The position numbers were made by a program, and so were the translations under genes. Below are positions 1 to 64,000 of a stretch of 64,000 nt of DNA, piece by piece. Origin of the DNA: an uncultured Chloroflexia bacterium (GTDB taxonomy: Bacteria > Chloroflexota > Anaerolineae > CG2-30-64-16); contig CAVOHP010000014.1 in assembly GCA_963695715.1 (NCBI GenBank), positions 154,612 to 218,611 of the forward strand, in the 5' to 3' direction. The notes beneath the pieces were generated by a model, which had not been told where the DNA came from, did no database searches, and saw nothing but the letters and a program-made list of their open reading frames with translations. Numbering within the stretch: the first letter of the stretch is position 1; each line of letters starts with the position of its first letter.

Positions 1-323
1 GAGCCACTCGCTGTCGGCCACGCGCCGCGTGCTCACGCCCACCGGGGTCCACGTTCCGAGTAGCGGTCACGCCGGCATGGGCTGGGTCATCGCCGCGTCG
101 CTGGCAGGCGATCTTCGTGCGCCAGCAGGCAGCTCCGTTCGTCGCAGCCACGACCAGCGAGAGCCTGCTCGCGCTCAAGGACCTCATCGAGGCCGGCAAG
201 GTCACTCCGGTCATCGATCGAACGTATCCGCTCGAGCGATGCACCGCCGACGCGTTCGCCTATCTGGACGAAGGTCACGCTCGCGGAAAGGTCGTCATCA
301 CTGTGCAGCATGATGATGCGTAG
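1..323 (+). CDS. Zinc-binding alcohol dehydrogenase / NADPH:quinone oxidoreductase, C-terminal fragment; 5' end lies upstream of the window
   Basis: Translation ...KVTPVIDRTYPLERCTADAFAYLDEGHARGKVVITVQ matches the C-terminal tail typical of MDR-family quinone oxidoreductases; frame stays open to the window edge. Confidence 0.55.
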   Translation, partial: ATRCRPRAACSRPPGSTFRVAVTPAWAGSSPRRWQAIFVRQQAAPFVAATTSESLLALKDLIEAGKVTPVIDRTYPLERCTADAFAYLDEGHARGKVVITVQHDDA

Positions 324-407
324 CGCCGATCACCTTGGGAGAAAGGCAGTCGAACCATGGTGGATGTGATGTAGTTTCCTGCTTCCGGCGGCCCCTGCGC
401 GCAGTGC

Positions 408-831
408 TTGGTTCGATACCCATATGGCCGCACCATTATGGGCAAGCGAATGTTCGACCAAGGCGAGCGCGCCTGGCCAGAGGAGGCTCCGTTTCACACA
501 CCGGTATACGTTCTTACCCATGAGAAACGCGAACCCTGGGTGCGCCCGGGTGAGACGACCTTCTACTTCATCAATGACGGGCCGGAGCGTGCCCTTGAGC
601 TGGCTCGGGAATCCGCAGGCAGTCGTGATATTCGTATCGCGGGTGGAGCCGATGTGATCCAGCAGTACCTGACCATGGGTGTGTTGACGAGCTGGAAATC
701 GCCTTGACGCCCGTGTTGTTCGCCGGTGGGCGGCGTCTCTTCGAGAACCTACGCGAGCCCGGGCCGCAGTTTCGCATTGATAAGGTTCTTGATGGTCCAG
801 CTGCCACACACTTGCGCTATGTGCGTCAGTG
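408..831 (+). pseudogene. Dihydrofolate reductase-family (RibD C-terminal domain) gene fragment: N-terminus missing, internal frameshift
   Basis: RTIMGKRMFDQ...IRIAGGADVIQQYL motif in one frame; it continues as DELEIALTPVLFAGGRRLFENL in another frame to the stop at 829-831; no plausible N-terminus upstream. Confidence 0.6.
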
Positions 832-1096
832 AGGGCGGCCTAACAATCGGTTGCAGCGGACGGCCCGCTGCGCGGCCTGACCGATGCGCCCGCGCAGGAA
901 GTCGCGGCCGAGCGCGCAAGGGGTCGCCACCGAGGGCTGGGGCGTGCGGCTGCTCGCGCTGCAGGGGGCCGATGGCTGGTGGGGCGGCGCGGCAACTGGA
1001 TCTAGACTGTCCCCGGTCGAGGCTGGTTCGTGCTGCTGCGCCTCTATGGTCCGCTCGAGCCGTTCTTCGAGCGGGTTCGCTTGCTCTCAAGTGAAC

Positions 1097-1297
1097 TCAT
1101 CCGCCGCTGATGAGGTGGAGCGCCTGCACTTCGGCTTCGTCGGGGATTTCCGTCGTCGCGTAGTCGGCGCGCAGCACCGCCACGCCGTTCACGCGCACGG
1201 CGATCATCTTGAATGTGAAGTTGAGCGCGTCGAGCAGGTCCTGCACGGTCATGCCGGGCCGCCACGCGACTTCGTACTGGTTGTTGACGTGAATCAT
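1097..1297 (-). CDS. ThiS/MoaD-family sulfur-carrier protein (66 aa, C-terminal GG)
   Basis: MIHVNNQYEVAWRPGMTVQDLLDALNFTFKMIAVRVNGVAVLRADYATTEIPDEAEVQALHLISGG: ubiquitin-like fold pattern with terminal Gly-Gly; ATG at 1295-1297. Confidence 0.5.
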   Translation of the reverse strand: MIHVNNQYEVAWRPGMTVQDLLDALNFTFKMIAVRVNGVAVLRADYATTEIPDEAEVQALHLISGG

Positions 1298-1600
1298 CTC
1301 AGATCGCCTCGCTACCAACCCCTCCAGACGCCCTAAGCATATCGCATGGACTTCGATTTCCGCAATCTCTAACCGATTGCGGAAACTCGGCCCCTTGCCT
1401 GGGGTCCCGGGATTCTCTCTTACCTCCATTGGCTTGCACAAGATTCGTGCATAAGTTATACTTTTCTTGTATCAATCTTGCTTGCCCAGGTGGATTGCCC
1501 GGCGATTCGGGAATCTGCTCTCTGGCGCCTGGGAAGGCTCTTCCGGTAGACTGATCTCAAGATAACGTCTGTCAGAGTCTACCAGAAAGGAACACACACT

Positions 1601-2158
1601 ATGAACTCTCGGTTATTGGGAGCTATGCTGATTGTAGGCTCGCTGGCGGTCATGCTGGCAGGGCTTCTCGGTGGAATGCCGGACACGCTTAGCACGGCAG
1701 ACCACATCGCCTACGTCCTGTGGGGCGTCGGCGGCATCGCCGGCGTCGTCGGTTTGATCCAGCTGAACGCCCTGGGAACGAACGCTACAATCCGCGCTAC
1801 GGGGTCCCTCCCGATCATCGGCTTCGTCGCTTTCATCCTGGCCGACGGGCTGAGCCTGCTCACGAGCGGACTCGAGAAAACGGTATACGATGCCCTGATT
1901 AGTTTCGGTTGGATCGCGATTCTGGGCGGTATGTTGGTGGTCGGGATCCTGACTCTCGCCGCGAAGAGTTGGCACGGTTGGCGGCGCTTCACGCCGCTGC
2001 TCACGGTGATGATGATGCCGATGGCGTTTGTGATCGGCGACGCCATTGGCAACCTCGCCGTTGGAGGGACGATTGCGTACTCGTGCTGGGTACTGCTAGG
2101 CCTCGTCATCGCCACCACCGAACCGGCGCAGACTGTCCCGCAGATCGCAACGGCGTGA
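1601..2158 (+). CDS. Hypothetical polytopic membrane protein (185 aa)
   Basis: AAAGGA ribosome-binding site 8 nt upstream of the ATG; 5-6 hydrophobic helices; no recognisable motif. Confidence 0.55.
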   Translation: MNSRLLGAMLIVGSLAVMLAGLLGGMPDTLSTADHIAYVLWGVGGIAGVVGLIQLNALGTNATIRATGSLPIIGFVAFILADGLSLLTSGLEKTVYDALISFGWIAILGGMLVVGILTLAAKSWHGWRRFTPLLTVMMMPMAFVIGDAIGNLAVGGTIAYSCWVLLGLVIATTEPAQTVPQIATA

Positions 2159-2234
2159 CGGGGACGGCTACACACCTTGTAGACTTCCGAAGTCTGGCAG
2201 ACTTCGGAAGTCTCTGTCGTCCGAGTGAGGTAGC

Positions 2235-4326
2235 GTGACGACCCAGATCGCCGCCAGAACCCTTGGGAACTCCCTGACCACCGGCCGCCGTGTACAAGCG
2301 GCCTGGTTGGCCTTCCTGTTGCTGGCGCTCAGCCTGGCGCTGCCCGGCATCGCTCCCTATCGTCAGCTCTTGCAGACGGTCTGCACCGGAGACGGCTGCA
2401 TCACGGGCCAGTTGTCGCCGCAGGAGGCCTGGAGCATCACCGAGTCTGGAGACACCCTGCTTGAGTACGCCGACCTGGCGCTCATGGTTTACCTCTTCGC
2501 CGCTGTGCTGGCCCTGATCACGGCAGGCTATCTGATCTGGCGCAAGTCGGCCTACCCCCCGGCTGCGTCCATGGGCTTCGCGCTCGCGGCGCTGAGCGCC
2601 GCCACCCTGGCTCAGGCCGCCGCGACGACCTATCCCGCGCTGCACCTCCCGGCGCAGTTGATCGGGATCGTTCCGATAGCTGCTGCAACGCTGTCCTTCT
2701 GTCTCATCCCCGACGGTCGCTTTCACCCTGGCTGGCTGCGGTGGGGCGTGCCGGCGGCGATGACAGCCGGGGCCCTGGCAACACTTGGAGTGTTCGGCGC
2801 CGCCATGGTGGCCGCGATCCAAGTGGGGATCGCGGCGCTGATCGTGGGCAGCCTGATCACCCGCTACCGCTCACTGCCGTCCTCGCCGCAGCAAGAGCAA
2901 GTTACTTGGGCGCTGGCAGCCTTCGCGTTGTTCGCAGGCGTACAATGGATCGGCAGACCGCTGCAATGGCTGCCTCTACCCGCACTGCCCGTGTCAGCAT
3001 TCCCGCTGACGTACAACATGTTCATGATCGTGTTCGGGCTGCTGTTGTTCATCGGCGGTCTGACCTGCGTCGCCGTGGCGCTTCTGGGCGATGAGTTGTT
3101 TCGGGTCGAAGTTGCGCTGAATCGCGCCCTGGTGTATAGCCTGCTCACCCTCTTCGTGATCGGCGGGTATGCGCTGGTCGTAGGCTACCTGTCATTGGTA
3201 TTCCAGTCACAAGGCAGCCTGTGGTTCTCGCTGATCGCCACCGGACTGGTGGCGGTGCTCTTCCAGCCGATCCGGGTGCGCGTGCAACGCGCGGTGGACC
3301 GGCTGCTCTACGGCGAGCGGGACGATCCCTATAAGGTCGTCGCCCAGTTCGGGCAGCGCCTCGAGGATACGTTGGAACCGGGCGCCATTCCGACCGCCAT
3401 CGCGGAGACCGTGCGGGCGTCATTGCACCTGCCCTATGCCGCCCTCACCCTGGAACTGAATGGAGCGACTGAGATGCTCGCTGAAAGCGGCGCCTCGGCA
3501 TCTGAGCTGATCTGTTTCCCGCTGATCAACCAGGGCGCGACGGTGGGCAATTTGCTGGTCAGTCCTCGGCGCGGCGATGCGGGGCTGAACGCCGCAGACC
3601 GCGCCCTGCTCACCGACCTGGCGCTGCAGGCGGGTGTCGCGATCCACGGCGTTCGCCTGCTGAACGACCTGCAGCAGTCACGCGAACGATTGGTGCTGGC
3701 GAGAGAGGAGGAGCGCCGCCGTCTGCGACGCGACCTCCACGATGATCTCGCGCCGACACTGGCAGGACTATCATTACGCGCCGGCGCGATCAGCGATTTG
3801 ATTCTGACGGATCCGATCAAAGCGCAAGGCCTCGCAGACGGCCTGGTCTCAGCGATCCGCGACGCCGTGGGCGACATTCGGAGACTCGTCTATGACCTGC
3901 GCCCGCCGGCGCTGGATGACCTGGGACTGCTGGGAGCCATCCGCGAGCGCGCGGCCGATTACAGCCTGGGGTCTGCCGGCGCGCCCGGGCTGACGGGTGG
4001 ATGTGGATTTACCGGATAGGCTGCCGCTATTGCCTGCGGCCGTCGAGGTTGCGGCCTACCGGATCACTCAGGAAGCACTGATGAACGTCATCAGGCACGC
4101 CCAGGCTCACAACTGTCACGTTCGGGTGACGCTGACGGATGCGCTGACCATCGCGATAGAGGACGATGGCGTCGGCCTGTCAGGACCACGTACGGCAGGC
4201 GTAGGACTCCGCTCCATCCAGGAACGCGTCGCCGAGTTGGGCGGCGAATGCAAGATCACATCGGGCGTAGAGGGCGGCACAAGCATTGTGGTGCGCCTGC
4301 CGGTCGCGCAGAGGCAAAGCAAATGA
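2235..4326 (+). CDS. Sensor histidine kinase, NarL/HisKA_3 type, with large N-terminal multi-TM domain; split by one frameshift near 3990
   Basis: GTG start; 8+ TM helices; H-box LHDDLAPTLAGL; second ORF carries the HATPase_c domain (VAAYRITQEALMNVIRHAQA...DDGVGL). The expected GL-VDVDLPDR junction is broken by one extra G in acgGGGtgg (3994-3997). Confidence 0.8.
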
Positions 4327-4976
4327 CACAGCTCCGTATCTTGATCGCCGACGATCATCCCGTTTTCCGAGACGGCTTGCGGGCGGTGCTGGAAGCCACA
4401 TCCGGCGTCGAGGTCGTCGGCGAGGCGAAAACAGGGGAAGAAGCTGTTACTATGGTGGAAGAACTCTGCCCCGATTTAGTTATGATGGATGTGCAGATGC
4501 CCGGAATCAACGGCATCGAGGCAACGCGGCGGATCGCTCGCAATTGCTCCGAAACGCGCGTACTCATCGTTACGATGTTCGAGGATGATGCGACGGTGTT
4601 CACGGCCATGCGGGCCGGCGCGCGCGGCTACATCCTCAAGGACGCAGAGAAGGAGGAAATCCGCCGCGCCATTGAAGCAGTAGGCAACGGCGAGGCGATC
4701 TTCAGCCCGGCCATCGCCGCTCGCCTCATCGCTTACTTCGCCAGTCCGCATCTGACCATGCCACAGCAGACGTTTCCGGAGCTCACCGCACGCGACCGCG
4801 AGATCCTGGACCTGATCGCTCGCGGCGAGAATAACGGCAAGATCGCCGATCTGTTGGGGCTGAGCACCAAGACGGTCAGCAATTACGTCTCGACGATCCT
4901 GAACAAGCTGCAAGTGGCCGACCGCTCCGAGGCGATCGTGCGGGCGAAAGACGCAGGCTTCGGCAGCGCACCCTGA
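4323..4976 (+). CDS. Response regulator, NarL/FixJ family (REC + LuxR HTH)
   Basis: MTQLRILIADDHPVFRDGL...VLIVTMFEDD receiver domain; C-terminal LTARDREILDLIARGENNGKIADLLGLSTKTVSNYVSTILNKL; ATGA overlap with the kinase stop suggests translational coupling. Confidence 0.9.
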   Translation: MTQLRILIADDHPVFRDGLRAVLEATSGVEVVGEAKTGEEAVTMVEELCPDLVMMDVQMPGINGIEATRRIARNCSETRVLIVTMFEDDATVFTAMRAGARGYILKDAEKEEIRRAIEAVGNGEAIFSPAIAARLIAYFASPHLTMPQQTFPELTARDREILDLIARGENNGKIADLLGLSTKTVSNYVSTILNKLQVADRSEAIVRAKDAGFGSAP

Positions 4977-5085
4977 CCGCATGGAGACTCCCGAAACCTG
5001 GATTATGGATTTACGCCGCGCCCGAAGAGATGTTATCCTCAGCTACCATTCAAGTCAACTGTCTCAGAACACGCGAGGTAAACCA

Positions 5086-6163
5086 ATGACCGAATCGGAC
5101 GGCGCGGTATTTCCGGGCGCAGAGTGGGAGCCGGCGACGCCGGAGTCGCAGGGCGTGGACACGGCCGGCATCGCGGCCGCGCACGCATACCTCGAAGAGA
5201 TGATGGGAGAGAGCAGCACGCGGGAGACGACGATCATCCGGCATGGCCGCCTGATCTGGGAAGGGCCGGACAGCCGGGAAATGCACGGCGTGTGGTCGGT
5301 CACCAAATCGTTCACGAGCACCTGCCTCGGCCTGTTGGCCGACGACGGCCGGTGTGGGCTGGGCACGCCCGCGCACGAGTTCGCGCCGGAACTCGACGCG
5401 GATTATCCTGATGTGACGTTGCGCCACTTCACCACCATGACCAGCGGCTATCGCGCGGTGGGGGATGAGCCGCGTAACGGTTACCTGCACGGCCCCAGCC
5501 TGACGCCCTTCGATCCCAGCCCACAGCCGCTGTTCACCCCGCCCGGCAGCCACTATGCTTACTGGGATTCGGCCATGAACACCTTCGCCTGGGTGCTGAC
5601 GCGCATCGCGCGCGAACCGCTGGAGACGCTGTTCCGGCGGCGCATCGCCGACCCGATCGGCATGAACCCGGCGGAGTGGCGCTGGGGCGTGATCGAAAAA
5701 CGCGACGGGATCGCGGTCAACGGCGGGTCGGGTAACATGAACAAGCACGTCTTCATTTCGGCGCGGACGCTGGCGCGGCTGGGGCTGCTCTTCCTGCAAC
5801 GCGGCGTCTGGGATGGCCGCCGCCTGTTGAGCGCCGACTGGGTAGACGCGGCGACGCGGGTGCAAGTGCCCGCCTCGACTGCCGCTGGGCCACCCGGAGA
5901 GCGGCATTGATGGGCGCGGGGTCTATGGGTTCAACTGGTGGACGAATGATCTCCAACCCAACGGGGCGCGCCCCTTCCCCGATGCGCCGGCGGGGACGTA
6001 TCTGGCCCGCGGCAAGTTCGACAATATGTTGTTCGTGATCCCCGAATGGGATATGGTGGTGACGCGCCTGGGGCTGGCGGGCAATGCGCCCGATCACGTG
6101 TGGAACGGTTATCTGAAGCGGATCGGCGCGGCTATAAGCCTGGCATCACATAGAAGGTCGTGA
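5086..6163 (+). CDS. Beta-lactamase-family serine hydrolase, split by a frameshift near 5890-5910
   Basis: SVTKS (S-x-x-K) motif; downstream frame continues GIDGRGVYGFNWWTND...IPEWDMVVTRLG, as typical for the family, to the stop at 6161-6163. Confidence 0.7.
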
Positions 6164-6363
6164 CTCAGGGATTCCTGAGCGCATCATCGTGTACGCCGAC
6201 ATTGCGCAACAGGATCGTATCGTCGTGTAGTTCAAAAGTCAGCCGCAATGAGTCGCCTGCAGGGGCTTCCCCCTGCTGCCCGCCGGCAAGGACGCGCCTT
6301 GGACACCCACGAAGAGGCTCCGGGATCTGCGCAGACCCCGGAGACCTTCTTCGCCGGTTCAGC

Positions 6364-8118
6364 TCACGGTATTGTCAGCCCGCGTTCGGGGCGGCTGAAG
6401 GTGTGGCACCAGACACAGTCATAGCGTTTGTCGGTGACGTGTTTGTTGTGCAGATCATTGAACGGCTTCCTTTCCTCCAGGCGGTGGCACTGCGTGCAGA
6501 CGGTCGCCTCATCGCCTTTGAGAACGTAGCCTAGCTCCGGCAAGTTCATCCGCGCCGTATTCTCGTGGCAGTCCGCGCACCTCAAGGCGCTGTCCTTCGG
6601 CCCGACGCCATGGGTGATCAACTGTTCGGCAGTCGTGTTGACCCAGCTATAGCTGCCGTTCAGATTCATGAAGGCTACGCCCCGGGCCGCAGCTTCCTCA
6701 TACTTGCCTGTCATGAAGTTCCACAGCACGTCATACTGCACCATACGTCCACTGGCATCATGGCGCGGCTGGACCGCCTCGTGCAACTTGATCGGATATA
6801 ACTTGCTGCCGTCTTCGTCAATGCTACCGTTGGCCTTGGCCATCGCGTACGTGCCATCCGGCTGCGCGGAGACTGACTGCGCCAGGTCATAAACATAGCT
6901 CGTGCCATTCCAGAAGGTATATCGCGGCACGACGTTGCTCGCCTTGACTTCTTCCCCCACCCACGCGCCCTGTCCGCTGCAACCGGCAGGATTCCAAACG
7001 GGGTGCCTCCAATCGCGCGACAACTCGGTCGGCATGTCTTTCGCGAATGTGGGAACGTGGCATGTCTGGCAAGCAACTCGGTCAGTATGTCTATTCAATT
7101 CGGCATTGCCGTGAGGCTTCGCCCCGTGGCAGTCTGCGCAAGACTTGACCGCTCCCCCTTCGGAGATACGCAAGTCAATCCCTTTGCCGGGGATCTGGTG
7201 ATCGGTGGTTACGTGACATGCCTGGCAGGTGAAGTTCGCGCCTTGCGGCGACATGTGAACATCGGAGGTCAACGATGGATTGATGAGCGCCGTGCTCATG
7301 TCGCCGCGCTTCGCGCCGTCCGAGCCGCCCGCCGTGGCATGGCACCGCAGACAGGTCGCACGTGTCGGGAGATGGACGTTCTGAGCTAGCTGCGCCATAG
7401 TCGTCCCCGCCGGCATCAGGTCGAAGCGGGGCTGCATGGTGTAGTTTCCCTCGGCATTCTTGCGCGGGGTCATGTAGGTTTTCTGGTTGCCCTGCCAATC
7501 GGTGACTGTGAGCGGGATGTCCAGCGGTTGCAACGAGCGCCGATACGTGTCGCTGTGGCATATCAGGCAATCCACATCGTTGACGGTCTGATTGGTCACC
7601 TTACCGGTGCTGGCGTGGCATGAGAGACAGGCGTATTCGGCCGGTTGGGGCGCGGTGCAGTAGGTATTCACCTGTGCCCACTTGCCGTCCCACTTCATGT
7701 GCTCAGAGTGCAGCGCGTCATTCGCTTCCTGGGTGTGGCAGGCGACGCAGGTCTGCGGGCCTTCGTAGTTCGTGATGTTCTGATGTGGTTGGGCCGGATC
7801 CGGTGTCAGGGATGGCGCCGGCGTGGGCATCGAAGTCGGTGTCGGCGACGCTGTCGGAGGCGGTGTCGCTGTGGCCGTCGGAGGCGATGTTGGTGTAGGC
7901 AATGGTGTCGGTGTGCGCGACGGTGTCTGTGAAGGCGTCGCTGTCGAGATTGAGGTTTGAGTGGCTGTCGGGGTCGCCGATGCGAGCGGCGTCCTGGTGG
8001 GGCGTCTCGTCGGCTTGGCCCGCTGGGCCAAAACCGGCGCCGGCTGTACAAACAGCACGATTGCCATCAACAGGATCAATGGGGTGACTGCAACTCGAGC
8101 GCGCATTCTTTCCTCCAT
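6364..8118 (-). CDS. Decahaem c-type cytochrome with signal peptide and Pro/Thr-rich linker (intact, 584 aa)
   Basis: Ten CxxCH motifs (CVACH, CLSCH, CLICH, CLRCH, CQACH, CADCH, CQTCH, CADCH, CTQCH, CVWCH); N-terminal hydrophobic signal; TPTPLPTPTSPPTATATPPPTASPTPTSMPTPAPSLTP linker. Confidence 0.85.
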   Translation of the reverse strand: MEERMRARVAVTPLILLMAIVLFVQPAPVLAQRAKPTRRPTRTPLASATPTATQTSISTATPSQTPSRTPTPLPTPTSPPTATATPPPTASPTPTSMPTPAPSLTPDPAQPHQNITNYEGPQTCVACHTQEANDALHSEHMKWDGKWAQVNTYCTAPQPAEYACLSCHASTGKVTNQTVNDVDCLICHSDTYRRSLQPLDIPLTVTDWQGNQKTYMTPRKNAEGNYTMQPRFDLMPAGTTMAQLAQNVHLPTRATCLRCHATAGGSDGAKRGDMSTALINPSLTSDVHMSPQGANFTCQACHVTTDHQIPGKGIDLRISEGGAVKSCADCHGAKPHGNAELNRHTDRVACQTCHVPTFAKDMPTELSRDWRHPVWNPAGCSGQGAWVGEEVKASNVVPRYTFWNGTSYVYDLAQSVSAQPDGTYAMAKANGSIDEDGSKLYPIKLHEAVQPRHDASGRMVQYDVLWNFMTGKYEEAAARGVAFMNLNGSYSWVNTTAEQLITHGVGPKDSALRCADCHENTARMNLPELGYVLKGDEATVCTQCHRLEERKPFNDLHNKHVTDKRYDCVWCHTFSRPERGLTIP

Positions 8119-8217
8119 TGTTGGGTGGGATTCCGATCCGCTACGCTACAGCGCTCACAACGTGAAAGCAGGGGACATTCTGTAGCTCGATCGGATTTAA
8201 CGGCGTGATTCCAGCCG

Positions 8218-8233
8218 TGTACCTATAGGTACA
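8218..8233. promoter_or_regulatory. Perfect 16-bp palindrome TGTACCTATAGGTACA about 100 bp upstream of the decahaem cytochrome start; an extra GGTAC half-site at 8243-8250
   Basis: Read directly from the sequence: candidate operator. Confidence 0.4.
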
Positions 8234-8319
8234 GAGTATCATTAGGTACGCTGATGGACAAATCTGGAAAGGACCGAAGAGGCGGGCTATGGAGGGAAGG
8301 CGAGGATTCCCCCCAGGCC

Positions 8320-8334
8320 TGTGACTGAGTCACA
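8320..8334. promoter_or_regulatory. 15-bp palindrome TGTGACTgAGTCACA (CRP/FNR-like half-sites but with a 5-nt spacer) about 200 bp upstream of the cytochrome
   Basis: Read directly from the sequence; spacing is not canonical for CRP (N6). Confidence 0.3.
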
Positions 8335-8364
8335 AGCCCAGGGGGAATTCGCGGGGAGGAATCT

Positions 8365-10537
8365 CAGCTATGCGCTTCTACCAGGGCGACCACGTCCGGG
8401 AAGTCGATGCCCAGCTCGTGCAGCTTCTCCACCGTCGGGATGCCGTTCGCGTTCCAGCCGCGGCGCTCGTAGACCGCGTCGCAGAGTTCTGGTATTGATC
8501 CTCGCGATAGGCGCGCAGCGCGGCGATCTTCTCGGCGTGGTCATGCCTGACGGATCAATGCCGACCTTCTCGCGCAGTTGCTTGTCGTAGCGCTCGACGC
8601 GGCTCTCGTATTCCTCGACTGTCACCGGCCCGGCGGAGCGATAGGGGATGCGATCGTGCCGGCGCGTGCCGAAGCCCATCCGCAGGTTGAAGACGCGCTG
8701 GAAGTTGTAGACCCGCTCGGACATGGTGATCAGGTCTTCTTTGGTCACCTCCACGCCCGGTGATGCCGGAGAAGAGCGCCGACGTAGTTCGCCACATGCT
8801 CCGGCACCTTCGCCGGCTCATCGGTGAGCGCGTTGTCCACCGGCTCGATGTCGTTCCACGGCAGCTTGCACAGCCCGTTCAGCCCGAACCAGGTGCGCCA
8901 CATCGGGAAGTAGTGCAGCGCCTCGGCCTTGTCTTCGAAGGTCGGGAATCTGGTTGTTCACCATGTCCATGAAGATCAGCCAGGCCTCGTCGTGCTGCGC
9001 GCCCTTGTTGGTCATGCCGTAGCCGCCCTGCTGCGCCAGGCTCTCCTTGGTCATGTACTCGCGAGTATTCCATCCCCTTGTTTTCCATGCCGATGTCCTC
9101 GAGGAACGCCGGATCGGCGCCGTAGTGCTCGGCGAAGTAGGTCCTTCATCGCGCGGACGCCCATGCCCGGCGATCAGGCCGAAGCCGCTCGCCCGCCGCC
9201 ATTCGATGCAGCAGCGTCGATCGCCGCGTCGGCGTTGCCGAAGCGCAGCTCCAGCCCGCCGGTCTTCTCCAGGTCCAGGATGCCCGCCTCGAAGCACTCC
9301 ATGACGAACGCGGTCAGCGTGCCGAAGGAGATCGAGTCGATGCCGTAGGTGTCGCAGTAGAAGTTCAGCTCGATGATGTCGGGCGGGTTGAAGATGCCCA
9401 GGTTCGAGCCGCAGCCCGCCACCGTCTCGTACTCCGGCCCGTCCACGGTGACGCACTGCGCCGCGATACGGCCCGGTGCGCAGCACGAAGCGATCCACCC
9501 CCTTCGAGCACGCCATGGTGCAGCCGTAGAAGCAGGCGTCGGGGATGCCCTGCGTGAAAGGTCGTCCCACACCGTGTGAGTTGATCTTCGGCGCGTCCGG
9601 ATGGGAGCCGAAGCTGAAATTGTGAACCGGCAACAGGTCGTAATCGTCCATGATCTCGACCAGGTGCGCGGTGCCCACGCGGCGCATCCGGTTCTGCTCG
9701 TCGTCGAGATCGGCGATCTCCTTGTTGATGCGTTGGCCTACGGCGCGGATGCGTTTGAGATCGGCCGGGTCGTTGGAGTCGGCCTTCAGCCGGTGTAGCG
9801 GCAGACGATGGCTTTGATTTTCTTGTCGCGCAGCACCGTGCCCAGCCCGCCGCGGCCCGGCCTGCTTGATGCGCGCCGTGCCGCGCCGCAGATCGTACCA
9901 GCTCACGTTGAGGCAGCCGATGCGCGTATGCTCGCTGCCCTGCCCGGCGGAGACCACCGACATGTTGCGCCTGTCGGCTTCGTCCTTCGCGTACATCGCC
10001 GTCAGCTGCTCGCCGATGAGGTGGGAATCCACGGCTTCGAGGGGCGCCGTCCTCGATGGTGACGCGCCCGGTGTCGCCGTCGATGACGAGGATCACGTCT
10101 TCGTCGGCTTTGCCCTGGACCTCCAGCGCGTCCCAGCCGGCGAACTTGAGCAAGCGGGCCGAAGTAGCCGCCGACGTTGCTGTCCACGACGATGTGGGTC
10201 AGCGGCGAGATGGCGACCACCAGCGATTTGCCCGTGCCCGGATAGAGCACCGTGCCGCCGATGGGGCCGGAGGCGATCACGATTTCGTTTTCGGGGTCAT
10301 TCCACTGGGTCTCGTCGCGTCACGGCGTGCCACAACCGCCACAGCCCGAACCCCTTGCCGCCGACGAAGATGTCGCTTCATCTCGTCGGTGACGGGTCGA
10401 GCTTCGATATGGCCGGTGGCGAGATTGACGTAGAGGGTTTGCCCGGCGTAGCCGCGATGCACCTTGGGGACCGCGTAGAGATATTCCGACGTAATGTAAT
10501 GCGCCGTCTTCAATTCCTGGATTGCTTCAAGGGTCAT
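8365..10537 (-). pseudogene. Aldehyde:ferredoxin oxidoreductase (tungsten AOR family) gene split by several frame changes
   Basis: AOR-like segments in successive frames: GYAGQTLYVNLATGHIE (N-terminus, AGGAGG RBS), ASGPIGGTVLYPGTGKSLVVAISPLT, LKFAGWDALEVQGKADEDVIL, DGPEYETVAGCGSNLGIFNPPDIIELNFYCDTYGIDSISFGT, QGGYGMTNKGAQHDEA, ITMSERVYNFQRVFNLRMGF...LVEAHS*. Several frame changes within ~2.2 kb. Confidence 0.75.
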
Positions 10538-10716
10538 CTTTGACGCCTCCTGATGAGTTTTCCCATGACCCCATTCTCGCGCTATCCGAGGCCAACAGTC
10601 CATGACCGGCGTCATGGCCGCGAACGGGGCCGGTCAAGCGGGGAATGAAAAGAGCCGACGATTTCTCGTCGGCCCCTTCGATGATCTCAGGCGGGATCAA
10701 GTACGAACGGAATCGA

Positions 10717-11140
10717 CTAAGCAAGCAGGCTGAGAATCAGATTCATGGCAACAGGATTTGCGTCGACGCCGATACCCAACAGGCTCAACACCCAGTTGAT
10801 GAGCCAGCCGACAACGCCAATCGCGATGGCAGCGATGAGCGCGCCGGTGAAGCCATTGGTCTTTAGGCCCGGCAGGAATGACGCGCCGAACATCAGGACA
10901 AGCGCTGCGACGACGACAGTGATGATCCATCCAAGGAGGCCGCCCATGGATCCGAGGTTGATACCGAGAAGCCCGAGCAGCCAGTTGACGACAGCGACAA
11001 TCAGGGCGATCACCAAAGCCGGCGATGATCGCGCTGCCGAAGCTGTCAACACTGAGGCCGAGGTTGAGTCTGCTCACGATCCAGAGAACCAGAGCAGCCG
11101 CGAGAAGAGCGATGATAAATGTCAGAATTGCACCAAGCAT
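10717..11140 (-). CDS. Small 4-TM membrane protein, resembles the phage-holin-4_2 (DUF360) family; one frameshift
   Basis: MLGAILTFIIALLAAALVLWIVSRLNLGLSVDSFGSAIIAG then, in a second frame, ...LIVAVVNWLLGLLGINLG...LGWIITVVVAALVLMFGASFLPGLKTNGFTGALIAAIAIGVVGWLINWVLSLLGI; family call is tentative. Confidence 0.45.
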
Positions 11141-11306
11141 GTAGAATGCTCCTTTCAGATGAGCCTGAGAAATGAAACGCCCGCCTGTAAGAATATTATA
11201 TCAAGTATGTTGACGCTTGTCCAGATAGCAAAATTTGAAAAGGGCCCAGACTCACCCGGCTGAAGCCTCCAGTCCAGCGCGGGAGAATCGCCTGCACTTT
11301 GGAATC

Positions 11307-12227
11307 CTAACCGGCGTGCGCCTCCAGCTTGCGGAACAGATCGGCGAAGATCTTGTCGCGGCGCAGGCGGGTGGCCTCGCGAATCAGGTGACGGCGCGGG
11401 TCGTGGCTCCAGGTCTGGTCATCCGTCAGGATCGGGCTGTGGATCACGGCGCTCTCGACCCACTCCTGATTGACGAGCCAGGCGATGGCCCCCACATCCC
11501 AGATTTCCTTCGACCACGCGTAATGATCGTCATGGTACGCGCTGAATGTGTCATACAGATATGCGCCGAGCGCGCCGGAGCCTTTGACGTAACGTTCCAA
11601 CTCGGCCTGCGTGGTCTTCAGATGCTCGGTCACGTTGATGCACGGGATCTGCACCAGCGGGACGCCGCAATCGAGGATCAGCCGCGACGCGGCCATGTCC
11701 TGAACCATGTTGAATTCGGTGGCGCGATACCAGTTATAGGGGTTGCCGCCCAACCACACCACGACGATGCGCTCGATGATCTCGGGCGCAGAGAGGATCG
11801 CCGAGGCCACGTTCGTGATCGCGCCGATGGCGACCACATAGAGCGGGTCGTCCGCCGGCATCAGCGCGCGCCGCACGAGGTCTTCCGCCGCCGGGCTGGG
11901 CGCGGGGCCGTCGCCGCCGGTCAGCCACCGCCGCGAGCCGTGATGGACGAACCCTTCGGCGGGGCGATCCATCCGCGCGAGGATGCGGAGGATCTCGTCA
12001 TAGCTCTTGAGCATGCCGTCTTCCGGTCCCGTCGAGCGGTCGTTGAAGAAGGGCGCGGCATAAATCGCCTCACAGTGCAGGCGATCCGGCGAGAGCAGGG
12101 TGTAGGCCAGCGCGAACTGATCGTCCACTTCGTTGAACGTGTCGGTGTCCAGCACCATGCGGACCGGTTTGGCCGGCCACTCCAGCATCTCCAATCGCCG
12201 GGCGGGAGAGATCACAGGGTAGGTCAT
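11307..12227 (-). CDS. Nucleoside hydrolase (inosine-uridine preferring family)
   Basis: LDTDTFNEVDDQFALAY aspartate-cluster motif; 306 aa, intact. Confidence 0.85.
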   Translation of the reverse strand: MTYPVISPARRLEMLEWPAKPVRMVLDTDTFNEVDDQFALAYTLLSPDRLHCEAIYAAPFFNDRSTGPEDGMLKSYDEILRILARMDRPAEGFVHHGSRRWLTGGDGPAPSPAAEDLVRRALMPADDPLYVVAIGAITNVASAILSAPEIIERIVVVWLGGNPYNWYRATEFNMVQDMAASRLILDCGVPLVQIPCINVTEHLKTTQAELERYVKGSGALGAYLYDTFSAYHDDHYAWSKEIWDVGAIAWLVNQEWVESAVIHSPILTDDQTWSHDPRRHLIREATRLRRDKIFADLFRKLEAHAG

Positions 12228-12275
12228 CGTCTATTTGGCTCCTTCGGTCGTATGTGAGTTTTCAGCGACGCGCCT

Positions 12276-13133
12276 TCAGACGGGCAGCGGGAAACCTTTG
12301 CGGCGCTCTTCCAGATAGGGCCAGAAGCCTTCGGGCGCGTGGGTGGAAATCCAGCCTGCGCGGTCGGCCAGCATCGCGGCCCAGATCGTCTCGGCTTCCT
12401 CCCAGGAAATGCGCTCACCGGCAGGCAGCGCCTCAGCCTGCCGTAGCAGTTCGTCGGAGAGTTGCTTGAAGTAGGCGACCTGGCTGGCGACGATGGCTTC
12501 GCCTTCGCGCCGCGAGGACTCGCGCGCGTTCGAAGGCGACGCGAAAATAACGCCCTCATACGGCTCATCGGGCATCCGGGTGAGGTCTACCAGTTCGGGG
12601 CGCAGCGCAAGCAGTTGCGACGTCTCGCACTTACCGGCGTGGTCGCCGCGATAGCCGCCGTAGCGAATGGCCTCCCAATCGGCCAGCGCGACGGCGCGCA
12701 GGGGCCGTTGCGCGGAGTAGAGCGCGCAGACCTGTTTCATGTCCACCTCGATGCCGCCGTAATGGCCGGTGACGCAGATCGCCGCGCGGAAACCGGCCGC
12801 TTCGGCGGCGCGCAGTTGATAGACGAGTTGGTGGAGAAAGACCTCCGGTGGGACACAGGTCAGATAGGGTGACGGCGCATTCTGACGCGCGAGCCAGTCG
12901 AGGCCGAGCGGCGTCTCATGCACGTGCCACCAGACGGGGGGCGCGACCACACCGCCATGCGTCGCGGCGGCGCGCTGCACCAGGGCATACGCCTTCAGGC
13001 CGTCGAGACCCATGGCGTTCTGCAAGCCGTGCGGCTCACTCAAGCCGAAGGAGAGATAGCAGACCGGCCGCGCAGCGACGGCAGCCTCGAACTCATCCAC
13101 GAACATTTCTTGCCAAAGGACGGATGCACACAT
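12276..13133 (-). CDS. Creatininase-family amidohydrolase
   Basis: CYLSFGLSEPHGLQNAMGLDG resembles the creatininase LPxGxxEQHGPHLPLGTD metal-binding region; 285 aa, intact. Confidence 0.7.
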   Translation of the reverse strand: MCASVLWQEMFVDEFEAAVAARPVCYLSFGLSEPHGLQNAMGLDGLKAYALVQRAAATHGGVVAPPVWWHVHETPLGLDWLARQNAPSPYLTCVPPEVFLHQLVYQLRAAEAAGFRAAICVTGHYGGIEVDMKQVCALYSAQRPLRAVALADWEAIRYGGYRGDHAGKCETSQLLALRPELVDLTRMPDEPYEGVIFASPSNARESSRREGEAIVASQVAYFKQLSDELLRQAEALPAGERISWEEAETIWAAMLADRAGWISTHAPEGFWPYLEERRKGFPLPV

Positions 13134-13390
13134 GGGTTTGCTCCAAATGGGGTGGATTCTCGCGGTGGGACGGGCGGGTTATCCGCTCACCGGTATTCTA
13201 CGCCAACTCGGATGCGCTGCACAAGTGCACCCGCACCATACACGCCGCGTGGCTCTTCTTCGTAGTGGCGGCTTCTACGCTGCCGCGATACTCACGGCGG
13301 CTGATGCGATTAAGACTTACGCCGGTGAGCATTGGCGGTCGCCCGTGATGCTCTACCCTATGACATCCGGAGGAAAAAACGATAGCTTAG

Positions 13391-13468
13391 CGAAGAATCT
13401 CGCTGCGTCAGAGATTCTTGGCTGAGACGTCGCACCGTAACGGTTCTCAGGTCAACCGCTCAGAATGC
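13391..13468. repeat. Intergenic repeated element, copy A (inverted repeat GCGAAGAATCTC...GAGATTCTTGG followed by CTCAGGTCAACCGCTCAGAATG)
   Basis: Shares core blocks AGAGATTCTT, GGTCAACC and GCTCAGAATG with 32139-32200; both copies sit in divergent intergenic regions. Confidence 0.5.
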
Positions 13469-13620
13469 AGCGTACCACTGACGTCGCACTACGAAGAGGC
13501 CTGCGACGCGGTCTGGCGACGGCTTTGACGCATGCCCCGAAAGACGCTAGAATCACCTGTGAGCCATGTTGTGTGGTTCGCCTGTGATCTCTGCCCTGTC
13601 ACATCCGGAGGAACAAAACG

Positions 13621-15328
13621 ATGAAACGCACCTTTGTCTTGCTATCTCTGCTGGCGCTTGTCAGCCTGTTGTTTGCGGCTTGCACGCCCGCCGTGGCGCC
13701 GGCGCCGCCCGCGCCGCCTACCGAAGCGCCCGCCGAAGCGCCCACGGCGATGCAGCCCGTCTTGCCGACGCCCACCGATGCGCCGGCCGACGCGCCTACG
13801 GTCGAGGCAACCGATGCACCGGTCATCGAACCGGCGGGGCTTTCAGCTCCCATGACGCTGCGCCTGCCCGATCTGGAGGGGCGCGAAGTGATCGCCGTGA
13901 CAGAGAACGCCTATACGCCGCTCAACTTCGTGGATCCCCTCACCGGCGAGGCCGTGGGCTGGGAATATGAGGCCGTCGAGGAAATCTGCCGCCGCCTGAA
14001 TTGCACCGTGGACTGGCAGATCTCCTCGTGGGACGCCATGATCCCCGCCGTGAAGGACGGCCAGTTTGACGTGGGCATGGACGGCATCACCATCAACGAC
14101 GAGCGCAAGGAGCAGGTCGACTTCTCCATCCCCTACATGACCTCGGAGCAGTTCATGCTGCGTGCGCGCCGGGGAAGACCGCTTCACCGATGCGGCGAGC
14201 TTTGCCGCGGATGAGAATCTGTTGATCGGCTCGCAGGCCGGCACGACTAACTTCTACACCGCCGTATACGAAGTGCTGGACGGCGACGAGGCGAACCCGC
14301 GCATCAAGCTCTTCGAGACCTTCGGCGCGGCCGTGCAGGCCCTGTTGACGGGCGATGTGGACATGGTGCTGATGGACGCCGCGTCATCGAAGGGGTACAT
14401 CGGCGCCAACCCGGATAAGCTGGAGACCATCGGCGAACCGCTGGGCACGGAGGAGTTCGGCTTCATCTTCACGCCCGGCTCCGACCTGGTCGAGCCGTTC
14501 AACGCCGCCATCGCGCAGATGGCAGCCGACGGCTACCTGGATTATCTCAACAATCGGTGGTTCTTCCACACCGACCCCAACGCAGAAGACATGTATGACA
14601 AGCTGCCCGACCTGGAGGGGCGCGAGGTGATCGCGGTGACGGAGAATGCCTATACGCCGCTCAACTTCGTGGATCCCCTCACCGGCGAGGCCGTGGGCTG
14701 GGAATATGAAGCCGTCGAGGAAATCTGCCGCCGCCTGAATTGCACCGTGGACTGGCAGATCTCCTCGTGGGATGCCATGATCCCCGCCGTGAAGGACGGC
14801 CAGTTTGACGTAGGCATGGACGGCATCACCATCAACGACGAGCGCAAGGAGCAGGTCGACTTCTCCATCCCCTATATGCTCTCGGAACAGTTCATGCTGG
14901 TGCGCGCGGACGAGGATCGGTTCCAGACGCCACAGGAATTCTCACAGAATCCAGACCTTCTGATCGGCTCGCAGGCGGGCACGACCAACTTCTACACCGC
15001 CGTCTACGAAGTGCTGGACGGCGACGAGGCGAACCCGCGCATCAAGCTCTTTGAGACCTTCGGCGCGGCCGTGCAGGCCCTGTTGACGGGCGATGTGGAC
15101 ATGGTGCTGATGGACGCCGCCTCCACACGGGGGTACATCGGCGCCAACCCGGATGCGCTCAAGAGCCTGGGCGAACCGCTGGGGACAGAGGAGTTCGGCT
15201 TCATCTTCACGCCCGGTTCCGACCTGGTCGAGCCGTTCAACGCCGCCATCGAGACGATGCAGCAGGATGGCTACGCAGGATCGCTGAACCTGCGCTGGTT
15301 CTATCTGTACGATTCGGCCGCCAACTAA
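13621..15328 (+). CDS. Lipoprotein with two tandem periplasmic solute-binding domains (amino-acid ABC substrate-binding type); one frameshift at ~14164
   Basis: Signal peptide plus lipobox LFAAC, PA-rich linker, then two copies of [92 protein letters not shown]...SEQFML(V)RA.EDRF...[13 protein letters not shown]...; junction ctgCgtgcgcgcc versus copy-2 ctggtgcgcgcgg indicates a 1-nt insertion. Confidence 0.8.
13859..15305 (+). repeat. Direct tandem duplication, unit ~740 bp, copies nearly identical (a handful of substitutions in the ~290-nt block compared; second block more divergent), spanning one complete solute-binding domain
   Basis: 13860-14150 almost identical to 14600-14890; 14215-14520 nearly identical to 14955-15260; identical spurious antisense ORFs 13911-14129 and 14650-14868 arise from it. 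Confidence 0.85.
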
Positions 15329-15437
15329 TCCCCACGTTCGCACGATCTACGAAGCTGGAGGGCGGCTCGGAAGCAGCCTTTCAGCTTCGTATTTTTGCCG
15401 GGTTCGCAAAACCGCAAATATATCAAGGGAGCGCATC

Positions 15438-16295
15438 ATGAGCGCAGACACACTGACCTCGCCCGACGCACGCAGACCTTCCCTGGGCAAACGCCTGCGC
15501 GGCGTCCCCTACTGGCTGGTCGCCGCGATCATTCTGGCCGTCATATTTCTCTATGTCATGCTGACCGACGCCGATTATCGGGTCATCCTCATGGCCGTCG
15601 CGCAGGGCGTCAAGGTGACCGTCACCGTCACGCTGATCGCCTTCACGCTTTCATTGATCCTGGGCCTCATCATCGGGCTGATGCGCGTCTCACACAATCG
15701 GCTGGCGAATGAAGTCTCGACCTTCTACGTCGAGATTATCCGCGGGGTGCCGATGCTGGTGATCCTGTATTACATCGCGTTCGTCGCAACGCCGGCCATT
15801 ATTGTCCCGGTCAACGCCCTCGGGCAGGCGCTCTTATCTATCGGGATCCTGGCCGATCCGGCGAGGGCGCTGTCGGAAGTGACCGTGCGCCAGATGAACT
15901 TCACGGTGCGCGCCGTCATCGCCCTGACCATCGGATATAGCGCCTTCATCTCGGAGATCTTTCGGGCCGGCATCGAGTCTATCGGACGGGGGCAGATGGA
16001 GGCCGCCCGCTCGCTGGGGATGAGCTATCCCAGGGCCATGCGCTACGTGATCTTGCCGCAAGCCATCCGCAACGTCTTGCCGCCGCTGGGCAATGATTTC
16101 ATCGCCATGCTCAAAGATTCTTCGCTGGTATCGGTGCTGGGGGTGCAGGACATCACACAAATGGGCAAGGTTTATGCGGCCAGCACGTTCCGCTTCTTCG
16201 AGACGTATAATGTGGTCGCCTACTTATATCTCATCATGACGGTGGGGTTGGCGCTGATCCTGCGCGGGGTGGAGAAGAGGATGCCGGATCGGTGA
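15438..16295 (+). CDS. Polar amino-acid ABC transporter permease
   Basis: AAGGGAG ribosome-binding site; His/Glu/Gln/Arg-family permease signature region ...[41 protein letters not shown]; about 8 TM helices. Confidence 0.85.
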
Positions 16296-16331
16296 TAAAC
16301 AGGGGAATCTGTCTGTCATACAGAATCTTCA

Positions 16332-16990
16332 TCAGTTCCGTCGGCGAGTCGAGCACCAGGTCGGCGTCGCGTAAGATCTTGGCGTGTGCCGAAACCACAC
16401 AGCACCCCCACCGACGAGCGCGCCCGCCAACCTTGCCGCGCGCACGTCCAGGTTGGTGTCCCCCACCATCACGCATTGCTCCGGCACAAGCCCTAATTGC
16501 TCGGCGGCCTTTTCGACCGGCATGGGATGTGGCTTGAGCCGCCGCACATCGTCACGCGTGATGACGACCCAGAATAGGTCGCCCAGCCCCTGCTGCGCCA
16601 GGTAAGCGACCGCGTCTTCGCGGCTGCGCGAGGTGACCACACCGAGCATCAAGCGTCTTGCCGACCAGGTCGTGCAGCATCCTCACGCTACCGTCCACCG
16701 GCACGAACTTGGCCGGCTTTCGGTGGCCTTGCAACAGACTGCACGAAGCCATTGGTCTTGAATAGAAGCCCATCCAGATGCAGGATATCCAACGGGTGAT
16801 GACGCGATTGGCAAGACCCTCGTTGGCCATGAGCACCCGGCGGGTCAGGCGTTCGTCTCTCCTCGACCGTGAGAGCGCGCCTCCAGGAAGCTCGACAGCG
16901 ACACAAAGCGCTCGATGATCTGGTCATCGGTTTCGATGAGCGTCCCGTCGAGATCGAACAGGACGGCGCTGAGCGGGCGCGCGGCCACCT
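16332..16990 (-). pseudogene. HAD-superfamily hydrolase split by two or more frameshifts
   Basis: N-terminal [15 protein letters not shown] (motif I) in one frame, middle segment in a second, C-terminal KPHPMPVEKAAEQLGLVPEQCVMVGDTNLDVRAARLAG (motifs III/IV) in a third; start approximate. Confidence 0.55.
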
Positions 16991-17039
16991 TCTCCTCCCA
17001 GGTCACTTTCGGGTCGGGTGAGAGGCTCAGGCCCCGGAA

Positions 17040-18146
17040 ATGGTTCCTGATCAAACAGTTTGCGCCCCACGTAAGAGCCGATCACGCGTAACGAGGCGAT
17101 GGTGGGCGCGGCCAGGAGAACGCCCAGCACACCGGCGATCTGCGGCGCCTGCGGCTGCGCCCACGATGACGATGGCCGGGTGCAAGGCGATCCGGCGGCC
17201 TACAATGCGCGGCATCAGATAGGCGTTTTCGACCTGGCCCAGCAACACGTAGGTCAGGGTCACGACGATGCCGAACGCGAGGTTGGGGATGGGCAGCCAT
17301 GATGAGCCAAGGATCAGGGCGATCAGGACGGCCGGGATGGCCGCCAGTCGTCAGGCCGATGCCGGGGACAAATTCCATGACCGCCGCCAGCAGCCCCAGG
17401 GCCGGCGCGTTACGCACCCCCAGGATGCTCATCAGAATCCACACGATGATGCCAATCACGGAGTTCATGACGAACTGGCCCTGCACGAACAGGTTCCAGA
17501 CCGATGCCAGTTCGCTCATCAGCCGGTCCAGCTCTGGCCGCCAGGCGGCAGGAACCCGGCTCAGGAAGGCCCCGCGAATCCGTGGGCCGTCACGCACGAG
17601 GATGAACACGAGGATGACGATGAAGAAGATCCAGAAGATGCTGGTGACTGCGCCGATGACCACCGATGCGGCGCCGGTCGCGACCGGGAAGAAGTATCTT
17701 TGCAGATTCTGGATCGTCGTCAAGTCGGGCTGAATCACGCTACGCAGCCATTGGTTGACCGGGGTATAGAGCGGGCCGAGATCGAAAGTCAACTCAGGCG
17801 TGATCGTTATCGGTCGGGGCGTGACGTCCAGAAGCTCGGTGATGACACTGACGAGGGTCACGGCAAAGGAGACAAGAAGATTATAGAGCGCCGGTACCAC
17901 CAGCACAATCGCCAGGACAAGAAGCACGATCGCTGAGAGCAATACGATGACAGCCAGCAGCGTCCGCGACCAGCCTGTGCGCCTTTCGAGGCGGTTGACC
18001 GGCAACGAGATTACATAGGCAAAGAGAACGGCCAGGGCGAGAGGACCAAGGATGGCGTGGATGCGAAAGAGCAACCATATTGACCCGATCAGGCCGGCAA
18101 TCACTACCAGTTGCTTGAAGAAGGGACTCCAACGAGTCGTCGTCAC
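17040..18146 (-). CDS. AI-2E-family (PerM/UPF0118) transporter; C-terminal ~90 aa displaced into other frames by 1-2 frameshifts
   Basis: 260 aa of multi-TM AI-2E-like sequence, then the frame degenerates; it continues in ORF 17051-17263 as [34 protein letters not shown]; end approximate. Confidence 0.6.
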
Positions 18147-18389
18147 AGTATATCCCTCAAACCAATATCTCGGGGTGAGTCAATCAGGCTTAATCTTACC
18201 ACAAGCAAACATGAGAGAGAAAGCCTCACCGGGAAGAGAAAGATCAGGCGCTGGGAAGATAGGCGCCGATCCGTTCATTGAGCCATTACCCGGCGGGCCG
18301 AAGTGTTATCCCAGCGCCTGATCTGTTCATTCAGCTATACCCCGGCGAACCGAAAACCGCTTCGGCTCGCCGGTGAGAGCACAAGTCGC

Positions 18390-21300
18390 TTACGGGAGGA
18401 TCACCGGGCAGTCCGGCGCCGTCCCGAGGCCGTTGCTGTCGGTGCAGACGATGCGGCCCTGAGGGGCCGGGTTCACGGGGGTGTTGGCGCTGATGTAGTC
18501 CGCCAGCACGTCATCCATTAGGTTCTGGGTGGTCATTCGAGAGGCGACATTCGGATACCCGTCGCCGCCGTAGGCCACGAAGTCGTTGGTCGTGAGCGTG
18601 TAGCTCGCGCCGGCCGTCATATCAATCGGCGCGCCGGTGCACGACCCATCGGCCGCCTGGCGCACCGCGCTCGACACGCGGCTATTGGGCGCCAATGCGA
18701 TGTCATAGGTGAAGCAGAGGCCTGAGATTTGCGGGAAGCGCCCGTCGCTGGTGGTCGTATTGAAGAACGATACGCCATTTTCCAGGAACGCCTTCAACTC
18801 GGAGCCTGAGATTTCCACCGTCACCGCTACGTTTCCGAACGGCAGCACGGCGAGGACTTGTCCACGCGTGATGGGGTACGGAGGCGGCGTGAAGGCCGGG
18901 CAGTAATCGCCGGCGATGTCCGTCGTCGGGCAGGTCAGATTGGCGCGCAAGCCGCCTGCGTTGGTGAGGGCGAAGTCGGTGAGGTAGGTCGTGCGCATCG
19001 CATCGGTGGTCAGATCGCCGATCAGCGACTCGCAGCGACGCCCGCTGGCGTTGCCGCAGATGTCGGCGCGCGGGATGGCGACGCCAGATTCACCAACCAT
19101 CGTGTTGAAGATCGGCCCAAGCTGGGTATTGAGGTCGTCAATCATCGCCTGGATCTCGGGATCAGATGTCACGCCGATGTTCCAGGGCTTGTGATAATCA
19201 CCCGTCATGTAGATCACGTCCTTGCGGTTCGTGTCAATCGTGAAGCGGGTGCGGTTGAACCGGACGCCGGCGTTGATATTCTCCGTCACCATGACGCCGT
19301 TGGGGCGGAAGGTCACGTACTGAAGATGCGTGTGGCCGCCATAGACGGCATCCACACCGACCAATGCATCGGCGAAGTCGAGCAACTCACTGGTCGCCGG
19401 GTCGGGATCCGTCACCGTGCCGCCAAATGCGCCGATGTGCCCCACCGCCAGCACGACGTCGGCCTTGGTCTTGCCCTTGAACTGAGTCACTGCGGTGTTC
19501 ACGGCAGCAACGGGGTCGGTCACCACGAACGGATCGAGGTAGCCGGGGAAGATGAGCTGAGGCAGCTCGGTCAGGGTGTAACCGACCACGCCAACCTTGT
19601 ACCCGCCCATGTTAAAGACCCGCGAAGGCGACCATTCGGCGGGCGTTTTGTTGGTTGCGGGGTCAATCACATTGGCCGACAGGTAAGGATGATCCGCCAG
19701 CGGGATCAACTCGGTGCGCAGGTACTCCTGCCCATAGTCGAACTCGTGGTTACCCAACGCGTCCGAGGTCACGCCCATCATGTTCTTCGTTTCGATGGTG
19801 GGTTTATCGCCAAAGAAGTTCGAGATGGGCGGCGTCGCGCCGGTCGAGTCGCCGGCGGCTACCGTCAGTGAACCATCTTTCGCCTCGGCCCGGTATACGT
19901 CGAACCACGGCTTGAGGAAGGCCGCGCCGCCGATGGCGAACGACGGATTGGTGACTCCGGTACCGCTGAGGTTATCAGAAGTCTGCGTCAGCGGGACGAG
20001 TTGGCCGTGGAAGTCGTTGATGCTCAATACGGTGAGCTCTTTGTATTGGCCGGGCGCCTTGAACAGCTCGTACATGATCCGGCCGCGAGCATTGACCGGG
20101 CCGGGGAAGTTCAGCATGAACGAGAGCGTCGGCGTCAGATCAATGGCCCGGACGCCCGCCGCAGGGCCGCCCTTCCAGATGCCGGGGCCGGCCGCCACGA
20201 ACGTGGCGTGCATGTTGACATTGTCCGCCAGGTTGACGGTCTCCGGCAGGTAGCCGTGCTGCCCGAAGAACTGCGAGAAGGCGATGGTCTGGCCCAGGGT
20301 CGCCGCATCGAACTGATACGGCGGCTTGAGCACCACGACGACATCGCCGCTGCGGTTGGGATGGAGGGAGTCGCTGCCATCCACGTCACGCAACTCTTCC
20401 TTCATCATGATCTTGAGCACAACGTCCGCGCCGGGGTTGGCCGGGTCGGTCAGGCCCTGGAAGGCGTTGACCACGGCTGTGCGCACCTGCTCATAGGTCG
20501 TCCCGGCGGGCAGCGTCGTGTTGACGTAAATCTGCGCCGTGCCGCCCGCCCAGCAGGCCTTGGCCAGGTTGACAGCGCCGGTTCCGGTCGCCGCGCGGCA
20601 GTTGCTGAAGACTTCGCTGCCGTCGCCGTTCTTCTGGATGCCGGCGTTGGCCAGCACCTTGCCGGCGTTCACCGCCAGCCACTGGGCGCCGAACCCATGA
20701 TCGGAGGCGGCGAAGACGGTGGTTTTGTTGCGGCCCATCATCAGCCGGGCCAGGGCCAGCGTGTCATCGGCTTCGGAGTAGGCGGCGCGGATATACCCGT
20801 CCGCAATTTCGGGCGTGATGACCTGGCCGAAAGAGGTGTAGGTGTTGTAGTAGGGGTTGTTGACCCCGTTCACCGAGGAGGTCGTGAGGCCCAGGAACAT
20901 ATGGGAGAACTCATCGGTGACAGGATTCCCCAACATCAGCAGGTCGGGCTGATAACCCATACCCATGACGGTCCCACCGCTCACCGTGGGCACAGGCCCC
21001 GTGCCCAGGATGTACTTGAGGTAGGTGTGGTGGGCGTCTTTCCACTTCAGGCCCTGCTCGGCATAGGTGTCTGCATCTACCAACCCCGATTCGAACACGG
21101 CATAGTCGGCGGCGGTCGAGCTGGGGAACCACTTGTTCAGGTCTTCTTCGAAGTCGCCGGGATACCCACAGCCGTTGCAGGTTGCAATGGCGCGCGCTCG
21201 CGGAGGTGAAGAAGAGGCTGAACTGGCTCAGGTCGGGCGCGAACAGCATGGCCTTGACGTAGAACCCGGCCGTCTTGCCCGAAGTCAGAGTGACCTTAAC

Positions 21301-22140
21301 ATCTGCCCAGCCGCCCTGCATCAGAGTGGCGATAGCCGCGCTGCCATCCTTACCGGCGGCATGGGGGGCAATCAAGACCTTGTCGTAATTGACGACACCG
21401 TCGTTGGTGGTGTCGTAGACGTAGAAGTCGTACTGGTCGTCAGCAACAGACGACGACGCAATATCGAATGTGCCCTGTTTGGCCGGGCTGTAGCTGGCCG
21501 GAACGTTGCTCCAACCGGCGGCATCGGCCAGGTCGTAACGCTGATATTGGACGCCGAACGCTGCGGCGCCGGCAGGCTGACCGGGCACATCCCAGTTGGT
21601 CCACAACCCGCGATTCGAGTAGAAGCCCCGATAGTCAATCACCGGGCCTTGCAACGGGGTGGATGTGCGGGATCCGCCGGCCCATTCAACCGATACGACC
21701 CGCTTGCCGGCGCGCTCTGCGGCTTCGGCGATGGTGTCTGCCTGCAGAACGTCATTCGAGAACGCCGCCGTGCGGTTGTTGAACAGGTCGCCGGATCGGA
21801 AGAAGGTGTTGTTGGTCGAACCATGTTCGCTGGGGTACGCGCCGGTTGCCAGGGTATACCACCCGACGCCGGTGTTGGGCGGGAAGGCTTGAACGAGACC
21901 ATTATCGCCCTTGACGCCTTTTGCCATCAATTCGGCATAGGTGGGCATGTCGCCTTCTGAAGCATAACGCTCCATGATATCGGGGCGCATCCCATCGGCG
22001 GCGAAGAAGATCGCCTTGTAGGCGAGCGGCTTCGGCGGCTGGGGCACTCCCACGGGCGCGGCGCTTGCGCTCAACGGCGCAAGCAACATCACGGCCAGCA
22101 GGCTGAAAACCAGTAGCCTGTACACGGACTTCCTACTCAT
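18390..22140 (-). CDS. Secreted fusion protein: alkaline-phosphatase-superfamily nucleotide pyrophosphatase/phosphodiesterase (NPP) domain plus 5'-nucleotidase/2',3'-cyclic phosphodiesterase (calcineurin-like plus 5'-NT C-terminal domain); one frameshift near 21200
   Basis: Signal peptide; [10 protein letters not shown] and [15 protein letters not shown] (NPP motifs) lie on opposite sides of the frame break; then [22 protein letters not shown] metallophosphoesterase motifs and a 5'-NT C-terminal domain; about 1,250 aa total. Confidence 0.75.
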
Positions 22141-22496
22141 GACCGTCTCCTTTCAGCAAACCTGATGAAAATTGGGCCGGGCCGATGGCGCACTGAAATC
22201 AAGGTGCACGCGAAGACACACCCCGGTTGCGTGAGCTATCGGCAAAATGATGAGAAACTTCGACGGACCGTCAGATGCTGGCATTAGCAGAAGATACCTG
22301 CCCACAGATGATAGGATATTATCATGCCTCGATTAAGAGGCCGGCAAGGTTCCGTGATGCAGCGATAAAGAGAAGGTTAAACTATCTTCAGGATAAATGA
22401 AGGGCGGCCGATTCGGCCACGGCCAGTCATCTATCAACTCGCGTATATTGAGTATAGCAGGGTCGCGGGGATAATTCAAGCACAATATAGCGGTAA

Positions 22497-22527
22497 ACAA
22501 AAACTGCCGGGCTTCACATCCCGGCAG
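22497..22527 (-). terminator. Rho-independent terminator after the protease gene (stem CTGCCGGG/CCCGGCAG, U-tract on the minus strand)
   Basis: 8-bp GC stem, 8-nt loop, flanked by AAAAA on plus (UUUUU on the minus transcript). Confidence 0.55.
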
Positions 22528-22570
22528 TCGAGCCTCCTTCTGCGGTGAGGGCTATCGCTGACCTTCGCTT

Positions 22571-23161
22571 TCAGTTGAGCAGGCTGCGCCGCAAGAACTC
22601 TACGACGACATGCGTCGGCACAGCCAGGCCCACATCCGGCCCGTTGATCATGGTGTTGATGCCCATGAGCCGCCCTCGCACGTCCACCAGTGGGCCGCCG
22701 GAGTGACCGGGCCGCATGTGCAAGCCCACCACGACCCAATCTCGACCGGATCGCGGTATATCCGGCCATTCCGAGCCGGCTCCAATGACGATGCCGGCTG
22801 TGGCGGCGCCTTCGATGCCCCACGGATGCCCGACAGCGACGACCCAGTGCCCCGCCCGCAACCGATGTGAATCGCCCAACTCGATCGTCGGCAGCGCTTC
22901 CGCCTCAATGCGGAGAGCCGCCAGATCGCCTTCCGCATCTATAGCGAGTAGCTCAGCGGGCAAGATCTGGCCGGACGGCAACTCGATCTTCACTGGCCCC
23001 TTATCTACCACATGGGCGTTCGTCACCACCAGTCCCTGCGGATGCCAGATTGTGCCTGCGCCACTCCCGCGTTTCCCGTTTCGCACGTGAACCAGACTTC
23101 GTCGCACTTTTGCCACAACTGCCGCGAGGTCGGCATCCAGCGCCTGCGTTGATAGGCTCAT
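22571..23161 (-). CDS. Trypsin-like serine protease (S1C/HtrA-like catalytic domain, no PDZ)
   Basis: GTIWHPQGLVVTNAHVV (His), ...DLAALRIE (Asp), GHSGGPLVDVRGRLMGINT (Ser) catalytic triad context. Confidence 0.8.
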   Translation of the reverse strand: MSLSTQALDADLAAVVAKVRRSLVHVRNGKRGSGAGTIWHPQGLVVTNAHVVDKGPVKIELPSGQILPAELLAIDAEGDLAALRIEAEALPTIELGDSHRLRAGHWVVAVGHPWGIEGAATAGIVIGAGSEWPDIPRSGRDWVVVGLHMRPGHSGGPLVDVRGRLMGINTMINGPDVGLAVPTHVVVEFLRRSLLN

Positions 23162-23177
23162 CTTGATCCTGCCTGGC

Positions 23178-24086
23178 TCAGCCCTGCTCTCCAATTCGGA
23201 TGACGAGATCGAGCGCTTGACCGCCGCGGACAAGCCGCACAGGCACATCCTTTCCCACGCGATCACCGCTCAACAGCGCCAGCAGATCGTCCATCTGTCT
23301 CACGGGCTGGCCATCCAGCGCAACGATGGTATCGCCCATGAACAGTCCGCCACGCTCAGCCGGGCTACCTGGTTCCACAGAACCCAGCAACAGGCCCGTC
23401 TCCTGTCCGAACTGCGATGCGAGGTTGCCCGGCAGACGGGCCGGCTGAGCGCCCACGCCCAGATAGCCGCGCCGCACCCGGCCGTGCGCCAACAACGCTT
23501 CCACAATGCCCTTCAGGCTGGCCGCCGGCACGGCGAGGCTCAGACCGCGGACCAGCCCGGAGCTGACCAGCCCCACGCTGCGGCCCCGAGTGTCTACCAG
23601 TGCACCGCCTGAAAAGCCCGGATACATCGCGGCATCCGTCTGCATGAAGTGGTCCAGTTGACCTCCCGCCGGCGTGCGCCAGTCGGGTCGCAGCGCGGCG
23701 ATGATGCCCAACGTGGCCATCACGCTGCGGCCGGGGCGCCCCAGCGCCACTACCAGATGCCCGACCCTGATCTCGTCGGTGGGCGCCCACGTAGCCGGCT
23801 TGAGATCACCCGCTTCGGCCCGCAGAACGGCGATATCGGTGCTGGGATCACGTCCAACCAGCTTCGCCATCGTCGAATTCCCATCCGGCAGGCCAATTCC
23901 GATGTGCTCATCCTGCTCGACGACATGATGCGCAGTGACGATCACGCCGTCAGGAGACCAGATGACACCGCTGGCCGGCAGTCGCCGTCGTCCTTCCACT
24001 CTGACCACGCTGCGCCCCCGCCGTCTCCACAGCTCCAGCCAACGCCTCCGATAAATCCACCAATGCTTCAGACATATTGTTCACCC
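23178..24086 (-). CDS. HtrA/DegP-family serine protease with C-terminal PDZ domain; N-terminal 25 codons shifted by a frameshift in a G5 run (~24015-24019)
   Basis: TAHHVV, DIAVLR, GFSGGALVDTRGRSVGL catalytic motifs; PDZ GLLLGSVEPGSPAERGGLFMGDTIVALDG; upstream frame reads MSEALVDLSEALAGAVETAGA and joins VVRVEGRRRLPASG only if one G is removed. Confidence 0.75.
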
Positions 24087-24233
24087 CTGATCGAGTCTCT
24101 ATCGTTTCCCGATGCTTTCGAAGGATCCAGATTTATTGTACAGGCGATCCGCAATCGGCGCATCGCCCGTTTGGTTGGGAAGCACCTGGAAAAACGATCA
24201 GGGTGAGGAGATGTGAAGAGAAACCTTCGAGAT

Positions 24234-24881
24234 CTACAGGATAATCAGCCCGAGTCTCGTGGCGCGGACGACGGCCTCAGTGCGGCTCTCCACGCCCAGC
24301 TTGCCGAGGATGGCGTTGACGTGGAACTTCACGGTGTGCTCGCTGATGCCCAGCCGCTGAGCAATGGTCTTGTTTGGCAGACCCTCGGCCAGCAGGCCCA
24401 GCACTTCGAACTCCCGTGGGGTCAAAGGCTCCACGAGTGAGCCTTCGCCGCCCGGCTCTCCCTCTATCGGGCCGCTCTCCGGGATCAACCTCTCGGTGAC
24501 CCACGGTTCCAGGACGACGAGGCCCCGCGCAGCAGCAACAAGCGCAGCGGTGATGTGCTCCAGGCTTGCGTCTCGTGTCAGTATCCCGCGCGCGCCTGCC
24601 GTCCATGCCCCACGCGGCGGCGCGTCCTCAGGCAACATCACCACCACAGGGCACATCGGCGAATCTGCCGTGAAATCGGACAGCCGGAGCGCATCGTCAC
24701 CGGCACCCCAGCCCAGATCCCAGAGGACGACATCGGGGCGAAACACATCCGCCGCTGCATGCAGGTCATCGCCCGCAGCAGCCTGCCCCACCACGATCAG
24801 GCCGGGCAATTCCGCCAGGAGGACACCCAGCCCGGCACGTGCAAGCGGATCATCCGCAACGACCATCACTCGGACGTCCAT
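24234..24881 (-). CDS. Response regulator transcription factor, LuxR/NarL family
   Basis: VMVVADDPLARAGL...VLWDLG receiver; C-terminal LTPREFEVLGLLAEGLPNKTIAQRLGISEHTVKFHVNAILGKLGV helix-turn-helix. Confidence 0.8.
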   Translation of the reverse strand: MDVRVMVVADDPLARAGLGVLLAELPGLIVVGQAAAGDDLHAAADVFRPDVVLWDLGWGAGDDALRLSDFTADSPMCPVVVMLPEDAPPRGAWTAGARGILTRDASLEHITAALVAAARGLVVLEPWVTERLIPESGPIEGEPGGEGSLVEPLTPREFEVLGLLAEGLPNKTIAQRLGISEHTVKFHVNAILGKLGVESRTEAVVRATRLGLIIL

Positions 24882-24882
24882 T

Positions 24883-25957
24883 TCAGCCTGTCCCCTTCAG
24901 GTCCACGATGAAGATATCGGGTTGACAATATAGCCGCACCGGCGGCGTCTCGGAGCCGAGCCCCGATGTGACGAAAAGGTGCGTGCCGCCAACCACAAAA
25001 TGACCGTGGTCAAATCTGCGCCCGTACCCCGAAGGCACGACCAACGAGCCGATCCCCGGCAACCTGAGTTGGCCGGCGTGATAGTGGCCGGAGAAGATGG
25101 CCGCAACGCCCGGCCCGCCCAACTGCGTGATGTTATCCGCCGTGTGCGAGAGGGTCAGCCCCATCTCGCCGTCCTGCGGCCGCGGCAGCGCGAGGTTCGG
25201 CCCCGACCAGGGGGTCTGACACCCGCAGATCAACAGCGCGGAGCCGTCCGACAGTTGCAGCCGTTCACATTGGTCATCCAGCAAGGTGACGCCCGCCCGG
25301 CGCACGGCCTCCGCCACTTCTCGATCATCCACCCAATAATCGTGATTGCCGAGGATTGCATAGGTACCCAACCGCCCGCGCACCGTCGAGAGGACGGGCG
25401 GGATCAGCTCGACGCCGTGGCCTTTGCTCAGGAAATCGCCGGTGAAGAACACCAAATCAGGGTCCGTCGCGTCGGGCGCGTTCAACCGCAGCGCAGAAAT
25501 AGGCCATCGGGACACGGTCGCTAAGGTGCAAGTCGCTGATATGTGCAATGCGCAGATCCGGGCCGGACCAACCGGGCGCGACGATCTCGTAGCGCGCGAA
25601 CGCCATATCGGTGGTCGTGATGGGCCGCGTCCACGCAAAGGAGGGCGCGGCGCGTTCCACCGGTCCATCGCCGATGTCGCGCCGACGGGCAAGAACTCAG
25701 GCGAGCCTCACCGGCGATGGCAATGGCGACAACGAATAAGGGCGGCAATAACCAGAGTGGATCATCAAGCATGAGCCCAAGCGCCAGGCCGGCCAGCGTC
25801 AGCCCGACGAAACTCAACCCGATGACGGCCATCTTCGGCGTGCTCTTACGGATGGGCATCAAGTAGCGATTCAAGAGATAGATGAAAATGCACCAGGCCG
25901 CAATCAGATAGAGGGCCAGGAAGGCGAGGCGCAACAACAGGTCGGATGCGCTCATGC
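24883..25957 (-). CDS. Membrane-anchored metallophosphoesterase (calcineurin-like); two frameshifts
   Basis: N-terminal 2-TM anchor (MSASDLLLRLAFLALYLIAAW...), then RIAHISDLHL (motif I) in a second frame, then DLVFFTGDF...GNHDYW...GHYHAGQ in the third. Confidence 0.6.
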
Positions 25958-26854
25958 CGCCGCCCACCGGCATGCGAGCCTGACCGTCGCCGCGTGGATA
26001 TCTACGGTGTCCTCGATGGGACGTGCATAGCCGCCCGCCATTACCACTGCCACCGGAACGCGGCGGGTCGCACATGCGCCCAGCACCAGGTCATCGCGCG
26101 CCGCCAACCCCCCTTTGCTGAGCGCAAGGCGGCCCAACGTATCGCCCGCGTAAGGATCTGCACCGGCGAGATAGATCACGAAGTCGGGCTGCGCGGCCTC
26201 CCACACCACATCGAGCGCAGACCTCAGCGCAGCCAGATAGCGCGCATCGTCCGTGGCATCCGGCAGTTCAACATCCAGATCGCTCTGTTCTTTGTGAAAA
26301 GGAAAGTTTTTGGCCCCGTGGATCGAGAAGGTGAAGACCGTCGGGTCATCGGCCAGGATGGCCGCCGTGCCGTTGCCCTGATGCACGTCGCAATCAATGA
26401 TTGCGACGCGGCGGGCGCGGCCTTCGGTCTGCATGAGCCGGGCGGCCACCACAACGTCATTGAAGACGCAGAATCCCTCGCCGTGATCGCGGAAAGCGTG
26501 ATGTGTGCCGCCTGCCAGGCTGACGCCGATTCCCTCGGCAAGGGCCGCGCGCGAGGCCGCGATGGTCGCGCCGACGCTGCACAGCGTCCGCTGAACCAGC
26601 TCCGGCGACCAGGGCAGACCGATGCGCCGCACTTCACGCGGGTCGAGCGCGCCGGCGCGCACGCGCTGCACGTAGTCGTCGTCATGCGCCAGGGTCAACG
26701 CGTCATCGGTCGCCGCGTCCGGCACATGCAGCGTGACATCGCGCGCTAACTCCTGTTGGATGCGTTCCCTGAGCAGCCGATATTTCTGCGCCGGAAATCG
26801 GTGTCCAACGGGCAGCGGATAGGTGAACGTATCACACGAAAAAACCTGCATCAC
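25952..26854 (-). CDS. Histone-deacetylase-family amidohydrolase (acetylpolyamine/acetoin-utilisation type)
   Basis: GGTHHAFRDHGEGFCVFNDVVVAA...IIDCDVHQGNGT...FTFSIHG: canonical HDAC zinc-site motifs; 300 aa, intact; GTG/ATG start abuts the upstream stop. Confidence 0.8.
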   Translation of the reverse strand: MMQVFSCDTFTYPLPVGHRFPAQKYRLLRERIQQELARDVTLHVPDAATDDALTLAHDDDYVQRVRAGALDPREVRRIGLPWSPELVQRTLCSVGATIAASRAALAEGIGVSLAGGTHHAFRDHGEGFCVFNDVVVAARLMQTEGRARRVAIIDCDVHQGNGTAAILADDPTVFTFSIHGAKNFPFHKEQSDLDVELPDATDDARYLAALRSALDVVWEAAQPDFVIYLAGADPYAGDTLGRLALSKGGLAARDDLVLGACATRRVPVAVVMAGGYARPIEDTVDIHAATVRLACRWAAA

Positions 26855-28441
26855 CTATTCCGCGGTTTCGCCGCGGGCGACCGGCGCGAGCAGTTGGTCT
26901 ACCGGGGCATAGCGATCTGTCAGGGTCAGAAGCGGACCCTCGCTCAGCAAGTCGCTCACGGCTTCGGGGGTGAGGACCTGGCGGGCCAGATCGCCATCCG
27001 TGAGGTTGAGAGACTTGAGGCCCGCCAGATCGAGCGGGCTGTCCGTGGCGACGAGCACGTAGGTCATGCGGGGCGACTCGCGCCATGATGGACTGGCCGG
27101 GATGACGTAAACGTGATCGAAGGTCTGCTGGAGCGTATGAATGTACGCCCGCAGGAAATCGCGTTGCAGCCCATCAATCATGTTGACCAGATAGAGACCA
27201 TCGTCGCTGATCCAGGCGCGCACCCGTTCGTTGAACTCGCGGGTCGTCAGGTGATAGGGCACCGAGTAGTCGTTGAACGCATCCCCCATCACCAGATCGT
27301 ACTGCCGGTCGGGAGTGCGTTCGAGGTAGATGCGGGCGTCTTCGTTGAAGGAAGCGATCTCCGAGTCGCGGGAAAGCCCCAGCAGGTCTTGCGCGACGCG
27401 CGTCACGTCGGGGTCAATCTCCACCACGTCGAGCCGGCTGTCGGGATAGACCGCCTCCATGTAGCGCGGAAAGGTATAGCCGCCACCGCCGATGAACAAC
27501 GCGCGCAGCGGGTCATCGGCAGGGTTGCGCCGCGCGGCCAACTCCGTCACCGCGGCGTACACCTTCTCGTAGCCGTAGGTGAGGTGCGTGGGATCGTCCA
27601 GCGAGTTATAGCTGTGCACCAGCCGGTCGAGGATCAGCACGCGCAAGGTTTCGCCGTCGCGATCCTCTTCCGTCACTTTGATGCAGAAATAGTCGGTCTC
27701 CAGCGAACACGGCGAACCGAGCCATCCCTGCTGTAGCGCCAGGACGACGCCGCCGACCAGCGAGCGCCGATACCACGAGCAAGGCGGCCACGGGCGCTCC
27801 CCCGCTCCCTCGAACCGCCGGGAGGCAATGAAGAACAGGATCCCGATGAAGACCAGCAAGGCGGCCACGCCCGCCACGATCGCATGCGTGCCGAACTCGG
27901 AGATCAGCCAGAAGCCGGTGGCGAACGTGCCGAGGATGCTGCCCACCGTGCCCGCTGCGTAGATGCGCCCCACGGTGCTGCCCGTGCTGTCCAGGTCGCG
28001 CACCGCCAGCTTGGCGACGATGGGCGACACCATGCCCAGTATCATGCTGGGGAGGAAGAAGAGCAAGGTGGTGATGGCGAGGATTTGCAGGACGATCGGC
28101 CACGCGTTCGGCAGGCGTAAACCCACGTAGTCTACGGCCAGGACGCCGAGGCTCAAGAGGCCGGCCAGCGAGAAGATCACGCCGAGCAGCCGCAGTGAGG
28201 CGCAGCGGTCGGCCAGGCGGCCGCCCAGGTAGTTGCCCAGGCTCATCCCGGCCAGCACAATGCCGATGACGCTGGTCCAGGTGTAGAGCGACACGCCCAC
28301 GTAGGGCGCGATGATACGCCCGGCGACCAGCTCGAGCACCATCATGCACGCGCTGGAAACAAACGTAATCAGCGCGGGCCGCCACAACCACGCCCGCGTG
28401 AACGAAAGGTCGTCTGCGGCGATCTCGAACTGCGCCGTCAC
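26855..28441 (-). CDS. Fused polytopic membrane domain plus spermidine-synthase-like (aminopropyltransferase) domain
   Basis: 8+ TM helices, then LILDRLVHSY...LFIGGGGYTFPRYM...VVEIDPDVTRVAQDLLGL...LVMGDAFNDYSVPYHLTTREFNE (SpeE-like motifs); GTG start overlaps the mutM stop as GTGA. Confidence 0.75.
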   Translation of the reverse strand: MTAQFEIAADDLSFTRAWLWRPALITFVSSACMMVLELVAGRIIAPYVGVSLYTWTSVIGIVLAGMSLGNYLGGRLADRCASLRLLGVIFSLAGLLSLGVLAVDYVGLRLPNAWPIVLQILAITTLLFFLPSMILGMVSPIVAKLAVRDLDSTGSTVGRIYAAGTVGSILGTFATGFWLISEFGTHAIVAGVAALLVFIGILFFIASRRFEGAGERPWPPCSWYRRSLVGGVVLALQQGWLGSPCSLETDYFCIKVTEEDRDGETLRVLILDRLVHSYNSLDDPTHLTYGYEKVYAAVTELAARRNPADDPLRALFIGGGGYTFPRYMEAVYPDSRLDVVEIDPDVTRVAQDLLGLSRDSEIASFNEDARIYLERTPDRQYDLVMGDAFNDYSVPYHLTTREFNERVRAWISDDGLYLVNMIDGLQRDFLRAYIHTLQQTFDHVYVIPASPSWRESPRMTYVLVATDSPLDLAGLKSLNLTDGDLARQVLTPEAVSDLLSEGPLLTLTDRYAPVDQLLAPVARGETAE

Positions 28442-29298
28442 GTATTGCCTTCTTTCGCTGGGTCGGTGGTTAGCGGGTTTTCCGGCTGGCATTGCGGGCA
28501 ATAGTGGGTGCTGCGCTGCGTTACCACGATGCGCCGAATGGGCGCGCCGCAACGAAGGCAGGGCCGATCCGTCTGTTGGTAGACGCGGAGATGATGCTGA
28601 TATGCGCCCTGTAGCCCGTAGGGCGGGCGATAATCGCGCAGCATGGTGCCGCGCTCGCCGATGGAGGCGGTCAGAACTTCCTGGATCGCGCCGTGCAAAC
28701 GGATTACTTCCTCATCAGTAAGATCGGCGCCGGTGCGCAACGGATGGATGCCGGCCAGATGCAGGGCCTCGTCGGCGTAGATGTTGCCCACGCCGGCCAC
28801 CACTGTCTGATCCAGGAGAAGCGCCTTGAGCGACGTGCGCCGGTGGCGCAATCGAGACGTCAACACCTCCGGCGTGAAATCCCAGGCCAATGGCTCCGGC
28901 CCCAGCTTGCCGACGACGCTCTCCAGATCGGAGACGAGCCAGATGCGCCCGAACTTGCGAGCGTCGTTGAAAACGAGCGCGTCGCCGTCGGTCAGATAGA
29001 GGATCGCGCGCACGTGCGGCGCATCCAGATCGGGGCTGCCGGGGGACGCGACCATCAGCTTGCCCGTCATGCGCAGATGCACGATCAGTGTGTCGCCGGA
29101 CGCCAGCGTGAACAGGATATACTTGCCGCGGCGACCGATGTCCACGATGCGTTGACCGGCCAGGCGAATTGAAAAGCTGTCGGGGTCAGGCGCAGCGACC
29201 GTACGCGACCACAGCGCCCGCGCCGAAGCGAACTCCTTGCCGGTGAGCAGGGGGCGCAAGGCGCGGGCGACAGTTTCGACTTCCGGCAGCTCAGGCAT
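28438..29298 (-). CDS. mutM: Formamidopyrimidine-DNA glycosylase
   Basis: MPELPEVETVARAL N-terminus (catalytic Pro2, Glu3); C-terminal zinc finger CLRCGAPIRRIVVTQRSTHYCPQCQ. Confidence 0.9.
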   Translation of the reverse strand: MPELPEVETVARALRPLLTGKEFASARALWSRTVAAPDPDSFSIRLAGQRIVDIGRRGKYILFTLASGDTLIVHLRMTGKLMVASPGSPDLDAPHVRAILYLTDGDALVFNDARKFGRIWLVSDLESVVGKLGPEPLAWDFTPEVLTSRLRHRRTSLKALLLDQTVVAGVGNIYADEALHLAGIHPLRTGADLTDEEVIRLHGAIQEVLTASIGERGTMLRDYRPPYGLQGAYQHHLRVYQQTDRPCLRCGAPIRRIVVTQRSTHYCPQCQPENPLTTDPAKEGNT

Positions 29299-29308
29299 CA
29301 GACGGCAA

Positions 29309-31255
29309 TCACGGCGCGTTCGGGCTCACGTAATCGTAAGAAATATCTTTGGGCAGCGGCGCCAGGCTGCCGGCGTCTCCGCCAGCCAGGTCGCGCCAGA
29401 CGAGCATCCAGCCTCCGCCCTGATCGAGCAGGGCCAGCAGTTGGCCGGGAGCGACCCAATGCGGATCATACACGCTGATGCTATTGCCCAGCAACTCGGG
29501 TGCACGATCGGGCGCGCCGGCATAGACATTGTTGTCACTCAAATAGAGGAACTCCTGGCCGTATGGCGACCACCCCAGGAATCCGCCGCCCTGCAACTGC
29601 GCGTAGGGCTGCGGATTGGCGCCGTTCGGTTCCGCCAGCACAAGCTCGCGCGCATCGGGCGCGCCGGCGACGGGTTGAAGATACGCCAACCGGGCGCCGT
29701 CCGCCGACCAGGCCGTCTCGACCGCCGGGACGCTGCCGATGAGTTGCGCATCGCCATCCCCACTTTGCCGATAGAGCGCAACGCCCGATGCAGGATCTGC
29801 CGGCGGGGCAGCAAACAGCAGTTCGTCCCCGGTCGCGAGCCACCGCACCTGCGCCGGGTAGGCGGGCGCGCCCGGCGCGGCAGGGAAACGGGCAACCGTC
29901 CGGCCTGCGCCGCCGTCCGCCGCGTAGAGCGTCAGGACGCCTTCGGGCTGTTCCGGCGTACCATATTCCACGGCCGCGAAACGCGAGCCGCCAGGCGCAT
30001 AGAAGACACGCCCCGATGGTCCCATCTCCAGCACACGAAGACGCTCACCCGATGGCACATCCACGCGCCACAGCTCTTGCCGCGATGCGAGGTCACCAAC
30101 GGCGGCGATCAGGGCCAGTTTATCCTGTCCCGGAATCCAGTTTACCGTCTGGATGCGTCGCGCGCCGGCGCCCTCGGCGCTGGTTTCCGCGGCCAGGTCG
30201 CCCTCAGAAACGAGCGTCGCCGGGTTCTTGCCGTCCCAGGAGACGGCCTGGATTTCCACGCCATCTTCGCCCATCGCGCGATAGGCGATCCGGCTGCGGT
30301 TCTCCGAAATGATCGGCTGAGATGCGCCTACGGCGGCGGTTAGCGTCCTGATCCCGGAAGCGGCGTCCAGCGCCGACACGGTCGCACCGTCGGCAAACAC
30401 GAAGCCGGCCCCTTCCGGCAGCACCGTAGCGGGTGAAATCATTGCGGGCGCGAGCGCAGGCGTCAGCGCCGCCGAGGGTTGCCCGGCCTGGGCCGCAAAG
30501 GCTGCACCGCCCAATCCGCCGCCGCCGAGACCCCGCGCCGCCGGCGCCGCCGGGGATTCTTCCATCGCCAGGGTCGGCGCGGTCATGGCGGCATCCGACG
30601 CATCGGCAGCCTCGGCGCCAGGTTCCGGCGCAGCGTCCTTCATCTGCGCCGCTTCGGGCGCGGCTTCAGCCTGGGTTAGCGCTTCCATCGCAAGGGCAGG
30701 TTCAGCGGTCACGGGGGGGGCCGCGGCGGACACTTCCGGCTGGTCTTCCGCGGGGACGGCCTCGAAGGCCATCGCCGCCGCCGGCGCGATTTCCTCAGCG
30801 GGCATATCTGCGGTCACCGCCGCCGGCTCCACGGCAGGGGCCTCAGCCGCGGGAGCCTCGGCCGCGGGTGCGACGCGCGCAACCTGGGCGGTGGGCGCCC
30901 AACTCGTCTGTTGGCGCAGCAACGTCGTGGTGAACAGGGCAATCAGCGCCACCGCCGTCACCACGCCCAGCCCGCGCACCAGCCCGCCCAGCCAGACGGG
31001 TTGCGCGCCGGGCCGGCGAATGCCGACCTGCGCCTCAGACAACGTGAAGGCGCGCGGCACCGGGATGCGCGGCAACGCCCGCATCAGTACAATCGTCTGA
31101 CGCAGGCTCTCGGCTTCGCTCTGGCAGAGGGCGCATTGCTGCAAGTGTGCGCGTACACGATCCCGCTCCGCCGCCGTCACCTGTCCATCCAGGTACGCGG
31201 AAAGCAGTTCGGTCCCGATGTGCGCGTCTCGCGCGGCGCCGAATAATCGCTTCAT
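29309..31255 (-). CDS. Anti-sigma factor: N-terminal zf-HC2 zinc finger, one TM helix, long Ala/Pro/Glu low-complexity spacer, C-terminal TolB-like beta-propeller (648 aa)
   Basis: HLQQCALCQSE zinc-finger motif; TM LGVVTAVALIALFTTTLL; C-terminal PD40-like repeats (ENRSRIAYRAMGEDGVEIQAVSWDGK..., RFAAVEYGT...); sits immediately downstream of the ECF sigma gene. Confidence 0.7.
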   Translation of the reverse strand: MKRLFGAARDAHIGTELLSAYLDGQVTAAERDRVRAHLQQCALCQSEAESLRQTIVLMRALPRIPVPRAFTLSEAQVGIRRPGAQPVWLGGLVRGLGVVTAVALIALFTTTLLRQQTSWAPTAQVARVAPAAEAPAAEAPAVEPAAVTADMPAEEIAPAAAMAFEAVPAEDQPEVSAAAPPVTAEPALAMEALTQAEAAPEAAQMKDAAPEPGAEAADASDAAMTAPTLAMEESPAAPAARGLGGGGLGGAAFAAQAGQPSAALTPALAPAMISPATVLPEGAGFVFADGATVSALDAASGIRTLTAAVGASQPIISENRSRIAYRAMGEDGVEIQAVSWDGKNPATLVSEGDLAAETSAEGAGARRIQTVNWIPGQDKLALIAAVGDLASRQELWRVDVPSGERLRVLEMGPSGRVFYAPGGSRFAAVEYGTPEQPEGVLTLYAADGGAGRTVARFPAAPGAPAYPAQVRWLATGDELLFAAPPADPASGVALYRQSGDGDAQLIGSVPAVETAWSADGARLAYLQPVAGAPDARELVLAEPNGANPQPYAQLQGGGFLGWSPYGQEFLYLSDNNVYAGAPDRAPELLGNSISVYDPHWVAPGQLLALLDQGGGWMLVWRDLAGGDAGSLAPLPKDISYDYVSPNAP

Positions 31256-31285
31256 TAATGGTTTCTCATCTTTATCCAGGATGCT

Positions 31286-31939
31286 TTAGAGACGGTATTG
31301 CGCAGGCAAAAGTTCCTTATGCTCCATGAGCAGGTCGCGCAGCTTGGCGCGCGCCCGGCTGAGCCGTGATTTGACGGTGCCGAGCGCCACGCCAGTAGCG
31401 TCGGCGATCTCCTGATAGTCCAAACCCTCGATATCGGCCAGCACCAGCGTCGCTCGCTGGTCTTCGGGCAATTGCTCGATGGCCGCCTGGATCATGCCGG
31501 CCAGCTCGCGGCGCATGACGAAGGCTTCGGGCCGCTCGGCGGCGTCGATCAGCCGCGCGTCATGCTCCGAATCCATCTCATCGCCCTCCGAGTCGTCGCC
31601 GTCGAGCGAACTGGTGGGGCGGCGCTTTTGCGAGCGCAGCATGTCGTAGCAGGTGTTGGTGACGATCCGCAGCACCCACGCCTTGAAGGAGCCGCCGCGG
31701 TACTGGTCAATGCGCTGGTAGGCCTTGATGAAGGCGTCCTGCGTCGCATCGGAGGCCGAATCACCGTCACCCATCACGCGATAGGCGACGTTATAGGCGA
31801 TGCCCTGATAATGGAGGATGAGCTGGTTGAAGGCGGGGAGGTGGCCGCGTTGCGCGGCGGCGATCAGCGCGGCCTCGTCGAATTGGGGGCCGCGTGGCGA
31901 TGACGGCCCCTCGCCCCACCCGCCATCATATGATGTCAT
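31286..31939 (-). CDS. ECF-type RNA polymerase sigma factor (sigma-70 regions 2 and 4)
   Basis: FDEAALIAAAQRGHLPAFNQLILHYQGIAYNVAYRVMGDGDSASDATQDAFIKAY (region 2); LPEDQRATLVLADIEGLDYQEIADATGVALGTVKSRLSRARAKLR (region 4); start chosen at MTSYDG, an upstream ATG at 32029 is also possible. Confidence 0.85.
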   Translation of the reverse strand: MTSYDGGWGEGPSSPRGPQFDEAALIAAAQRGHLPAFNQLILHYQGIAYNVAYRVMGDGDSASDATQDAFIKAYQRIDQYRGGSFKAWVLRIVTNTCYDMLRSQKRRPTSSLDGDDSEGDEMDSEHDARLIDAAERPEAFVMRRELAGMIQAAIEQLPEDQRATLVLADIEGLDYQEIADATGVALGTVKSRLSRARAKLRDLLMEHKELLPAQYRL

Positions 31940-32138
31940 CCGCAGCAAACGGGCGCGTAAAGGCTCCGACCAAGCCACAACGGCCTGCCGAAAGGAACCT
32001 GCGCCCGCAATCGCCTGTAGCGTAATCATTCAGCCTGTGATCGAAGTTCCGAGATCCGTGTGCTGTCACCCTGAGCGGGTTAACCACTCAACTTGCGCTG
32101 CGGTTAGCCTCCAGCGAAGGGTCTCGACTCGTGATTGC

Positions 32139-32200
32139 GAGAGATTCTTCGCTAGAGTGCTCGCCGCAACCAACGTCCTGAGGTCAACCTGCTCAGAATG
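32139..32200. repeat. Intergenic repeated element, copy B (between the ECF sigma gene and tRNA-Leu)
   Basis: Shares AGAGATTCTT, GGTCAACC and GCTCAGAATG blocks with 13391-13468 at similar spacing (~30 nt). Confidence 0.5.
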
Positions 32201-32291
32201 ACGCGTGATCTCATCTAGATCGAAATTCCAGCCTGTGATGGGTTGAACTTGACGGACGGCACAGAATCGCGTATACTGATTGCTTGCACAG

Positions 32292-32374
32292 GCCGAAGTG
32301 GCGGAAAGGTAGACGCGATGGTCTCAAACACCATTGGGGGTTGCCCCATGTGGGTTCGATTCCCACCTTCGGCA
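32292..32374 (+). tRNA. tRNA-Leu, anticodon CAA, class II with long variable arm
   Basis: Acceptor GCCGAAG/CTTCGGC, D-stem GCG/CGC, anticodon stem ATGGT/ACCAT with loop CTCAAAC, variable arm TGGGGGTTGCCCCAT, T-arm GTGGG-TTCGATT-CCCAC, discriminator A; 83 nt. Confidence 0.85.
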
Positions 32375-32820
32375 CTGAAACTCAGCCGGCGCCCACAAAG
32401 GGCGATACGATGAGATCCGGCGCGACCCATGTGATCCGGCATTATATCAGCGATCAACCCATCGGGCCAAAGCCCCATGCTCGTTTGATACATGGGTAAC
32501 AATCCAAAAAGGTCACGAACAGGAGGGGCGCTTCGCCTGGGTCCAGACTCATATTGAACCAGCGCGGATGTCGCCCCACTGTGATGCCAAGCCATTGCTT
32601 TATGCTTGAAAACCACTCAATACCTCGTGGACCGCGCAGCGTCCGTACACTTCTTCACGCGTCCTGCGGTTGGTCACCTTGAGCCTCATTGTTTTGAGCT
32701 CTGGCCGGATGTTCGCGCTTAGGCACAGCCCGCGCCGGCGACCCCGCGGCCACGATCGGCGAAATCGCAACGCAATATACAGTCAGCGGCGACCTGGCGA
32801 CTGCACAGGCGGCCCTCGCG

Positions 32821-33882
32821 GCGTTGAAGCTGCCGAACGCCGCGCAACTGGTCGCCAGCCTTGCGGAAGATGCGATCTCGCAGGGGCGGGCGGATCAGGA
32901 GGCGCTGGCCCGGCTGGCCGCCGACCTGGGGACGAAAAGCCCGCGCATCCTGGCCTATCTACGGCCCACGGACGCGCCCAGCCCCACCGCCAGTCCGCTG
33001 CCCCCGCCGACGGAAACGCCTCAACCGACCCTGACGCCCACCGAAAGCCCCGCGCCGACGGAAATCCCGGCCACGGCGACCCTCGAACCCACATCCGACG
33101 CCGACCGCGACGCGACGCCCGACGCGCCGCGCGCGGTCGCCGAAAACGACGTGAACCTGCGCGGCGGCCCCGGCAGGCAGTATGCGGTGATCGGAAAGTT
33201 GCGCAGCGGGCAAGAAGCCGATATTATCGGGAGGAACGCGAGCGGCGACTGGTGGCAACTGGATTGGGACGGGCAGGCCTGGGTCGCCGGGACGGTGGTC
33301 AAGATCGTGGGGGCGCTCGATACGGTGGCCGTGGCGAAGAACATTCCCGCTGCGCCCACGCCTCGACCGGTTCCGACCGCCGCGCCTGTTGCGCCCGCCG
33401 CGCCGACGCAACCTCCGGCCGCCGTCGCGCCCAAGGCGTCAACCGCCTACGTGGTGAAAAGCGTGCGAGTGCGGCCATTGGGCCAGGATGCGCAGCAATG
33501 CGGCGGCGGTGAGCATAATATTTTCGTGACAGTCGTGGATCCGGGCGGCGCGCCGATTGACGGCGTACGAATCCGTGAAGTGTTCACCGGAATTGTCCAC
33601 GTGACCGGCGAAAAAGGTCCGGGCCGGGTGGATTACGATATTTACATGAATGGCGGCGGCCAGGTCGAGGTTGTGGACGAAGGAAACAACCCGCTCAGCC
33701 CGCAAACCCGGGGGATGAGCGCCAACCTGCCCGATTGGGATATGTTCCTGGACGCAGGATACTGCAATTGCAAACCCTATCCTGACGTTGACAGTTGCCG
33801 CGCCGGGTGGGAAGCCCGCGACTTCCGTTACATGCCGAACAGCCATTACGTTTACGACGTCGTTTTCCAGAGGACTTACTGA
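32821..33882 (+). CDS. Protein with PT-rich linkers, SH3b domain and an unrecognised ~130-aa C-terminal domain ending VVFQRTY; start uncertain (no ATG or signal peptide in the open frame, TTG at 32821)
   Basis: SH3_3-like VNLRGGPGRQYAVIGKLRSGQEADIIGRNASGDWWQLDWDGQAWVAG; C-terminal CGGGEHNIFVTVVDPGGAPIDGVRIREVFTG...KGPGRVDYDIYM...YVYDVVFQRTY is paralogous to the C-terminus of 33974-35781; the overlapping Arg-rich ORF in another frame looks spurious. Confidence 0.55.
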   Translation, partial: ALKLPNAAQLVASLAEDAISQGRADQEALARLAADLGTKSPRILAYLRPTDAPSPTASPLPPPTETPQPTLTPTESPAPTEIPATATLEPTSDADRDATPDAPRAVAENDVNLRGGPGRQYAVIGKLRSGQEADIIGRNASGDWWQLDWDGQAWVAGTVVKIVGALDTVAVAKNIPAAPTPRPVPTAAPVAPAAPTQPPAAVAPKASTAYVVKSVRVRPLGQDAQQCGGGEHNIFVTVVDPGGAPIDGVRIREVFTGIVHVTGEKGPGRVDYDIYMNGGGQVEVVDEGNNPLSPQTRGMSANLPDWDMFLDAGYCNCKPYPDVDSCRAGWEARDFRYMPNSHYVYDVVFQRTY

Positions 33883-33973
33883 GCTAGCAAAGCTAGAATG
33901 CTTCGCTCGGGCAGCACAGCGGTTGAGCCGGGGACACAGGCCCGGTGTGTGCTGATCTGCAAGGAGTGAGTTT

Positions 33974-35781
33974 GTGAAAGCATCCATGATAGATAATGCG
34001 CCGTTGTTCGCCGACCTGTCGGACGAGCAGCGCGCGGCGCTCGCCGATCGCATGGCGTTGCGAGCCGTGGCCGCCGGGGCCGTCATCTACGCCCAGGGCC
34101 AGCCCGCAAGAGACATGTACTTCGTCGGGTCGGGGCGCGTGCGGCTGCTGGCAGGCGAGGACACCGTGGTCGCCAATCTGGGCCAGGGGGCGCTGTTCGG
34201 CGACGCCGATGTTCTGGCGGGCCGCCCTTACAGCCTGACCGCAGAGGCGGCGACGGATTCGGCGTTATGGGCGCTCGAGCGCGGACAACCTGGCAGGGGT
34301 GATCGAAAAGTACCCCGAGATGGGCCGCAAGTTGATGCTGGCCGCCGGCCTCAGCGTCGAGCAGACCGCAGAACGACATCTGAAGCGGCTGGGGTTGCTC
34401 AGCGGGCTGACCTCCGAGCAGATTCAGGAAGTCGCGGGGCATCTGACCACGCAAGATTTCGCCGCCGGACAGGCCATCTATCGCGAGGGCACACCGGGCG
34501 AGGCGCTGTACATCATCGAAGACGGGCAGGTGTCGTTGCAAGCCGGCGGGTTCGTGACCGGGAACCGTTGGCGAGGGCGAGTTCTTCGGTGAAGCCGCGC
34601 TGCTCAACAACGACCTCCATGCCAACGATGCCATTGCACAAACCGCCTCGACGATCTGGGTGCTGGGACGCGACGATTTCGAGGAGCTGGCGCTCAAGTA
34701 TCCCGCCCTGAGCCTGAACCTGATGCGCGCGCTCAGCCGCCGATTGCGCGTGGGCGCGCCGGCAGCGGCGGCAGTCGCAGCGACGGCACCGGCCGTCCAG
34801 GCTTCGGCCCGCGCCGCAGCGCCGGTCGCCGTGGCGAGCGCGGCGGCCCCGCGCCGCCCGGTTCCCGTTGCGCCGCCCAGCGCGGCGGCCGTCACCGTCG
34901 AAAAGGCCTCGGGTTCGGCGACATCATGGTGGGGTACAGCCACGACGGGGGCGAAGATCCGCCTGGTGGCGTTGATCTTGCTGCTGATCTGGCTGATCGG
35001 GATCGCCACACCGCTGGCGATCATGAGCATGCGCCAGAACAACCCGGCATCGCGTTCGATGAATTCGGCCCGCCAGCGGCCTGATGTGCGCAGCCAGGTC
35101 GTCCTGTTGGCGCTGGCCGCGGATTTGCCGGTGCAGACCACGCCGACTTACACGCCCTGGCCCACTGAGACGCCGATGCCGACGGCCACCTTCACGCCCA
35201 CGGCCACGCCGACCGAAACGCCCATCCCGACGGCCACCTTCACGCCGACCGAGACGCCGGTCCCGCCGACTTCCACGCCGGTCCCGCCCGCGCCGGTCGC
35301 CCGCCAGGCCGCGCCGGCGCCGGTTGAGCAACCCGCCGCGCAGGAAGCTGCGCCGGTTGCAGCCGCCGCCGCAGTCCAGGCTGCGCCGGCCGCGCCAACC
35401 GTGCTCTACAAGCTGGTCGAGATGCGCCGGTTGACCGCGTGTGAGAATAAGGGCAACCATAACATCTTCATCGAGGTGATTGACGCCGCCGGGAATCCCC
35501 TTGATGGCGTCACGCTCGTTCAAACATCCCAGGATCAGATCGGCAACGTGCTGGATAAAGCGGTTTCCGGCGTGAAAGGCCCCGGCAAGGCCGAGTTCCT
35601 GCTGTGGAAGATGGCCGAGTACGCCGTCTACGTCACTGAAGACGGCTCTAACCCGGCCAGCACCGACATCGCTCGCCCCCTGCATTCCAACTTCACCGAC
35701 GAAGCCGAGTGCTCGGATGGCGGCGGCGGGAACACGCTGTTCCACAACTCCTTCAAGGTTGTGTTCCAGCGCACGTCCTGA
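33974..35781 (+). CDS. Single-pass membrane protein: two N-terminal cyclic-nucleotide-binding domains, Ala-rich spacer, TM helix, PT-rich linker, C-terminal unrecognised domain ending VVFQRTS; two frameshifts (~34280, ~34565)
   Basis: CAP_ED-like 1: FADLSDEQRAALADRMALRAVAAGAVIYAQGQPARDMYFVGSGRVRLL...GALFGDADVLAGRPYSLTAEA; CAP_ED-like 2: LTSEQIQEVAGHLTTQDFAAGQAIYREGTPGEALYIIEDGQVSLQAG...GEFFGEAALL...TIWVLGRDDFEELA; TM IRLVALILLLIWLIGIATPLAIM; C-terminal CENKGNHNIFIEVIDAAGNPLDGV...KGPGKAEFLLW...FKVVFQRTS. Confidence 0.65.
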
Positions 35782-35805
35782 ACGATCTCAATACCCAAAA
35801 GTGAA

Positions 35806-35837
35806 AGGCCCCGGTGAATTCCGGGGCCTCTTTTTTT
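35806..35837 (+). terminator. Rho-independent terminator (AGGCCCCGG-TGAATT-CCGGGGCCT followed by T7)
   Basis: 9-bp GC-rich stem plus CTTTTTTT immediately after the stop at 35781. Confidence 0.7.
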
Positions 35838-35898
35838 GGCCATGCCACAAGGTGCAACGCACCTCGGAAGTGCGTTGCACCTTGCTGATCAGATCTGC

Positions 35899-36147
35899 TC
35901 AGACTCTACGGCCGCGCACGAGGCGCTCTTTTTGTTGCCGGGTGTAGCGTTTGATGCACGCCTCGCGCTTCATGGCCGAGGCCCGATCCGCGGCTTCTTC
36001 TTGATAGACCAGCGTCACCGGGCGGCGCGTCTGTGTGTAGCGCGCGCCGCGGCCGGCATTATGCGCCGCCACGCGCCGCGCCACGTCAACGGCCCAGCCG
36101 GTGTAATAGGTGCCGTCGGCGCAACGCAGGATATACACATAGGGCAT
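35899..36147 (-). CDS. GIY-YIG nuclease-family protein (82 aa)
   Basis: MPYVYILRCADGTYYTGWAVDVARRVAAHNAGRGARYTQTRRPVTLVYQEE: GIY...YIG motif spacing plus conserved Arg/Glu; start overlaps the upstream stop (TGATG). Confidence 0.8.
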   Translation of the reverse strand: MPYVYILRCADGTYYTGWAVDVARRVAAHNAGRGARYTQTRRPVTLVYQEEAADRASAMKREACIKRYTRQQKERLVRGRRV

Positions 36148-37136
36148 CAGCGCTTGCCGGACTCCGCAGGCGGCGGACGCTTCGTGCGCCCGATGCCGAG
36201 CATAGACTTGAGCATGCTGCCCTTCGTGGGCATCTCCGGCATCGGCTCGGTCAGATCCCACCGTCCGCTGTAGTACGCCTCCAGCCAGCCCGTGCGCGCC
36301 GCCAGCGCCTCGTCGAATTGCGCCGCCAGCGCAGCCTCATCGGCATCGGCGATGGCCGCGCGCAACGCGCCCAACTCGGCCGATACCGCATCCAGCCAGT
36401 GCAGCACCGCGGTGGAATTGGCGAGACACGCCGCGGCGGCCGCGCCGCCCGTCGCCGGCATGATCAGGCTGCTGCTGTAGAACTGGCCCGCCGCCAACCG
36501 CCGCATGTCGCGCCAGTTCGGGCTGCTCGACCCGACCCCCAGCAGCGCCGCGGCCATGAGAGACGCCGCGCCCTCCGTCGCTGCGGTGAACACATCGTGC
36601 TCCTGCGCATCTACGAAGAACGGCTGCGCGCCCAGCGCCGCCACCAGATCAGACGCCAGTTGGACGGCCGTCTCATTCGTTGCCGCGTCGGGGGCCAGCG
36701 CGAATACCCGATCCTTATACAAATCGGGCGAGGCCACGGTGGTGTCGCTCAGGTCGGCGAGGATGATCGGATGGCCGGCCACCAGATGCACGTTTGACGG
36801 CAAGGTTTCGCGGCCCAGGGCGATGACCGGAGAGATGACGTCGCTGAGCGCCAGGATGACGCAACCCGGTTTGAGGTTTTCGCTCATGACCGCCAGGGTG
36901 TCCTTCACTTCGTCCAGCGGCACGACCAGGATAATGCGATCGGCCCCTGACGTGGCGGCGGACAAGTTCCACTCGGTCTTCTCCACCGCGCCCAGCTTGC
37001 GCGCGCCGGCCGATAGCTCGGCGCTGGCGTCGTGCCCGATCACGACGACGCGATCCGCATGACGGCGCAACGCCATGCCCGCGGATGCGCCGAGCAGGCG
37101 CAACCCGATGATCGTGACTTGTATCTTATCCGGCAT
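36147..37136 (-). CDS. Prephenate/arogenate dehydrogenase-family protein
   Basis: VTIIGLRLLGASAGMALRR Rossmann GxGxxG; ...LVAGHPI...; 329 aa; family-level call only. Confidence 0.65.
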   Translation of the reverse strand: MPDKIQVTIIGLRLLGASAGMALRRHADRVVVIGHDASAELSAGARKLGAVEKTEWNLSAATSGADRIILVVPLDEVKDTLAVMSENLKPGCVILALSDVISPVIALGRETLPSNVHLVAGHPIILADLSDTTVASPDLYKDRVFALAPDAATNETAVQLASDLVAALGAQPFFVDAQEHDVFTAATEGAASLMAAALLGVGSSSPNWRDMRRLAAGQFYSSSLIMPATGGAAAAACLANSTAVLHWLDAVSAELGALRAAIADADEAALAAQFDEALAARTGWLEAYYSGRWDLTEPMPEMPTKGSMLKSMLGIGRTKRPPPAESGKR

Positions 37137-37175
37137 GGCTTCTTCCCTTTGTGTTATGTCAATATCTAGTTGTCA

Positions 37176-37736
37176 TCATCTGCGGCCTGCAAGGCGACCA
37201 ACAGGTGATCCGGCTCCGCCTGCGCCGGCGGCTCCTGATGCCTGCGGATGAGGCTCACGGCGCCGCGGATCGCACCCCGCGGCTTCCGCGAGGGTCGCGC
37301 CGACATCGGGATGATGCACGTGCGCCCAAAAAGGTTGTCGCCATCCGCCGGGGCCAGGGGCGGGCGCCGCCGCCCACCCGGCGAGAGACGCGGGCCAGTA
37401 CGCCTTGATCAGTACGGCGATCACACGATGCGCGAGCGTGATGCCGCCCCGATGCTTGGCGCAATCATGGAGCAGCGCCGCCTGCGCCAGGGCCGGCTCC
37501 GCATATCCCCGCGCGCGCAGCGTCCGCCACACCTCGAGCGCGTGGCGGCGATCCACCTGCGGCATCGCCGCATAGAGTTCCCAGGCCGACTCCGGCAACA
37601 CGCGCCGCGCTTCGGCCTCATCGGCGGGCTGCAAGGGGTGCAGTAACACCCTCACCGCCTGCCCAAACTGGCGAACCCGATAGCGCGCCTGGCTCAGGGC
37701 TGAGCGCGGAGGGGTACGAACGCTATCGGCCATCAT
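37176..37736 (-). CDS. HD-domain phosphohydrolase-family protein
   Basis: H...HD motif: RRHALEVW...AALLHDCAKHRGG; C-terminal ~40 aa low-complexity, possibly frameshifted. Confidence 0.55.
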   Translation of the reverse strand: MMADSVRTPPRSALSQARYRVRQFGQAVRVLLHPLQPADEAEARRVLPESAWELYAAMPQVDRRHALEVWRTLRARGYAEPALAQAALLHDCAKHRGGITLAHRVIAVLIKAYWPASLAGWAAAPAPGPGGWRQPFWAHVHHPDVGATLAEAAGCDPRRREPHPQASGAAGAGGAGSPVGRLAGRR

Positions 37737-38393
37737 ACGCCGAGCAAGGCCCCTCGAATCGTGTTCATCAGCGGCCCCAGCACCTTGCCCAGGAAATTGA
37801 GGCCGGGCGAGAAGTAGCCGATCATCAGCAACCCCATCAGCAGGAGCGAACCGTAGGTGCGTAACGGCTCGAAGAACCGCGCGGCGTCTTCGCCCACAAT
37901 GCCCATCAGCACGCTATAGCCATCCAGTGGGCCCAGCGGGATCAAGTTGAAGATGAAGAGCACGACGTTGATCGTGACGAAGGTCCAGATCACACCGAAG
38001 ACCCACGGAGGCGCAGCATCGAACAGCGCCCAACCGATAGGGGATGGCGACGATGATCGCCATGAGCAGGTTGCTGAGCGGCCCCGCGGCGGCGACAATG
38101 GCGTTGCCGACGCGCGGCCCGTAACGCAGACGATAGGGATTCACCGGCACAGGCTTGGCCCAGCCGATGAACTGCGTCACGATCAGCATCAGCGACCCGA
38201 AAATATCGAGGTGGCGCAGCGGGTTGAGCGTCAAGCGGCCCATTTGCTGCGCGGTGTCATCGCCCAACCGATAGGCGACGAGCGCGTGGGCAAACTCATG
38301 CACCGGGAACGCCACCAGCAGGATCACGGCCATCGCGACGATGGTCGAAATATCAATATTTGGCACTACATCTTCCTTGCAAGACAAACTCAC
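37733..38393 (-). CDS. Site-2 protease-family (peptidase M50) zinc metalloprotease; one frameshift
   Basis: HEFAHALVA (HExxH) in the first frame; NVVLFIFNLIPLGPLDGYSVL (LDG motif) in the second frame. Confidence 0.7.
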
Positions 38394-38516
38394 CTGAAAA
38401 TAGGACGCTGACGAGCGCGGATGAACGCGGATTTACCTGCATTTTCGTCGTTCTACCAGCGGATTATACCACGGTTTGAATCATCGGCGATGCGTGCTAT
38501 CATGGGCTGAACGCAC

Positions 38517-40798
38517 ATGGCCCGAAAGATCGTTGATTTGTCTACCTACCCGTGGCGCATGGGCCAGGTCCCCCGCCAGCCGTTCGGCGCGGCGCCCCAC
38601 GATGACCGTGACGCAGTGACCGAATGGCTGCCCGCGCGCGTGCCGGGCGATGTGCGCGCCGACCTGATCGCCGCAGGCCGGATTCCCCCTGTGGAAAGCC
38701 CCGAGGGCATCGCCGCCGGAGAGTGGGTGGACGAGTAGCGATTGGTGGTATCGCGTGGAGTTGCCCCGCGACTTCGCGGCGGATGAAACGGTGATCCTCG
38801 AAGCGGACGGGATTGACTATCAGAGCGCGATCTGGTTGGATGACATGCTCCTCGGGACGCACGTCGGGGCGTTCGCGCGGCAGGCCATGCCGTTGGCGGT
38901 GCAACCCGCCGGCGCGCACGAACTGGCGATCCGCATCTGGGGCGGCGGGGCGCTGCCGCGCCTGCCCGCGACGACGAGCAAGCATCTCATGCGCGGCGTC
39001 CTCGGTCGCCTCGCTCCCGGCATCGAGTACTTCCCCGACCGCATGGCGACGACGAAAGCCCAGTTCGGCTTCGGGTGGGATTTCTCACCGCGCCTGCTCA
39101 GCGCCGGCATCTGGGATGAGATCCGCCTGATCCGCACCCATAACGCCTACATCGAGGACCTGCACATCCGACCCGATCCGCTCACCGAGGCCGATCCGAC
39201 GGCGGTCATCTGGCGGCTGCGGCTGCGGGTGGCCCGCCTGCACCCCTGCGCGGTGCGCGCCGAAGTGACCATCCGTCCCGAGAATTTCGAGGCCGGTGGG
39301 TATCACGCCGCGGGGCGCACCATCAACCTGTGTCCCAACGATGCGCCGCTTTGCACCGCCGATTACGACCTCGCTGTGGAGATGGCCGCGGCGCGACGCT
39401 GGCAGCCGTGGGATCAGGGCGATCCGTGTCTTTATCGCGTCACCATACGCCTGCTCGACGGGAACACCGTGCTTGACGAGATCAGCGAGGTCACGGGAGT
39501 GCGCCGGGTCGAGCGGGCGGCCCTGCCCGGCGGCGCGCCCTGGAGTTTCCGGGTCAACGGCCGGCCCTACGTTCCTCCGCGGGGCAAACTGGGTTCCGGC
39601 GGACATCCTGCCGGGTCGCGTCACTGCGGACGATTACGACCGCCTCATCGGGCACGCACGCGCGGCGGGCGTCAACTTCCTGCGCGTGTGGGGCGGCGGG
39701 GTGCGCGAGAAGCGGGCCTTCTGGGACGCCTGCGATCGGCTGGGCATCCTGGCATGGCAAGAGTTCCCGTTGGCCTGCGCCTTCCTCGACCACTACCCGC
39801 GCAGCCCGGAGTATCTCGATCTCCTGGAGGCGGAGGCGCGCGGCGCGGCGCAGTTGTTGCGGAATCACCCCTCGCTGCTGGCCTGGTGCGGCGGCAATGA
39901 GATCAACGCGGCGCGCGAGGCGCTGCCGCTGGCGCGCCTGGCGAATGTGCTGCGCGAGGAAGACCCCGACCGGCCCTGGATTCCCGCGTCGCCGTCCGAC
40001 GGGGATATCCATCAATGGAACGTCTGGCACGCCTTCGAGGATTGGGCGACGCTGGCCGATGCGCGCGCGCCCTTCCTGAGCGAGTTCGGGATGCAGGCGC
40101 TGCCCTGCGCCGATTCGGTCGCAGAGATGTTCACCGCTCCCGCGCCCACCTCGTTGAGCGACCCACGCTGGGCGGCGCGGCTGGCGCAAACGGCGAAGCT
40201 GGCATTCTATGCGGGCGATGCGCCCGATCTGACGGCGGCCATCACGCAGACTCAGAGAGTGCAGGCCGCAGCATTGCAAACGGGGATCGAAGCCTGCCGG
40301 ATACGCCGCGAACCCTGCGAACCGGCAACGGATGGCGCAGATGCGGCCTGGGACTACTGCGGAGGCGTGGCATTCTGGCAATTCAACGAACCGTGGCCCG
40401 CAGTGAGCTGGTCGGTGATGGATCGCGCGGGACGCCCGAAGGCCGCCTACGCCATCCTGCGACGATCTTACCAACCGCTGTTGATCGCCGCGCGCTTCCC
40501 GTGGATGGAGTTCACCACAGCAGCCGCCCTGCCCATCGAATTCTGGATCGTGAACGATGCGCCGGTAGAGCATCGGGGGTGCAGGGCGGAAGCTCGCCTC
40601 GACGGGCGGCTGGTCTGGTCTGCCGCCGACCTGAACGTACGCGGGGGCGCAGCAGCCCGCATCGCCCGTGTAGAAATCGCCCTCAGCGGGCCGCCGGAAC
40701 AACTGGAACTCGCGTTGCTTGCAGCCGGAGGGAACCCACTCGCCTGCAATGTTTACGACCTGAGCGTCCCCCGTCCGCACAACGCGCCCCGCGGCTGA
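38517..40798 (+). CDS. Glycoside hydrolase family 2-like (beta-mannosidase-like) protein; two frameshifts (~38737 and ~39580)
   Basis: EWVDE|DWWYRVELPRDF junction (one extra T at 38737 creates a TAG); RVNGRP|FLRGANWVPADILP junction; downstream ...WQEFPLAC...GGNEI...WQFNEPWPAVSWSV blocks typical of GH2 TIM-barrel and C-terminal domains. Confidence 0.7.
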
Positions 40799-40834
40799 GC
40801 GCGCTGTTGCACCGGCTGGGGATGCGGTTGATCG

Positions 40835-41780
40835 GTGGATAGCCCCATGCGCATCGCCGTCAACGGCTGGTTCCTGGATCAAATCGCCACGGGCAGCGGG
40901 CAATACCTCAAGGCCCTGATCGAGTGGTTACCGCAGTCGGGGCCGGAGCATCGAGTATCACCTGATCCTGCCGGCGGGTTCACGCGCGATCGCCACGCTG
41001 CCCATCTCGTGGCGGGCGACGCGCATCGCCACGCCTTTCGACAGGATCAACCGCAACCTGGCGAAGCTCTGGTTCGAGCAGGTGACCTTCCCGGCGGCGG
41101 CGCGTGACATGGGGGCCGATGTCGCGTTCGTGCCCTACTGGGGCGCGCCCTTCCGACGGCCCTGCCCGGTGGTCGTCACCATCCACGATCTGATCCCGAT
41201 GTTGTTGCCGCTCTATCGCGGCGGCGTGCTCCAGCGCGCCTACACACGGCTGGTTGCCCTGACGGCCCGCCGCGCGAGCGCGGTGCTCACCGATTCGGAA
41301 GCGGGGAAGCGCGACATCGTCGCCCACCTGGGCATCGCGCCGGAGCGCGTCCACGCGGTGCATCTGGCCGCGGGACCACAGTATCACCCCGTCAGCGACC
41401 CGGGCGAGTTGGCGCGCGTGCGCGAAAAGTACGCTCTGCCCGCCGCGCCCTTCCTGCTCTATCTGGGCGGTTTCGACGCGCGCAAGAACGTGATGCGGAT
41501 GGTGCAGGGTTACGCCGGGATACCGGCGGATGGGCCGCATCTGGTGATCGGCGGCAAGCTGCCCGCAGAGGACTCGCCGTTCAGCCCCGACCCGCGCCCG
41601 CTCATCGAGCGCCTGGGTATTGCGGAACGCGTTCACCTGATCGGTTGGGTGGATGAAGCCGACAAACCGACTCTTTACTCGCTGGCATTGGCGACCGTCT
41701 ACCTGAGCGAATACGAGGGCTTCGGCCTCCCCGTGATCGAGGCGATGGGCAGCGGCTCCGCGGTGCTTACGGCGAGGTAG
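40835..41780 (+). pseudogene. Glycosyltransferase family 4 (GT-B) gene: one frameshift (~40950) and truncated C-terminus
   Basis: MRIAVNGWFLDQIATGSGQYL...; then LAKLWFEQVTFPAAARDMGADVAFVPYW...TIHDLIP...; ends ...YEGFGLPVIEAMGSGSAVLTAR* without the expected ~100 further residues. Confidence 0.6.
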
Positions 41781-41849
41781 CCGGCTTCGTCGAAGTGTGA
41801 TAAAGTGATCCCCCGCGCTTGTCAGCGGCGCGAGGAGCGTGATGGAGAA

Positions 41850-42194
41850 AGCCCAATAACGACCGAGCGACTTCCGAGACGCCTGTCTCGCCGGCAGTTC
41901 ATTGCGCTGTGCGCCGCGGCGACGCCGGGCGTGTGGCTTGCAGCCTGTGTGCCCGTCCCGGCGTCGAATTTCGAGGAGGAAATCCGCAGGGCGGCGCTCG
42001 CCGCGCGCGCGCCCCTGGGCGGCATAGACTACGATCCTGCCTCCACATTCCCCCCTTTCGCCCGCGCGCATGGGCTGGGCATGCCCCTCACGCAGGAATT
42101 GGGATATGCCGGGTATCGCTTCCAGGGCTACGCCGGCGGCATCGTCTACGCGCCCGTCGCCGATCTCACCGACCTGCGCATCCTCTCCTGGTAA
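41850..42194 (+). CDS. Hypothetical small secreted/lipoprotein (Tat-like RRQFIALCAAATPGVWLAAC), start uncertain
   Basis: Twin-Arg-like motif plus hydrophobic stretch plus Cys; no homology recognised. Confidence 0.3.
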   Translation, partial: SPITTERLPRRLSRRQFIALCAAATPGVWLAACVPVPASNFEEEIRRAALAARAPLGGIDYDPASTFPPFARAHGLGMPLTQELGYAGYRFQGYAGGIVYAPVADLTDLRILSW

Positions 42195-42379
42195 CGGCAC
42201 GAAGCGAACACCCCAAGAAGCACCCCGCGCTGCGACGCCGGAAATCCTGCCGGGCGACGTCACGCGGCGCGCCCTGCGCCGACCGGAACACCGATCATCC
42301 AAAGCAGGCAGTTCATGCACCAGAGTAACATTTGCCATAACCACTATCATATGTTACTTTTCTCCTGGAGATAAATGCC

Positions 42380-43337
42380 ATGCCAATCAGGCAACGAGAA
42401 GACCTGGCGGCGCGCACGGCGCTGCTCTATTATCAATACCAGAGAAGCCAAAATGAGATCGCCGTCGAACTCGGCATTTCCCGGTCCTACGTATCCCAAT
42501 TGCTTACCTATGCCCGGGGGACGGGTATGGTGAAAATCAGCATCAACATTGATAGCGATTATCTGAAAGAAACCGAATTCGCCGCAAGGTTCCCCGGTTT
42601 GCGGCACGCCTATATCATGCGGTCCGATTCAGACGAATACACCGCGGCGAACATCGGCAGTTTTGCCGCGCCCCATGTTACGCGTTTGATCCATGCGGCG
42701 CAAGCCATCGGGATCAACCTGGGCAAGGCCGTACAGAGCGTCATCGAATGCCTGGATAGCACAGACTTCCCGGAATCCGGGCCCAGAACCGTCGCGCAAA
42801 TCATGGGCGGTTTCGGAAAGAACCAGCCTGATACCACGCTACCTGGCGAACTTGTGGCACAGCTCGCCAGGAAGATCGGCGCAAGAAGCCTCTATCTGAA
42901 TTGCCCGGCCATCCTTGAAAACCCGGGGCTGAAAGAGTCTTTGATGCAAGAGCATTCCATTGCGACGATTGCCGCATTCTGGCAGACGCTCGACCTGACG
43001 ATCATGGGCATCGGAGCAGCCGACGAGAGTTCGAGGATCTATGCCCAGCTTGCGCCCGAGATGCGGGAGACACTGAAAGATCAAGCGCGTGTGCTCTGAG
43101 ATCACGGTCAATTTCTTCGATGAAGAGGGTCAATATCACCCCCTGCTTGATGATCACAAGATCAGCATCCCCTATGAAGAGTTACGAGCGGTCAAGACGA
43201 AAGTTGTCATTGGACACGGGGCGAACAAAGCCCGCGCGATCCTCGCCGGACTCAAGGCCGAGATGATTGACGTGCTACTGACCGACTACTTGACGGTCGC
43301 ACAGATAGACGCATTATTGGCGACCGACCGGTCATGA
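42380..43337 (+). CDS. SorC/DeoR-family sugar-binding transcriptional regulator; frameshift at ~43085
   Basis: N-terminal HTH ARTALLYYQYQRSQNEIAVELGISRSYVSQLL; sugar-binding domain continues into the second ORF CSEITVNFFDEEGQ...VVIGHGANKARAILAGL; 239+82 aa matches the usual ~320 aa. Confidence 0.75.
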
Positions 43338-43415
43338 ACACTCCGCGCCGGTGACGGGGTCATGAAAACACTCGGATCGCCGCGGTCATCACCATATCGC
43401 CATCCAGGAGTTTCG

Positions 43416-44714
43416 ATGAACGAGAACAAGATGCTCATTTGGGGCGCGGGGCGTATCGGAAGAGGATTCGTCGCCGATCTCTTTCAGCAGGCCGGATACG
43501 CATTGACCTTCGTTGATGCAGACAAATCGCTGGTGGAAGGGCTTAGGGCGGCAGGAAAGTTCGCGATATTGCATATACCCGGCAAGGATCAACCATCACA
43601 CTCTGAGGTGAGTGGGTTCGCAATACTCAACGCATCTGAGCGCATCGCCGTAGAAGCGGCGTTACGGGATTGCACGCTGATGTCCGTCTGCGTTTTCCCA
43701 TCCGCATTTGAAGAGGTCGCCGCTGCGCTGACGCCCGAATTGGAAAGACGCGCGGCGCAGGATTCGCCCGGGACATTGGATATCCTGATCTGCGCCAACA
43801 CAAATCATCCGTCGGCGCTCTTGCGGGCATGCTTCATGGGGAACCTCTCTCCGCGCGCGCAACGCTATTTGGAAGAAAGCGTCGGTCTGGTGGATACGGC
43901 GGTGATGCGCATGGCGATTATGCCCAATCCCGAACAGAGCGCCCTGGATCCGTTCATTGTCGTGACGAACGGATATGCAGAAATGCCCGTGGATGCCGCG
44001 GCCTTCAAGGGTGCGAAACCGGATGCGCCGGGCCTGGTTTTCGTGTCGAATATGCGCGCGGAAGAGACCCGCAAAATGTATACCTATAATATGCTGCATG
44101 CCCTCTACGCCTATGTGGGACAATCCAGGCAACTCGAGCTGGTTTACGATTGTACGCAGAACCCGGCGGTGGAAGCGGTGGCCGCCGGCGCCATGGATGA
44201 GGTGTGCGCGGCCTTAATGAAAGAGTTCGGTTACTCCGCCGCTGAGATGAACCGGTGGAAGGGCGTGGCCCTTAATAATATGGCGAATCCCGCCCTGATG
44301 GACAAACTCAAACGTGTGGGCGCGGATCCGGCGCGCAAGCTCAAGCGCGATGATCGCCTGGTTGGCCCGGCTCTCTTATGCCGAAAGCACGGCGTTATGC
44401 CGTATTATCTGGCAAAAGCTATTGCGGGAGGTTTCGTCTTCGAGAACTCCGACGACCCGTCTTGCGAAAGAATCAAGAATCATATCGCCGAACACGGAAT
44501 CAAGTCTGCGATCCGTGAGTTCTGCCAACTGGATCAGGAAGCGGAACTGATTCAGTTAATCGCCGAACAATATCAGAAGCACATCGGCGACGAGGCCCTG
44601 GATGAAGACCCCCGCGAGTGGCCGTCATCAAAAAGGCGTATGCACTCGGTTTCAAATATGAGCAAACCATCAAGGGGTGCGCGCAATGCACGCTGGCGAC
44701 CCTGGCCGAGCTGA
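43416..44714 (+). CDS. Mannitol-dehydrogenase-family (mannitol-1-phosphate 5-dehydrogenase-like) oxidoreductase
   Basis: MNENKMLIWGAGRIGRGFVADLF Rossmann N-terminus typical of the MtlD family; the last ~35 residues overlap the next gene and may be frame-shifted. Confidence 0.65.
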   Translation: MNENKMLIWGAGRIGRGFVADLFQQAGYALTFVDADKSLVEGLRAAGKFAILHIPGKDQPSHSEVSGFAILNASERIAVEAALRDCTLMSVCVFPSAFEEVAAALTPELERRAAQDSPGTLDILICANTNHPSALLRACFMGNLSPRAQRYLEESVGLVDTAVMRMAIMPNPEQSALDPFIVVTNGYAEMPVDAAAFKGAKPDAPGLVFVSNMRAEETRKMYTYNMLHALYAYVGQSRQLELVYDCTQNPAVEAVAAGAMDEVCAALMKEFGYSAAEMNRWKGVALNNMANPALMDKLKRVGADPARKLKRDDRLVGPALLCRKHGVMPYYLAKAIAGGFVFENSDDPSCERIKNHIAEHGIKSAIREFCQLDQEAELIQLIAEQYQKHIGDEALDEDPREWPSSKRRMHSVSNMSKPSRGARNARWRPWPS

Positions 44715-45121
44715 CCGGAAAGCCGGACCCGGCGCTGTTTCAGGCTGCCAGCGGCCTTTCGGGAGGCATTGGCCTCAGCGGAGATGGCTCCTGCGGCGGG
44801 TATACCGGCGGCGTCATGTACATGAGTTCGCTCGTGGGCCGGCGGTTGGATCACATTCCGGTGGATGGAGATAAGATCGCCCAGTATCGATCCTATGAAA
44901 TGGCCCAGAAGCTCCATGATCGCTATATCGAAACCTACGGGAGCGTGACTTGCTCCGATATTCACGGGGCTATTTTCGGGAGGGCGTATTGTCTACGCAC
45001 CAGCGAAGTGAGGGCCGAATTCGAGGCGGCCGGCGCGCACGCCGACAAATGCACTACGGTCATCGCCGCGGCAAGCGCCTGGGTCGCTGAAATCCTTTGG
45101 GATGAACAGCTCCTTCCGTAA
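44618..45121 (+). CDS. C_GCAxxG_C_C-family putative redox-active protein
   Basis: GTG start; KGCAQCTLATL motif (C-GCAxxG) plus downstream GSCGGYTGG and C...C. Confidence 0.55.
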   Translation: MAVIKKAYALGFKYEQTIKGCAQCTLATLAELTGKPDPALFQAASGLSGGIGLSGDGSCGGYTGGVMYMSSLVGRRLDHIPVDGDKIAQYRSYEMAQKLHDRYIETYGSVTCSDIHGAIFGRAYCLRTSEVRAEFEAAGAHADKCTTVIAAASAWVAEILWDEQLLP

Positions 45122-45161
45122 TCGCGCAACATCACAACACAAGGTCAATGGAGGAATGACA

Positions 45162-46430
45162 ATGCAAACGACAGCCGTCCGATTGCATGGCAAGAAGGAT
45201 TTGCGCCTGGAGACCCTCGCTCTGCCGAAAATCAAGGATGATGAAATCCTGGCCAAAGTAATCTCAGACAGCCTCTGCATGTCCACATACAAAGCTGCCC
45301 TGCAAGGCAGTGATCACAAGCGCGTTCCGGCTGATATTGACGTGGTTCCTGTCGTGGTCGGCCATGAGTTTGCGGGCGAGATTGTTGAGGTTGGGGATAG
45401 ATGGAAAGCCCAATTTGCGCCGGGAGACAAGTTTTCCATCCAGCCAAACATCAATTCGCGCGGACTGGGCTACGCGCCGGGTACTCCTTCCCATACTTCG
45501 GCGGAGACGCCACCTATATTGTGGTTCCGGGAGAGGTGATGGAGAAGGGTTGCCTGCTTGATTACGAAGGCGACGCCTTTTTCAAGGCATCGCTGGCCGA
45601 ACCGATGTCGTGCATCATCGCGGCCTTCCATGCGTCTTATCATACCGAAGAGGATGGGCAGGCTCACAAGATGGGCATAGTCGAAGGGGGAACCCTGGCG
45701 CTCCTCGCCGGAGCCGGCCCGATGGGTCTCGGCGCGATTGACGTCGCGCTGCATGGCGCGAGAAAACCGGCTCTGGTGGTGGTGACAGATATTGACGACG
45801 CAAGGCTGCGGAGGGCAAGCGCCCTCTTCACTCCTGAATCCGCCGCCAGAGCAGGGGTCCGGCTGGAGTATGTCAATACCAAAGATCGTGCGGATGCCGA
45901 CAGAGCATCTGCGAGAGTTGACCAACGGTAAGGGCTTCGACGACGTATTCGTCTTCGCACCCGTCAAGCCGGTGGTAGAGCTGGCAGATCGGATCCTGGG
46001 GAAAGATGGGTGTTTGAATTTCTTCGCCGGCCCCACGGATCCCAGGTTCTCGGCGGAATTCAATTTCTACAACGTGCATTATGCTTCAACCCATATCGTG
46101 GGCACCAGCGGCGGAAACACACAGAATATGGTGGAGGCCCTGGACCTGATGGGGAAAGGTCTGGTCAATCCCGCAGCCATGATCACCCACGTCGGCGGCC
46201 TGGACAGCGTCGCCGCCACGACCCTGAATCTCCCCCAGATACCGGGCGGGAAAAAGCTGATCTATACACACATCAAAATGGATTTGATCGCCATCGAAGA
46301 CCTGGCGAAGAGAGCAGAAACGGACCCCCGATTCGTTGAGCTGGCAGAAATCGTGCAAGAAAGCCAGGGCCTGTGGTCCGCCGCGGCTGAGCGGTATCTG
46401 CTTGCGAACGCTCCGGCCATACAGGCATAA
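45162..46430 (+). CDS. Zinc-dependent medium-chain dehydrogenase/reductase (polyol/sorbitol-dehydrogenase-like); two frameshifts (~45480 and ~45900)
   Basis: GGAGGA ribosome-binding site; CMSTYKAAL...GHEFAGEIVEVG (catalytic Zn ligands), GAGPMGLGAIDVAL Rossmann motif; three successive frames. Confidence 0.7.
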
Positions 46431-46441
46431 AGGGGATCATC

Positions 46442-47641
46442 ATGGAAGCGGTCGTCGCCGGACATATCTGCCTGGACCTGACGCCGGGCTTTGGGGAAAC
46501 AGCCGGAAAGCATCTTGGCGATATCCTGTTGCCAGGGAAATTGACCAATGTATCCGGGATCACGCTGTCAACGGGGGGTACGGTTTCCAATACCGGGATT
46601 GCACTCTCCATACTGGGCGTCAGTACGCAGCTTATGGGCAAAATCGGAGACGACTTCTTCGGGGATATCGTGCTGAAAATCTTGCAGCAGTATGACCTCG
46701 GCAGCGCCATGGCTGTCGCGAAGGGAGCGAAAACTTCCTACACGGTCATCGTCGCTCCGCCAGGAACCGATCGCATCTTCTTGCATGACCCGGGCGCCAA
46801 TGACACTTTTTGCGCTGATGATATTGCCTTCGACCTCGTAGGAAAGGCGCGACTGTTTCATTTCGGGTATCCGCCGGTCATGCGGCGCATGTACCAGAAC
46901 GGCGGCGCCGAATTGTTGGATATCTTCAAAAAGGCCCAGGCTGTGGGAGTCACGACTTCCATGGACATGACGGTTCCCGACTCCAGGTCGGAAGCGGGCC
47001 AGGTAGATTGGGAAGGGCTGCTCACACGGGTCCTGCCCCACGTGGATATTTTCGCGCCCAGCATCGAAGAGATTCTATACATGCTGCACCGTGAGGAGTT
47101 CACGCGGCTGGCGCGTATGAGCGCCGGGCGGGACTTTGTAGAGGCCCTCGACATCAACATCCTGCAAGGGCTGGGCGACAGGATCCTCGCGCTGGGCGCC
47201 AAAATCGCGCTGATCAAGTGCGGCAAGAGAGGATGCTATATCCGAACGGCCGATGCGGCCACGCTGTCAAGTATGGGCCGCGGTCAGCCCGCCGACAAGT
47301 CGAACTGGGGCGGGCGTGAGCTATTCGAGGAAACCTTCAAAGCACCGAACGTGGTTTCGACCACCGGGGCAGGGGATGCGTGTATCGCCGGCTTCCTGGC
47401 GGCTCTGCTGAAAGGCGAGGGAGTGGAAGAGGCGCTGAAGATCGCCTGCGCAACAGGCGCAGAGTGCGTGCAGACTTATGATGCGTTGAGCGGCATCAAG
47501 ACCCTGGATGAGACGAGGGCGCTCATCGCAAAAGGCTGGGCAAAGGAACCCATAACAGTGAATGGAGCTTATTGGCAATACGACAAACAGGGTACGGTCT
47601 GGTTCGGAAAGCAGGATATTCAATACCCCACGAGTGTTTGA
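46442..47641 (+). CDS. PfkB-family carbohydrate kinase
   Basis: N-terminal VVAGHICLDL..., C-terminal TTGAGDACIAGFLAALLKGE (PfkB signature 2); intact, 399 aa. Confidence 0.8.
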   Translation: MEAVVAGHICLDLTPGFGETAGKHLGDILLPGKLTNVSGITLSTGGTVSNTGIALSILGVSTQLMGKIGDDFFGDIVLKILQQYDLGSAMAVAKGAKTSYTVIVAPPGTDRIFLHDPGANDTFCADDIAFDLVGKARLFHFGYPPVMRRMYQNGGAELLDIFKKAQAVGVTTSMDMTVPDSRSEAGQVDWEGLLTRVLPHVDIFAPSIEEILYMLHREEFTRLARMSAGRDFVEALDINILQGLGDRILALGAKIALIKCGKRGCYIRTADAATLSSMGRGQPADKSNWGGRELFEETFKAPNVVSTTGAGDACIAGFLAALLKGEGVEEALKIACATGAECVQTYDALSGIKTLDETRALIAKGWAKEPITVNGAYWQYDKQGTVWFGKQDIQYPTSV

Positions 47642-47653
47642 GGAGGATCAAGA

Positions 47654-48686
47654 GATGTCGCCTTTCAAGTTTTCGGTTGGTCCCTGGAATGTGAGCGAAG
47701 GCTCCGATGCTTTCGGCCCGGAAGTCAGAAAGACCATCGCATTTGCGGAGAAGGTGAAGAACTTCAAGCGGATCGGCTTCGACGCGGTACAGTTTCACGA
47801 CGACGACGCGGTTCCCAATATCAATGATTTGACTGAAGCGCAAATCCGCGCGAGGGCGAGAGAAGTCAAAAAAGTTCTGGATGATAACGGCATGGCGGCG
47901 GAGTTCGTCGCCCCGCGTTTATGGTTCGACCCCAGAACGATAGATGGGGCATTCACGTCTAACAGCCAGACGGACCGGGAATTCGCGTTATGGCGCGCGT
48001 TCCGTACAGTGGATATCGCAAACGAACTGGGCTGCGATATGCTGGGCTTATGGTTTGCGCGTGAAGGAACCCTGTGCGCGGAAAGCAAGAATCCAGTTGA
48101 GGGCATAAAGCGGACCATCGAAGCCATCAACGCAATCCTCGAATACGATCCACATATCCGCGTCTTCATCGAAGCGAAGCCCAACGAGCCGACAGATCGA
48201 AGCTTCTGCCCGACCATGGGACACGCCATGGCGATCGCTGAAGCATCAAACGATCCGTCGCGGGTGGGCGGCATGATGGAATCGGCGCACGCCATCCTGG
48301 CCGGGTTGGATCCCGCCAACGAGATGTCTTTCGCGCTCGCATTCGGCAGGCTGTTTGGCGTCCATCTCAACGACCAGAACGGGATGAAATATGATCAGGA
48401 CAAGTCGTTCGGCGTAGAGAATATGCGCCAGGCGTTCAACCAGGTCAAGGTTCTTGTGGAAAACGATTACGGCAGCAAAGGTGAATATATCGGCCTCGAT
48501 GTCAAAGCCATGCGGACCCAGAAGGATGAGAGCTGTTACAAACATTTGGAAAACAGCATGCGCATCACGAAGATGCTGGAGGAAAAGGCCCGCAGGTTCG
48601 ATTATGCTTTCCAGAGCCAATGCGTGGAGGTCAGGGACTACGAAGCTCTCGAAATGTATGTGATGGAATTGTTGATGACCGGTTGA
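47654..48686 (+). CDS. xylA: Xylose-isomerase-like TIM-barrel protein, probably class I xylose isomerase
   Basis: GAGGAGG ribosome-binding site; FKFSVGPWNV, FHDDD, WFAREG, IEAKPNEP, PTMGHAMA, HLNDQNGMKYDQDKSFG match the FTFGLWTVG/FHDDD/WGGREG/IEPKPNEP/PTVGHALA/HIDLNGQ..KYDQDLRFG blocks of actinobacterial XylA. Confidence 0.65.
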
Positions 48687-48838
48687 GGTCCTCATTTACG
48701 CGCCCTGTTAGCCGTGAAGTTGTGATTGCCGGCGCGCCTGCTTCGCAGCGAAACTCGCGTCAACGCGGTTAACAGGGTCCACACAACTCAGCGGTGAATC
48801 TTAAGATCATTCAGGCAATAACTTTTGGAGGAGTTCGC

Positions 48839-49297
48839 ATGACAGAGATCAAGTTTCGCGGAAAGGGAAGAAGCGCCAGTCCTTCACAGACCATTGTGGA
48901 AACGAGAAAGTTTCGGATTGTTATTGACGAACCGAAATCCGCCGGCGGCACGAACGAAGCGGCGAATCCTGTCGAGTATCTTTTGGCCGCACTCGCCGGC
49001 TGTCTGAATGTTGTTGCCCACAATGTAGCTCGCGAACGAGGCATTGAGCTTCGTGGAGTTCAGATCTCGATCGAAGGCGATCTCGATGTTCAGCAATACG
49101 CCTCGGATGACAGGGAGAGCGCTGTCTATAAAGAGATCAGGGCAATCATCCAACCGGATACGGACATCCCGAATGAATTGCTGACGGACTGGTTGGAAGA
49201 GGTCGAGGAGCGCTGTGCGGTCAGCAGGACGCTGAAGGCGGCGATCCCTGTTGTCATATCGCTCCATGATGGTCACAAGCCAATGCGGATGAACTGA
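48839..49297 (+). CDS. OsmC/Ohr-family peroxiredoxin-like protein
   Basis: GGAGGAG ribosome-binding site; 152 aa; ...EYLLAALAGCLNVVAH... conserved Cys context. Confidence 0.8.
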   Translation: MTEIKFRGKGRSASPSQTIVETRKFRIVIDEPKSAGGTNEAANPVEYLLAALAGCLNVVAHNVARERGIELRGVQISIEGDLDVQQYASDDRESAVYKEIRAIIQPDTDIPNELLTDWLEEVEERCAVSRTLKAAIPVVISLHDGHKPMRMN

Positions 49298-49372
49298 CCG
49301 ACTTACAGACTCTCTCCGGGCATCGGTCACGACGAACGAAGAAAGATCGCTCTGCGCGGTCGAGAAAGCGAT

Positions 49373-49401
49373 TTGACACGATTTCGAATAGAAGCCATAA
49401 T
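49373..49401 (+). promoter_or_regulatory. Near-consensus sigma-70 promoter TTGACA-17-CATAAT upstream of the small ORF 49434-49676
   Basis: Read directly: ttgaca cgatttcgaatagaagc cataat. Confidence 0.5.
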
Positions 49402-49433
49402 GCGAACACTTGTTCTACCAGGAGATATAACAG

Positions 49434-49676
49434 ATGTCGCTCGAATTATGGTTTCGCCAGGATTTGAAGAATATCCTGCTCTCGATCAATGTGGCGTCGG
49501 CGGCTTCCGCGCGCTTCTCCGATGAAGCGCGGGTGATCGCTTACCGGCAGGGCTTCGAAGAGGCGCTGGAATTGGCGGCGGTGGCGCTGGGCATCCCGCC
49601 GGAAGAGGTGGGGCTGCATCCGGGGCGTGAGGGGCAGCCGGGCGAGCGGCTACGCGGGCTGCGCTTGCTCCGCTGA
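49434..49676 (+). CDS. Hypothetical small protein (80 aa)
   Basis: Strong ribosome-binding site CAGGAGAT and near-consensus promoter; no recognised motif; the Arg/Gly-rich C-terminus may run into antisense of the next gene. Confidence 0.35.
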   Translation: MSLELWFRQDLKNILLSINVASAASARFSDEARVIAYRQGFEEALELAAVALGIPPEEVGLHPGREGQPGERLRGLRLLR

Positions 49677-51330
49677 TGCGCCATCGCCATCGGTCGGCGA
49701 GATCGGGCCAGGCGCTGCGGGCCGCCCGGCGGGCGCGGCCTCAGGCTCGGGACCCGCGGGGGGCAGGGGTCTCAGCCGCTCCACCAATTGCAACACGTCG
49801 GTAGGGATCACGAACTTCGTTGCGGGGTTTTCCGCCATCTTCTCCAGCGCTTCAATCAACCGCATATTGAGCAACACCGCGGGATCCACATTTTGCACCC
49901 CGGCAATCCCATCAGAAATAGCCAGCATCATGGCGCGCTGCGCGACGGCGCGTTCGGCTTCCAATAACCGCAGATGCACGGCCTCCGCACGCGCCCGGGC
50001 CTGCCGCCTCGCGCTCCTCACGCTCCGCCGTATCCGCCTTCCAACCCGCCACTTGCCGGGCCTGAAGACTCTCGCGCACTTCCGCGGGGACGCGCACTTC
50101 TCCGAAATCCACGGCCGTCACGTTCACGCCCATCAGGTTCGCCGTGACGCGGTTGACCGCAGCCATCAACTCTTCCCGGAATGCCCAACGATTGGCATCG
50201 GCCAGCGGCAGGATTTCCTCGAGCGTGTGACGACCCACGACATCACGCGTCGCCGTCTCCACGACATTGCGAACGCTATCCCGCCAGTCATTGCCGCTCA
50301 TGGTCCAAACACGAGTGATCAGGATATCGGGGTCGAACGGAAAGCGCCCCTGTGGGTTGGAAGCGGGCGACGGAGGTATGGCGGGCGCGGGGACCGAGCC
50401 GTTCGAAGCGAGATTCGGCGCGGGGGGCGGCGCGGAAGCGGTCGCCGCCGCTTCAATCCCGTCCGCTTCGGGGGCAGGCGGCGGAGGAGAAGTCGCCGCA
50501 CTCGGCGCATTCGCGGCGCTCACAGTCGGGTCGGGAACCAACACCCTGTGGAAGGCCCACAGTTCGAAATTCTCGATCAGGATGCGATCGGCCGTGGCGA
50601 CGTTTGCGATGTTGAGATGCTCGGAACGCAGCGTTAGCGGCACGACCATGGCCACCCGCTCGTAAGGCGCCAACTGCGTCAGGCCGCTGCCCACAACCCG
50701 CGAGAACTGCCCGACCTTCTCCAGGATCACCGCATTCCCATCTTGCACGATCAGCGTGGCGGGGCCGCCCAGCGCCTCAAGGCTTTCGGTCTGATCGGCA
50801 ATGATCCGGCTCGTCCCATTGTTGACCACCCAGATACCCTTGTTGATGCCGACGATATCCTTCGCGGCGCTGACGGTTGCCTGTGGCTTCTGGCCCTGAT
50901 ACTGGTTATGCGCGCCGTAGGTCATACGGCCGTTGGCGATGGCAGTCGGAACAACAAAAACTGAACCCAGGATCAAAGCGATCAGCAGGGCGGCGATGAC
51001 GATCCAAAAGGAGCGCAGAGGGTTCGTCCCCAGCAGGAACGCCGTTACGCCGCTGCGGGTCAACAGGGCCGGATCGTTGGCCATGATGGACGCCAATAGC
51101 TCGTTCAGCAACCAGGCGACCAATAGCGCGGCCAGGGAAAAGACGCCCAGCGAAAAGAACAGGCGCGTGTTGAAGGTGGGCGACTTCGTGAAGCTGAACA
51201 TGCGCAGCGAGCACATGAAGAAGATCAATGCAACGAAGAATGCCGGGGCAGGCCATCCTATTTTGATGGAAATGAAAATCCCAATGAGAATGCCGACGAT
51301 TTCAGCTACCTGGCGCATGGAGAACCTCAA
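49650..51330 (-). CDS. SPFH/band-7 (stomatin/flotillin-like) protein with N-terminal 4-TM domain and a PA-rich insert; frameshift near 50000
   Basis: SPFH core IVGINKGIWVVNNGTSRIIADQTESLEALGGPATLIVQDGNAVILEK...; the C-terminal coiled region continues in ORF 49650-50021 (LEAERAVAQRAMMLAISDGIAGVQNVDPAVLLNMRLIEALEKMAENPATKFVIP). Confidence 0.65.
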
Positions 51331-51851
51331 TGTTGGGAGCAGGTAAGCATCTGACCTCGATGTCAGGCATGGCGGCGTCAGTATTGCGTCCTATCTGGAA
51401 TGAAACACAGTATAGTGCATATGCCGTTGCACGGCAAATGTTCTATTTTGCACGCAAGAGAGTCATTCTTGTCGGGTCGGATGAGGGTGATGGCTTATGA
51501 CCACCTGTCGCCAGCAGGAACTGCGGCGTCATCGCTGATGTGCCACTCGCCCAGCGCCACCGGCGCTTCATCGGCGTTAAAAAGCTCGATCCATCATGGA
51601 TCGCGACACAATCAACAACAAGGTATGGTGCTCAGCGCACGGCTTGTATTACCGGGGGGAAAGCGATGAGGTGAGCTGGACGCGAACGCTAGGTTCTACT
51701 GGAACCAAGCGTTGGCGAGACGGAGGGGTGGTCGAGAGTTTGGGCGAATTCCTCTGAAAAACGTTGGTGTAAATCATTGGGACGCCCAACAACCAAGCTC
51801 AGCGGACTGGCCCGCCGTGGCATGAGGTTAGGCACCATCGCTCCACAGCAG

Positions 51852-52478
51852 TCAGAGGGTCGAGCAATATGCGAGGAAGTCGGCGATTGGTGCATCTAGC
51901 TTCGCCCAGGGTCCATCGGAAAGTAGTAAAAATGCTCGTCGTTGAAGATCTGGTTTAGCGACCGAGACCGCCTCATGAGTTCTTGGATTGTGCATGAACC
52001 GTTCTAATACCCATCTGTATAGAAATTGGGGCTTCGGTGAGCTGCCGCGAAGCATGCGCCGAGTCGGCTGCGTCATCGGCACGCACCCAGATGTAGATCG
52101 GCCATCGTGCCACGGAGTAGGAGGAGTTGTACCTTGTACCCAGTAGCCCACCCTTCGCTCGGACATCACGATCTTCGGCGATTGTCTCAGGTGAACTGCT
52201 CCCGATAATGCTGAAGCGCCATCGTGAATCACGCAATGCCGATCAGCGGACGCGGGCGGCAACAAGGCGCGCACATCGTTGAATAGATCCATTCCAGGCC
52301 TTGCTACTGCGGCTGAGTACTTCGTGATGTCGTCAGTGTGATAGCAGGGGACTGGGGGGTTGTAGGGAAACAGAGGCATTTCGGAGTCCTCCCTCAAATG
52401 AACAACGCAACACAGCGACGGCTTTGACGGCAAACGTCCGCGCTTCAGATGCGGGGCGCTCGTTCCTAGCAGTATCAC
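51852..52478 (-). CDS. Hypothetical ORF within the lower-GC island (possibly a gene remnant)
   Basis: Longest ORF in a ~2.3 kb region with no convincing coding signal; no motif recognised. Confidence 0.25.
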   Translation of the reverse strand: MILLGTSAPHLKRGRLPSKPSLCCVVHLREDSEMPLFPYNPPVPCYHTDDITKYSAAVARPGMDLFNDVRALLPPASADRHCVIHDGASALSGAVHLRQSPKIVMSERRVGYWVQGTTPPTPWHDGRSTSGCVPMTQPTRRMLRGSSPKPQFLYRWVLERFMHNPRTHEAVSVAKPDLQRRAFLLLSDGPWAKLDAPIADFLAYCSTL

Positions 52479-53131
52479 AAGATAACGCGTGCGTCGGCTG
52501 CAAGTGTTGGTTAGGCGGCAGCGCGATTCTGGCGCTGCCTATTTGAACAAGACGACCAGACGCCAGAAGGCATCGGGACGTAATGGCGCGTGCGGTCGTA
52601 GTCGCTCCAAGTCGTCGGGTTAGCCCTCTTCAGGCCACGACCGTCAAGTCCCGCATCCTGTGCCAGTCAACCCGTTCGTGTCGGCCAGGCAAGAGACCGC
52701 CACCGCAGCGAGGCAGCGGTCGGGCAACTCGGCCGCGGCACGCCAGTGCGTGCGGTCCGCCGCTCGAGAAGCCCATAGTCCGGAATGTCTTTGCGCCGAA
52801 AGCCTTCACGACGTGCGCTGCATCCGTTGCGCCATTGACGATCTTACTGCACGGGCATTGACGCGACGTGCTGTTACCAGGGCACGACGATGAGCGGGGT
52901 AGGGGCGCCTCCTCCATGTGCCACGCTGGGGATCTGTGGGTGGCCTGGGCTGGCGAGTGGGCGTACCCTTCGCGCAAACGGGTTGCTGAACTACGCGTCA
53001 GGCGCTGAGTCAGGGCATTGCGATAGGCGATTTGGTGGCGCTCCACCGGTCGAAGCGCATAGTCGACCTCTCACCATATCCCGGCGGAATTCGGAACGCC
53101 AAGGATCGTGGGATTCCCTGACGCGCCCGCC

Positions 53132-53518
53132 TCACGTGGTCACTATCCAATCCTCTACGATGCGGCCATCAGCCAGACGATATATAATTTGACCGGATGA
53201 GGTGGTCGATTCGTTGGTTGCCGCGACACCCATGAACTCACCTCGTTGGGTCCCACGGAACGTATAGCGTGCGGCTACTCTATCGCCCTCGAGCGACCAG
53301 GTCTTCAATAGTGAAGTGCATGTCCGGGTAAGCTGCATGGAATGCCCTGACCGCTTGTTTGACGGCCTCGGGGCCGATAACATTGCTGCCATCTGGCCAG
53401 TGCCGGACATAGTCGGGCGAAAAGATCTCATCAGCCGCGGCCAGGTTGCCTTGGTTCCAGAGTTCGTTGAAGTTACGCCTGATGACACTGCGGTTCTGCT
53501 AATTAGCTCGGCTGGCAT
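53132..53518 (-). CDS. SnoaL-like / predicted ester-cyclase-family small protein; two single-nucleotide frameshifts
   Basis: GAGAGGAAG ribosome-binding site plus ATG at 53518; NRSVIRRNFNELWNQGNLAAADEIFSPDYVRHW...FTIEDLVA then GDRVAARYTFRGTQRGEFMGVAATN...GRIVEDWIVTT in the next frame; first shift fits an AAA-to-AA change in agaAAcc. Confidence 0.55.
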   Translation of the reverse strand: MPAELISRTAVSSGVTSTNSGTKATWPRLMRSFRPTMSGTGQMAAMLSAPRPSNKRSGHSMQLTRTCTSLLKTWSLEGDRVAARYTFRGTQRGEFMGVAATNESTTSSGQIIYRLADGRIVEDWIVTT

Positions 53519-53750
53519 GATCGTCTTCCTCTCTCTAGATCAGAATCCGCTCGATACCCAGAACAGCGGGGCAGGTTCTCTCATCCAGGCTGATCGCATC
53601 GTTGGTGCGGTCGTAGAGCTTTGTCGTGCGCGGCGACTCGCCGAAGGTCTAGCGATCTGAGAGCCAACGGCACCCTGTGGCTACGCCTACTCCATTGTAC
53701 TACCATTTTGACCGGGCGGCGCGGGGAATTTCTCATGAGCAGAAAGCCAA

Positions 53751-56700
53751 TCAATCATACGCAGACCGATCTCCTCCGCCCGTCACCGGCAGGAACATCG
53801 GCGGCGGGGCCACGTCACCCTTGAAGCGCGGGATGAGCCGGTAGCCGCCCACGTAAGGCTGCTCTGCGACGTACTGGCCGACCACGCCGCGCGCCACCCA
53901 CCAGTCGCCGAGGTGGACGTAGGGCCGCCGCCAGGGGAGGTCTTCGGGGAAGTAGACGCGGAGCGCGCCGCTGCCGTCATCCAGCAGGAGCGCGTTCGGC
54001 TCGTACCTGACGACGCGCCCAAGCACCAGCGCAAGCTGTCCTTCCTGCGCTTCGCCGAGGCGCCCGGTCGCCACGCGCACCGCCGCCGGTATCTCGCCCT
54101 TGCCCAGCAAGGTGATGTAACCGGGGTCGGGGACAGACAGTTCCAGCTCGCCGTGATAGTCGCGCGTCCAGCCGGTGACGCGCAGCAGGTCGCCCACAAC
54201 CAGCGGCGGATACTCGCCCTTGCGGAGATAGATGCGCGCGCCGCCCGTCGCATCCTGGATGTAGATGCTGCGCCCGAACAGCCCCGGCGGCAGCGTTACG
54301 ACGCCGGTGAGCGTGACGCGCGTATCGGGCGGCAAGGCGCGCACGTTCGCCATCGCGGTCTCGCCCGAAAGACCGCCAGAGCGGGGACGGGGGTCGCCCT
54401 GCCGCCCGGCGGCGATCGTCGTCATCGGCGTCGTCATCCCGCGGCGGTCGCAATCGGTTCGCCTGCCCCGGCGTGACCACGCAGTCGGAGGTCCAATCGC
54501 CTGAGCCGTCGGCGGCGCGGCAGAAGCTACGGTCGTCGCCGGGGCCATGCGCGTATTCGAACCGGTCAAGCTCGACGCCATCGGGCCGGGAAAGCGTCAC
54601 GCTGTCGCGTGAATCGCCCAGCGACAGGCCCGTTTGCGCGCGGAACAGCAACAGGTAGGCGCGCGGCCAGATCACTGTGCCGGCGGGGAGCGTGTAGGCG
54701 CCGGCGTCATCGCCGATGCGCCATCCACCCAGCGTCGCCGGCGTTTCACCGGCGTTGAATAACTCGATCCACTCGTCGCGGAAGTCGGCCGCGCCATCCC
54801 CATCCCAATCCACCTCGCGCGGGTCAGGCAAAATCTCGTTCAGCGTGACGCCTTCGGGATAGGCGGTCGCCGTCGGCGTTGCTGTCGGCGTCGGCGTTGC
54901 GGTCGCCGTTGCAATCGCCGTGGGAGAAGCGGTGGCCGTCGGCGTCGGTCGAATCGAATTCGCGGTTCCGGGCGAGCCGAAATCGCCCGCGCCGCCGGGC
55001 CACGGCGACCAGGACATGCCCCAGCTCGCGCCCAGGCTGTTATCGAGCGCCACATCCAGCAAGACCATAGACGCCCCGGTCGGATCGGGAAACTCCGGCC
55101 CGCCATCGTAGGCCACGCGATCTATCTCGCTTCCTGCCCCATCCAACAGGATGATCTCGTCCACATCATTCCCCAGCAGGAAGCCGGAATATTCGTAGGC
55201 CATCGCCACGCCGCCGTTCACCGCGCGCATCGGCATTCCGACCCAGGACCAGATAATCGCCAGGCGCAATGAATAGCGGGCCGCCCGCCGCAATGCGATG
55301 CGTATCGGTTCCTTCGTCACGCAGGGTCCAACCGTTCAGATCAATCATATGGTCGCCCGCGTTGTATAGCTCGAACCACTCGCCGACAACGTCCGGCACG
55401 ACCGCGGGGTTCTGCATGATCTCGGTGATGATCACGTCGCCGGGTTGACCCAGGCCAGGCGTCTCTGTCGCCGTGGATGTGGCGGTGGGCGTAGAAATCC
55501 GGGTAGAGGTAGGCGTCGGCGTCAACGTGGGCGTAGCCGTTGCCGTCGGGGTGAATGACGATGTCGCCGTAACTGTGAAGGTGGCGTGGGGGTTGCCGTC
55601 GGCGTCCCGGACGGCGTAGGTGTGGGGACCGGGGGATTCGCGGCGCCGGGCGAGCCGAAGTCGCCCGCGCCGCCGGGCCACGGCGACCAGGATAAGCCCC
55701 AACTCGCGCCCAGGCTGTTATCAAGCGTCACATCCAGCAAGGTCATGGACGCCCCACTCGGATCCGGGAACGCATCCCCGCCATCATAGGCGATCCGATC
55801 AATCTCGGTGCCCATCCCATCCAGCAGGATGATCTCGTCGGCAGCGTTCGCCAGCAGGAACCCGCTGTAGGCGTAAGCCACCGCCACGCCGCCGTTCAGG
55901 GACGCATCGGCCTCGCGGCCCAGCACCAGATAATCGCCAGGCGCGATGAGCAGCGGGCCGGCGGCCTGGATGTGGTGATGGTCAACGCCATCATCGCGGA
56001 TCGTCCAGCCGTTGAGGTCAATGGGGCGAGCGCTCGCGTTATACAACTCGAACCACTCGCCCACCGTGTCCGAAACGGCGTCGGGGTTCTGCATGATCTC
56101 GGTGATGATCACGTCGCCGGGTTGGGCCGGTTCGGATGTCCATGTCGCGACGGGCGTACTTGTACTCGTGGCAGTTGATGCAGGTGTGGGGGTGACCGTC
56201 GCGGTCGGCGTCAGGGTATGCGTGGGCGTCGGCGTCAAGTGCGAGTCGGCGTGGGCGTCGCGGTCGGTGTCAGGGTATGCGTGGAGGTGGCGTCGCGGTC
56301 GGTGTGGGCGACGGCGTCATGGTGGGAGGCGGCGCGATGTTCGGGGAAGCCGGGCGACGGCGAAAAGCCCTCCATCCATTCCCCAAACCCATCTACCGCG
56401 CGGCTGTAACTCCGATCCGCGGTCGGGTTGGTGTAGGAAAAGGCGTCCACTTCGAGACCATCGGGCGCGAGCAGGCGCGCGGTGTCGGCGTCCTGGTTCA
56501 GCGCCACGCCCGTGCCCGAACGGTGACGCACCAGAAAGCCCATCGGCTCCAACACAGTCCCTGGCGGAAAGATGTAAGGCGATGTGCCGCCAAAGGCCAT
56601 GTCGTCCAGCGCCCAGCCGCCCAGGTCTATCGGATACGGTTCGAGGTTGTAGACTTCGATCCACTCATCGTAGGCATTCGCGACGCCGTTCCCGTCCCAA

Positions 56701-58215
56701 TCCACACTCATCGGTCGAGGCAATACTTCGTTCAGACGCACTCTCGGCCAGGGGGTGGCGGTCGCGGTCGGCGCCGGCGTGGTCGTGCAGGTTGGCGTCA
56801 GCATCGCGGTTGGCGTCAGCGTCGCAGTTGAAGTTGGGGTGGGCGTGTGAGCAGTCGTCGGCGTTGCGTCCGGCGGCGATGTTGCGACCTCCGTCGCCGT
56901 CAACGTGACGGTCATGGTCGGTGTGCGCGTGGGCGCTTCCGTGGACGTAGGCGTCGCCGTGGGCGCGGGCAGCGGGAGACCGGGGTGCGGCGTTGCCTGC
57001 GGCAGCCAGTCGGCGCGCGTGTTCGTATCCTCATCGGGAGGAACACGCGCCAGCGACCAGCCGGGATCGACATCCGGGCAAGGCGGGTCGAAGATGCCCG
57101 TATCCGAGCCATAACTCATGGCATCTATGAGTGTTCCATCCGGCGCCAGGAGCAACACCCGATCTCCGGCGTTGATCAGCCCGTCGCCGATGATCCCTTC
57201 CAGCGACACCAGCGGGCCGGCATAGCCGGGATGGTTGGCGAAGAACCCGGAAGCCGTGGCGGCGATCACCAGGAATTGACCCGACGGCAACACGATCGCC
57301 GGGATGGCGTCCGCCTCGGCGTTGTCGGCCACGCGCCAGCCCGCCAGATCAACGTCCGAGCCGCTCGCGTTGTAGAGTTCGATCCACTCGAACGGTTGGT
57401 CGCTGCCGGCCTGTGGTGCGTCGTACATGACCTCGCTCAGGAGCAGCCTGGGCCAGACAACAGGGGTGCGCGTCGCCGTTGAAGTCGCTGTTGCGGTTGG
57501 GGGCGCCGGAACGGGCGTCTCGGTGGGCGTCGGAGAGGGCGTCATCTCCGGCGTATCCGTGGGCGTTGTGGAGGGCACAGGGACTGGGTGTGACCGTGTA
57601 GGTCGGCGTCACGGAGGCAGTTGCCGTGGGCGCGGGGGCGGCGGGAATTGCGCCGGGGGAAGGCGCAGGTTGCGCGCGCCAGTCGGCGGCGGCATCCGTA
57701 TCCTGCGCAACCGAAACACGCTCCAACGACGACCCGGCGGGCACGTCGGGGCAGGGCGGACTGAAGGCCGAGACGTCGGAGCCGTAGCTCAGCGCGTCCA
57801 CGGCGTTCCCGGCAGGGTCCAGCAAGATGAGGCGGTCGGCCGCGTTGTTCAGACCATCGCCGATCGAACCCTCCAGCGTCACCAGCGGGCCAGAGAAACC
57901 GGGGTAATTGGCGAAGAAGCCGGAAGCTGTTGCGGCGACCACCAGCGTCTCGCCAGGGGCCAGCACGTAGGCGGGTACGAAGTCGCTCTCTGCGTTGTCG
58001 CCCACGCGCCACCCGGCAAGATTCACCGGCGCGCCGGTCGGGTTGTGGAGTTCCAGAAATTCATATTGCGTATCTGTGCCCGACTGCGGCGCGTCGTAAA
58101 GCACTTCGCTGATCAGGAGATGATCGGGCGATTCGGCGGCGCTGCGCCGGGAGAAAGGCGGTAGAAGGAACGAGGCGAAAAGAAGGACGACGGAAAAGAT
58201 ATGCAGGCGCGCCAT
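53751..58215 (-). CDS. Giant secreted multidomain protein: signal peptide, at least six lamin-tail domains (LTD) separated by Pro/Thr-rich linkers, C-terminal OB-fold-like domain; several frameshifts within internally repetitive DNA
   Basis: LTD signatures recur: LISEVLYDAPQSGTDTQYEFLELHNPTGAPVNLAGWRVGD, LSEVMYDAPQAGSDQPFEWIELYNASGSDVDLAGWRVAD, RLNEVLPRP...DEWIEVYNLEPYPIDLGGWALDD, VIITEIMQNP...GEWFELYNA...IDLNGWT(I/L)RD (twice), TLNEILPDP...DEWIELFNAGETPATLGGWRIGDD; C-terminal TLTGVVTLPPGLFGRSIYIQDATGGARIYL...; pieces lie in 6 ORFs in successive frames. Confidence 0.65.
54850..58100. repeat. Internal near-identical repeats (~700-bp period) inside the LTD gene
   Basis: For example 54940-55040 versus 55640-55740 (~90% identical) and 57000-57400 versus 57700-58100. 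Confidence 0.7.
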
Positions 58216-58371
58216 GGCCTACCATCCATTCAGAGAACCGTGAAGCTACAATGAGCGAACGGGATAGACTCGCGCGTTATATCACGAAGGCGAATGACTT
58301 GTCAAATGGGGCGACAAAAAACCGGGCGCTTTACAGCGCCCGGTCCAGATGTTCGGTTGCTTATTCCAGGT

Positions 58372-60601
58372 TTACTCGGCGCGGGTCAGGCCGGTCATGT
58401 CAACCTCGATGCCGCCCTCGCCCAGGTCTTCCAGCGCATCGTACAGGACCTGCGCTGCGTACACAGGGTTGTGTGCGAAGACGCCGGGGTCCTTCTGGAT
58501 GTACTGGTAGTTGTAGGCCGCGCGCAGCAGGCGAGGCGTCCAGGCCGCGAAGGCCCCTTCACCCTCATCAATCTTGCCGTTGGCGTTCGCATCTTCGAAG
58601 AAGTACGGATACGTCACTGCATCGTAGAGGATGGGTTTCTTGGCGACGTCTTTGGCATAGAGCTGCATCGCTGCGAACAGCTTCTCTTGCAGCGCCGTGA
58701 TCTCCGCAGACACGCCTTCCTTGGCGTCCTTGTCGCCGTCGAGGTCAGCCGCGCTGATGCGGATGTCCTGAGGCGTCTTGACGCCCGCATGGCAGGTCAC
58801 GCACTTGTCGAAGGCGAGTTCCTGCGTATGCGTGCCGTGGCAATCGGTGCAGGTCTGGAAACCGGGGGCGTGCATGTTACGACCGGCGTATTCCTTGTCG
58901 GCGTACTGATACGCGCCCTGAGCCTCGTCGCCGAACAGCGACGCGCCCGCCGCGAAGTAGTGTACGTTCGAGAAGCGCAGCGGCGTCTCGGGCACGACGT
59001 CATCTTCCTTGCCCTTGAGCTTGGCGTTCATCGAGGCCGTGGATTCGCGACCCTGATGGCATTCGAGACAGACGTTGGCGTCTGCCGGCAGGAGGTCGCC
59101 TTCTGCATTCTTCTCGGTGCTGAACGTGACGCTCTTCCCGCTGGGGAAGGGCACATTCGTCACCGGATGCAGGGTGAATTTAGCCAGATCGTTGTGGCAG
59201 GTGGTGCAGGCGAACCCGTTCGCCGGGTGCGCCGCCGTGACGCCGGTGGTGACGACGTTGCCGCGTCCGTCAACCGCGACTGTGCCGCCGTTCGCGAGGA
59301 ACTCAGGCAGGCCCTCGGAGGAGTGGCACTTGGCGCACGAAGCCGGAACCATGCCCTCTTCGTCCCAGTGACGGAAGGCTTCAGACGTGCCGTCGAAATG
59401 ACCGGCGTCGTCCCGAACCGCAGCCTCGAGGTCAATCGGCTTCGGCGAGCTTGGTGTTCAGGTCCGCGATCGAATCGTGCATCAACTGGACAACGTACTT
59501 GGCGTTGTGCGCGAACTTGCCGGGGTCCTTGCTGGCAACCTGGTAGTTGTAAGCCGCCTGCAACAGGCGCGCCGTCCAACTTGAGTAGCCCTTCTCATCC
59601 TCATCGGCCTTGCCGTTGTTGTTGGCGTCGGCAAACCAGTACGGATACGCCGCCGGGTTGTAGGCAATAGGCGCTTCCGAGACCTCTGCGGCGTAGGCCG
59701 TAATGGCCTCGCCCAGTTTTCCTTGCAGACCGGTCACTTCAGCCGAAACGCCTTCCTTCGCATCGCCGTCGCCGTCATAATCCATCAACGAGCCGGGCAT
59801 GCGAATCTTGGCGAGGTCTTCGACCTTGGCGACGCCCGCATGGCACGTGGCGCACTCTTTCACATCGAGCGCCAGCGTGTGCGAGTTGTGGCAGCCGACG
59901 CAGGTGTCATACGGCGCAGGATGCTGGAACTTGCCGTCATACGACATGTCGTCGTATTCGTAGCCGCCCTTGGCCTGGGTACCGTATTGCGTGGCTGCAG
60001 CAGCGAAGTAGTGAACGTTGCGGAAACCAAACGGCACTTCTTTGCCATCTACCGTCATGGGTTTGACGACAGCATCAAGATCGGTGACTTTGAAGTCCGC
60101 GATCTGCTTGTCCACGCTCACTTTGGATTCGCGCCCCTGATGGCATTCCATACAGCGGGCTTCGCTTCCGAGGCCGGTCATTTCGATGCCAGACGGGAAG
60201 ACAACGCCATCCTTGGTCGGGGTCACGGTGTTGTGGCAAGCCACGCACTGGATGCCGTTTGACGGGGGATGCTTTGCGTCAATCTTTCCGGCGGCGCTGC
60301 CATCAGCGCCCAGAAAGTCAAGATAGCCGGTGGTGGCGTGGCATTTGGCGCAGGCGGCAGGGACTTCCTTCGGATCTTCGGCGTCCCAATGGCGGAACGC
60401 CTCTGCCATCGCGTCTGCATGGCCGGAGCCTTGCCAATCCTTGAGGAAGGGGATCTCCGGTATAACGGGCTCGTCAGCCGCAGCGGCTGCTGCGGGCGCA
60501 GGGGTGGGCGTGGCATCCTGTGCGTAGGCCACAGCGCCGAAGGCTGTGAGCAACAGGACAACAATCAGGGCCAGCCCAAGGGACTTTCTCATGGCCTTCA
60601 T
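58372..60601 (-). CDS. c-type cytochrome made of two tandem pentahaem modules (decahaem if fused); the second module lacks its own signal peptide and the split coincides with a frame change at 59432-59440
   Basis: AAGGAGG ribosome-binding site, signal peptide MKAMRKSLGLALIVVLLLTAFGAVAYA; module 1 CAKCH, CVACH, CMECH, CVGCH, CATCH; module 2 CAKCH, CTTCH, CLECH, CTDCH, CVTCH; modules are paralogous (AEAFRHWDAEDPKEVPAACAKCH versus SEAFRHWDEEGMVPASCAKCH; both end KDPG.FAHN); the module-2 frame is open upstream to within 3 nt of the module-1 stop. Confidence 0.7.
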
Positions 60602-60802
60602 CGGTCCTCCTTGTGTCTTGCATGGGGTGGAGACACATGTTGAGATACTGACGTTGCAAATACAAATTGAGGAGCTTATGCCGTTATTGTCACCTCCTTC
60701 ACCGGATATATGATCCTGCTCAGAGACGGGACAGTCCTGTCGCAAGATCATCTGGCGCTCACGGGGTGCAAAATCAAGGTGAGCGTTTAGACGGGATTAC
60801 GT

Positions 60803-60822
60803 CGTGTGCATTTTAGCACACG
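60803..60822. promoter_or_regulatory. Inverted repeat CGTGTGC-ATTTTA-GCACACG in the divergent cytochrome/def intergenic region
   Basis: Perfect 7-bp arms, 6-nt AT spacer. Confidence 0.35.
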
Positions 60823-60915
60823 AATTCCGCCGATACAAATCATGTATAACACATTCCTGTCATCGCGTCCAATCTTCGCTGATTGCCAAAGCGACGTCGG
60901 TTTCGCGGAATCACT

Positions 60916-60944
60916 TTGACAAATCGCCCCTGCATACCTATAAT
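60916..60944 (+). promoter_or_regulatory. Consensus sigma-70 promoter TTGACA-17-TATAAT for def
   Basis: ttgaca aatcgcccctgcatacc tataat, 48 nt upstream of the def ATG. Confidence 0.6.
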
Positions 60945-60992
60945 TTATCTAGCGTTTTGTTGCTTAATTTGGGTTGAGGACGGGAGAGCGGC

Positions 60993-61550
60993 ATGGCGAT
61001 TCGTGAGATCATCACTTTAGGACACCCGACCTTACGCCAGCGCGCGCGCAAGGTGACGGAATTCGGGCCAGAGTTACAGCAACTGATTGATGACATGGTC
61101 GAGACGATGCGCAAGGCGCCGGGCGTCGGGCTGGCCGCACCGCAGGTGAACGTGCTGGAGCGCGTGATCGTCCTGGAACTGCCCGCGGATGAAGAAGAGG
61201 ATCGACCGGCCGAACTCTACGCGTTCGTCAACCCGGAAGTCATCAAGACGTCGCGAGAGATCGAAGAAGATGAAGAAGGGTGTCTTTCGATTCCGGGATA
61301 TATCGGTGAGGTACCCCGCCACACCATGGTGATCGTACGCGGGCAGGATGCTTACGGCAAGACCCAAAAGGTGCGCGCCTATGACTACCTGGCCCGCATC
61401 TTTCAGCATGAAATTGATCACCTGGACGGTGTGATGTTCATTGACCGGGTGACGGACCCGGCCAAGATCCGCCCGGTGACGGCGGAAGACGCCAATAACC
61501 CGGAAACTGCCGAGGCGATGGCGCTGATGGAAGGGCCGAGCGCGCCCTGA
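60993..61550 (+). CDS. def: Peptide deformylase
   Basis: GVGLAAPQV, EGCLSIPG, HEIDHLDG motifs. Confidence 0.9.
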   Translation: MAIREIITLGHPTLRQRARKVTEFGPELQQLIDDMVETMRKAPGVGLAAPQVNVLERVIVLELPADEEEDRPAELYAFVNPEVIKTSREIEEDEEGCLSIPGYIGEVPRHTMVIVRGQDAYGKTQKVRAYDYLARIFQHEIDHLDGVMFIDRVTDPAKIRPVTAEDANNPETAEAMALMEGPSAP

Positions 61551-61632
61551 CGACATGTCAGCGAGATACTTCAGAGCCGCAGGCCCCCCTGTAGGACTCC
61601 ACTCGGAATGACGGCTTGCCAAACAAAAACAA

Positions 61633-61668
61633 GACACGGGGAGCGCAATTGCTCCCCGTGTCTTTATG
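61633..61668. terminator. Bidirectional rho-independent terminator between def (+) and the ABC ATPase (-)
   Basis: GACACGGGGAGC-GCAATT-GCTCCCCGTGTC stem, TTTAT on plus, TTGTTTTTGTTT on minus. Confidence 0.65.
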
Positions 61669-61693
61669 ACGGCTCAAGCCGATAGTCTATGCG

Positions 61694-62806
61694 TCAGGCG
61701 GCGACGACGTCGAGCGTTTTCTCGGTCTGCGGATCGAACAGGTGCATGTTGTCCATATTCAGAACGAGATCAATTTCCTCGCCGGAACGGACACTCGTGC
61801 GCGGATCCACGCGGGCGATGAACGATTTCGTCCCCGTCAGCAGGTAGAGGAAGATTTCGTTGCCCATCAACTCGGTGACGTCTACCGTCGCCTTCATCGG
61901 CGCGGGGACGATGCCGGGCGCAGCGTACTGGGTCGAATAGATGTCTTCGGGCCGGACGCCGAAGATGACCTTCTTGCCCTTATGCGGCAAGTAGATTGCC
62001 TTCTTCTTCTCCGGCACTTCCAGCTTGAAGCTGCCGCCATCTACCCACAGCTTGCCGTCTTGCTCGACCAGGGTCACGTCGAAGAAGTTCATGGACGGGC
62101 TGCCGATGAAGCCGGCCACGAAGACATTGGTCGGATGATCGTACAACTGCTGCGGTGTGTCGATCTGCTGGAGGAGGCCGTCTTTCATGACGGCGATGCG
62201 CGAGGCCATGGTCATGGCTTCCATCTGGTCGTGGGTGACGTAGATGAAGGTGGTGCCCAGGCGCTGATGGAGCTTGCTGATTTCCGCACGGGTCTGGACG
62301 CGCAGCTTGGCGTCGAGGTTCGATAGCGGCTCATCGAAGAGGAAGACGGCGGGGTCGCGGACGATGGCCCGACCTACCGCCACACGCTGGCGCTGACCGC
62401 CGGAGAGTTGTTTCGGCTTGCGGTCGAGCAACTGGCTGATGCCCAACATCTCGGCGGCTTCCTTGACCTTGCGGTCAATCTCCGCCTTGGGGGTCTTGCG
62501 CAGCTTGAGGCCGAACGCCATATTGTCGTACACGCTCATGTGAGGGTAGAGCGCGTAGCTCTGGAACACCATGGCGATGTCGCGGTCTTTGGGGGGCACA
62601 TCGTTGACCACGCGGTCGCCGATGAAGATGCGCCCGTCGGAAATTTCCTCCAGGCCGGCGAGGAGGCGCAGGCTGGTGGTTTTACCGCAGCCGGACGGGC
62701 CGACGAAGACCACAAATTCCTTGTCGGCGATCTTGATGCTCAGATCGTTGACTGCCGTAACATCGCCGAACCGCTTGTAGACATGATCGTAAGTTACACT
62801 GGCCAT
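61694..62806 (-). CDS. ABC transporter ATP-binding protein, sugar-import (MalK/UgpC/MsmX-like) type with C-terminal TOBE domain
   Basis: Walker A GPSGCGKTT, signature LSGGQRQRVAVGRA, Walker B FLFDEPLSNLD; AAGGAGA ribosome-binding site; stand-alone (no permease adjacent). Confidence 0.9.
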   Translation of the reverse strand: MASVTYDHVYKRFGDVTAVNDLSIKIADKEFVVFVGPSGCGKTTSLRLLAGLEEISDGRIFIGDRVVNDVPPKDRDIAMVFQSYALYPHMSVYDNMAFGLKLRKTPKAEIDRKVKEAAEMLGISQLLDRKPKQLSGGQRQRVAVGRAIVRDPAVFLFDEPLSNLDAKLRVQTRAEISKLHQRLGTTFIYVTHDQMEAMTMASRIAVMKDGLLQQIDTPQQLYDHPTNVFVAGFIGSPSMNFFDVTLVEQDGKLWVDGGSFKLEVPEKKKAIYLPHKGKKVIFGVRPEDIYSTQYAAPGIVPAPMKATVDVTELMGNEIFLYLLTGTKSFIARVDPRTSVRSGEEIDLVLNMDNMHLFDPQTEKTLDVVAA

Positions 62807-63272
62807 CGGGTGAAATTCTCCTTAGAGTGATTGGAAATCCACAGCCGGGCAAACAGAACTGTTCGGTCGGATAGACTGCGCTCCCGATGGGACGGGCCAG
62901 GCCAAACCTTAGCACGCCCAATGGCCAAGACCGGGTTACTCAGGCTATCGCGGGCAAGCCTGCCAAAACCGTCATGCCGCGGCAACGTGGTAAATGTATC
63001 GAATTAAGTCGGAGGGTAGAGGATATGAAAGAATCATAGCCGAGTGGAGACGGCTCTTGACAGGTGGTCATCCGTCTGAGTCGCAGGCACTCCGCCTTTG
63101 AGTGTTGCACCTCCCAGGGATCAGATCGGCCGCCCTCCATTGGGGGCAGACGGCTCACCGCGAGACAGATGCTTGGCCGCATCTTCACTTGCGTTCCCGT
63201 GAGCTAAAGCACAGTCTACCACAGCGGGGCCGGGTGGGCCAAATTCTCAAAAACAGGTATGCGCGCATACAA

Positions 63273-63301
63273 AAGCCGCTGCTATTGTCTTGCAGCGGCT
63301 T
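63273..63301 (-). terminator. Rho-independent terminator downstream of lepB
   Basis: AAGCCGCTGC-9 nt-GCAGCGGCTT, followed on the minus transcript by TTTTGTAT. Confidence 0.55.
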
Positions 63302-63350
63302 CGAAACGAATGATCCGATGTTGCCAACCCGCGGAGATATCTATGGAGGG

Positions 63351-63944
63351 TCAGTGGATAACAGCCAGCTCGTTGAGGGGCCAGTAGCGGACGACGGCGC
63401 GGCCCATGATGCTATCCATCGGGATCGGCCCGAAGATGCGCGAGTCGCGGCTGGCGCCGCGGTTATCGCCCATCACGAACACGCTCAACGGCGGCACAAA
63501 CCACGAACGCCCATTGCCGGACGTTACCTGATTCAGATACGGCTCATCCAGCGGCGCGCCGTCCACATACACCTGACCATCGGCCACCGTCACCCGCTCA
63601 CCGGGCAGGCCGATGACCCGCTTGATGAGCAAATCAGGCCCGCCATCGGGGTCACTCAGGACGACGATATCGCCGCGCTGCGGGCTGTGAAAGCGATAGG
63701 TGAGCTTCTCGACCACCAACCGCTCGTTGGTGTGGAGGTTGGGTTGCATGCTGCCGCCGTAGACGCGGGTCGCCTGCGCCAGGAACAGGTGAATCAGGAG
63801 CGCGATGATAACCGCCGGCACGATGGTGCCGAACAGATCGCGGATCACAGCACGCGCCCAACTCATCGCCTGGACAGTGTGTGAAACTGCCGGGGGTTGT
63901 TCCGGTGTTGATTCTTGCGTGGCTTCAAACGGTTCTTCAGACAC
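63351..63944 (-). CDS. lepB: Signal peptidase I
   Basis: GGSMQP (catalytic Ser region), KRVIGLPGE (Lys), GDNRGASRDSR box E. Confidence 0.85.
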   Translation of the reverse strand: MSEEPFEATQESTPEQPPAVSHTVQAMSWARAVIRDLFGTIVPAVIIALLIHLFLAQATRVYGGSMQPNLHTNERLVVEKLTYRFHSPQRGDIVVLSDPDGGPDLLIKRVIGLPGERVTVADGQVYVDGAPLDEPYLNQVTSGNGRSWFVPPLSVFVMGDNRGASRDSRIFGPIPMDSIMGRAVVRYWPLNELAVIH

Positions 63945-64000
63945 GGCGCTTGCCTGATATCAACTCAGGGTTACTTTGTAGTGAAGGCTCCAGCCGTTCG

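What the first reader, a model, noticed from the sequence alone, without database searches (positions are those of the whole stretch)
400..60650. About half of the genes are interrupted by what look like single-nucleotide frame changes, several in homopolymers
At least 20 otherwise conserved genes read across 1-nt frame changes: histidine kinase, beta-lactamase-family, AOR, solute-binding lipoprotein, HAD, AI-2E, NPP/5'-NT, HtrA, metallophosphoesterase, cNMP protein, M50, GH2, GT4, SorC, MDR dehydrogenase, SPFH, ester cyclase, the LTD giant, the decahaem cytochrome and the DHFR-family fragment. Where the junction could be reconstructed the cause is a single inserted or deleted base, often in a homopolymer: one extra G in acgGGGtgg at 3994-3997, a break in the GGGGG run at 24015-24019, an AAA-to-AA change near 53495, and one extra T creating TAG at 38737. 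This pattern is what indel errors in an uncorrected long-read or low-coverage assembly look like, but genuine genome decay cannot be excluded. It changes how every gene call here should be read.
Basis: seen in the sequence. Interest (0 to 1): 0.6.

Follow-up and report, generated by a model that had tools for sequence, protein, structure and literature searches.

The report
Assembly insertion errors, not gene decay
About 23 of some 50 genes in this Anaerolineae contig are broken by at least 60 single-base frame changes. The evidence says these are consensus errors of a noisy assembly, not real pseudogenes, so the finding is an artefact that mainly matters for how the gene calls are read.

Summary
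The frame changes are real in the sequence and more numerous than reported. I count at least 62 single-base events: 44 mapped against intact orthologues and 18 inferred from the frame path plus domain or homologue evidence.

They are not biological decay.
- With the extra or missing bases removed, the genes read as full-length, conserved proteins with no internal stops.
- dN/dS is the same as in intact neighbours (AOR with 19 indels 0.153; intact genes 0.07-0.11).
- The repaired AOR has only 1 private change at columns conserved in at least 95% of homologues; intact homologues have 0-4.
- Every window indel I could check is absent from a short-read MAG (82-90% identical) and from three contigs 91-94% identical.
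- Those sister contigs come from one ENA submission series and have Flye-style contig names. They carry their own private single-base insertions in other genes.

Insertions outnumber deletions about 5:1. They avoid homopolymers (1 of 40 lies in a run of 3 or more). They are very patchy (19 in AOR, 10 in AI-2E/HAD, none in about 8 kb of other genes).

Verdict: assembly artefact, low interest.

The parts
1..323 (+). Zinc-ADH (MDR) C-terminal fragment. One insertion-type frame change, somewhere in 1-313 (about 100).
   Evidence: Frame path +1 to +2. ADH_zinc_N_2 aligns 4-99 of the repaired protein across the junction at residue 34.
408..860 (+). RibD_C / DHFR-family fragment. One deletion-type frame change within 629-707. 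The N-terminal ~70 profile positions are missing.
   Evidence: Three-frame reading. RibD_C aligns 28-125 across the junction at residue 89. Allowed window.
2235..4326 (+). Histidine kinase. One insertion-type frame change within 3994-4019, between HisKA_3 and HATPase_c.
   Evidence: HisKA_3 lies at 494-561 and HATPase_c at 606-692 of the repaired protein, junction after residue 589. No close relative was available.
4981..6129 (+). Beta-lactamase-family gene. One inserted base at about 5880.
   Evidence: blastn against the intact 352-aa orthologue in L003.
8371..10551 (-). Aldehyde:ferredoxin oxidoreductase, a hot patch with 19 events.
- 15 inserted bases: 8760, 8780, 8943, 9064, 9141, 9165, 9191, 9219, 9458, 9572, 9854, 10051, 10152, 10320, 10371.
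- 4 missing bases: 8490, 8536, 9558, 9789.
   Evidence: Alignment to the intact 720-aa orthologue in L003. The repaired protein is 83% identical over 99% of 720-aa AORs. dN/dS is 0.153 with no internal stops. One private change at conserved columns.
10726..11157 (-). Small membrane protein. One inserted base at 11018.
13612..15328 (+). Tandem SBP_bac_3 solute-binding protein. One inserted base at 14161.
   Evidence: Absent in L001 (568-aa intact orthologue) and in L094.
16321..18146 (-). AI-2E transporter + HAD hydrolase fusion gene, a hot patch with 10 events.
- 9 inserted bases: 16376, 16418, 16664, 16736, 16853, 16877, 17022, 17145, 17347.
- 1 missing base: 16791.
   Evidence: One 606-aa gene in L001. 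Gap map. L094 lacks all of the events. dN/dS 0.152.
18390..22140 (-). Phosphodiesterase/5'-nucleotidase (1249 aa). One inserted A (coding strand) at 21198.
   Evidence: More than 120 homologues are single ~1240-aa proteins. The base is absent in L001 and in L093, with identical flanks.
23178..24075 (-). HtrA-like trypsin-PDZ protease. One inserted base at 24012, separating the first 21 codons from the rest.
   Evidence: L093 lacks the base and has the same run of five. Homologues align from Met1 across the junction in one stretch.
24886..25955 (-). Metallophosphoesterase. At least 2 inserted bases (about 25467-25472 and 25687).
26855..28552 (-). SpeE-like membrane protein, an ORF that looks intact. 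It contains a compensated pair, a missing base at 27800 and an extra base at 27757-27759, which leaves 14 codons out of frame.
   Evidence: The shifted frame matches the relatives' sequence between the two sites.
33967..35781 (+). cNMP-binding-domain protein. Inserted bases at 34277 and about 34558-34560 (GG to GGG).
   Evidence: L004 reads through in frame. L093 lacks the 34277 insertion but has a different extra base within 10 nt of 34558.
37168..37734 (-). HD-like 193-aa protein. One inserted base at 37262.
   Evidence: Absent in L093. P0407 (193 aa) aligns end to end across the junction.
37735..38376 (-). Peptidase M50. One inserted base at 38027.
   Evidence: Absent in L093. P0389 (209 aa) aligns 7-213 across the junction.
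38524..40843 (+). GH2 beta-mannosidase-like gene (760 aa). Inserted bases at 38735-38737 and 39571. One missing C at 40787 (C5 to C4).
   Evidence: P0241 is 85% identical and a single 760-aa protein. Gap map against L092 and L093. Pfam domains span both junctions.
40846..41780 (+). GT4 glycosyltransferase (310 aa). One inserted base at 40951.
42397..43326 (+). SorC-family regulator. One insertion-type change within 43077-43099, where there is no run of 3 or more.
   Evidence: The Sugar-bind domain aligns 58-303 across the junction at residue 233. Allowed window.
45160..46430 (+). MDR zinc dehydrogenase. One deletion-type change (45401-45539) and one insertion-type change (45786-45931).
   Evidence: ADH_N and ADH_zinc_N each span a junction. 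Allowed windows.
49651..51330 (-). SPFH/Band-7 protein. One insertion-type change within 49912-50117.
   Evidence: P0394 (508 aa) aligns across the junction in one stretch. The downstream fragment is deposited separately as a 93-aa protein, P0401.
53132..53518 (-). SnoaL-type ester cyclase. One insertion-type change near 53300-53330, and probably one deletion-type change near 53470-53498.
   Evidence: SnoaL aligns 10-124 across the junction with E=2e-34. DNA reading.
53754..58218 (-). Multi-LTD giant secreted protein. At least 6 frame changes (5 insertion-type, 1 deletion-type), mostly in Pro/Thr linkers and one inside an LTD domain at about 55240.
   Evidence: Manual path through stop-to-stop ORFs. 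The LTD profile spans the 55240 junction. No relative was available, so the positions are approximate.
58372..60600 (-). Decahaem cytochrome, a tandem of two pentahaem modules. One inserted G (coding strand) at 59443.
   Evidence: Nine of nine relatives checked have one uninterrupted ~720-aa ORF. The gap is at the same site against L012, L037, L047 and L095.

Best explanation
The frame changes are consensus errors in the assembly, not mutations in the organism. The window comes from a 218.6-kb contig of an Anaerolineae MAG held in NCBI and ENA. Its base-level consensus carries spurious single bases, mostly extra and occasionally missing. The background rate is roughly one per 2-3 kb, and it rises to about one per 100 bp in patches (AOR, the 3' half of AI-2E/HAD, the LTD giant). 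The underlying genes are intact and under normal purifying selection. Gene callers split them into fragments, and some fragments are already deposited as separate 'proteins'.

Shown: the positions, direction and privacy of the indels; the integrity and conservation of the repaired genes; and the same syndrome in sister assemblies.

Inferred: that the cause is a noisy long-read-type consensus at low or uneven depth, possibly worsened where reads of co-occurring relatives pile up on conserved genes. The sequencing platform and pipeline were not identified.
For: 1. Removing single bases restores full-length orthologues.
- NPP/5'-NT: 90% identity over 100% of a 1249-aa protein.
- AOR: 83% over 99%.
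- GH2: 85% over 98%.
- Decahaem: a single ORF in 9 of 9 relatives.
- Pfam or homologue alignments span the other junctions.

2. There is no sign of decay.
- No internal stops in the repaired genes, and dN/dS of 0.15 for AOR and AI-2E/HAD against 0.07-0.16 for neighbours.
- AOR has 1 private change at columns conserved in at least 95% of homologues, against 0-4 in ten intact homologues.
- By my estimate from typical bacterial indel-to-substitution ratios, nineteen neutral indels would come with roughly 200 substitutions.

3. The direction bias is the opposite of what I would expect from natural bacterial mutation, which is deletion-biased to my knowledge: 37 insertions to 7 deletions (p=5e-6), and about 51:11 overall.

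4. The distribution is extremely patchy (chi-square 115, df 20, p=2e-15).

5. The events are private. The short-read MAG GCA_038214535.1 (L001, L003, L004, L092) lacks every mapped event. The 91-94% identical ENA contigs L093, L094 and L095 lack every event checked, often with identical flanks.

6. Sister contigs from ENA analyses ERZ25039459, ERZ25039527 and ERZ25039596 ('contig_N' names) carry their own private single-base insertions in other genes: 15 insertions and 0 deletions in L093's anti-sigma gene, which is intact in the window; 38 insertions and 5 deletions in L096's AOR; 24 extra bases in L095 against 6 in the window over the same alignment.

7. Frameshift fragmentation by long-read consensus indels is a documented artefact (PMC12007338, PMC9262707).
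Against: - No reads were available, so no site is proven erroneous directly.
- The signature is atypical for the best-known long-read error modes. Nanopore and HiFi consensus errors are reported as deletion-dominated and/or homopolymer-linked (PMC12007338, PMC9262707), whereas here insertions dominate and avoid homopolymers. The platform and pipeline therefore remain unidentified.
- The nearest comparators are 91-94% identical, not the same strain, so very recent real mutations cannot be formally excluded site by site.
- One site (about 34558) is hit within 10 nt in both the window and L093. That would need either a systematic context error or coincidence.
- The idea that both alleles of a polymorphism were written into the consensus was not supported statistically (5 of 19 against 3.25 expected, p=0.22).
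Confidence: 0.93

Rival explanations
1. Genuine genome decay: the organism really carries dozens of frameshifted pseudogenes, as in a host-restricted or recently bottlenecked lineage.
For: About 45% of the genes are disrupted, which on its face resembles pseudogene-rich genomes. No reads were checked. A 1.8-kb stretch (51.3-53.1 kb) has no coding signal and only a faint LTD remnant, so some real degradation may exist locally.
Against: - The only lesions are single-base indels. There are no nonsense codons, large deletions or IS elements in the compared genes.
- dN/dS and invariant-site conservation are indistinguishable from functional orthologues, even in a gene with 19 indels.
- The bias is towards insertions, where I would expect a deletional bias.
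- No lesion is shared with relatives at 91-94% identity.
- Sister assemblies have different genes hit in the same manner.
Confidence: 0.04
2. Consensus artefact specifically caused by mixed populations. Reads of co-occurring related Anaerolineae (or of paralogues) are recruited onto conserved genes during assembly or polishing, and the consensus writes in extra bases there. This is a sub-hypothesis of the artefact explanation and would explain the patchiness.
For: - The AOR gene is very conserved across many Anaerolineae (more than 100 homologues at 67% identity or above). It is the worst patch in two independent assemblies: 19 indels in the window, and 38 insertions plus 5 deletions in L096.
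- Several related populations at 80-94% identity exist in the same submission series.
- A few AI-2E/HAD sites show the two alleles seen in relatives side by side.
Against: - The systematic test was not significant (5 of 19 singleton insertions match a neighbouring allele of a relative, against 3.25 expected, p=0.22).
- Most insertions sit between two bases that are conserved in all relatives.
- Other hot patches (AI-2E/HAD here, the anti-sigma gene in L093) are not especially conserved genes.
Confidence: 0.3
3. Recoding: the frame changes are real and are bypassed by programmed ribosomal frameshifting, transcriptional slippage or RNA editing.
For: The repaired products are conserved and look functional, which is what a recoding system would require.
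Against: - The sites lie in no common motif and avoid slippery runs.
- Up to 19 sites fall in one gene.
- None is conserved in relatives, which read in frame.
- To my knowledge no bacterial system removes single templated bases at arbitrary contexts.
Confidence: 0.01

Closest known systems
Gene-fragmenting indel errors in long-read (meta)genome assemblies (Watson & Warr 2019, as cited in PMC12007338; Kastor, PMC12007338; Sereika et al. 2022, PMC9262707)
   Same: Single-base consensus indels split otherwise intact genes into adjacent ORFs in different frames. The density depends on coverage and polishing. The fragments end up in protein databases. Comparison with intact orthologues reveals and repairs the errors.
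   Different: The published nanopore and HiFi error profiles are deletion-dominated and/or homopolymer-associated. Here insertions outnumber deletions about 5:1, only 1 of 40 lies in a run of 3 or more, and the density varies about 50-fold between neighbouring genes.
Pseudogene-rich decaying bacterial genomes (for example Mycobacterium leprae or recently host-restricted symbionts; from my general knowledge)
   Same: A large fraction of the genes is interrupted.
   Different: As I recall them, decaying genomes show mixed lesions (nonsense mutations, deletions, IS elements), relaxed dN/dS, deletional bias and lesions shared within the clade. None of this is seen here.
Insertion-biased random errors of early single-molecule (PacBio CLR-type) reads (from my general knowledge, not tested)
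   Same: Random, mostly non-homopolymer single-base insertions that exceed deletions.
   Different: No evidence ties this contig to that platform. The sister contigs' Flye-style names and recent ERZ accession numbers do not identify the chemistry.

Membership tests
Assembly/consensus indel artefact | Removing or adding single bases restores a full-length protein colinear with intact orthologues | tested here: met
   NPP, AOR, GH2, decahaem, SBP, AI-2E/HAD, M50, HD, HtrA, SPFH, SorC, MDR dehydrogenase, SnoaL, RibD_C.
Assembly/consensus indel artefact | The interrupted genes show no relaxation of selection | tested here: met
   dN/dS is 0.15 against 0.07-0.16 in neighbours, with no internal stops. 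Private changes at conserved columns equal those of the controls.
Assembly/consensus indel artefact | The indels are private to the assembly and absent from close relatives | tested here: met
   Absent from the short-read MAG contigs and from the 91-94% identical contigs at every site checked.
Assembly/consensus indel artefact | Other assemblies made the same way show the same defect at other positions | tested here: met
   L093, L094, L095 and L096 from ERZ25039459, ERZ25039527 and ERZ25039596. That they were made by the same pipeline as the window's contig is inferred, not shown.
Assembly/consensus indel artefact | Raw reads contradict the consensus at the indel sites | not testable with these tools
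   No read data are accessible. The source record's accession was not returned.
Nanopore/HiFi/454-type homopolymer error | The indels are concentrated in homopolymer runs, with deletions at least as common as insertions | tested here: not met
   1 of 40 insertions lies in a run of 3 or more, against 18% expected. The insertion:deletion ratio is 37:7. Published profiles are in PMC12007338 and PMC9262707.
Genuine pseudogene-rich (decaying) genome | Mixed lesion types, elevated dN/dS in the pseudogenes, and deletional bias | tested here: not met
Genuine pseudogene-rich (decaying) genome | Lesions shared with close relatives of the lineage | tested here: not met
   None is shared with L093, L094 or L095. 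Near 34558 both the window and L093 are shifted, but by different bases.
Programmed frameshifting / transcriptional slippage | A conserved slippery motif at the site, with the frameshift conserved in orthologues | tested here: not met
   No common motif, and the orthologues are in frame.

The most novel reading that the evidence does not exclude
The extra bases are really in the DNA of a living Anaerolineae population, and the genes still make full-length proteins because transcripts or ribosomes skip single templated bases at many arbitrary sites. That would be a bacterial deletional editing or bypassing system.
Probability: 0.01. Interest if true: 0.95.

Novelty: not a real feature. Interest (0 to 1): 0.1.

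Why it matters
The value is practical, not biological. Every gene call on this contig, and probably on the whole MAG and its sister assemblies, must be read with frameshift-aware methods.
- About 45% of the genes are fragmented.
- Some ORFs that look intact contain out-of-frame stretches (27757-27800).
- Fragments are already in public protein collections as separate proteins (P0401 and probably P0392).
- Pseudogene counts, pathway-completeness estimates and protein family sizes drawn from such MAGs would be wrong.

The insertion-dominated, non-homopolymer, patchy signature is also a warning. Homopolymer-focused polishing or quality control would miss most of these errors.

Tried and rejected
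- A GC3 frame plot and GC1/2/3 ORF filter were too noisy to map shifts. I replaced them with a codon-usage Viterbi frame path, which still mis-tracks in Pro/Thr linkers, so the LTD region had to be traced by hand.
- Exact look-ups of two window proteins with the look-up of encoding contigs found nothing, although listing of cluster members later showed them on a 218,611-bp NCBI/ENA contig. The source accession, and therefore the sequencing platform, stayed unknown. A full-text search for the ERZ accession prefix found no paper.
- Strand or base bias of the inserted bases: G 16 against C 7 on the + strand, p=0.09, not significant.
- Codon-phase preference of the insertions: 8, 13 and 14 after codon positions 1, 2 and 3, no signal.
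- 'Both alleles written into the consensus' test: not significant.
- Three apparent frame switches were rejected as frameshifts: the response regulator at 4309-4965, the mannitol dehydrogenase / C_GCAxxG pair at about 44617, and the short GT4 C-terminus with the stop at 41778 (also 310 aa in L092).
- A six-frame Pfam scan of 51.3-53.16 kb found only a faint LTD fragment.
- Rfam and tRNA scans found only tRNA-Leu.
- The metagenome loci L012-L091 matched only the decahaem gene at the DNA level, so they gave no help for the LTD giant.
Full report
**What the window is.** The window has 62% G+C, and its genes are typical of Chloroflexota/Anaerolineae: Pro/Thr-rich linkers, multihaem cytochromes and LTD-domain giants. 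Exact look-up shows that its proteins sit on a 218,611-bp contig present in NCBI and ENA. The closest accurate comparator is the short-read (megahit) MAG GCA_038214535.1, 'Anaerolineae bacterium Co_metawrap_1702'. Four syntenic pieces were recovered:
- L003, matching window 5.1-12.2 kb.
- L001, matching 13.5-26.5 kb.
- L004, matching 26.4-37.2 kb.
- L092, a Logan contig from run SRR19962010 (the run that also holds the same NPP protein as this MAG), matching 38.5-42.2 kb.

These are 82-90% identical at the nucleotide level. Closer relatives at 91-94% turned up on ENA metagenome contigs L093, L094 and L095. A more distant one, L096, is about 80% identical.

**Checking the observation.** A codon-usage Viterbi path over the six frames showed dozens of same-strand frame switches without intervening gaps. 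Homology then separated real frame breaks from ordinary gene boundaries.
- AOR: the sequence stitched across about 13 frame switches is 83% identical over 99% of intact 720-aa AORs.
- GH2: 85% identical to a single 760-aa protein.
- Decahaem cytochrome: nine of nine relatives have one uninterrupted ORF.
- Pfam domains align in one stretch across the junctions of GH2 (twice), GT4, SorC, the MDR dehydrogenase (twice), the SnoaL cyclase, the RibD_C fragment, the ADH fragment at 1-323 and one LTD domain. The histidine kinase is split between HisKA_3 and HATPase_c.
- The four weakest cases (M50, the HD-like protein, the HtrA N-terminus and SPFH) were confirmed by full-library hits that span each junction in a single stretch.

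Three other frame switches are normal gene boundaries or a naturally short gene.

**How many events, and of what kind.** Gapped DNA alignment to the intact orthologues mapped 44 non-multiple-of-3 indels in 29.4 kb of compared coding sequence, 37 extra bases and 7 missing bases. About 18 more (14 insertion-type, 4 deletion-type) follow from the frame direction where no close relative exists. The total is at least 62, about 51:11 (p=3e-7 against 1:1).

Natural length differences in the same alignments are multiples of three and lie in low-complexity linkers. One ORF that looks intact hides a compensated pair, 27800 and 27757, with 14 codons out of frame.

The distribution is very uneven (chi-square 115, p=2e-15):
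- 19 events in AOR.
- 10 events in the 3' kilobase of AI-2E/HAD.
- At least 6 events in the LTD giant.
- No events in about 8 kb covering the nucleoside hydrolase, permease, deacetylase, Fpg, sigma/anti-sigma, SH3-protein and prephenate dehydrogenase genes.

**Homopolymers.**
- 28 of 40 mapped insertions differ from both neighbours, 11 make a dinucleotide run and 1 a trinucleotide run. Inserting random bases at random positions would give 52%, 30% and 18%. Runs of 3 or more are depleted (p=0.004).
- In HtrA the run of five has the same length in L093, and the extra base lies 3 nt away, at 24012.
- In GH2 the extra base is G38735 according to L093, not the T of the TAG codon.
- Deletions show only a mild run association (one C5 to C4 at 40787, one GGG to GG at 9789).
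- No sequence motif, codon phase or significant base or strand bias was found.

**Artefact or decay?** Four independent lines point to artefact.
1. Selection. After the indels are removed, dN/dS against the short-read MAG is 0.153 for AOR and 0.152 for AI-2E/HAD, against 0.07-0.16 for the neighbours, with no internal stop codons.
2. Invariant sites. Across 120 AOR homologues, the repaired window protein differs at only one column that is at least 95% conserved, and that column lies within 3 residues of an indel. Ten intact homologues score 0-4. By my estimate from typical bacterial indel-to-substitution ratios, a gene that had neutrally accumulated 19 indels should carry on the order of a hundred or more random substitutions and several stops.
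3. Privacy. Every event checked is absent from the short-read MAG and from the 91-94% identical contigs, frequently with identical flanking sequence. The sites checked are 14161, the ten AI-2E/HAD sites, 21198, 24012, 25472, 25687, 27757, 34277, 37262, 38027, 38735 and 59443.
4. The same syndrome elsewhere. The ENA contigs come from consecutive analyses ERZ25039459, ERZ25039527 and ERZ25039596 and have Flye-style 'contig_N' names. They have their own private single-base insertions in different genes:
   - L093 has 15 insertions and no deletions in the anti-sigma gene, which is intact in the window.
   - L096's AOR has 38 insertions and 5 deletions.
   - L095 has 24 extra bases against 6 in the window over 5.6 kb.
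   - Their gene calls are visibly fragmented.

An insertion bias of 5:1 is also the opposite of the deletional bias I would expect from bacterial mutation. Genuine decay is therefore very unlikely (about 4%).

**What kind of artefact?** Fragmentation of genes by consensus indels is well documented for long-read assemblies (PMC12007338; PMC9262707, which reports that R10.4 needs about 40-fold coverage). Those reports describe deletion-dominated and/or homopolymer-linked errors, however, which is not what is seen here. I could not identify the record, platform or pipeline, so the precise cause is inferred.

AOR is a very conserved gene and is the worst patch in two independent assemblies. This suggests that reads from co-occurring relatives are merged there. 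A direct test of whether inserted bases match a relative's allele at the adjacent position was not significant (5 of 19 against 3.25 expected).

Near 34558 both the window and L093 have an extra base within 10 nt of each other but with different sequence. This hints at a context-dependent error but remains unexplained.

The description needs three corrections: about three times more events, an insertion bias, and no homopolymer link. The feature is not biological. Its importance is as a warning for annotation: fragments such as P0401 (93 aa, 100% identical to the SPFH tail) are already deposited as proteins. Interest is low. The only exciting alternative is real extra bases bypassed by editing or recoding. 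It has no support and I give it about 1%.

Noticed in passing
window 8371-10551; L096 11650-13400: The AOR gene is the densest error patch both in the window (19 indels) and in an independent, about 80% identical assembly (L096: 38 insertions, 5 deletions). The neighbouring nucleoside hydrolase gene is clean in the window. The error hot spots may track highly conserved genes shared by co-occurring populations.
   Followed up: partly
window 51300-53130: About 1.8 kb has no convincing coding signal on either strand. The only match is a faint LTD-domain fragment ('WIELFNADEAPVALGEWHISDD') near 51520-51600 on the minus strand. This could be a real gene remnant or a very error-dense stretch.
   Followed up: partly
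window 42200-50000: G+C drops from about 67% to about 57% across a sugar-catabolism cluster: SorC regulator, mannitol dehydrogenase, C_GCAxxG protein, MDR dehydrogenase, PfkB kinase, xylose-isomerase-like TIM barrel and OsmC. The relative's contig L092 ends just before it. This is either a horizontally acquired island or an assembly join.
   Followed up: no
window 34540-34575; L093 about 4240-4260: The window and the 94% identical L093 each carry one extra base within about 10 nt of the same place in the cNMP-binding domain, but with different local sequence. The short-read MAG L004 reads in frame. This could be a context-specific systematic error.
   Followed up: partly
window 26855-28552 (27757-27800): An ORF that looks intact contains a compensated -1/+1 pair, so 14 codons are read out of frame. 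The shifted frame matches the relatives' transmembrane segment.
   Followed up: yes
   Followed up: yes
window 22430-24890: A 2.5-kb block (trypsin-like protein, HtrA-PDZ protease, LuxR-type response regulator) is present in the window and in L093 but absent at that position in the short-read MAG contig L001. This is a real gene-content difference between the lineages.
   Followed up: partly
window 6364-8118: An intact 584-aa multihaem cytochrome with a Pro/Thr-rich N-terminal linker sits between the beta-lactamase gene and AOR. The relative L003 has a MazE-type antitoxin pair there instead.
   Followed up: no
window 58372-60600: The decahaem cytochrome is an internal tandem duplication of a pentahaem module. 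The two halves are about 47-49% identical to each other at the protein level. It is conserved as one ~720-aa ORF in more than 80 metagenome loci.
   Followed up: partly
window 40846-41780: The GT4 glycosyltransferase ends after about 310 aa, about two-thirds of the way through the Glycos_transf_1 profile (positions 14-111 of 172). The same short form is present in relative L092, so the truncation is natural and not an error.
   Followed up: yes
window 49651-49986 and 38026-38376: Fragment ORFs created by the frame changes exist in the public protein collection as separate proteins: P0401 (93 aa, 100% identical to the SPFH tail) and P0392 (139 aa, 98% identical to the M50 N-terminal part).
   Followed up: partly
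window 32292-32375: A single tRNA-Leu(CAA), intact and 95.5% identical to the relative with no gaps. It is the only RNA gene found in the window.
   Followed up: yes

Follow-up and report, generated by a model that had tools for sequence, protein, structure and literature searches.

The gene for a surface lipoprotein in the window, by which we mean the whole 64-kb stretch of DNA analysed here, encodes two substrate-binding domains that lie head to tail and resemble each other closely. The reading that we prefer, with a probability of about 0.8, is that these domains arose by an old tandem duplication, that the two copies have since been homogenised by recombination while the tail escaped, and that the protein acts as the receptor of an ABC importer of the polar-amino-acid type.

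The lipoprotein gene, its repeat and its broken frame

In the sequence as given, the gene is split into two ORFs (13621-14214 and 14162-15328), which join into a single frame of 568 aa when the base at 14161 is removed. Full-length homologues of 550-580 aa share 70-85% identity with the joined protein. The Pfam family SBP_bac_3 (PF00497) matches it in two stretches with 208 bits against a cut-off of 26.4 (E 4.6e-62). An earlier note had described one lipoprotein carrying two nearly identical SBP_bac_3-type domains that stem from the tandem duplication of a whole domain, and this description stands; at the protein level, domain 1 (D1) and domain 2 (D2) are identical at 209 of 241 residues (87%). 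The signal peptide and its lipobox, LLFAAC, place the protein in the class of bacterial lipoproteins, with lipid modification as a prediction. Ala20 and Cys21 are at least 90% conserved across 57 homologues, and 108 of 113 full-length homologues have a lipobox-like motif.

The lipobox is followed by a tether rich in Pro, Ala and Thr (16, 15 and 8 of the 59 residues counted, 22-80). The AlphaFold model (mean pLDDT 85.8) consists of two complete domains and this disordered tether, for which the pLDDT falls below 50 at residues 34-75, with no secondary structure; residues 317-333, between the domains, form a coil. Throughout, we compare the window with two related loci: L081, a second contig from a close relative (93-96% DNA identity), and L001, a contig with a k141 name (88% DNA identity). 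The promoter-like segment upstream of the gene is identical in L081. The positions of all features are collected in Table 1.

Table 1. Positions in the window of the lipoprotein gene, its repeat copies and the downstream permease gene
Feature	Position	Strand	Basis or remark
Promoter-like site TTGACG-17-TAGAAT upstream of the lipoprotein gene	13525..13553	+	Consensus scan, 10/12 matches; putative function
Ribosome-binding site GGAGGA, 8 nt before ATG	13607..13612	+	Read from sequence
Lipoprotein gene, 568 aa, two substrate-binding domains	13621..15328	+	Frame interrupted by extra base 14161
Signal peptide with lipobox, Cys21	13621..13683	+	Read from sequence
Pro/Ala/Thr-rich tether, residues 22-81, from lipid anchor to domain 1	13684..13863	+	Composition; AlphaFold
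Repeat copy 1: substrate-binding domain 1 and C-terminal linker, residues 82-327	13864..14602	+	Repeat alignment; predicted fold 88-316
Single extra C shifting the frame, most probably a sequencing or assembly error	14161	+	Absent from copy 2, L081 and L001
Divergent patch 1 of copy 1, domain residues about 103-118, start of lobe 2	14162..14222	+	Partner in copy 2 about 14900-14960
Divergent patch 2 of copy 1, domain residues about 174-189	14383..14440	+	Partner in copy 2 about 15121-15178
C-terminal helix and inter-domain linker of domain 1, columns 217-246, position-specific	14513..14602	+	Family-wide columns; nearest-neighbour test
Repeat copy 2: substrate-binding domain 2, residues 328-568	14603..15325	+	Repeat alignment; predicted fold 334-562
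Stop codon of the lipoprotein gene	15326-15328	+	
Long hairpin then UAUUUUUG, between binding-protein and permease genes	15348..15391	+	RNA fold of 15329-15437
ABC importer permease, 285 aa, BPD_transp_1, closest to GlnP/EhuD types	15438..16295	+	Pfam E 1.2e-22
EAA coupling motif of the permease	15999-16058	+	Read from translation

The direct repeat inside the gene was expected to have a unit of about 740 bp, in head-to-tail order; we confirm the repeat and find a true unit of 738 nt (246 codons). Aligning the copies base by base, we obtain two similar blocks. Block A (13864-14160 versus 14603-14899) covers 297 nt at 96% identity with a spacing of 739, because copy 1 has one extra base. Block B (14223-14522 versus 14961-15260) covers 300 nt at 92% identity with a spacing of 738, and the second block is indeed the more divergent of the two, as the earlier note had said. 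The length and identity of block A far exceed what chance would produce. Across the first 92 codons of block A, the copies differ by nine synonymous and no nonsynonymous changes. Their near-identity holds in blocks A and B but not as a uniform property: the repeat is a mosaic in which 100 of 723 aligned positions differ, with the differences lying in three patches and the longest identical run reaching 68 nt. Tandem Repeats Finder reported no repeat here; its longest period is 500, below the unit of 738 nt, and its silence is therefore no evidence against the repeat.

The frame is truly broken in the given sequence, but the frameshift does not lie at the inter-copy junction (about 14585-14602), where it had been placed. 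The extra C sits within copy 1, 297 nt from its start and at the end of block A, where copy 1 reads CTGCGTG and copy 2 reads CTGGTG. A three-way alignment shows that L081 and L001 both lack this base, and the homologue P0003 and the L001 protein read through the site. We also considered programmed frameshifting at 14161 and rejected it, since a slippery sequence is lacking, neither relative has the extra base, and a single frame encodes the homologues.

Would the extra base be real, the gene would be a true pseudogene with an inactivated binding protein. The broken frame itself speaks for this, the site is not a homopolymer, and other nearby genes are broken too, which could in principle reflect genome decay. 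Nevertheless, we regard a pseudogene as unlikely, since the insertion is private to the window and L081 has its own private 1-bp indels in the same gene (13655, 13692, 13711 and 13938), which indicates technical error in both assemblies. The window carries further private 1-bp indels at 16384, 16416, 17021, 17143 and 17347. Moreover, its private codon changes in the lipoprotein gene are 30 synonymous against 4 nonsynonymous, and the gene was therefore under purifying selection, at least until very recently. The likeliest explanation of the base at 14161 is a sequencing or assembly error in an indel-prone assembly.

Concerted evolution of the two domains and the age of the duplication

Comparing the two domains across 117 proteins, we found that residues 1-215 of D1 and D2 share about 0.95 identity within a protein. 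Between proteins, the values for these residues are lower and nearly the same for every pairing (D1-D1 0.81-0.83, D2-D2 0.80-0.82, D1-D2 0.81-0.83). Residues 216-241 give another picture, with an identity of 0.57 within a protein and, between proteins, of 0.71 for D1-D1 versus 0.55 for D1-D2. At 4-fold synonymous sites, identity is 0.84 within genomes versus about 0.50 between genomes, and the non-converted tail, which serves as an internal control, shows 0.52 within genomes. Over codons 1-215, the nearest DNA neighbour of D1 is the D2 of its own gene in 25 of 31 genomes. The two paralogues of one genome are closer to each other than to their orthologues, with no positional signal, which is the pattern of concerted evolution, and the homogenisation extends to synonymous sites.

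The tail behaves in the opposite manner. Position-specific columns begin at 217 throughout the family: D242 and Y244 occur without exception in the 117 D1 copies and D245 in 109 of them, and column 236 is mostly T or S in D1 and always Y or F in D2. In this segment, the nearest neighbour of D1 is the D1 of another protein in 115 of 117 proteins. The same is seen at the DNA level for codons 217-241, where the D1 of another genome is nearest in 29 of 31 genomes. High likeness within genomes over residues 1-215, together with a position-specific tail, therefore points to an old duplication that would have been homogenised by recombination; repeated exchange between the copies, not youth, would account for their similarity outside the tail. 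We infer recombination between the copies as the mechanism from these alignments.

The window shows how exchange may also have spared other segments. The differences between its copies are clustered in three patches, and none of 5000 permutations reaches the observed value in a variance test. All three patches recur, position for position, in L081 and L001. Patch 1 differs between the copies at 32 of 60 nt. Its informative sites count 29 position-specific and 0 concerted against L081, and 22 and 1 against L001; its D1-D2 identity of 0.45, compared with a mean of 0.93, is the lowest for this segment among the 117 proteins. Patch 2 has positional informative sites at alignment columns 520-568, which L081 and L001 have in common with the window. 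Taking the window against L001, we counted 57 position-specific sites and 1 concerted site within the three patches. Twenty sites in the similar blocks are alike within a genome and different between genomes, and 1 site outside the patches is position-specific. The clustering permutation test and the informative-site counts suggest discrete conversion tracts.

How old the duplication is can be judged from the relatives. At least two domains are present in 120 of the 120 best homologues, a set taken from the top of the similarity ranking and coming mostly from Chloroflexota metagenome assemblies; one of them, P0060, has three domains that are 89-96% identical to each other. Most Chloroflexota loci fetched also have the two-domain architecture, and the copy number is two in L081 and in L001, the latter presumably a short-read assembly judging by its k141 name. 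All 117 homologues analysed (67-85% identity) combine two domains with the D1-specific linker. Since this D1-specific tail and linker are common across the two-domain proteins, the duplication predates their divergence and, by this comparison of sequences, is older than the lineages compared. Single-domain homologues also occur, in several phyla and in some Chloroflexota.

These single-domain forms could mean that a single-domain gene was duplicated many times independently, once per lineage, and the variable copy number, with one protein of three domains, would fit the same idea. We hold it to be highly unlikely. Separate duplications would not have ended in an identical junction and an identical D1-specific tail and linker, including the D242, Y244, D245 and column 236 residues, nor would they group D1 with D1 by the tail. 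Besides, the single-domain forms in Chloroflexota have a D2-type C-terminus, as expected if two domains had collapsed into one, and one of them (L003) is 95% identical to D1 of a two-domain relative, whereas the out-group single-domain proteins have a third type of terminus, KWFFEYN.

A recent duplication specific to the lineage of the window, as the earlier note had proposed, would explain the likeness of the copies by the little time that has passed. The 96% identity of block A and the purely synonymous changes in its first 92 codons would agree with this. We nonetheless give it very little credence. The orthologue comparison for single or double domains, which had been suggested as a check, came out as at least double in all best homologues, each of those analysed carrying the D1-specific signature. 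The three near-saturated patches adjoin blocks that are 96-100% identical, a contrast that uniform divergence cannot yield, and L081 and L001 have these patches at the same positions.

The old, recombination-homogenised duplication that we prefer would have worked as follows. A single tandem duplication would have taken place in an ancestor of many Chloroflexota (Anaerolineae/Caldilineae-type lineages). Recombination between the 738-nt copies, by gene conversion and/or cycles of unequal crossing-over, would have repeatedly replaced the sequence of one by that of the other over domain residues 1-216, such that the copies stay about 95% identical in each genome while the genomes diverge. The last helix and linker of copy 1, unlike the free C-terminus of copy 2, would never have been homogenised, and two further short surface patches would have escaped in the lineage of the window and left a mosaic. 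An open-access full-text keyword search, which cannot prove absence, returned nothing specific on concerted evolution of transporter binding domains or on lipoproteins with two binding domains.

The probable importer, its putative distant ATPase and known tandem receptors

The lipoprotein gene and the permease gene are separate, with a 109-nt intergenic region between them, and the homologues of 550-580 aa are likewise not fused to a permease. The permease matches the NCBIfam models GlnP, EhuD and HEQRo_perm_3TM, and in nearly all related loci the gene immediately after that of the binding protein is its orthologue. The earlier note was right about a single downstream permease with no adjacent ATPase. 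We found no ATPase of the polar-amino-acid type near the pair in the 64-kb window. The sole ORF with a Walker A motif and LSGGQ in these 64 kb encodes 375 aa (61694-62821, minus strand), lies 46 kb away, and has 34% identity to the cognate ATPase of the importer family. Within 6 kb of the pair, no ATPase gene was present in any Chloroflexota locus fetched. Spirochaete relatives are the only loci with such a neighbour: there, a GlnQ-type ATPase comes after the binding protein and the permease. A permease-ATPase fusion appeared in the Spirochaete loci when stop-to-stop ORFs were used; we discarded it as an out-of-frame read-through of the permease, the ATPase being a separate, overlapping gene.

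The SBP_bac_3 match, the two-lobe alpha/beta fold and the linkage to a permease would place the system among the importers of the PAAT type. A GlnQ/HisP-type ATPase gene linked in the operon is missing from the window; such linkage is common in PAAT-type importers but not strictly required for membership. By sequence, the lipoprotein matches AncQR, ArtJ and GlnH. Its domains conserve the Arg of a D-E-R-K motif and the Asp of an L-M-D-A motif, which in this family hold the carboxylate and amino groups of the ligand; their conservation hints at an amino acid or a derivative as ligand. All differences between D1 and D2 fall outside the motifs expected to contact the ligand, and this suggests equal ligand specificity of the two domains. 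The substrate-specific NCBIfam models (GlnH, FliY, ArtI/J, HisJ and others) all scored below their cut-offs, and the substrate is therefore not transferable from the single-domain binders.

Taken as such an importer, the system would have a lipid-modified Cys21 and a disordered Pro/Ala/Thr tether of about 60 residues that hold both domains near the membrane, with a linker of roughly 17 residues joining the two complete domains. Both domains would deliver their substrate, probably amino-acid-like and the same for each, to the permease encoded directly downstream, which is probably a homodimer, and transport would be driven by an ATPase encoded in trans, elsewhere in the genome.

The protein might instead be a tandem Venus-flytrap sensor or an adhesin, similar to the periplasmic part of BvgS/EvgS. 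The periplasmic tandem domains of BvgS and EvgS (PDB 4Q0C and 9ILW) do rank third and fourth in Foldseek (E 1e-27 and 5e-25), they also have two SBP-type domains in tandem, and an adjacent ATPase is lacking here. Still, a sensor or adhesin is very improbable in our estimate: BvgS and EvgS carry these domains as N-terminal parts of sensor kinases and share 12-15% identity, whereas the present protein has no kinase or other signalling domain and stands beside an ABC permease whose EAA coupling motif is intact, as in nearly every related locus. The Spirochaete loci add the GlnQ-type ATPase to the pair, and the closest proteins in both sequence and fold are amino-acid ABC receptors. Among these receptors, single amino-acid binders (GlnBP, ArtJ and AncQR) match at TM 0.7-0.83.

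The best PDB match in Foldseek is the tandem SBD1-SBD2 of GlnPQ (6H30, E 1e-36). GlnPQ, the nearest known counterpart, is to our knowledge the only well-studied tandem-receptor system, and its ATPase gene, glnQ, is adjacent, unlike in the window, where none is nearby. GlnPQ is a type I ABC importer of polar amino acids that has one permease gene, as the present system would be too, and both have two class F-IV amino-acid-type domains in one polypeptide, joined by a linker of 14 aa in GlnPQ and about 17 here. GlnPQ has its domains fused to the N-terminal end of the permease, whereas the present ones make up a lipoprotein of their own on a long disordered tether. The GlnPQ domains are also divergent, while the present ones, with 87% identity here and about 95% in most relatives, have been kept alike. 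GlnPQ of Lactococcus lactis and related Gram-positives carries SBD1 and SBD2 in tandem (PMC8025302; Fulyani et al. 2013 via PMC4245157), and its two binding domains differ in specificity and affinity (PMC8025302).

The better-known relatives of the family, E. coli GlnH (with GlnP/GlnQ), ArtJ, HisJ/LAO and AncQR (PDB 4ZV1), resemble the present system in the SBP_bac_3 match, the two-lobe fold and a GlnP-like permease. They differ in having one domain each and in being mostly soluble and periplasmic.

As for the mode of evolution, tufA/tufB and the rRNA operons are the paradigm of concerted evolution by gene conversion. The likeness to tufA/tufB lies in paralogues that are closer than orthologues, synonymous sites included, and in mosaic tracts with escaped segments. 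The difference is that the exchanging units here are two adjacent domains of one gene, and the boundary of exchange is a structural boundary, formed by the final helix and the linker. The general theory of concerted evolution by gene conversion has been described (PMC3924837, PMC2720389).

It is possible, at somewhat less than even odds, that selection acts besides the mechanics of recombination in keeping the domains near-identical. Chloroflexota would then require two equivalent receptors on one lipid tether, which would raise local concentration or avidity at the shared permease, and ongoing intragenic exchange would have maintained this state through a deep radiation. Exchange would stop sharply at the D-x-Y-D helix and linker that fix the geometry of the pair, and the ATPase would be shared with other importers. 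If true, this would be a tandem design principle opposite to that of GlnPQ, in which the domains diverged to broaden specificity.

The case bears on annotation as well, as a near-identical tandem repeat and a frameshift within a gene call for comparison with relatives before they are taken for a new duplication, an assembly error or a pseudogene; in the present case, each of these three readings is wrong or unlikely. Assembly artefact, with one domain expanded to two or a longer array collapsed to two, is the least credible reading of all: the assembly is indel-prone and repeats are classic trouble spots for assemblers, as the earlier note had cautioned, but the copies are too different for it in their base positions and in the length of their identical runs, bear different, family-conserved C-termini, and occur as two in many independent assemblies, L081 and L001 among them.

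The finding does not overturn current understanding. What it adds is a family of double receptors on lipid anchors, widespread and uncharacterised, that would serve an ABC importer. The two receptors are kept alike, in contrast to those of GlnPQ, and the family thus lends itself to testing what is gained from a second, identical binding domain. It would also be a clean prokaryotic case in which two domains of one protein evolve in concert, with a sharp structural boundary and lineage-specific escaping patches.

The genomic context, compared with L081 and the other related loci, does not help to identify the substrate. Upstream lie creatininase-family and nucleoside-hydrolase genes, which are common only to the window and L081 and are absent at the other loci. 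An Rfam scan of 12900-16500 at E <= 1, a range including the duplicated leader as well as the intergenic hairpin, detected no known RNA family, and the hairpin is not in the list of a simple terminator scan. The hairpin may be a terminator, an attenuator or a REP-like element. Folding the intergenic RNA gave -43.2 kcal/mol (z = -4.68), and 0 of 200 shuffled sequences were equally stable.

Reading frame and encoded lipoprotein

Aligning the repeat base by base, we find that a single extra C (CTGCGTG in copy 1 versus CTGGTG in copy 2) is the source of the 1-nt difference in spacing between the two pairs from the direct-repeat search. The gene appears as two overlapping ORFs in different frames. 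Dropping this C joins them into one 568-codon frame; thus, the unit is 738 nt, or 246 codons. The tandem-repeat tool, limited to periods of up to 500, missed it for that reason alone. The earlier note had described a repeat with a frameshift at the inter-copy junction. The repeat is confirmed by alignment, but the frameshift is not at the junction; it lies inside copy 1, 297 nt from its start.

Features of the gene and its surroundings (window positions)
Feature	Position	Strand	Remarks
Segment 5′ of the lipoprotein gene	13272-13465		~190 bp
Leader repeat	13351-13379 vs 13589-13617		86% over 29 nt
Promoter-like site	13525-13553		TTGACG-17-TAGAAT
First ORF	13621-14214	+
Second ORF	14162-15328	+
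Direct-repeat pair 1	13864-14160 vs 14603-14899		297 nt, 96% identical, spacing 739
Direct-repeat pair 2	14223-14522 vs 14961-15260		300 nt, 92% identical, spacing 738
Copy 1	13864-14602	+
Extra C	14161		in copy 1
Inter-copy junction	~14585-14602
Copy 2	14603-15325	+
Long hairpin, then U-run	15348-15391		z = -4.7; lipoprotein-permease spacer
BPD_transp_1 permease, GlnP/EhuD-like	15438-16295		285 aa, intact EAA coupling motif
AI-2E-transporter/HAD hydrolase fusion gene	16332-18146	-	split
ABC ATPase-like ORF	61694-62821	-	375 aa, Walker A and LSGGQ

In a three-way alignment of the window with a close relative (L081) and a second relative (L001), the extra C was private to the window. Further window-private indels of 1-2 bp (16384, 16416, 16655, 17021, 17143 and 17347) split the AI-2E/HAD fusion gene into several ORFs; in L001 the fusion is intact (606 aa, 3222-5042). 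L081 has private 1-bp indels of its own in the binding-protein gene (13655, 13692, 13711 and 13938) and more in the permease. Such differing, scattered single-base indels in conserved genes of two close relatives are the signature of long-read consensus error. The window assembly is indel-prone, and its other frameshifts deserve the same suspicion. Window-private codon changes in the binding-protein gene were 30 synonymous versus 4 nonsynonymous; therefore, the gene has been under purifying selection. We consider the extra C very probably a technical error, and a very recent, real inactivation of the gene by this base improbable.

The repaired protein has a signal peptide ending in the lipobox LLFAAC (Cys21), a 59-residue segment rich in Pro, Ala and Thr, and two SBP_bac_3 domains (Pfam E 4.6e-62, two stretches) connected through a short linker. 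A whole binding domain is thus duplicated in tandem within one lipoprotein, as first read from the sequence. NCBIfam ranks the Lys/Arg/Orn, cystine and glutamine receptors closest to the domains, all matches falling under the curated cut-off; among solved sequences, the best matches were AncQR, a reconstructed amino-acid binder (E 8e-31), ArtJ and GlnH. The AlphaFold model, for which 57 homologues were used (mean pLDDT 85.8), showed two complete alpha/beta domains, residues 88-316 and 334-562, separated by a coil of ~17 residues, and a disordered tether (pLDDT <50 at residues 34-75). Searching the PDB with Foldseek, we obtained 6H30, the GlnPQ SBD1-SBD2 tandem, as the top match (E 1e-36), and single amino-acid receptors at TM 0.7-0.83.

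Concerted evolution of the two domains

A protein search at E ≤ 1e-20 gave 787 matches, and the best 120 were analysed for domains. Almost all of these 120 were 550-580 aa long with 67-85% identity over the full length, mostly from Chloroflexota metagenome bins. Comparison with these homologues by domain profile detected at least two domains in 120/120 and three in P0060 only (785 aa; domains mutually 89-96% identical). The earlier note had also feared a collapse or expansion artefact. Production of the two copies by repeat assembly is unlikely: they can be told apart throughout, with a longest identical run of 68 nt, they end in different, family-conserved C-termini, and the two-copy structure recurs in many independent assemblies.

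We cut 117 two-domain proteins into domain 1 (D1) and domain 2 (D2), and a single profile served to align every domain. Over residues 1-215, D1 and D2 of the same protein were ~0.95 identical, and values between proteins were 0.81-0.83 (D1-D1), 0.80-0.82 (D2-D2) and 0.81-0.83 (D1-D2), with no positional signal. Residues 216-241 showed the reversed pattern, with 0.57 within a protein and 0.71, 0.65 and 0.55, respectively, between proteins; here, the nearest neighbour of D1 was D1 of another protein in 115/117. Column by column, the first position-specific column was 217. The linker motif is found in D1 only (D242 and Y244 in 117/117 D1 copies, D245 in 109/117).

The same was seen at the DNA level in 31 genomes. 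Identity of D1 and D2 at 4-fold sites within one genome averaged 0.84 (range 0.53-0.98), against ~0.50 between genomes for all domain combinations and a within-genome baseline of 0.52 from the non-homogenised tail. Over codons 1-215, the nearest neighbour of D1 was its own D2 in 25/31 genomes; over codons 217-241, it was D1 of another genome in 29/31. Read from these sequences, the pattern would require one old duplication, then repeated exchange of sequence between the copies. Protein-level selection alone is ruled out as the cause of the similarity, because it cannot equalise synonymous sites. Nor would independent duplications rebuild the same junction and D1-specific tail. The duplication had been called recent; the same tail in all 117 proteins contradicts this. 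Exchange may have run through gene conversion or cycles of unequal crossing-over, patchwise replacement being possible by either.

In Chloroflexota, several genes (loci L003, L009, L014 and L053) encode one domain only, with a D2-type C-terminus; the L003 product shares 95% identity with D1 from a relative that has two domains. Their sequences are consistent with collapsed two-domain genes. Given these genes and the three-domain P0060, unequal recombination does take place in the family. Out-group single-domain proteins have a third type of terminus, KWFFEYN, which is consistent with a duplication within Chloroflexota.

The two copies of the window gene differ at 100/723 aligned positions. These differences were strongly clustered (0/5000 codon-position-preserving permutations reached the observed variance), most of them in three patches, at domain residues ~103-118, ~174-189 and 217 onwards. 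We compared informative sites with L081 (93-96% DNA identity) and L001 (88%). Patch sites were position-specific and common to the relatives; against L001, 57 were positional and 1 concerted. In the similar blocks, again against L001, 20 sites were alike within each genome and differed between the genomes, and only 1 positional site lay outside the patches. Therefore, conversion probably went on in the blocks after the lineages split, and the patches are older and stable. D1-D2 identity in the ~103-118 patch was 0.45, the lowest of the 117 proteins (mean 0.93). From alignment to solved receptors and general knowledge of the family, the patches would sit in surface segments where lobe 2 begins and ends, off the motifs that hold the ligand carboxylate and amino groups. 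They may tune affinity or may have become too diverged for conversion.

Distribution and proposed working

Among 80 related loci, most Anaerolineae/Caldilineae-type genomes carried the two-domain gene. Single-domain versions (270-330 aa) were found in Spirochaetota, Desulfoluna, Devosiaceae, Moduliflexus-type bacteria and a few Chloroflexota. The permease lay immediately 3′ of the binding-protein gene in nearly all 80. A GlnQ-type ATPase adjoined the pair in five Spirochaete loci only and lay upstream in two Moduliflexus loci; none was present within 6 kb in any Chloroflexota locus of this set, and no amino-acid-type ATPase lies near the window gene. The layout first noted, one permease and no adjoining ATPase, is therefore a conserved trait of the clade. 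A gene for the ATPase presumably lies elsewhere in the genome.

The receptor-permease pair is conserved across relatives, and the protein combines a lipoprotein signal, a disordered tether and two complete amino-acid-receptor folds with a short linker, beside a permease with its coupling motif. We propose that the lipid-anchored double receptor would capture a polar amino acid or a close derivative at the cell surface and dock on a homodimeric permease, powered by an unlinked ATPase. Both domains would bind the same ligand, because the expected contact motifs are identical. The hairpin between the genes, in a spacer of 109 nt, could permit an excess of receptor over permease. Of the systems that have been studied, GlnPQ comes nearest; its two tandem domains act independently and differ in specificity (PMC8025302). 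In contrast to GlnPQ, the domains here are kept alike and not fused to the permease, and the ATPase is unlinked. We read the feature as an ABC importer with a tandem receptor in the form of a lipoprotein, whose two domains evolve in concert.

Compared with its counterparts in Spirochaetota, Desulfoluna, Devosiaceae/Hyphomicrobiales and Moduliflexus-type bacteria (loci L042-L080), the Chloroflexota domain is 70-75% identical. Conservation across phyla to this degree is unusual and points to strong constraint or to horizontal spread of the receptor-permease pair, or to both. The lipobox tether is missing in the two-domain homologues P0082 (819 aa), P0090 (753 aa) and P0093 (650 aa). P0082 and P0093 have an N-terminal LysM-like segment, and P0082 and P0090 a Cys-containing C-terminal domain of ~190 residues. 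Attachment of this receptor pair to the cell surface appears to differ among proteins.

Flanking elements

Only one ORF in the window resembles an ABC ATPase. With just 34% identity to the cognate ATPase type and a length too great for a GlnQ-type subunit, it is probably part of another importer. The segment 5′ of the lipoprotein gene is missing in L081. It holds a degenerate second copy of the gene leader and ribosome-binding site, with ATG changed to ATA, and had no match in Rfam. It looks like what is left of a small duplication or insertion upstream of the gene.

The hairpin between the lipoprotein and permease genes is a long palindromic element with CTACGAAG...CTTCGTAG-like arms; the window has one at this site. 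L001 has several extra copies (intergenic ~1960-2080 and 2960-3220) at matching intergenic sites, where the three-way alignment shows gaps of 16-168 nt. The elements probably represent REP-like palindromes repeated in this lineage.

Follow-up and report, generated by a model that had tools for sequence, protein, structure and literature searches.

Genes A and B form a two-gene cell-envelope module that is conserved across the class Anaerolineae (Chloroflexota). Gene A encodes a lipoprotein and gene B a membrane protein, and both end in the same type of domain, which has so far lacked a family name. We put the probability at about 50% that the two proteins act as paired membrane-to-envelope tethers, which would connect the wall with a nucleotide-sensor module in the cytoplasm. 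The window, the whole 64-kb stretch of DNA analysed here, is from an uncultured filamentous Chloroflexota bacterium. Anaerolineae, mostly uncultured, grow as filaments and abound in wastewater sludge, sediments and anaerobic digesters; to our knowledge, almost nothing is known of how their envelope is organised or sensed.

Features of the A-B locus (positions in the window)
Feature	Position	Strand	Basis or description
Anti-sigma factor, 648 aa	29309..31255	-	Intact ORF; N-terminal zf-HC2, TM helix, Ala/Pro-rich linker, large extracytoplasmic C-terminal domain
ECF-type sigma factor, 247 aa as called, start codon uncertain	31286..32029	-	Pfam Sigma70_r2, Sigma70_r4_2, Sigma70_ECF
Candidate sigma-70-like promoter, TTGACG-N17-TATACT	32249..32277	+	Consensus scan; just upstream of tRNA-Leu
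tRNA-Leu(CAA)	32292..32375	+	ARAGORN; Rfam tRNA, 59.9 bits
Extended -10 promoter-like element, TTGGCC-N18-TATAAT with TG	32441..32470	-	Consensus scan; antisense through tRNA, towards sigma gene
Gene A, lipoprotein of ~425-431 aa after removing two window-private insertions	32584..33882	+	Three-frame reading
A signal peptide with LAGC lipobox	32698-32712	+	Three-frame reading, intact orthologues
A helical domain	32746-32961	+	
A Pro/Thr linker	32962-33129	+	
A SH3b domain	33130-33312	+	Pfam SH3_3
A Pro/Thr/Ala linker	33334-33438	+	
A C-terminal domain, 147 aa, 4 Cys, ends VVFQRTY	33439..33879	+	Beta-sandwich with helical, Cys-rich insertion
Gene B, type-II single-pass membrane protein of ~601 aa after removing two window-private 1-nt insertions	33974..35781	+	
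B cNMP-like domain 1	~33998-34282	+	Pfam cNMP_binding
B cNMP-like domain 2	~34400-34749	+	Pfam cNMP_binding
B Ala-rich linker with conserved Trp motif	34750-34956	+	
B TM helix	34957-35025	+	Hydropathy
B juxtamembrane segment	35026-35136	+	
B Pro/Thr linker, opens with conserved TPTYTPWPTETP	35137-35394	+	
B C-terminal domain, 128 aa, 2 Cys, GGGGNTLFHNSF motif, ends VVFQRTS	35395..35778	+	
Intrinsic terminator after gene B	35806..35839	+	Terminator scan; 9-bp stem, 8 GC pairs, then T-run

The locus and its gene structures

The genes are arranged as a block in which the anti-sigma and ECF sigma genes run leftwards, and tRNA-Leu(CAA), A and B, divergent from them, run rightwards. Of 49 species-level genomes, 48 have this order. 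Where a locus includes the DNA upstream of B, an A-type gene is essentially always the next one on that side and in the same orientation, and tblastn places the sigma gene upstream on the opposite strand in all loci with enough upstream DNA, except L054. The anti-sigma factor matches zf-HC2 of Pfam (E=1.2e-9). Nearly all related loci keep its N-terminal part beside the sigma gene, and its C-terminal part is present only in the clade whose B has two cNMP domains. The preliminary description was right about the ECF sigma/anti-sigma neighbourhood, which is conserved; the TolB-like propeller that it assigned to the anti-sigma has no Pfam match at E<=1e-3, and the C-terminal part of this protein matches nothing in Pfam. 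All five elements (anti-sigma, ECF sigma, tRNA-Leu, lipoprotein and cNMP-like membrane protein) remain together in at least 48 species-level lineages, and conservation to such a degree points to a core envelope function.

The hexamers of the plus-strand promoter recur with hardly a change just ahead of the tRNA in 34/34 aligned sequences; this promoter is a candidate for driving a tRNA-A-B transcription unit. The terminator scan found no terminator-like site on the plus strand between the tRNA, A and B. A and B would probably be expressed from transcripts that read through from the tRNA promoter, and their expression would be tied to the neighbouring ECF sigma system. On the minus strand, a TATAAT box, mostly after TGn and with a TTGGC/TTAGC-like box upstream, lies 2-138 nt from the tRNA 3′ end in 48/49 loci. 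In many loci only ~65-70 nt separate the sigma ATG from the start of the tRNA, which leaves little space for another sigma promoter. We infer from these sequences that the minus-strand element serves as a promoter.

The reading frames of both A and B are broken in the window. B is spread over three frames: the first cNMP domain lies in frame 2 (33974-~34282), its end and the start of the second lie in frame 0 (~34284-34562), and the remainder lies in frame 1 (34564-35781). The cause is two +1 frameshifts, from insertions of 1 nt each at ~34277 and ~34560. In A, insertions at ~32645 (+2 nt) and ~32696 (+1 nt) split the lipoprotein signal peptide, so the apparent lack of an ATG start and a signal peptide in A, reported earlier, is an artefact. 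Gene A starts at ATG 32584 or 32602. With two frame corrections its N-terminus reads ...RVLRLVTLSLIVLALAGCS and contains a lipobox of the form L-(A/S)-(G/A)-C; the intact orthologue in L003 reads MFENHSISRGPRSARISSRVLPLILLSLIAFSLVGC.... The lipoboxes of intact orthologues are LVGC, TAGC, LTGC or LSGC, and in a Caldilineales-type clade an uncleaved TM anchor takes the place of the lipoprotein signal peptide.

Gene B starts at GTG 33974, 7 nt after AAGGAG. Its stitching is confirmed by a near-identical intact ORF of 596 aa in the short-read MAG L003. Intact B in short-read MAGs has either ~565-615 aa with two cNMP domains or ~850-980 aa with mostly four. The ORF was intact and carried cNMP_binding in all 55 B orthologues scanned. 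Thus, as first described, B truly combines cNMP domains, a TM helix and the shared C-terminal domain in one protein, although the two frameshifts that divide it in the window had escaped notice.

The four frame-breaking insertions are almost certainly assembly errors, since a four-way alignment shows each of them in the window only, and the breaks in sibling assemblies lie at other places. Related long-read-style contigs carry private insertions of their own at other sites (about 12 in L081, 1-3 in L080), L001 and L002 have breaks at yet other positions, and other genes of the window are frameshifted as well (GH2 twice, and an apparent M50 protease that is split). It is very improbable that A and B are real pseudogenes, with biological insertions and a module lost from this genome. 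Four such insertions fall in a stretch of 3.4 kb, and the ~6 kb of neighbouring genes compared with L003 show no uncompensated frameshifts, so the cluster is somewhat non-random; yet the A-B region has no in-frame stops or large deletions, and its coding identity is otherwise preserved. Public gene calls in this species group give fragments of 126-250 aa. Long-read MAG indel errors concealed the true gene structures here.

Domains of A and B

The SH3b domain of A matches Pfam SH3_3 (E=1.1e-7, 32.3 bits against a cutoff of 27) and is predicted to be of the peptidoglycan type. SH3_3 occurs in 40 of 44 A orthologues. Stitched B matches cNMP_binding in two stretches (E=8e-40, 135 bits against a cutoff of 27.5). 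Both assignments agree with the preliminary description, as does the single strong TM helix of B (Kyte-Doolittle 2.7). The predicted topology of B is single-pass, N-in/C-out, with two cytoplasmic cNMP-binding-like domains and a stalk of ~120 aa rich in Pro, Thr and Ala. Neither a helix-turn-helix nor any other output domain was found in B. Such an architecture, in which cyclic-nucleotide-binding-like domains are joined to an extracellular domain and neither an enzyme nor a DNA-binding domain serves as output, is rare, and the ligand and partner of B, if found, would reveal a new mode of action for sensors of the cyclic-nucleotide type.

The canonical phosphate-binding cassette of cNMP domains is FGE(L/M)AL...R(S/T)A, in which the Arg contacts the cyclic phosphate (CAP, PKA, MlotiK1). 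In the window the cassette of domain 1 is FGDADVLAGRPYSLTA, with Tyr at the Arg position, and that of domain 2 is FGEAALLNNDLHANDA, with His. Domain 1 of the two-domain orthologues has Tyr or Phe at this position in 23 of 23 and the canonical Arg in none, and their last domain has His in 14 and Arg in 9. Taking all 55 orthologues together, 33 have His and 21 have Arg in the last cNMP domain; of 32 four-domain orthologues, 25 have Arg in domain 3. Cyclic-nucleotide binding by the window B is uncertain, because the canonical Arg is absent from both of its domains. The earlier proposal that B links cytoplasmic cNMP to the cell surface remains a conjecture and is qualified by these replacements.

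The C-terminal domains of A (last ~147 aa) and B (last ~128 aa) are paralogous, as had been noticed, with 28% identity (BLASTP E=6e-13). A family HMM finds these two copies and no others in the window (E 3e-75 and 6e-65). The domain had been called unrecognised, and it is: hmmscan of both full proteins against Pfam at E<=1 gave SH3_3, cNMP_binding and one weak off-target match, none of them to the C-terminal domain, NCBIfam gave no match to it, and a PDB sequence search gave no significant one. Two independent high-confidence AlphaFold models (pLDDT 94.1 and 94.4) show a seven-stranded beta-sandwich that is both prealbumin-like and CnaB-like. According to these models, the shared domain is predicted to be a transthyretin-like/CnaB/carboxypeptidase-regulatory beta-sandwich with a 40-60-residue C-terminal elaboration bearing conserved Cys, and thus a new sequence family within a very common surface-protein fold.

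The family profile matches 1006 cluster representatives at E<=1e-3 and 389 at E<=1e-10, and also 28 Big_1/CarboxypepD_reg repeats of an inverse autotransporter; a word-indexed search gave 106 clusters with the shared domain. Among the matches listed, the domain almost always reaches the last residues of the protein. Five columns are invariant in the alignment of 78 sequences (D30, G33, K61, G64 and H117). The loops KGPG and HNIF are strongly conserved, and GGGGNTLFHNS is nearly invariant in B. The two subfamilies differ in their C-terminal elaborations, GYCNCKP...GHYxYEV in A versus DGGGGNTLFHNSF in B. The lipoprotein signals or TM anchor of A orthologues, the conserved Cys and the single TM helix of B after a large signal-less N-terminal part support an extracytoplasmic location of the domain, in line with the original suggestion. 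Elsewhere the domain stands alone behind a signal peptide and a Pro/Thr linker, or together with Laminin_B, N_BRCA1_IG or four SH3_3 domains, which supports a putative autonomous binding role. The domain merits a family definition (a DUF-type entry), and ~1000 clusters now annotated as hypothetical would gain a handle.

Possible functions of the pair

A and B would each be membrane-anchored at one end and carry the same kind of module at the far end of a stalk. Because the same type of module tips each long stalk, both may reach the same outer envelope layer, a wall polymer or sheath. At that layer the two tips would attach to a shared envelope component, or possibly to each other. A would add a hold on peptidoglycan via its SH3b domain, and B would couple the outer attachment to the cytoplasmic nucleotide-sensor-like domains. 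This coupling is more plausibly ligand-dependent clustering or positioning, since the stalk is too flexible to transmit a conformational change. The adjacency of the two genes in essentially every locus and the frequency of SH3_3 in A argue for functional coupling of A and B. No output domain explains how the cytoplasmic part acts. Our literature search found no paper on a ligand, partner or phenotype.

The paralogous tips might bind each other specifically in an obligate A-B heterodimer, a trans-envelope complex of the lipoprotein on peptidoglycan and the transmembrane sensor, in which a cyclic nucleotide inside alters the complex outside in the manner of LapD. The co-conservation of strictly adjacent A-type and B-type copies in nearly all loci would suit such a pair, as would the divergence of the paralogues into two distinct subfamilies and a sensor-like module that, lacking output, needs a partner for any effect. 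However, the domain occurs alone in many other proteins with no paired copy within those sequences (only sequences were compared), a stalk of this length and composition cannot pass an allosteric signal, and many orthologues have degenerate cNMP pockets. We regard signalling of this kind as rather unlikely. Less likely still, the domain would be inert, bind nothing and serve structure or stability only, capping a stalk as CnaB does in pilins, and A and B would be functionally independent surface proteins that happen to adjoin. The fold class does include inert stalk and spacer domains, so that the fold by itself does not imply a binding role. The C-terminal placement, the strong conservation of the loops and the pairing of the genes across the whole class nevertheless point to a specific function and to coupling between A and B.

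It is doubtful that tRNA-Leu(CAA)-A-B and the sigma/anti-sigma operon form one regulatory device, in which a heterodimer of the shared domains joins the peptidoglycan-bound lipoprotein to the membrane-spanning nucleotide sensor, the resulting trans-envelope complex reports or sets the state of the outer layer of the filament, and the sigma operon is transcribed from the conserved minus-strand promoter, antisense through the tRNA. The sensor pair and the sigma system would then be expressed in a mutually exclusive way, or their expression would be coupled through RNA, and such a device would represent a new inside-out/outside-in envelope signalling specific to filamentous Chloroflexota. The preliminary description located the tRNA correctly and took it for an integration hotspot, and the pair does lie immediately downstream of it. 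The chance that A-B is mobile-element cargo integrated there is negligible. The tRNA keeps its position and orientation, with like neighbours, in 48/49 related species-level loci, whose B domains are only 46-87% identical to the window copy. The ORFs of the region include no integrase-like one, no repeats were found, and the GC content is similar to that of the surroundings. This conserved synteny effectively refutes tRNA-Leu(CAA) as an integration site.

Comparison with known systems

The CnaB domains of Gram-positive pilins and MSCRAMM adhesins (BcpA 3kpt, CnaB2 8bdw, GBS52 3phs) have a similar fold with just 10-15% identity. Unlike in CnaB, no Lys/Asn(Asp)/Glu(Asp) triad for an intramolecular isopeptide bond is conserved in the outermost strands, first and last, of the shared domain. 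By sequence and secondary structure, K61 belongs to the KGPG turn rather than to strand 1. Conserved Lys is missing from the first strand (NIFxxV), as are conserved Asn and Asp from the last (xVVFQR). The shared domain also has 40-60 extra residues with disulfide Cys, and it is the last domain of the protein, whereas CnaB forms repeated stalk units. The C-termini of A and B show no LPXTG signal for sortase and no TM segment; both end 1-2 residues past VVFQRT. CarboxypepD_reg PF13620/transthyretin-like domains (carboxypeptidase D 5aq0, 1qmu) and Big_1/invasin-type Ig-like repeats are also related in fold, but their Pfam models miss the shared domain even at E<=1. It differs from them in its distinct C-terminal half (GGGGNTLFHN or GYC...C...GHYxYEVVFQRT), its Cys pairs and its C-terminal placement.

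B shares tandem PF00027 cNMP_binding domains with CRP/FNR-type and other bacterial cNMP-binding proteins, and JGI names its orthologues 'CRP-like cAMP-binding protein'. In contrast to the CRP/FNR type, B is membrane-anchored with a large extracytoplasmic tail and no HTH or other output domain, and the cassette Arg is replaced in both domains of the window B and in many orthologues. LapD-type receptors and single-pass anti-sigma factors resemble B in architecture only: they too join a nucleotide- or protein-binding module in the cytoplasm, via a membrane span, to an extracytoplasmic domain, and they share no sequence or domain homology with it. B has one TM helix where LapD has two plus a HAMP domain, and a long disordered stalk in place of a rigid transmission element. 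As to the analogy with anti-sigma factors, the A-B genes themselves adjoin an ECF sigma/anti-sigma pair.

Gene layout and frameshifts

Proteins A, a lipoprotein with an SH3b domain, and B, a cNMP-like single-pass membrane protein, are encoded in a region of about 66% GC.

Features of the A-B region, in window coordinates
Feature	Position	Strand	Remarks
zf-HC2 anti-sigma gene	29309-31255	-	Pfam
ECF sigma gene	31286-32029	-	Pfam
Promoter-like element TTGACG-N17-TATACT	32249-32277	+	directly upstream of tRNA
tRNA-Leu(CAA)	32292-32375		
Promoter-like element	32441-32470	-	just downstream of tRNA
Protein A open frame	32698-33882	+	frame 1; earliest in-frame start codon TTG 32824
Protein B, first part	GTG 33974 to ~34282	+	frame 2
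Protein B, second part	~34284-34562	+	frame 0
Protein B, third part	34564 to stop at 35781	+	frame 1
Trp motif of B	34930-34956		just ahead of TM helix
Conserved stalk segment of B	35137-35172		start of extracellular stalk
Intrinsic terminator	35806-35839	+	strong; 3' of B
GH2-like gene	38517-40795	+	three frames: 0 to 1 near 38740, 1 to 2 near 39560

Deleting one base per junction gives a stitched B of 601 residues, in which Pfam finds two cNMP_binding stretches (E=8e-40); protein A contains one SH3_3 domain. The terminator scan found no terminator-like site on the plus strand between the tRNA, A and B, and Rfam over 31900-36300 matched the tRNA only, with no riboswitch or leader. The C-terminal part of the anti-sigma, a TolB-like propeller in the preliminary description, has no Pfam match, which leaves that assignment tentative. 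The first gene after B in the window is a GIY-YIG nuclease-like ORF (35899-36261, minus strand), which as listed overlaps a prephenate dehydrogenase ORF (36147-37136, minus strand) by 115 nt. Its real start is probably further downstream, because the Pfam GIY-YIG match begins at residue 39.

Scanning the GTDB species representatives with a B-only alignment identified 77 loci, all from MAGs or draft genomes of Chloroflexota. Most bear the label Anaerolineae, Anaerolineales or Caldilineales, and Ca. Amarolinea aalborgensis is among them. Short-read assemblies have an unbroken ORF for the B-domain protein, of about 565-615 residues (two cNMP domains) or about 850-980 residues (mostly four), and cNMP_binding is matched in 55/55 intact orthologues. 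L003, a megahit contig from a short-read relative, is collinear with window 27243-37163 at about 85% DNA identity and codes for a 596-residue protein almost exactly equal to the stitched B. The joining of two cNMP domains to the shared C-terminal domain, as proposed in the preliminary description, is thus borne out by L003 and the orthologues; the gene model is not, B being spread over three frames in the window.

In an alignment of four sequences (the window, L003 and the long-read-style sibling contigs L080 and L081), only the window has extra bases, at ~32645 (+2), ~32696 (+1), ~34277 (+1) and ~34560 (+1). About a dozen single-base insertions are private to L081 and a few single-base indels to L080, and in two further related loci, L001 and L002, the B gene is broken at yet other positions. 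Four insertions private to the window, with the relatives broken elsewhere, argue against A and B being real pseudogenes in this strain. So does the GH2-like gene, which needs two corrections of the same +1 type as A and B and therefore points to indel errors in the assembly. An M50-type (HExxH, site-2-protease-like) gene on the minus strand at 37733-38393 is also apparently split, probably by another frameshift, into two ORFs (37914-38393 and 37733-38098) that overlap and differ in frame. The ~6 kb around A-B shows no uncompensated indel relative to L003, and for this reason a small chance is left for genuine pseudogenes, which we regard as very unlikely. Judged from the alignments, the frameshifts in A and B are almost certainly assembly errors.

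Two compensating single-base indel pairs relative to L003 were seen, one at 27757/27796 in the gene for a 565-residue membrane protein and one, private to the window, at 33098/33114 in the first Pro/Thr linker of A. Both pairs put a short stretch locally out of frame, and no stop codon arises there. Surveys by GC3 frame plot and ORF filter were too noisy for a window-wide count of frameshifts; the related-contig alignments and the three-frame reading of the GH2-like gene served instead.

The shared domain and the proteins that carry it

The C-termini of A and B align with 28% identity (E=6e-13), so that the shared domain described from the sequence is real, and neither has a match in Pfam or NCBIfam. 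AlphaFold2 models the B domain (128 residues, 78-sequence alignment) as a beta-sandwich with pLDDT 94.1, and the A domain (147 residues, 53 sequences) as a beta-sandwich with a helical, Cys-rich insertion and pLDDT 94.4. Weak matches to the family profile occur in 28 Big_1/CarboxypepD_reg repeats of an inverse autotransporter; among PDB sequences no profile match is significant (best E=0.019). On this evidence the domain represents a new sequence family whose fold is very common among surface proteins and which carries 40-60 extra residues. It had been called unrecognised, which is correct for the family; the fold itself is familiar. Isopeptide chemistry of the CnaB kind and a T9SS-like C-terminal sorting domain were both considered, and no evidence supported either.

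A word-indexed search using the A/B pair returned 106 clusters, all unnamed or "hypothetical" except one "YraI", a name that stems from its SH3 domain. The taxon-named clusters are Anaerolineae/Chloroflexi MAGs. The clusters form an A-like group with the motif GYCNCKP...GHYxYEVVFQRT, a B-like group with C-E-N-x-G-x-HNIF ... DGGGGNTLFHNSF, and more distant members. This search listed no member longer than 255 residues, and its lengths alone are misleading, since both the genome collection and the 50%-identity library (homologues P0111 and P0115) have intact members of about 565-980 residues. The short matches are fragments at contig ends or in frameshifted long-read assemblies. That B-type domains are separate small genes is ruled out by the intact ORFs of about 565-980 residues in the genome-contig scan.

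Searched exhaustively with the HMM, 1.84 billion representatives yielded 1006 matches at E<=1e-3, of which 389 had E<=1e-10, some scores being inflated because linker columns were part of the profile. Among the matches listed, the domain almost always reaches the last residues of the protein. It is found with 1-4 cNMP domains, 1-4 SH3_3 domains, Laminin_B or N_BRCA1_IG, and in some members only a Pro/Thr linker separates it from a lipoprotein signal peptide. The source annotations read "hypothetical protein" or "CRP-like cAMP-binding protein". Neither the domain nor the module has a prior family model in Pfam or NCBIfam, and the literature search returned no paper describing them.

At the N-terminus of intact A orthologues a positively charged stretch precedes a hydrophobic core and a lipobox; in L003 this terminus reads MFENHSISRGPRSARISSRVLPLILLSLIAFSLVGC. 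A Caldilineales-type clade has a TM anchor in place of the lipobox signal peptide. In the window the N-terminus runs through frames 1/0/1 as MLENHSIPRGPRSVRT / SSRVLRLVTLSLIVL / ALAGCSRLG. A lipoprotein signal sequence is thus present, and it was this split that made A appear to lack an ATG or signal peptide. Beyond the lipobox follow a conserved helical segment of ~70 residues, a Pro/Thr linker, SH3_3, a second linker and the C-terminal domain. SH3_3, the SH3b domain already noticed in A, is matched in 40/44 orthologues.

In CAP, PKA and MlotiK1 the canonical phosphate-binding cassette is FGE(L/M)AL...R(S/T)A, and the B cassettes were aligned against this consensus. The window's B has Tyr at the Arg position in domain 1 and His in domain 2. 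Domain 1 of the two-domain orthologues has Tyr/Phe in 23/23, domain 3 of the four-domain orthologues retains the canonical Arg in 25/32, and the membrane-proximal (last) domain, across all 55 orthologues, has His in 33 and Arg in 21. From these residues, cyclic-nucleotide binding appears plausible for the B family and uncertain for the window's B.

Two segments of B, TPTYTPWPTETP in the stalk and the Trp motif SWW/SWF...STGAK, are almost invariant in the alignment of 55 orthologues. Such conservation is unusual for a mere spacer and might mark a site of modification, glycosylation for instance, or of interaction. Cleavage of B by the nearby M50 protease through regulated intramembrane proteolysis was considered; no evidence supported it, and the M50 neighbour is not conserved. 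The M50 protease of L002 had no tblastn match in the window because it belongs to a different family.

The conserved neighbourhood

By a six-frame HMM scan, essentially every locus that includes DNA upstream of B has an A-type gene immediately before B and in the same orientation. The exception is L054, where B has no detectable A-type gene, tRNA or sigma upstream. A Caldilineales MAG, L070, carries tandem A-type genes (2785-4137 and 4191-5468) before B, hence three domain copies. The adjacent ECF sigma and anti-sigma genes of the preliminary description are confirmed by Pfam in the window, and nearly all loci with upstream DNA keep the sigma gene and the anti-sigma N-terminus upstream on the opposite strand. 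The tRNA-Leu(CAA) lies between sigma and A in 48/49 loci. This constancy refutes its proposed role as an integration site and marks it, on comparison of the loci, as deeply conserved synteny. In L080, which is ~93% identical, a DDE transposase gene (6391-7389) lies a few hundred bases downstream of B.

The plus-strand promoter-like element precedes the tRNA in 34/34 aligned sequences. The minus-strand element has a TATAAT box in 48/49 loci, mostly preceded by TGn and with a TTGGC/TTAGC-like box upstream, and faces the sigma gene, antisense through the tRNA. Both convergent elements also bracket the tRNA in L003-L078. The distance between the sigma ATG and the start of the tRNA is only ~65-70 nt in many loci, leaving little room for another sigma promoter. 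The conserved elements and the short gap suggest that A-B may be transcribed by read-through from the tRNA promoter, and that transcription of the sigma operon may cross the tRNA convergently.

An inverted repeat, CCCATGTG ... (A)CATGGG at 32427-32434 and 32491-32497, flanks the minus-strand element in loci L003-L024, whose B has two cNMP domains. Read as an RNA hairpin, CCCATGTG...CACATGGG has a mostly invariant 7-bp stem with little covariation; both arms have changed in two or three lineages, and RNAalifold gives a weak 7-bp stem (-5.6 kcal/mol). The repeat may form an RNA hairpin or else consist of two protein-binding half-sites.

A possible membrane-to-envelope tether

We infer that A would be held in the membrane by its lipid and B by its TM helix, each displaying the same kind of domain at the end of an extended stalk that is rich in Pro/Thr and at least about 100 residues long. 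Other lipoproteins carry this domain by itself, and the most economical reading is therefore that it may serve at the tip to bind some component of the envelope's outer layer. A and B would then be paired membrane-to-envelope tethers, A also gripping peptidoglycan through SH3b and B linking the attachment to cytoplasmic sensor-like domains. Since the stalk is flexible, B would more plausibly act by clustering or localisation than by allosteric transmission. The main alternative to these paired tethers is a specific A-B heterodimer formed through the C-terminal domains.

The unrecognised domain becomes a new family of familiar fold: the core observation on A and B stands, with gene models corrected and the tRNA-integration idea set aside. 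Unlike CnaB, the A/B domain lacks the isopeptide triad, and unlike sortase-anchored CnaB proteins, A and B lack the LPXTG signal. The likeness lies in the fold, which in the A and B domain models is comparable to that of CnaB and pilin domains (3kpt, 8bdw, 3phs, 6fwv) and of the transthyretin-like domains of carboxypeptidase D (5aq0, 1qmu).

Follow-up and report, generated by a model that had tools for sequence, protein, structure and literature searches.

A large secreted multi-LTD protein with a double OB-fold end, encoded next to a decahaem cytochrome gene in indel-rich sequence from an uncultured Chloroflexia bacterium

The locus downstream of a decahaem cytochrome gene in this window (the whole stretch of DNA that was analysed, 64,000 nucleotides) is a single gene for a large secreted, non-enzymatic modular protein, built of lamin-tail domains (LTDs) and a C-terminal OB-fold region, which belongs to a family of the Chloroflexota and mainly of the Anaerolineae. 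This Anaerolineae family is common and unstudied, and the protein is an ordinary member of it. The best joint explanation of the locus, and in our judgement a fairly probable one, is that it is one gene broken up by sequence error, that it is independent of the cytochrome, and that it encodes a stalk which would bind extracellular DNA.

The gene and its parts are listed here, L002 being the locus of the closest relative, an Anaerolineae MAG that was the best match in the contig profile scan (86%).

53751..58215, minus strand, multi-LTD/OB gene, from the ATG at 58215 to the stop at 53751 (4465 bp, ~1487 codons)
58135..58215, minus strand, Sec-type signal peptide, MARLHIFSVVLLFASFLLPPFSRRSAA, by direct reading and conserved in L002
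57652..58125, minus strand, LTD 1, subtype a (PF00932, E = 3.7e-19; domain map)
56979..57452, minus strand, LTD 2, subtype a (PF00932, two stretches in the ORF piece, E = 2.6e-33; domain map)
56340..56747, minus strand, LTD 3, subtype b (Pfam and domain map)
56197..56318, minus strand, Thr/Pro linker with a 59-bp tandem duplication (Tandem Repeats Finder) and 2-3 frame shifts (frame display, alignment to L002)
55636..56124, minus strand, LTD 4, subtype c, first copy of the 678-bp repeat (PF00932, E = 5.8e-20)
54958..55447, minus strand, LTD 5, subtype c, second repeat copy, split by a one-base insertion at ~55222
54457..54855, minus strand, LTD 6, subtype b, within the invariant C-terminal LTD(b)-OB module (PF00932, E = 9.4e-17)
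53775..54353, minus strand, double OB-fold module
53778..53792, minus strand, LPVTG motif, 9 residues ahead of the stop codon; no hydrophobic segment follows it

These features bear out much of the first-pass annotation, which had described a reading region of ~4.5 kb with a signal peptide, at least six LTDs, TPTPTAT-type linkers, an OB-fold-like C-terminus and no catalytic or nuclease domain. The gene is 4465 bp on the minus strand, and its N-terminus, MARLHIFSVVLLFASFLLPPFSRRSAAE, reads directly as a Sec signal peptide, as does that of L002. Pfam recognises six LTDs (PF00932; E 4e-15 to 3e-33), one of which spans two ORF pieces, with scores per piece of 56.6-115 bits against a gathering cut-off of 34.3. 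The domains, Ig-like and acidic (pI ~4.1), fall into three subtypes in the order a-a-b-c-c-b and are separated by Thr/Pro-rich linkers, the TPTPTAT type among them. For the C-terminal piece, PF01336 (OB-fold) scores 32 bits (cut-off 27). Neither Pfam nor NCBIfam gave any match to a catalytic domain, EEP included, in the window pieces or in the intact L002 protein, and the Rfam scan of 51-61 kb was likewise without matches. The claim that the gene is spread over six frames does not hold, as there are six ORF pieces in three frames of one strand, and these can be stitched into a reading path with zero in-frame stop codons. The internal repeat is real, but not with the 700-bp period and ~90% identity given for it; its two copies are spaced at 677/678 bp and are 75-84% identical.

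The gene order in L002 is the same, and both genes are intact there: the decahaem cytochrome is 755 aa long, and the 1694-aa protein has seven LTDs (PF00932, 417.8 bits) and the OB region. The window gene is colinear to the latter by tblastn at 66-86% identity. More widely, a search with the family profile returned 2532 cluster representatives at E <= 1e-30. A trimmed alignment served as the query in the genome-contig scan for LTD-OB loci. The 24 LTD-OB loci carry 1-9 LTDs, the C-terminal end being LTD(b)-OB in every case, and the constant C-terminus of the Chloroflexota family is made up of LTD(b), the double OB-fold and LPVTG. No catalytic domains were found in the sampled family members of other layouts. 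At 8-10 loci the gene order is methyltransferase, RpoD, LTD-OB and then GAF-domain signalling genes (SpoIIE phosphatase or histidine kinase), which is lineage-level synteny only; there is no conserved nuclease, sortase or cytochrome near the LTD-OB loci. A literature search returned no paper on this LTD-OB family of the Chloroflexota.

Structure prediction of the OB-like C-terminus, as the first-pass annotation had proposed, gave a confident model of two OB barrels (pLDDT 92.3), and the five-stranded barrel of the OB-fold superfamily is seen by both profile and structure. In Foldseek, the structures nearest to the model are almost all nucleic-acid binders, RPA, HIN-200 and Teb1-AB types among them; the TM-scores are low (0.3-0.4) when the double module is taken as a whole, and therefore only its fold class is established. 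Two consecutive OB barrels are also present in RPA70 DBD-A/B, the HIN-200 domains and Teb1-AB, from which the window module differs in the orientation of its barrels (TM 0.3-0.4), in the absence of significant sequence similarity and in being part of an extracellular protein. A sequence search of solved structures with the module gave sub-threshold RPA matches only (E = 0.015). The pI of the module is 6-9.8, compared with ~4.1 for the LTDs, and its alignment contains invariant Arg, Trp and Tyr columns.

A likeness to the non-catalytic part of extracellular nucleases had also been put forward, and it is upheld by the arrangement of LTD then double OB, with no nuclease domain following. The same order is found in ExeM and NucH, and one homologue carries the JGI name 'endonuclease YhcR'. 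ExeM has an LTD and a YhcR-like region with two OB folds, required for nuclease activity (PMC6085458). Shewanella ExeM and the NucH-type nucleases share with the window protein secretion and an LTD followed by a double OB region, YhcR-like in ExeM and putatively so here, and would also share association with the cell envelope via a C-terminal sorting-type signal. Unlike ExeM, the window and L002 proteins have neither EEP nor any other nuclease domain; there are six or seven LTDs in the window and L002 proteins, with Thr/Pro linkers between them, where ExeM has one; and the window protein ends in LPVTG rather than in a C-terminal hydrophobic region (PMC6085458). The NCBIfam ExeM model scores 23.7 bits on the window protein against a cut-off of 1300, the match being confined to an LTD. 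Bacterial multi-LTD secreted proteins were catalogued by Mans et al. 2004 (cited in PMC6085458). As far as that catalogue is described there, its proteins resemble this one in tandem LTDs, secretion and an OB-type binding domain, and the window protein is set apart by its membership of a distinct subfamily in the Chloroflexota, whose LTDs are of three subtypes and whose C-terminal LTD(b)-double OB-LPVTG module is invariant.

Our best guess is that the protein is related to the LTD and YhcR-like OB part of ExeM-type nucleases but lacks the nuclease, and that it sits at the surface or in the matrix and binds extracellular DNA there. It would be exported by the Sec system, and its LTD modules and stiff Thr/Pro linkers would together build a long, extended stalk on the cell surface or within the extracellular matrix. 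The double OB module, which is neutral to basic, may bind extracellular DNA or another polyanion, and the YhcR-like OB region of ExeM-type nucleases is thought to bind ligand likewise. Since a nuclease domain is absent, the protein would tether or capture its ligand rather than cut it.

OB folds bind oligosaccharides and proteins too. A structural surface, sheath or adhesion protein in which the OB module and the LTDs bind carbohydrate or cell-wall polymers is possible, though unlikely, given that the best structural neighbours of the OB model are nucleic-acid binders almost without exception, that the module is more basic than the remainder of the protein, and that ExeM, the nearest architecture to have been characterised, has DNA as its substrate.

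The LPVTG of the window protein is followed by the tail GGDRSAYD. The motif is nearly invariant in the family, and in 18/18 close loci the tail after it is 2-21 residues long and has no transmembrane or hydrophobic segment. In canonical sortase substrates LPXTG is followed by a hydrophobic stretch and a positively charged tail (PMC4617865); in the window protein LPXTG is present near the C-terminus, and the hydrophobic stretch and charged tail are absent. While the N-terminal signal peptide, repetitive stalk and C-terminal LPXTG are as in Gram-positive sortase-anchored proteins, the window protein and its 18 closest relatives differ from these in having no hydrophobic segment or basic tail. 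The complete arrangement of LPXTG, hydrophobic stretch and basic tail is seen in ~5/36 distant members that have LPXTG near the C-terminus. Nothing credible was found as a sortase-like TLxTC motif in the window and family loci. A transmembrane anchor hidden by a further frame shift after LPVTG was also considered; none was convincing, and the relatives end there too. A sortase-type signal for wall attachment probably lies behind the LPVTG end, as a relic or in a non-canonical form. It might further be proposed, tentatively and as a rather improbable idea, that the LTD(b)-double OB-LPVTG module is a nuclease-less extracellular-DNA-binding stalk of filamentous Anaerolineae, in which the conserved but anchorless LPVTG could be the sign of an attachment or processing route, sortase-like but non-canonical or of another kind, in the phylum's unusual cell envelope.

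The multi-LTD gene carries 6-7 single-base frame shifts (at ~57590, 56345, 56285, 56240, 55585, 55222 and 54440), and at the junctions the sequence departs by single bases from L002 or from the other, paralogous copy of the repeat. The extra base relative to L002 at ~55222 interrupts LTD 5 in mid-domain, and the repeat spacing drops from 678 to 677 bp across this insertion site. Elsewhere in the window, five other genes have 6 frame shifts in ~10 kb when set against the intact ORFs of L002, and a phosphodiesterase/5'-nucleotidase gene is likewise split. One-base indels occur throughout the window, and this is most likely why the multi-LTD gene and the cytochrome gene look broken. The LTD-OB gene is fragmented as in the window on the long-read-style contigs L001, L018 and L024, and in short-read-style MAG loci (with NODE_ or k141_ contig names) LTD-OB genes are single ORFs of 875-1903 aa. 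As judged from these comparisons, the fragmentation of the multi-LTD gene and the split in the cytochrome are most likely artefacts of sequence quality and not biology.

If the frame shifts were true mutations, the multi-LTD copy would be a real pseudogene, decaying in its host. Such decay would fit the presence of 6-7 frame shifts in 4.5 kb, a density of ~1.6 per kb that is ~2.5 times the 0.6 per kb of the other compared genes, and also the presence of one LTD(b) unit fewer than in L002. It is nevertheless distinctly unlikely, as unrelated window genes are hit as well (cytochrome, Band-7, GH2-family, SnoaL-like and phosphodiesterase), the stitched path is without in-frame stops while each piece is 66-86% identical to the orthologue, and the same pattern of fragmentation recurs on the other long-read-style contigs.

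The following features were identified upstream of the multi-LTD gene.

58372..60601, minus strand, decahaem c-type cytochrome gene of two pentahaem modules, the start at 60601 being taken from alignment to the intact L002 orthologue
58316..58346, minus strand, intrinsic-terminator-like hairpin, CCGGGCGCT-GTAA-AGCGCCCGG and then T6, 29 nt after the cytochrome stop codon, by direct reading
58276..58305, minus strand, promoter-like site with -35 TTGACA, an 18-nt spacer and the extended -10 TGATATAAC, by direct reading

The cytochrome had been described as a split decahaem protein of two pentahaem modules, co-oriented with the multi-LTD gene and 156 bp upstream of it. It does have 5+5 CXXCH motifs, on the same strand and with a gap of 156 bp (58371..58216), but the split is to be replaced by one gene broken once, by an extra A at ~59441 relative to L002; tblastn of the intact 755-aa L002 cytochrome switches frame at 59441-59442. 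The two modules are ~45% identical to one another, and there are Pfam cytochrome c7/c3 matches. Among the matches listed of >3900, the homologues are almost all single intact proteins of ~730-770 aa. Set against the MtrC/OmcA-type outer-surface decahaem cytochromes, this protein has ten CXXCH shared between two pentahaem domains, and the MtrC domain II/IV profile PF22113 scores 27.2 bits on it (cut-off 30); the NCBIfam decahaem models stay well short of their cut-offs. A second decahaem cytochrome is present in the window at 6364..8118.

Within the gap, the hairpin folds as RNA at -26.1 kcal/mol (z = -3.0 against shuffles), and its stem and T-tract are identical in L002. The promoter-like site is ~60 nt upstream of the LTD start codon, its -35 and -10 are both conserved in L002, and its spacer has diverged; between the hairpin and this site the window and L002 differ by a 106-bp insertion. 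The consensus promoter and terminator scan listed neither element, the promoter-like site because its -10 hexamer ends in C, and the hairpin probably because a G-U extension of the stem consumes part of the T-run. The predicted terminator and promoter-like site rest on direct reading, on folding in the case of the hairpin, and on conservation in L002, and from these a promoter belonging to the LTD gene itself most likely follows the terminator of the cytochrome.

A functional link between the genes, as a cell-surface scaffold or electron conduit, had been suggested, in which the LTD array would scaffold surface multihaem cytochromes and be co-expressed with the decahaem cytochrome upstream. 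The shared strand and the distance of 156 bp, the adjacency kept in L002 and the presence of the second cytochrome in the window speak for it. It is nonetheless highly improbable: the conserved terminator-like hairpin and promoter-like site separate the genes, and the multi-LTD protein has no haem-binding or redox motifs. When synteny was checked, a multihaem cytochrome (an ORF with >= 3 CXXCH motifs inside 10 kb) was found at 1/24 LTD-OB loci, leaving 23/24 with none, and an LTD gene at 0/4 neighbourhoods of the cytochrome homologues, with enolase next after the cytochrome in 3/4. On one MAG contig that has both genes they are ~340 kb apart. An intervening terminator or promoter and unconserved linkage had been named beforehand as refuting the cytochrome link; both were found. 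By sequence comparison, then, the adjacency would appear to be a local coincidence confined to this lineage, with no functional link.

That the locus consists of several independent small LTD genes instead of one large gene has next to no chance of being correct, for although the ORF list has six distinct pieces and the public annotation has only one 200-aa OB protein at the locus (P0001), the signal peptide is confined to the first piece, the ends of the pieces fall inside domains or linkers, with LTD 5 cut in mid-domain, and the orthologues are single ORFs.

What looked like an exotic split cytochrome and a giant gene in six frames would be a pair of ordinary genes seen through a sequence rich in indels. 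Among Anaerolineae MAGs there is a large, shared and uncharacterised family of multi-LTD proteins, secreted and ending in a conserved double OB-fold, for which the clear domain map and the conserved C-terminal module provide a defined construct for the biochemistry of bacterial LTDs. The family may serve in extracellular DNA binding, in the cohesion of biofilms or filaments, or in surface attachment.

The multi-lamin-tail-domain (LTD) gene lies on the same strand as the decahaem cytochrome gene, with 156 bp between the cytochrome stop codon and the LTD gene ATG.

60601 to 58372, minus strand: decahaem cytochrome gene, start placed via orthologue alignment
58215 (ATG) to 53751 (end), minus strand: multi-LTD/OB gene, from ORF reading
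53778..53792, minus strand: LPVTG motif at the extreme C-terminus of the LTD protein
~38040, 38737, 39566, 40954, 49970, 59441: frame shifts against the intact orthologues of L002 (the closest relative found), in five unrelated genes

The LTD protein begins with a typical Sec leader on translation, MARLHIFSVVLLFASFLLPPFSRRSAAE, contains six LTDs by Pfam matching (E = 4e-15 to 3e-33) with Thr/Pro-rich linkers between successive LTDs, and ends in a region matching PF01336 (OB-fold) at 32 bits, above the cut-off of 27. The signal peptide, LTD array, and OB-fold-like C-terminus of the first-pass annotation stand. Mapped with the window's own LTD subtypes, the domain order is a-a-b-c-c-b-OB, in which the c-c pair is an internal DNA repeat of two copies spaced 677/678 bp apart, with a computed identity of 75–84% rather than the ~90% first given. 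Elsewhere in the window there is a second, intact decahaem cytochrome (6364..8118, minus strand; 584 aa, 10 CXXCH motifs, Pfam matches Cytochrome_cB and c7), the N-terminal region of which is similar in its Thr/Pro-rich linker to the linkers of the LTD protein.

The AlphaFold2 model of the OB module, run on a 41-sequence alignment, is confident (mean pLDDT 92.3, pTM 0.86) and has two beta-barrels, which bears out the OB-like C-terminus; as modelled, the double OB fold of this module is established. Foldseek matches in the PDB include double-OB DNA binders (Teb1-AB, HIN-200 domains, and RPA70-AB among them) and also tRNA-synthetase anticodon-binding domains, with E of ~1e-4 and low whole-module TM-scores (0.3–0.4). 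With a pI of 6–9.8 the OB module ranges from neutral to basic, whereas the LTDs are strongly acidic (pI ~4.1); several Arg, Trp, and Tyr columns of the module's alignment are invariant. The OB module would bind polyanions, most likely extracellular DNA, and the LTD modules with their Thr/Pro linkers would form a long extracellular stalk. The main rival to DNA binding is that this OB/LTD protein binds glycan or the cell wall, in a structural role. A large minus-strand gene at 18390..22140, 32 kb from the LTD gene and interrupted by a frame shift close to 21000, combines Type I phosphodiesterase, calcineurin-like phosphoesterase, and 5'-nucleotidase C-terminal domains; its product is similar to extracellular, nucleotide-degrading enzymes of the UshA/YhcR type, and the gene could be relevant to extracellular-DNA catabolism.

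With the OB module as query, a scan of species-representative genomes returned 23 loci, all from Anaerolineae or Chloroflexota MAGs, and a 24th was added from protein look-up. All 24 share one plan, with one to nine LTDs drawn from subtypes a, b, and c, the last always an LTD(b) with the OB module behind it. Searched with a profile, 1.84 billion cluster representatives gave 2532 proteins at E <= 1e-30; the sampled members of other layout have extra OB modules or Ig-like domains, and no catalytic domain. In one subclade (L001, L004, L005, L011, L012, L016, L018, L022, L024), genes for an RpoD-like primary sigma factor and a methyltransferase are directly upstream of the LTD-OB gene, and its other side is taken by signalling genes with GAF domains (SpoIIE phosphatase or histidine kinase). 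In the window, ~2.4 kb (51331..53750) from the LTD stop codon to the Band-7 gene is missing in L002, where 140 bp separates these genes; the stretch contains only ORFs without a Pfam match and a frame-shifted SnoaL-like fragment (53132-53518), of which the C-terminal half of the domain alone stays in frame.

A hydrophobic-LPVTG motif is nearly invariant at the C-termini of the family, including L001–L024. In the canonical sortase signal, LPXTG precedes a hydrophobic stretch and then a basic tail. All 18 close loci surveyed have only 2–21 hydrophilic residues after LPVTG and no membrane-spanning segment, and the clade of the window protein has no hydrophobic or basic tail there. In about 5 of 36 distant members with LPXTG near the C-terminus, the hydrophobic stretch and basic tail do follow, so the motif probably derives from a sortase-type signal.

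The cytochrome, which matches Pfam cytochrome c7/c3 families (58372..60601), is in two ORF pieces with five CXXCH motifs in each. Past its stop codon by 29 nt there is a hairpin, CCGGGCGCT-GTAA-AGCGCCCGG then T6 (-26.1 kcal/mol, z = -3.0), and 10 nt beyond this a promoter-like site, TTGACA, an 18-nt spacer, and TGATATAAC. Neither was listed by the automatic consensus scan of promoters and terminators, and they are therefore rated here as a putative terminator and promoter; the hairpin was probably missed since a G-U stem extension takes part of the T-run, and the promoter because its -10 hexamer has C as the final base, which the rule of the scan does not allow. Both are kept in L002, where the promoter spacer has diverged and a 106-bp insertion separates them, and this conservation argues that they function. 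The insertion (L002 5327..5432) contains an inverted repeat, GAGACCTGCGGCC ... GGCCGCAGGTCTC, and could represent a small element of mobile or hairpin type.

An ORF with at least three CXXCH within 10 kb is present at just one of the 24 LTD-OB loci, L002. The cytochrome family is very large (>3900 matches, mostly ~750 aa among those listed), and the LTD gene is absent from all four neighbourhoods of cytochrome homologues; in three of these (L026, L027, L028) enolase follows the cytochrome. Contig CAYYTK010000001.1 has both genes, ~340 kb apart. On this survey the adjacency is lineage-specific, and, given also the putative signals between the genes, the proposed cytochrome-linked electron conduit is not sustained; both findings count against it on the first-pass annotation's own terms.

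The reading path of the LTD gene changes among three minus-strand frames, not the six first reported, at ~57590, 56345, 56285, 56240, 55585, 55222, and 54440. L002 (MAG Anaerolineae Co_metawrap_1702), the closest relative among those found, shares the gene order of ABC ATPase, peptide deformylase, cytochrome, and LTD gene, with an intact 755-aa decahaem cytochrome and an intact LTD protein of 1694 aa (seven LTDs and OB). The window LTD pieces are colinear with this protein at 66–86% identity, with no in-frame stop codons on the stitched path. Single-base differences sit at the junctions that permit clean alignment: the cytochrome junction has GAAG versus GAG in L002, and LTD 5 has one extra base against both L002 and its own paralogous repeat copy, the copies being spaced 678 bp apart on one side of the site and 677 bp on the other. 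Against intact L002 ORFs there are six frame changes in ~10 kb of window genes (Band-7, 314-aa, GH2-family (two), 210-aa, and cytochrome). The broken phosphodiesterase/metallophosphatase/5'-nucleotidase gene and the SnoaL-like fragment add to this noise, and with roughly one indel per 1–2 kb of coding sequence the consensus quality of the window is low overall. Among the 24 loci, short-read-style MAG assemblies (NODE_ or k141_ names) have single ORFs of 875–1903 aa, and the long-read-style contigs L001, L018, and L024 have the gene fragmented as in the window. The intact orthologue, the one-base junction differences, the noisy window, and the assembly type point to single-base sequence errors, not biology. 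Real decay of this copy keeps some weight from the density of shifts (~1.6 per kb, versus ~0.6 per kb in other genes) but is improbable, the excess being plausibly explained by GC-rich, low-complexity linkers. Within one linker (56197..56318, minus strand) a 59-bp tandem duplication, one base under an in-frame 60 bp, coincides with two to three frame shifts. With sequence error as the preferred reading, the 'split' cytochrome and multi-frame coding are most likely artefacts of sequence quality, the orthologues being intact in L002. The features that first drew attention are this artefact and a lineage-specific adjacency.

The LTD protein itself carries a secretion signal and a conserved double OB end, and its architecture is modular and non-catalytic. 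Its nearest characterised architecture is Shewanella ExeM, which has a signal peptide, an LTD, a YhcR-like region containing two putative OB folds, and an EEP nuclease domain; ExeM activity requires the OB region, and the LTD is partly dispensable (PMC6085458). Secreted bacterial proteins with tandem LTDs, and with LTD and OB-type combinations, had been catalogued before (Mans et al. 2004, cited via PMC6085458). The literature search turned up no paper on the present Chloroflexota subfamily, which is somewhat better defined here within a known type of protein. Since the protein matches the substrate-binding half of the ExeM plan in multiplied form, and the nuclease is missing, it would be expected to tether DNA, to capture it, or to attach cells to a matrix that contains it, and not to degrade it.
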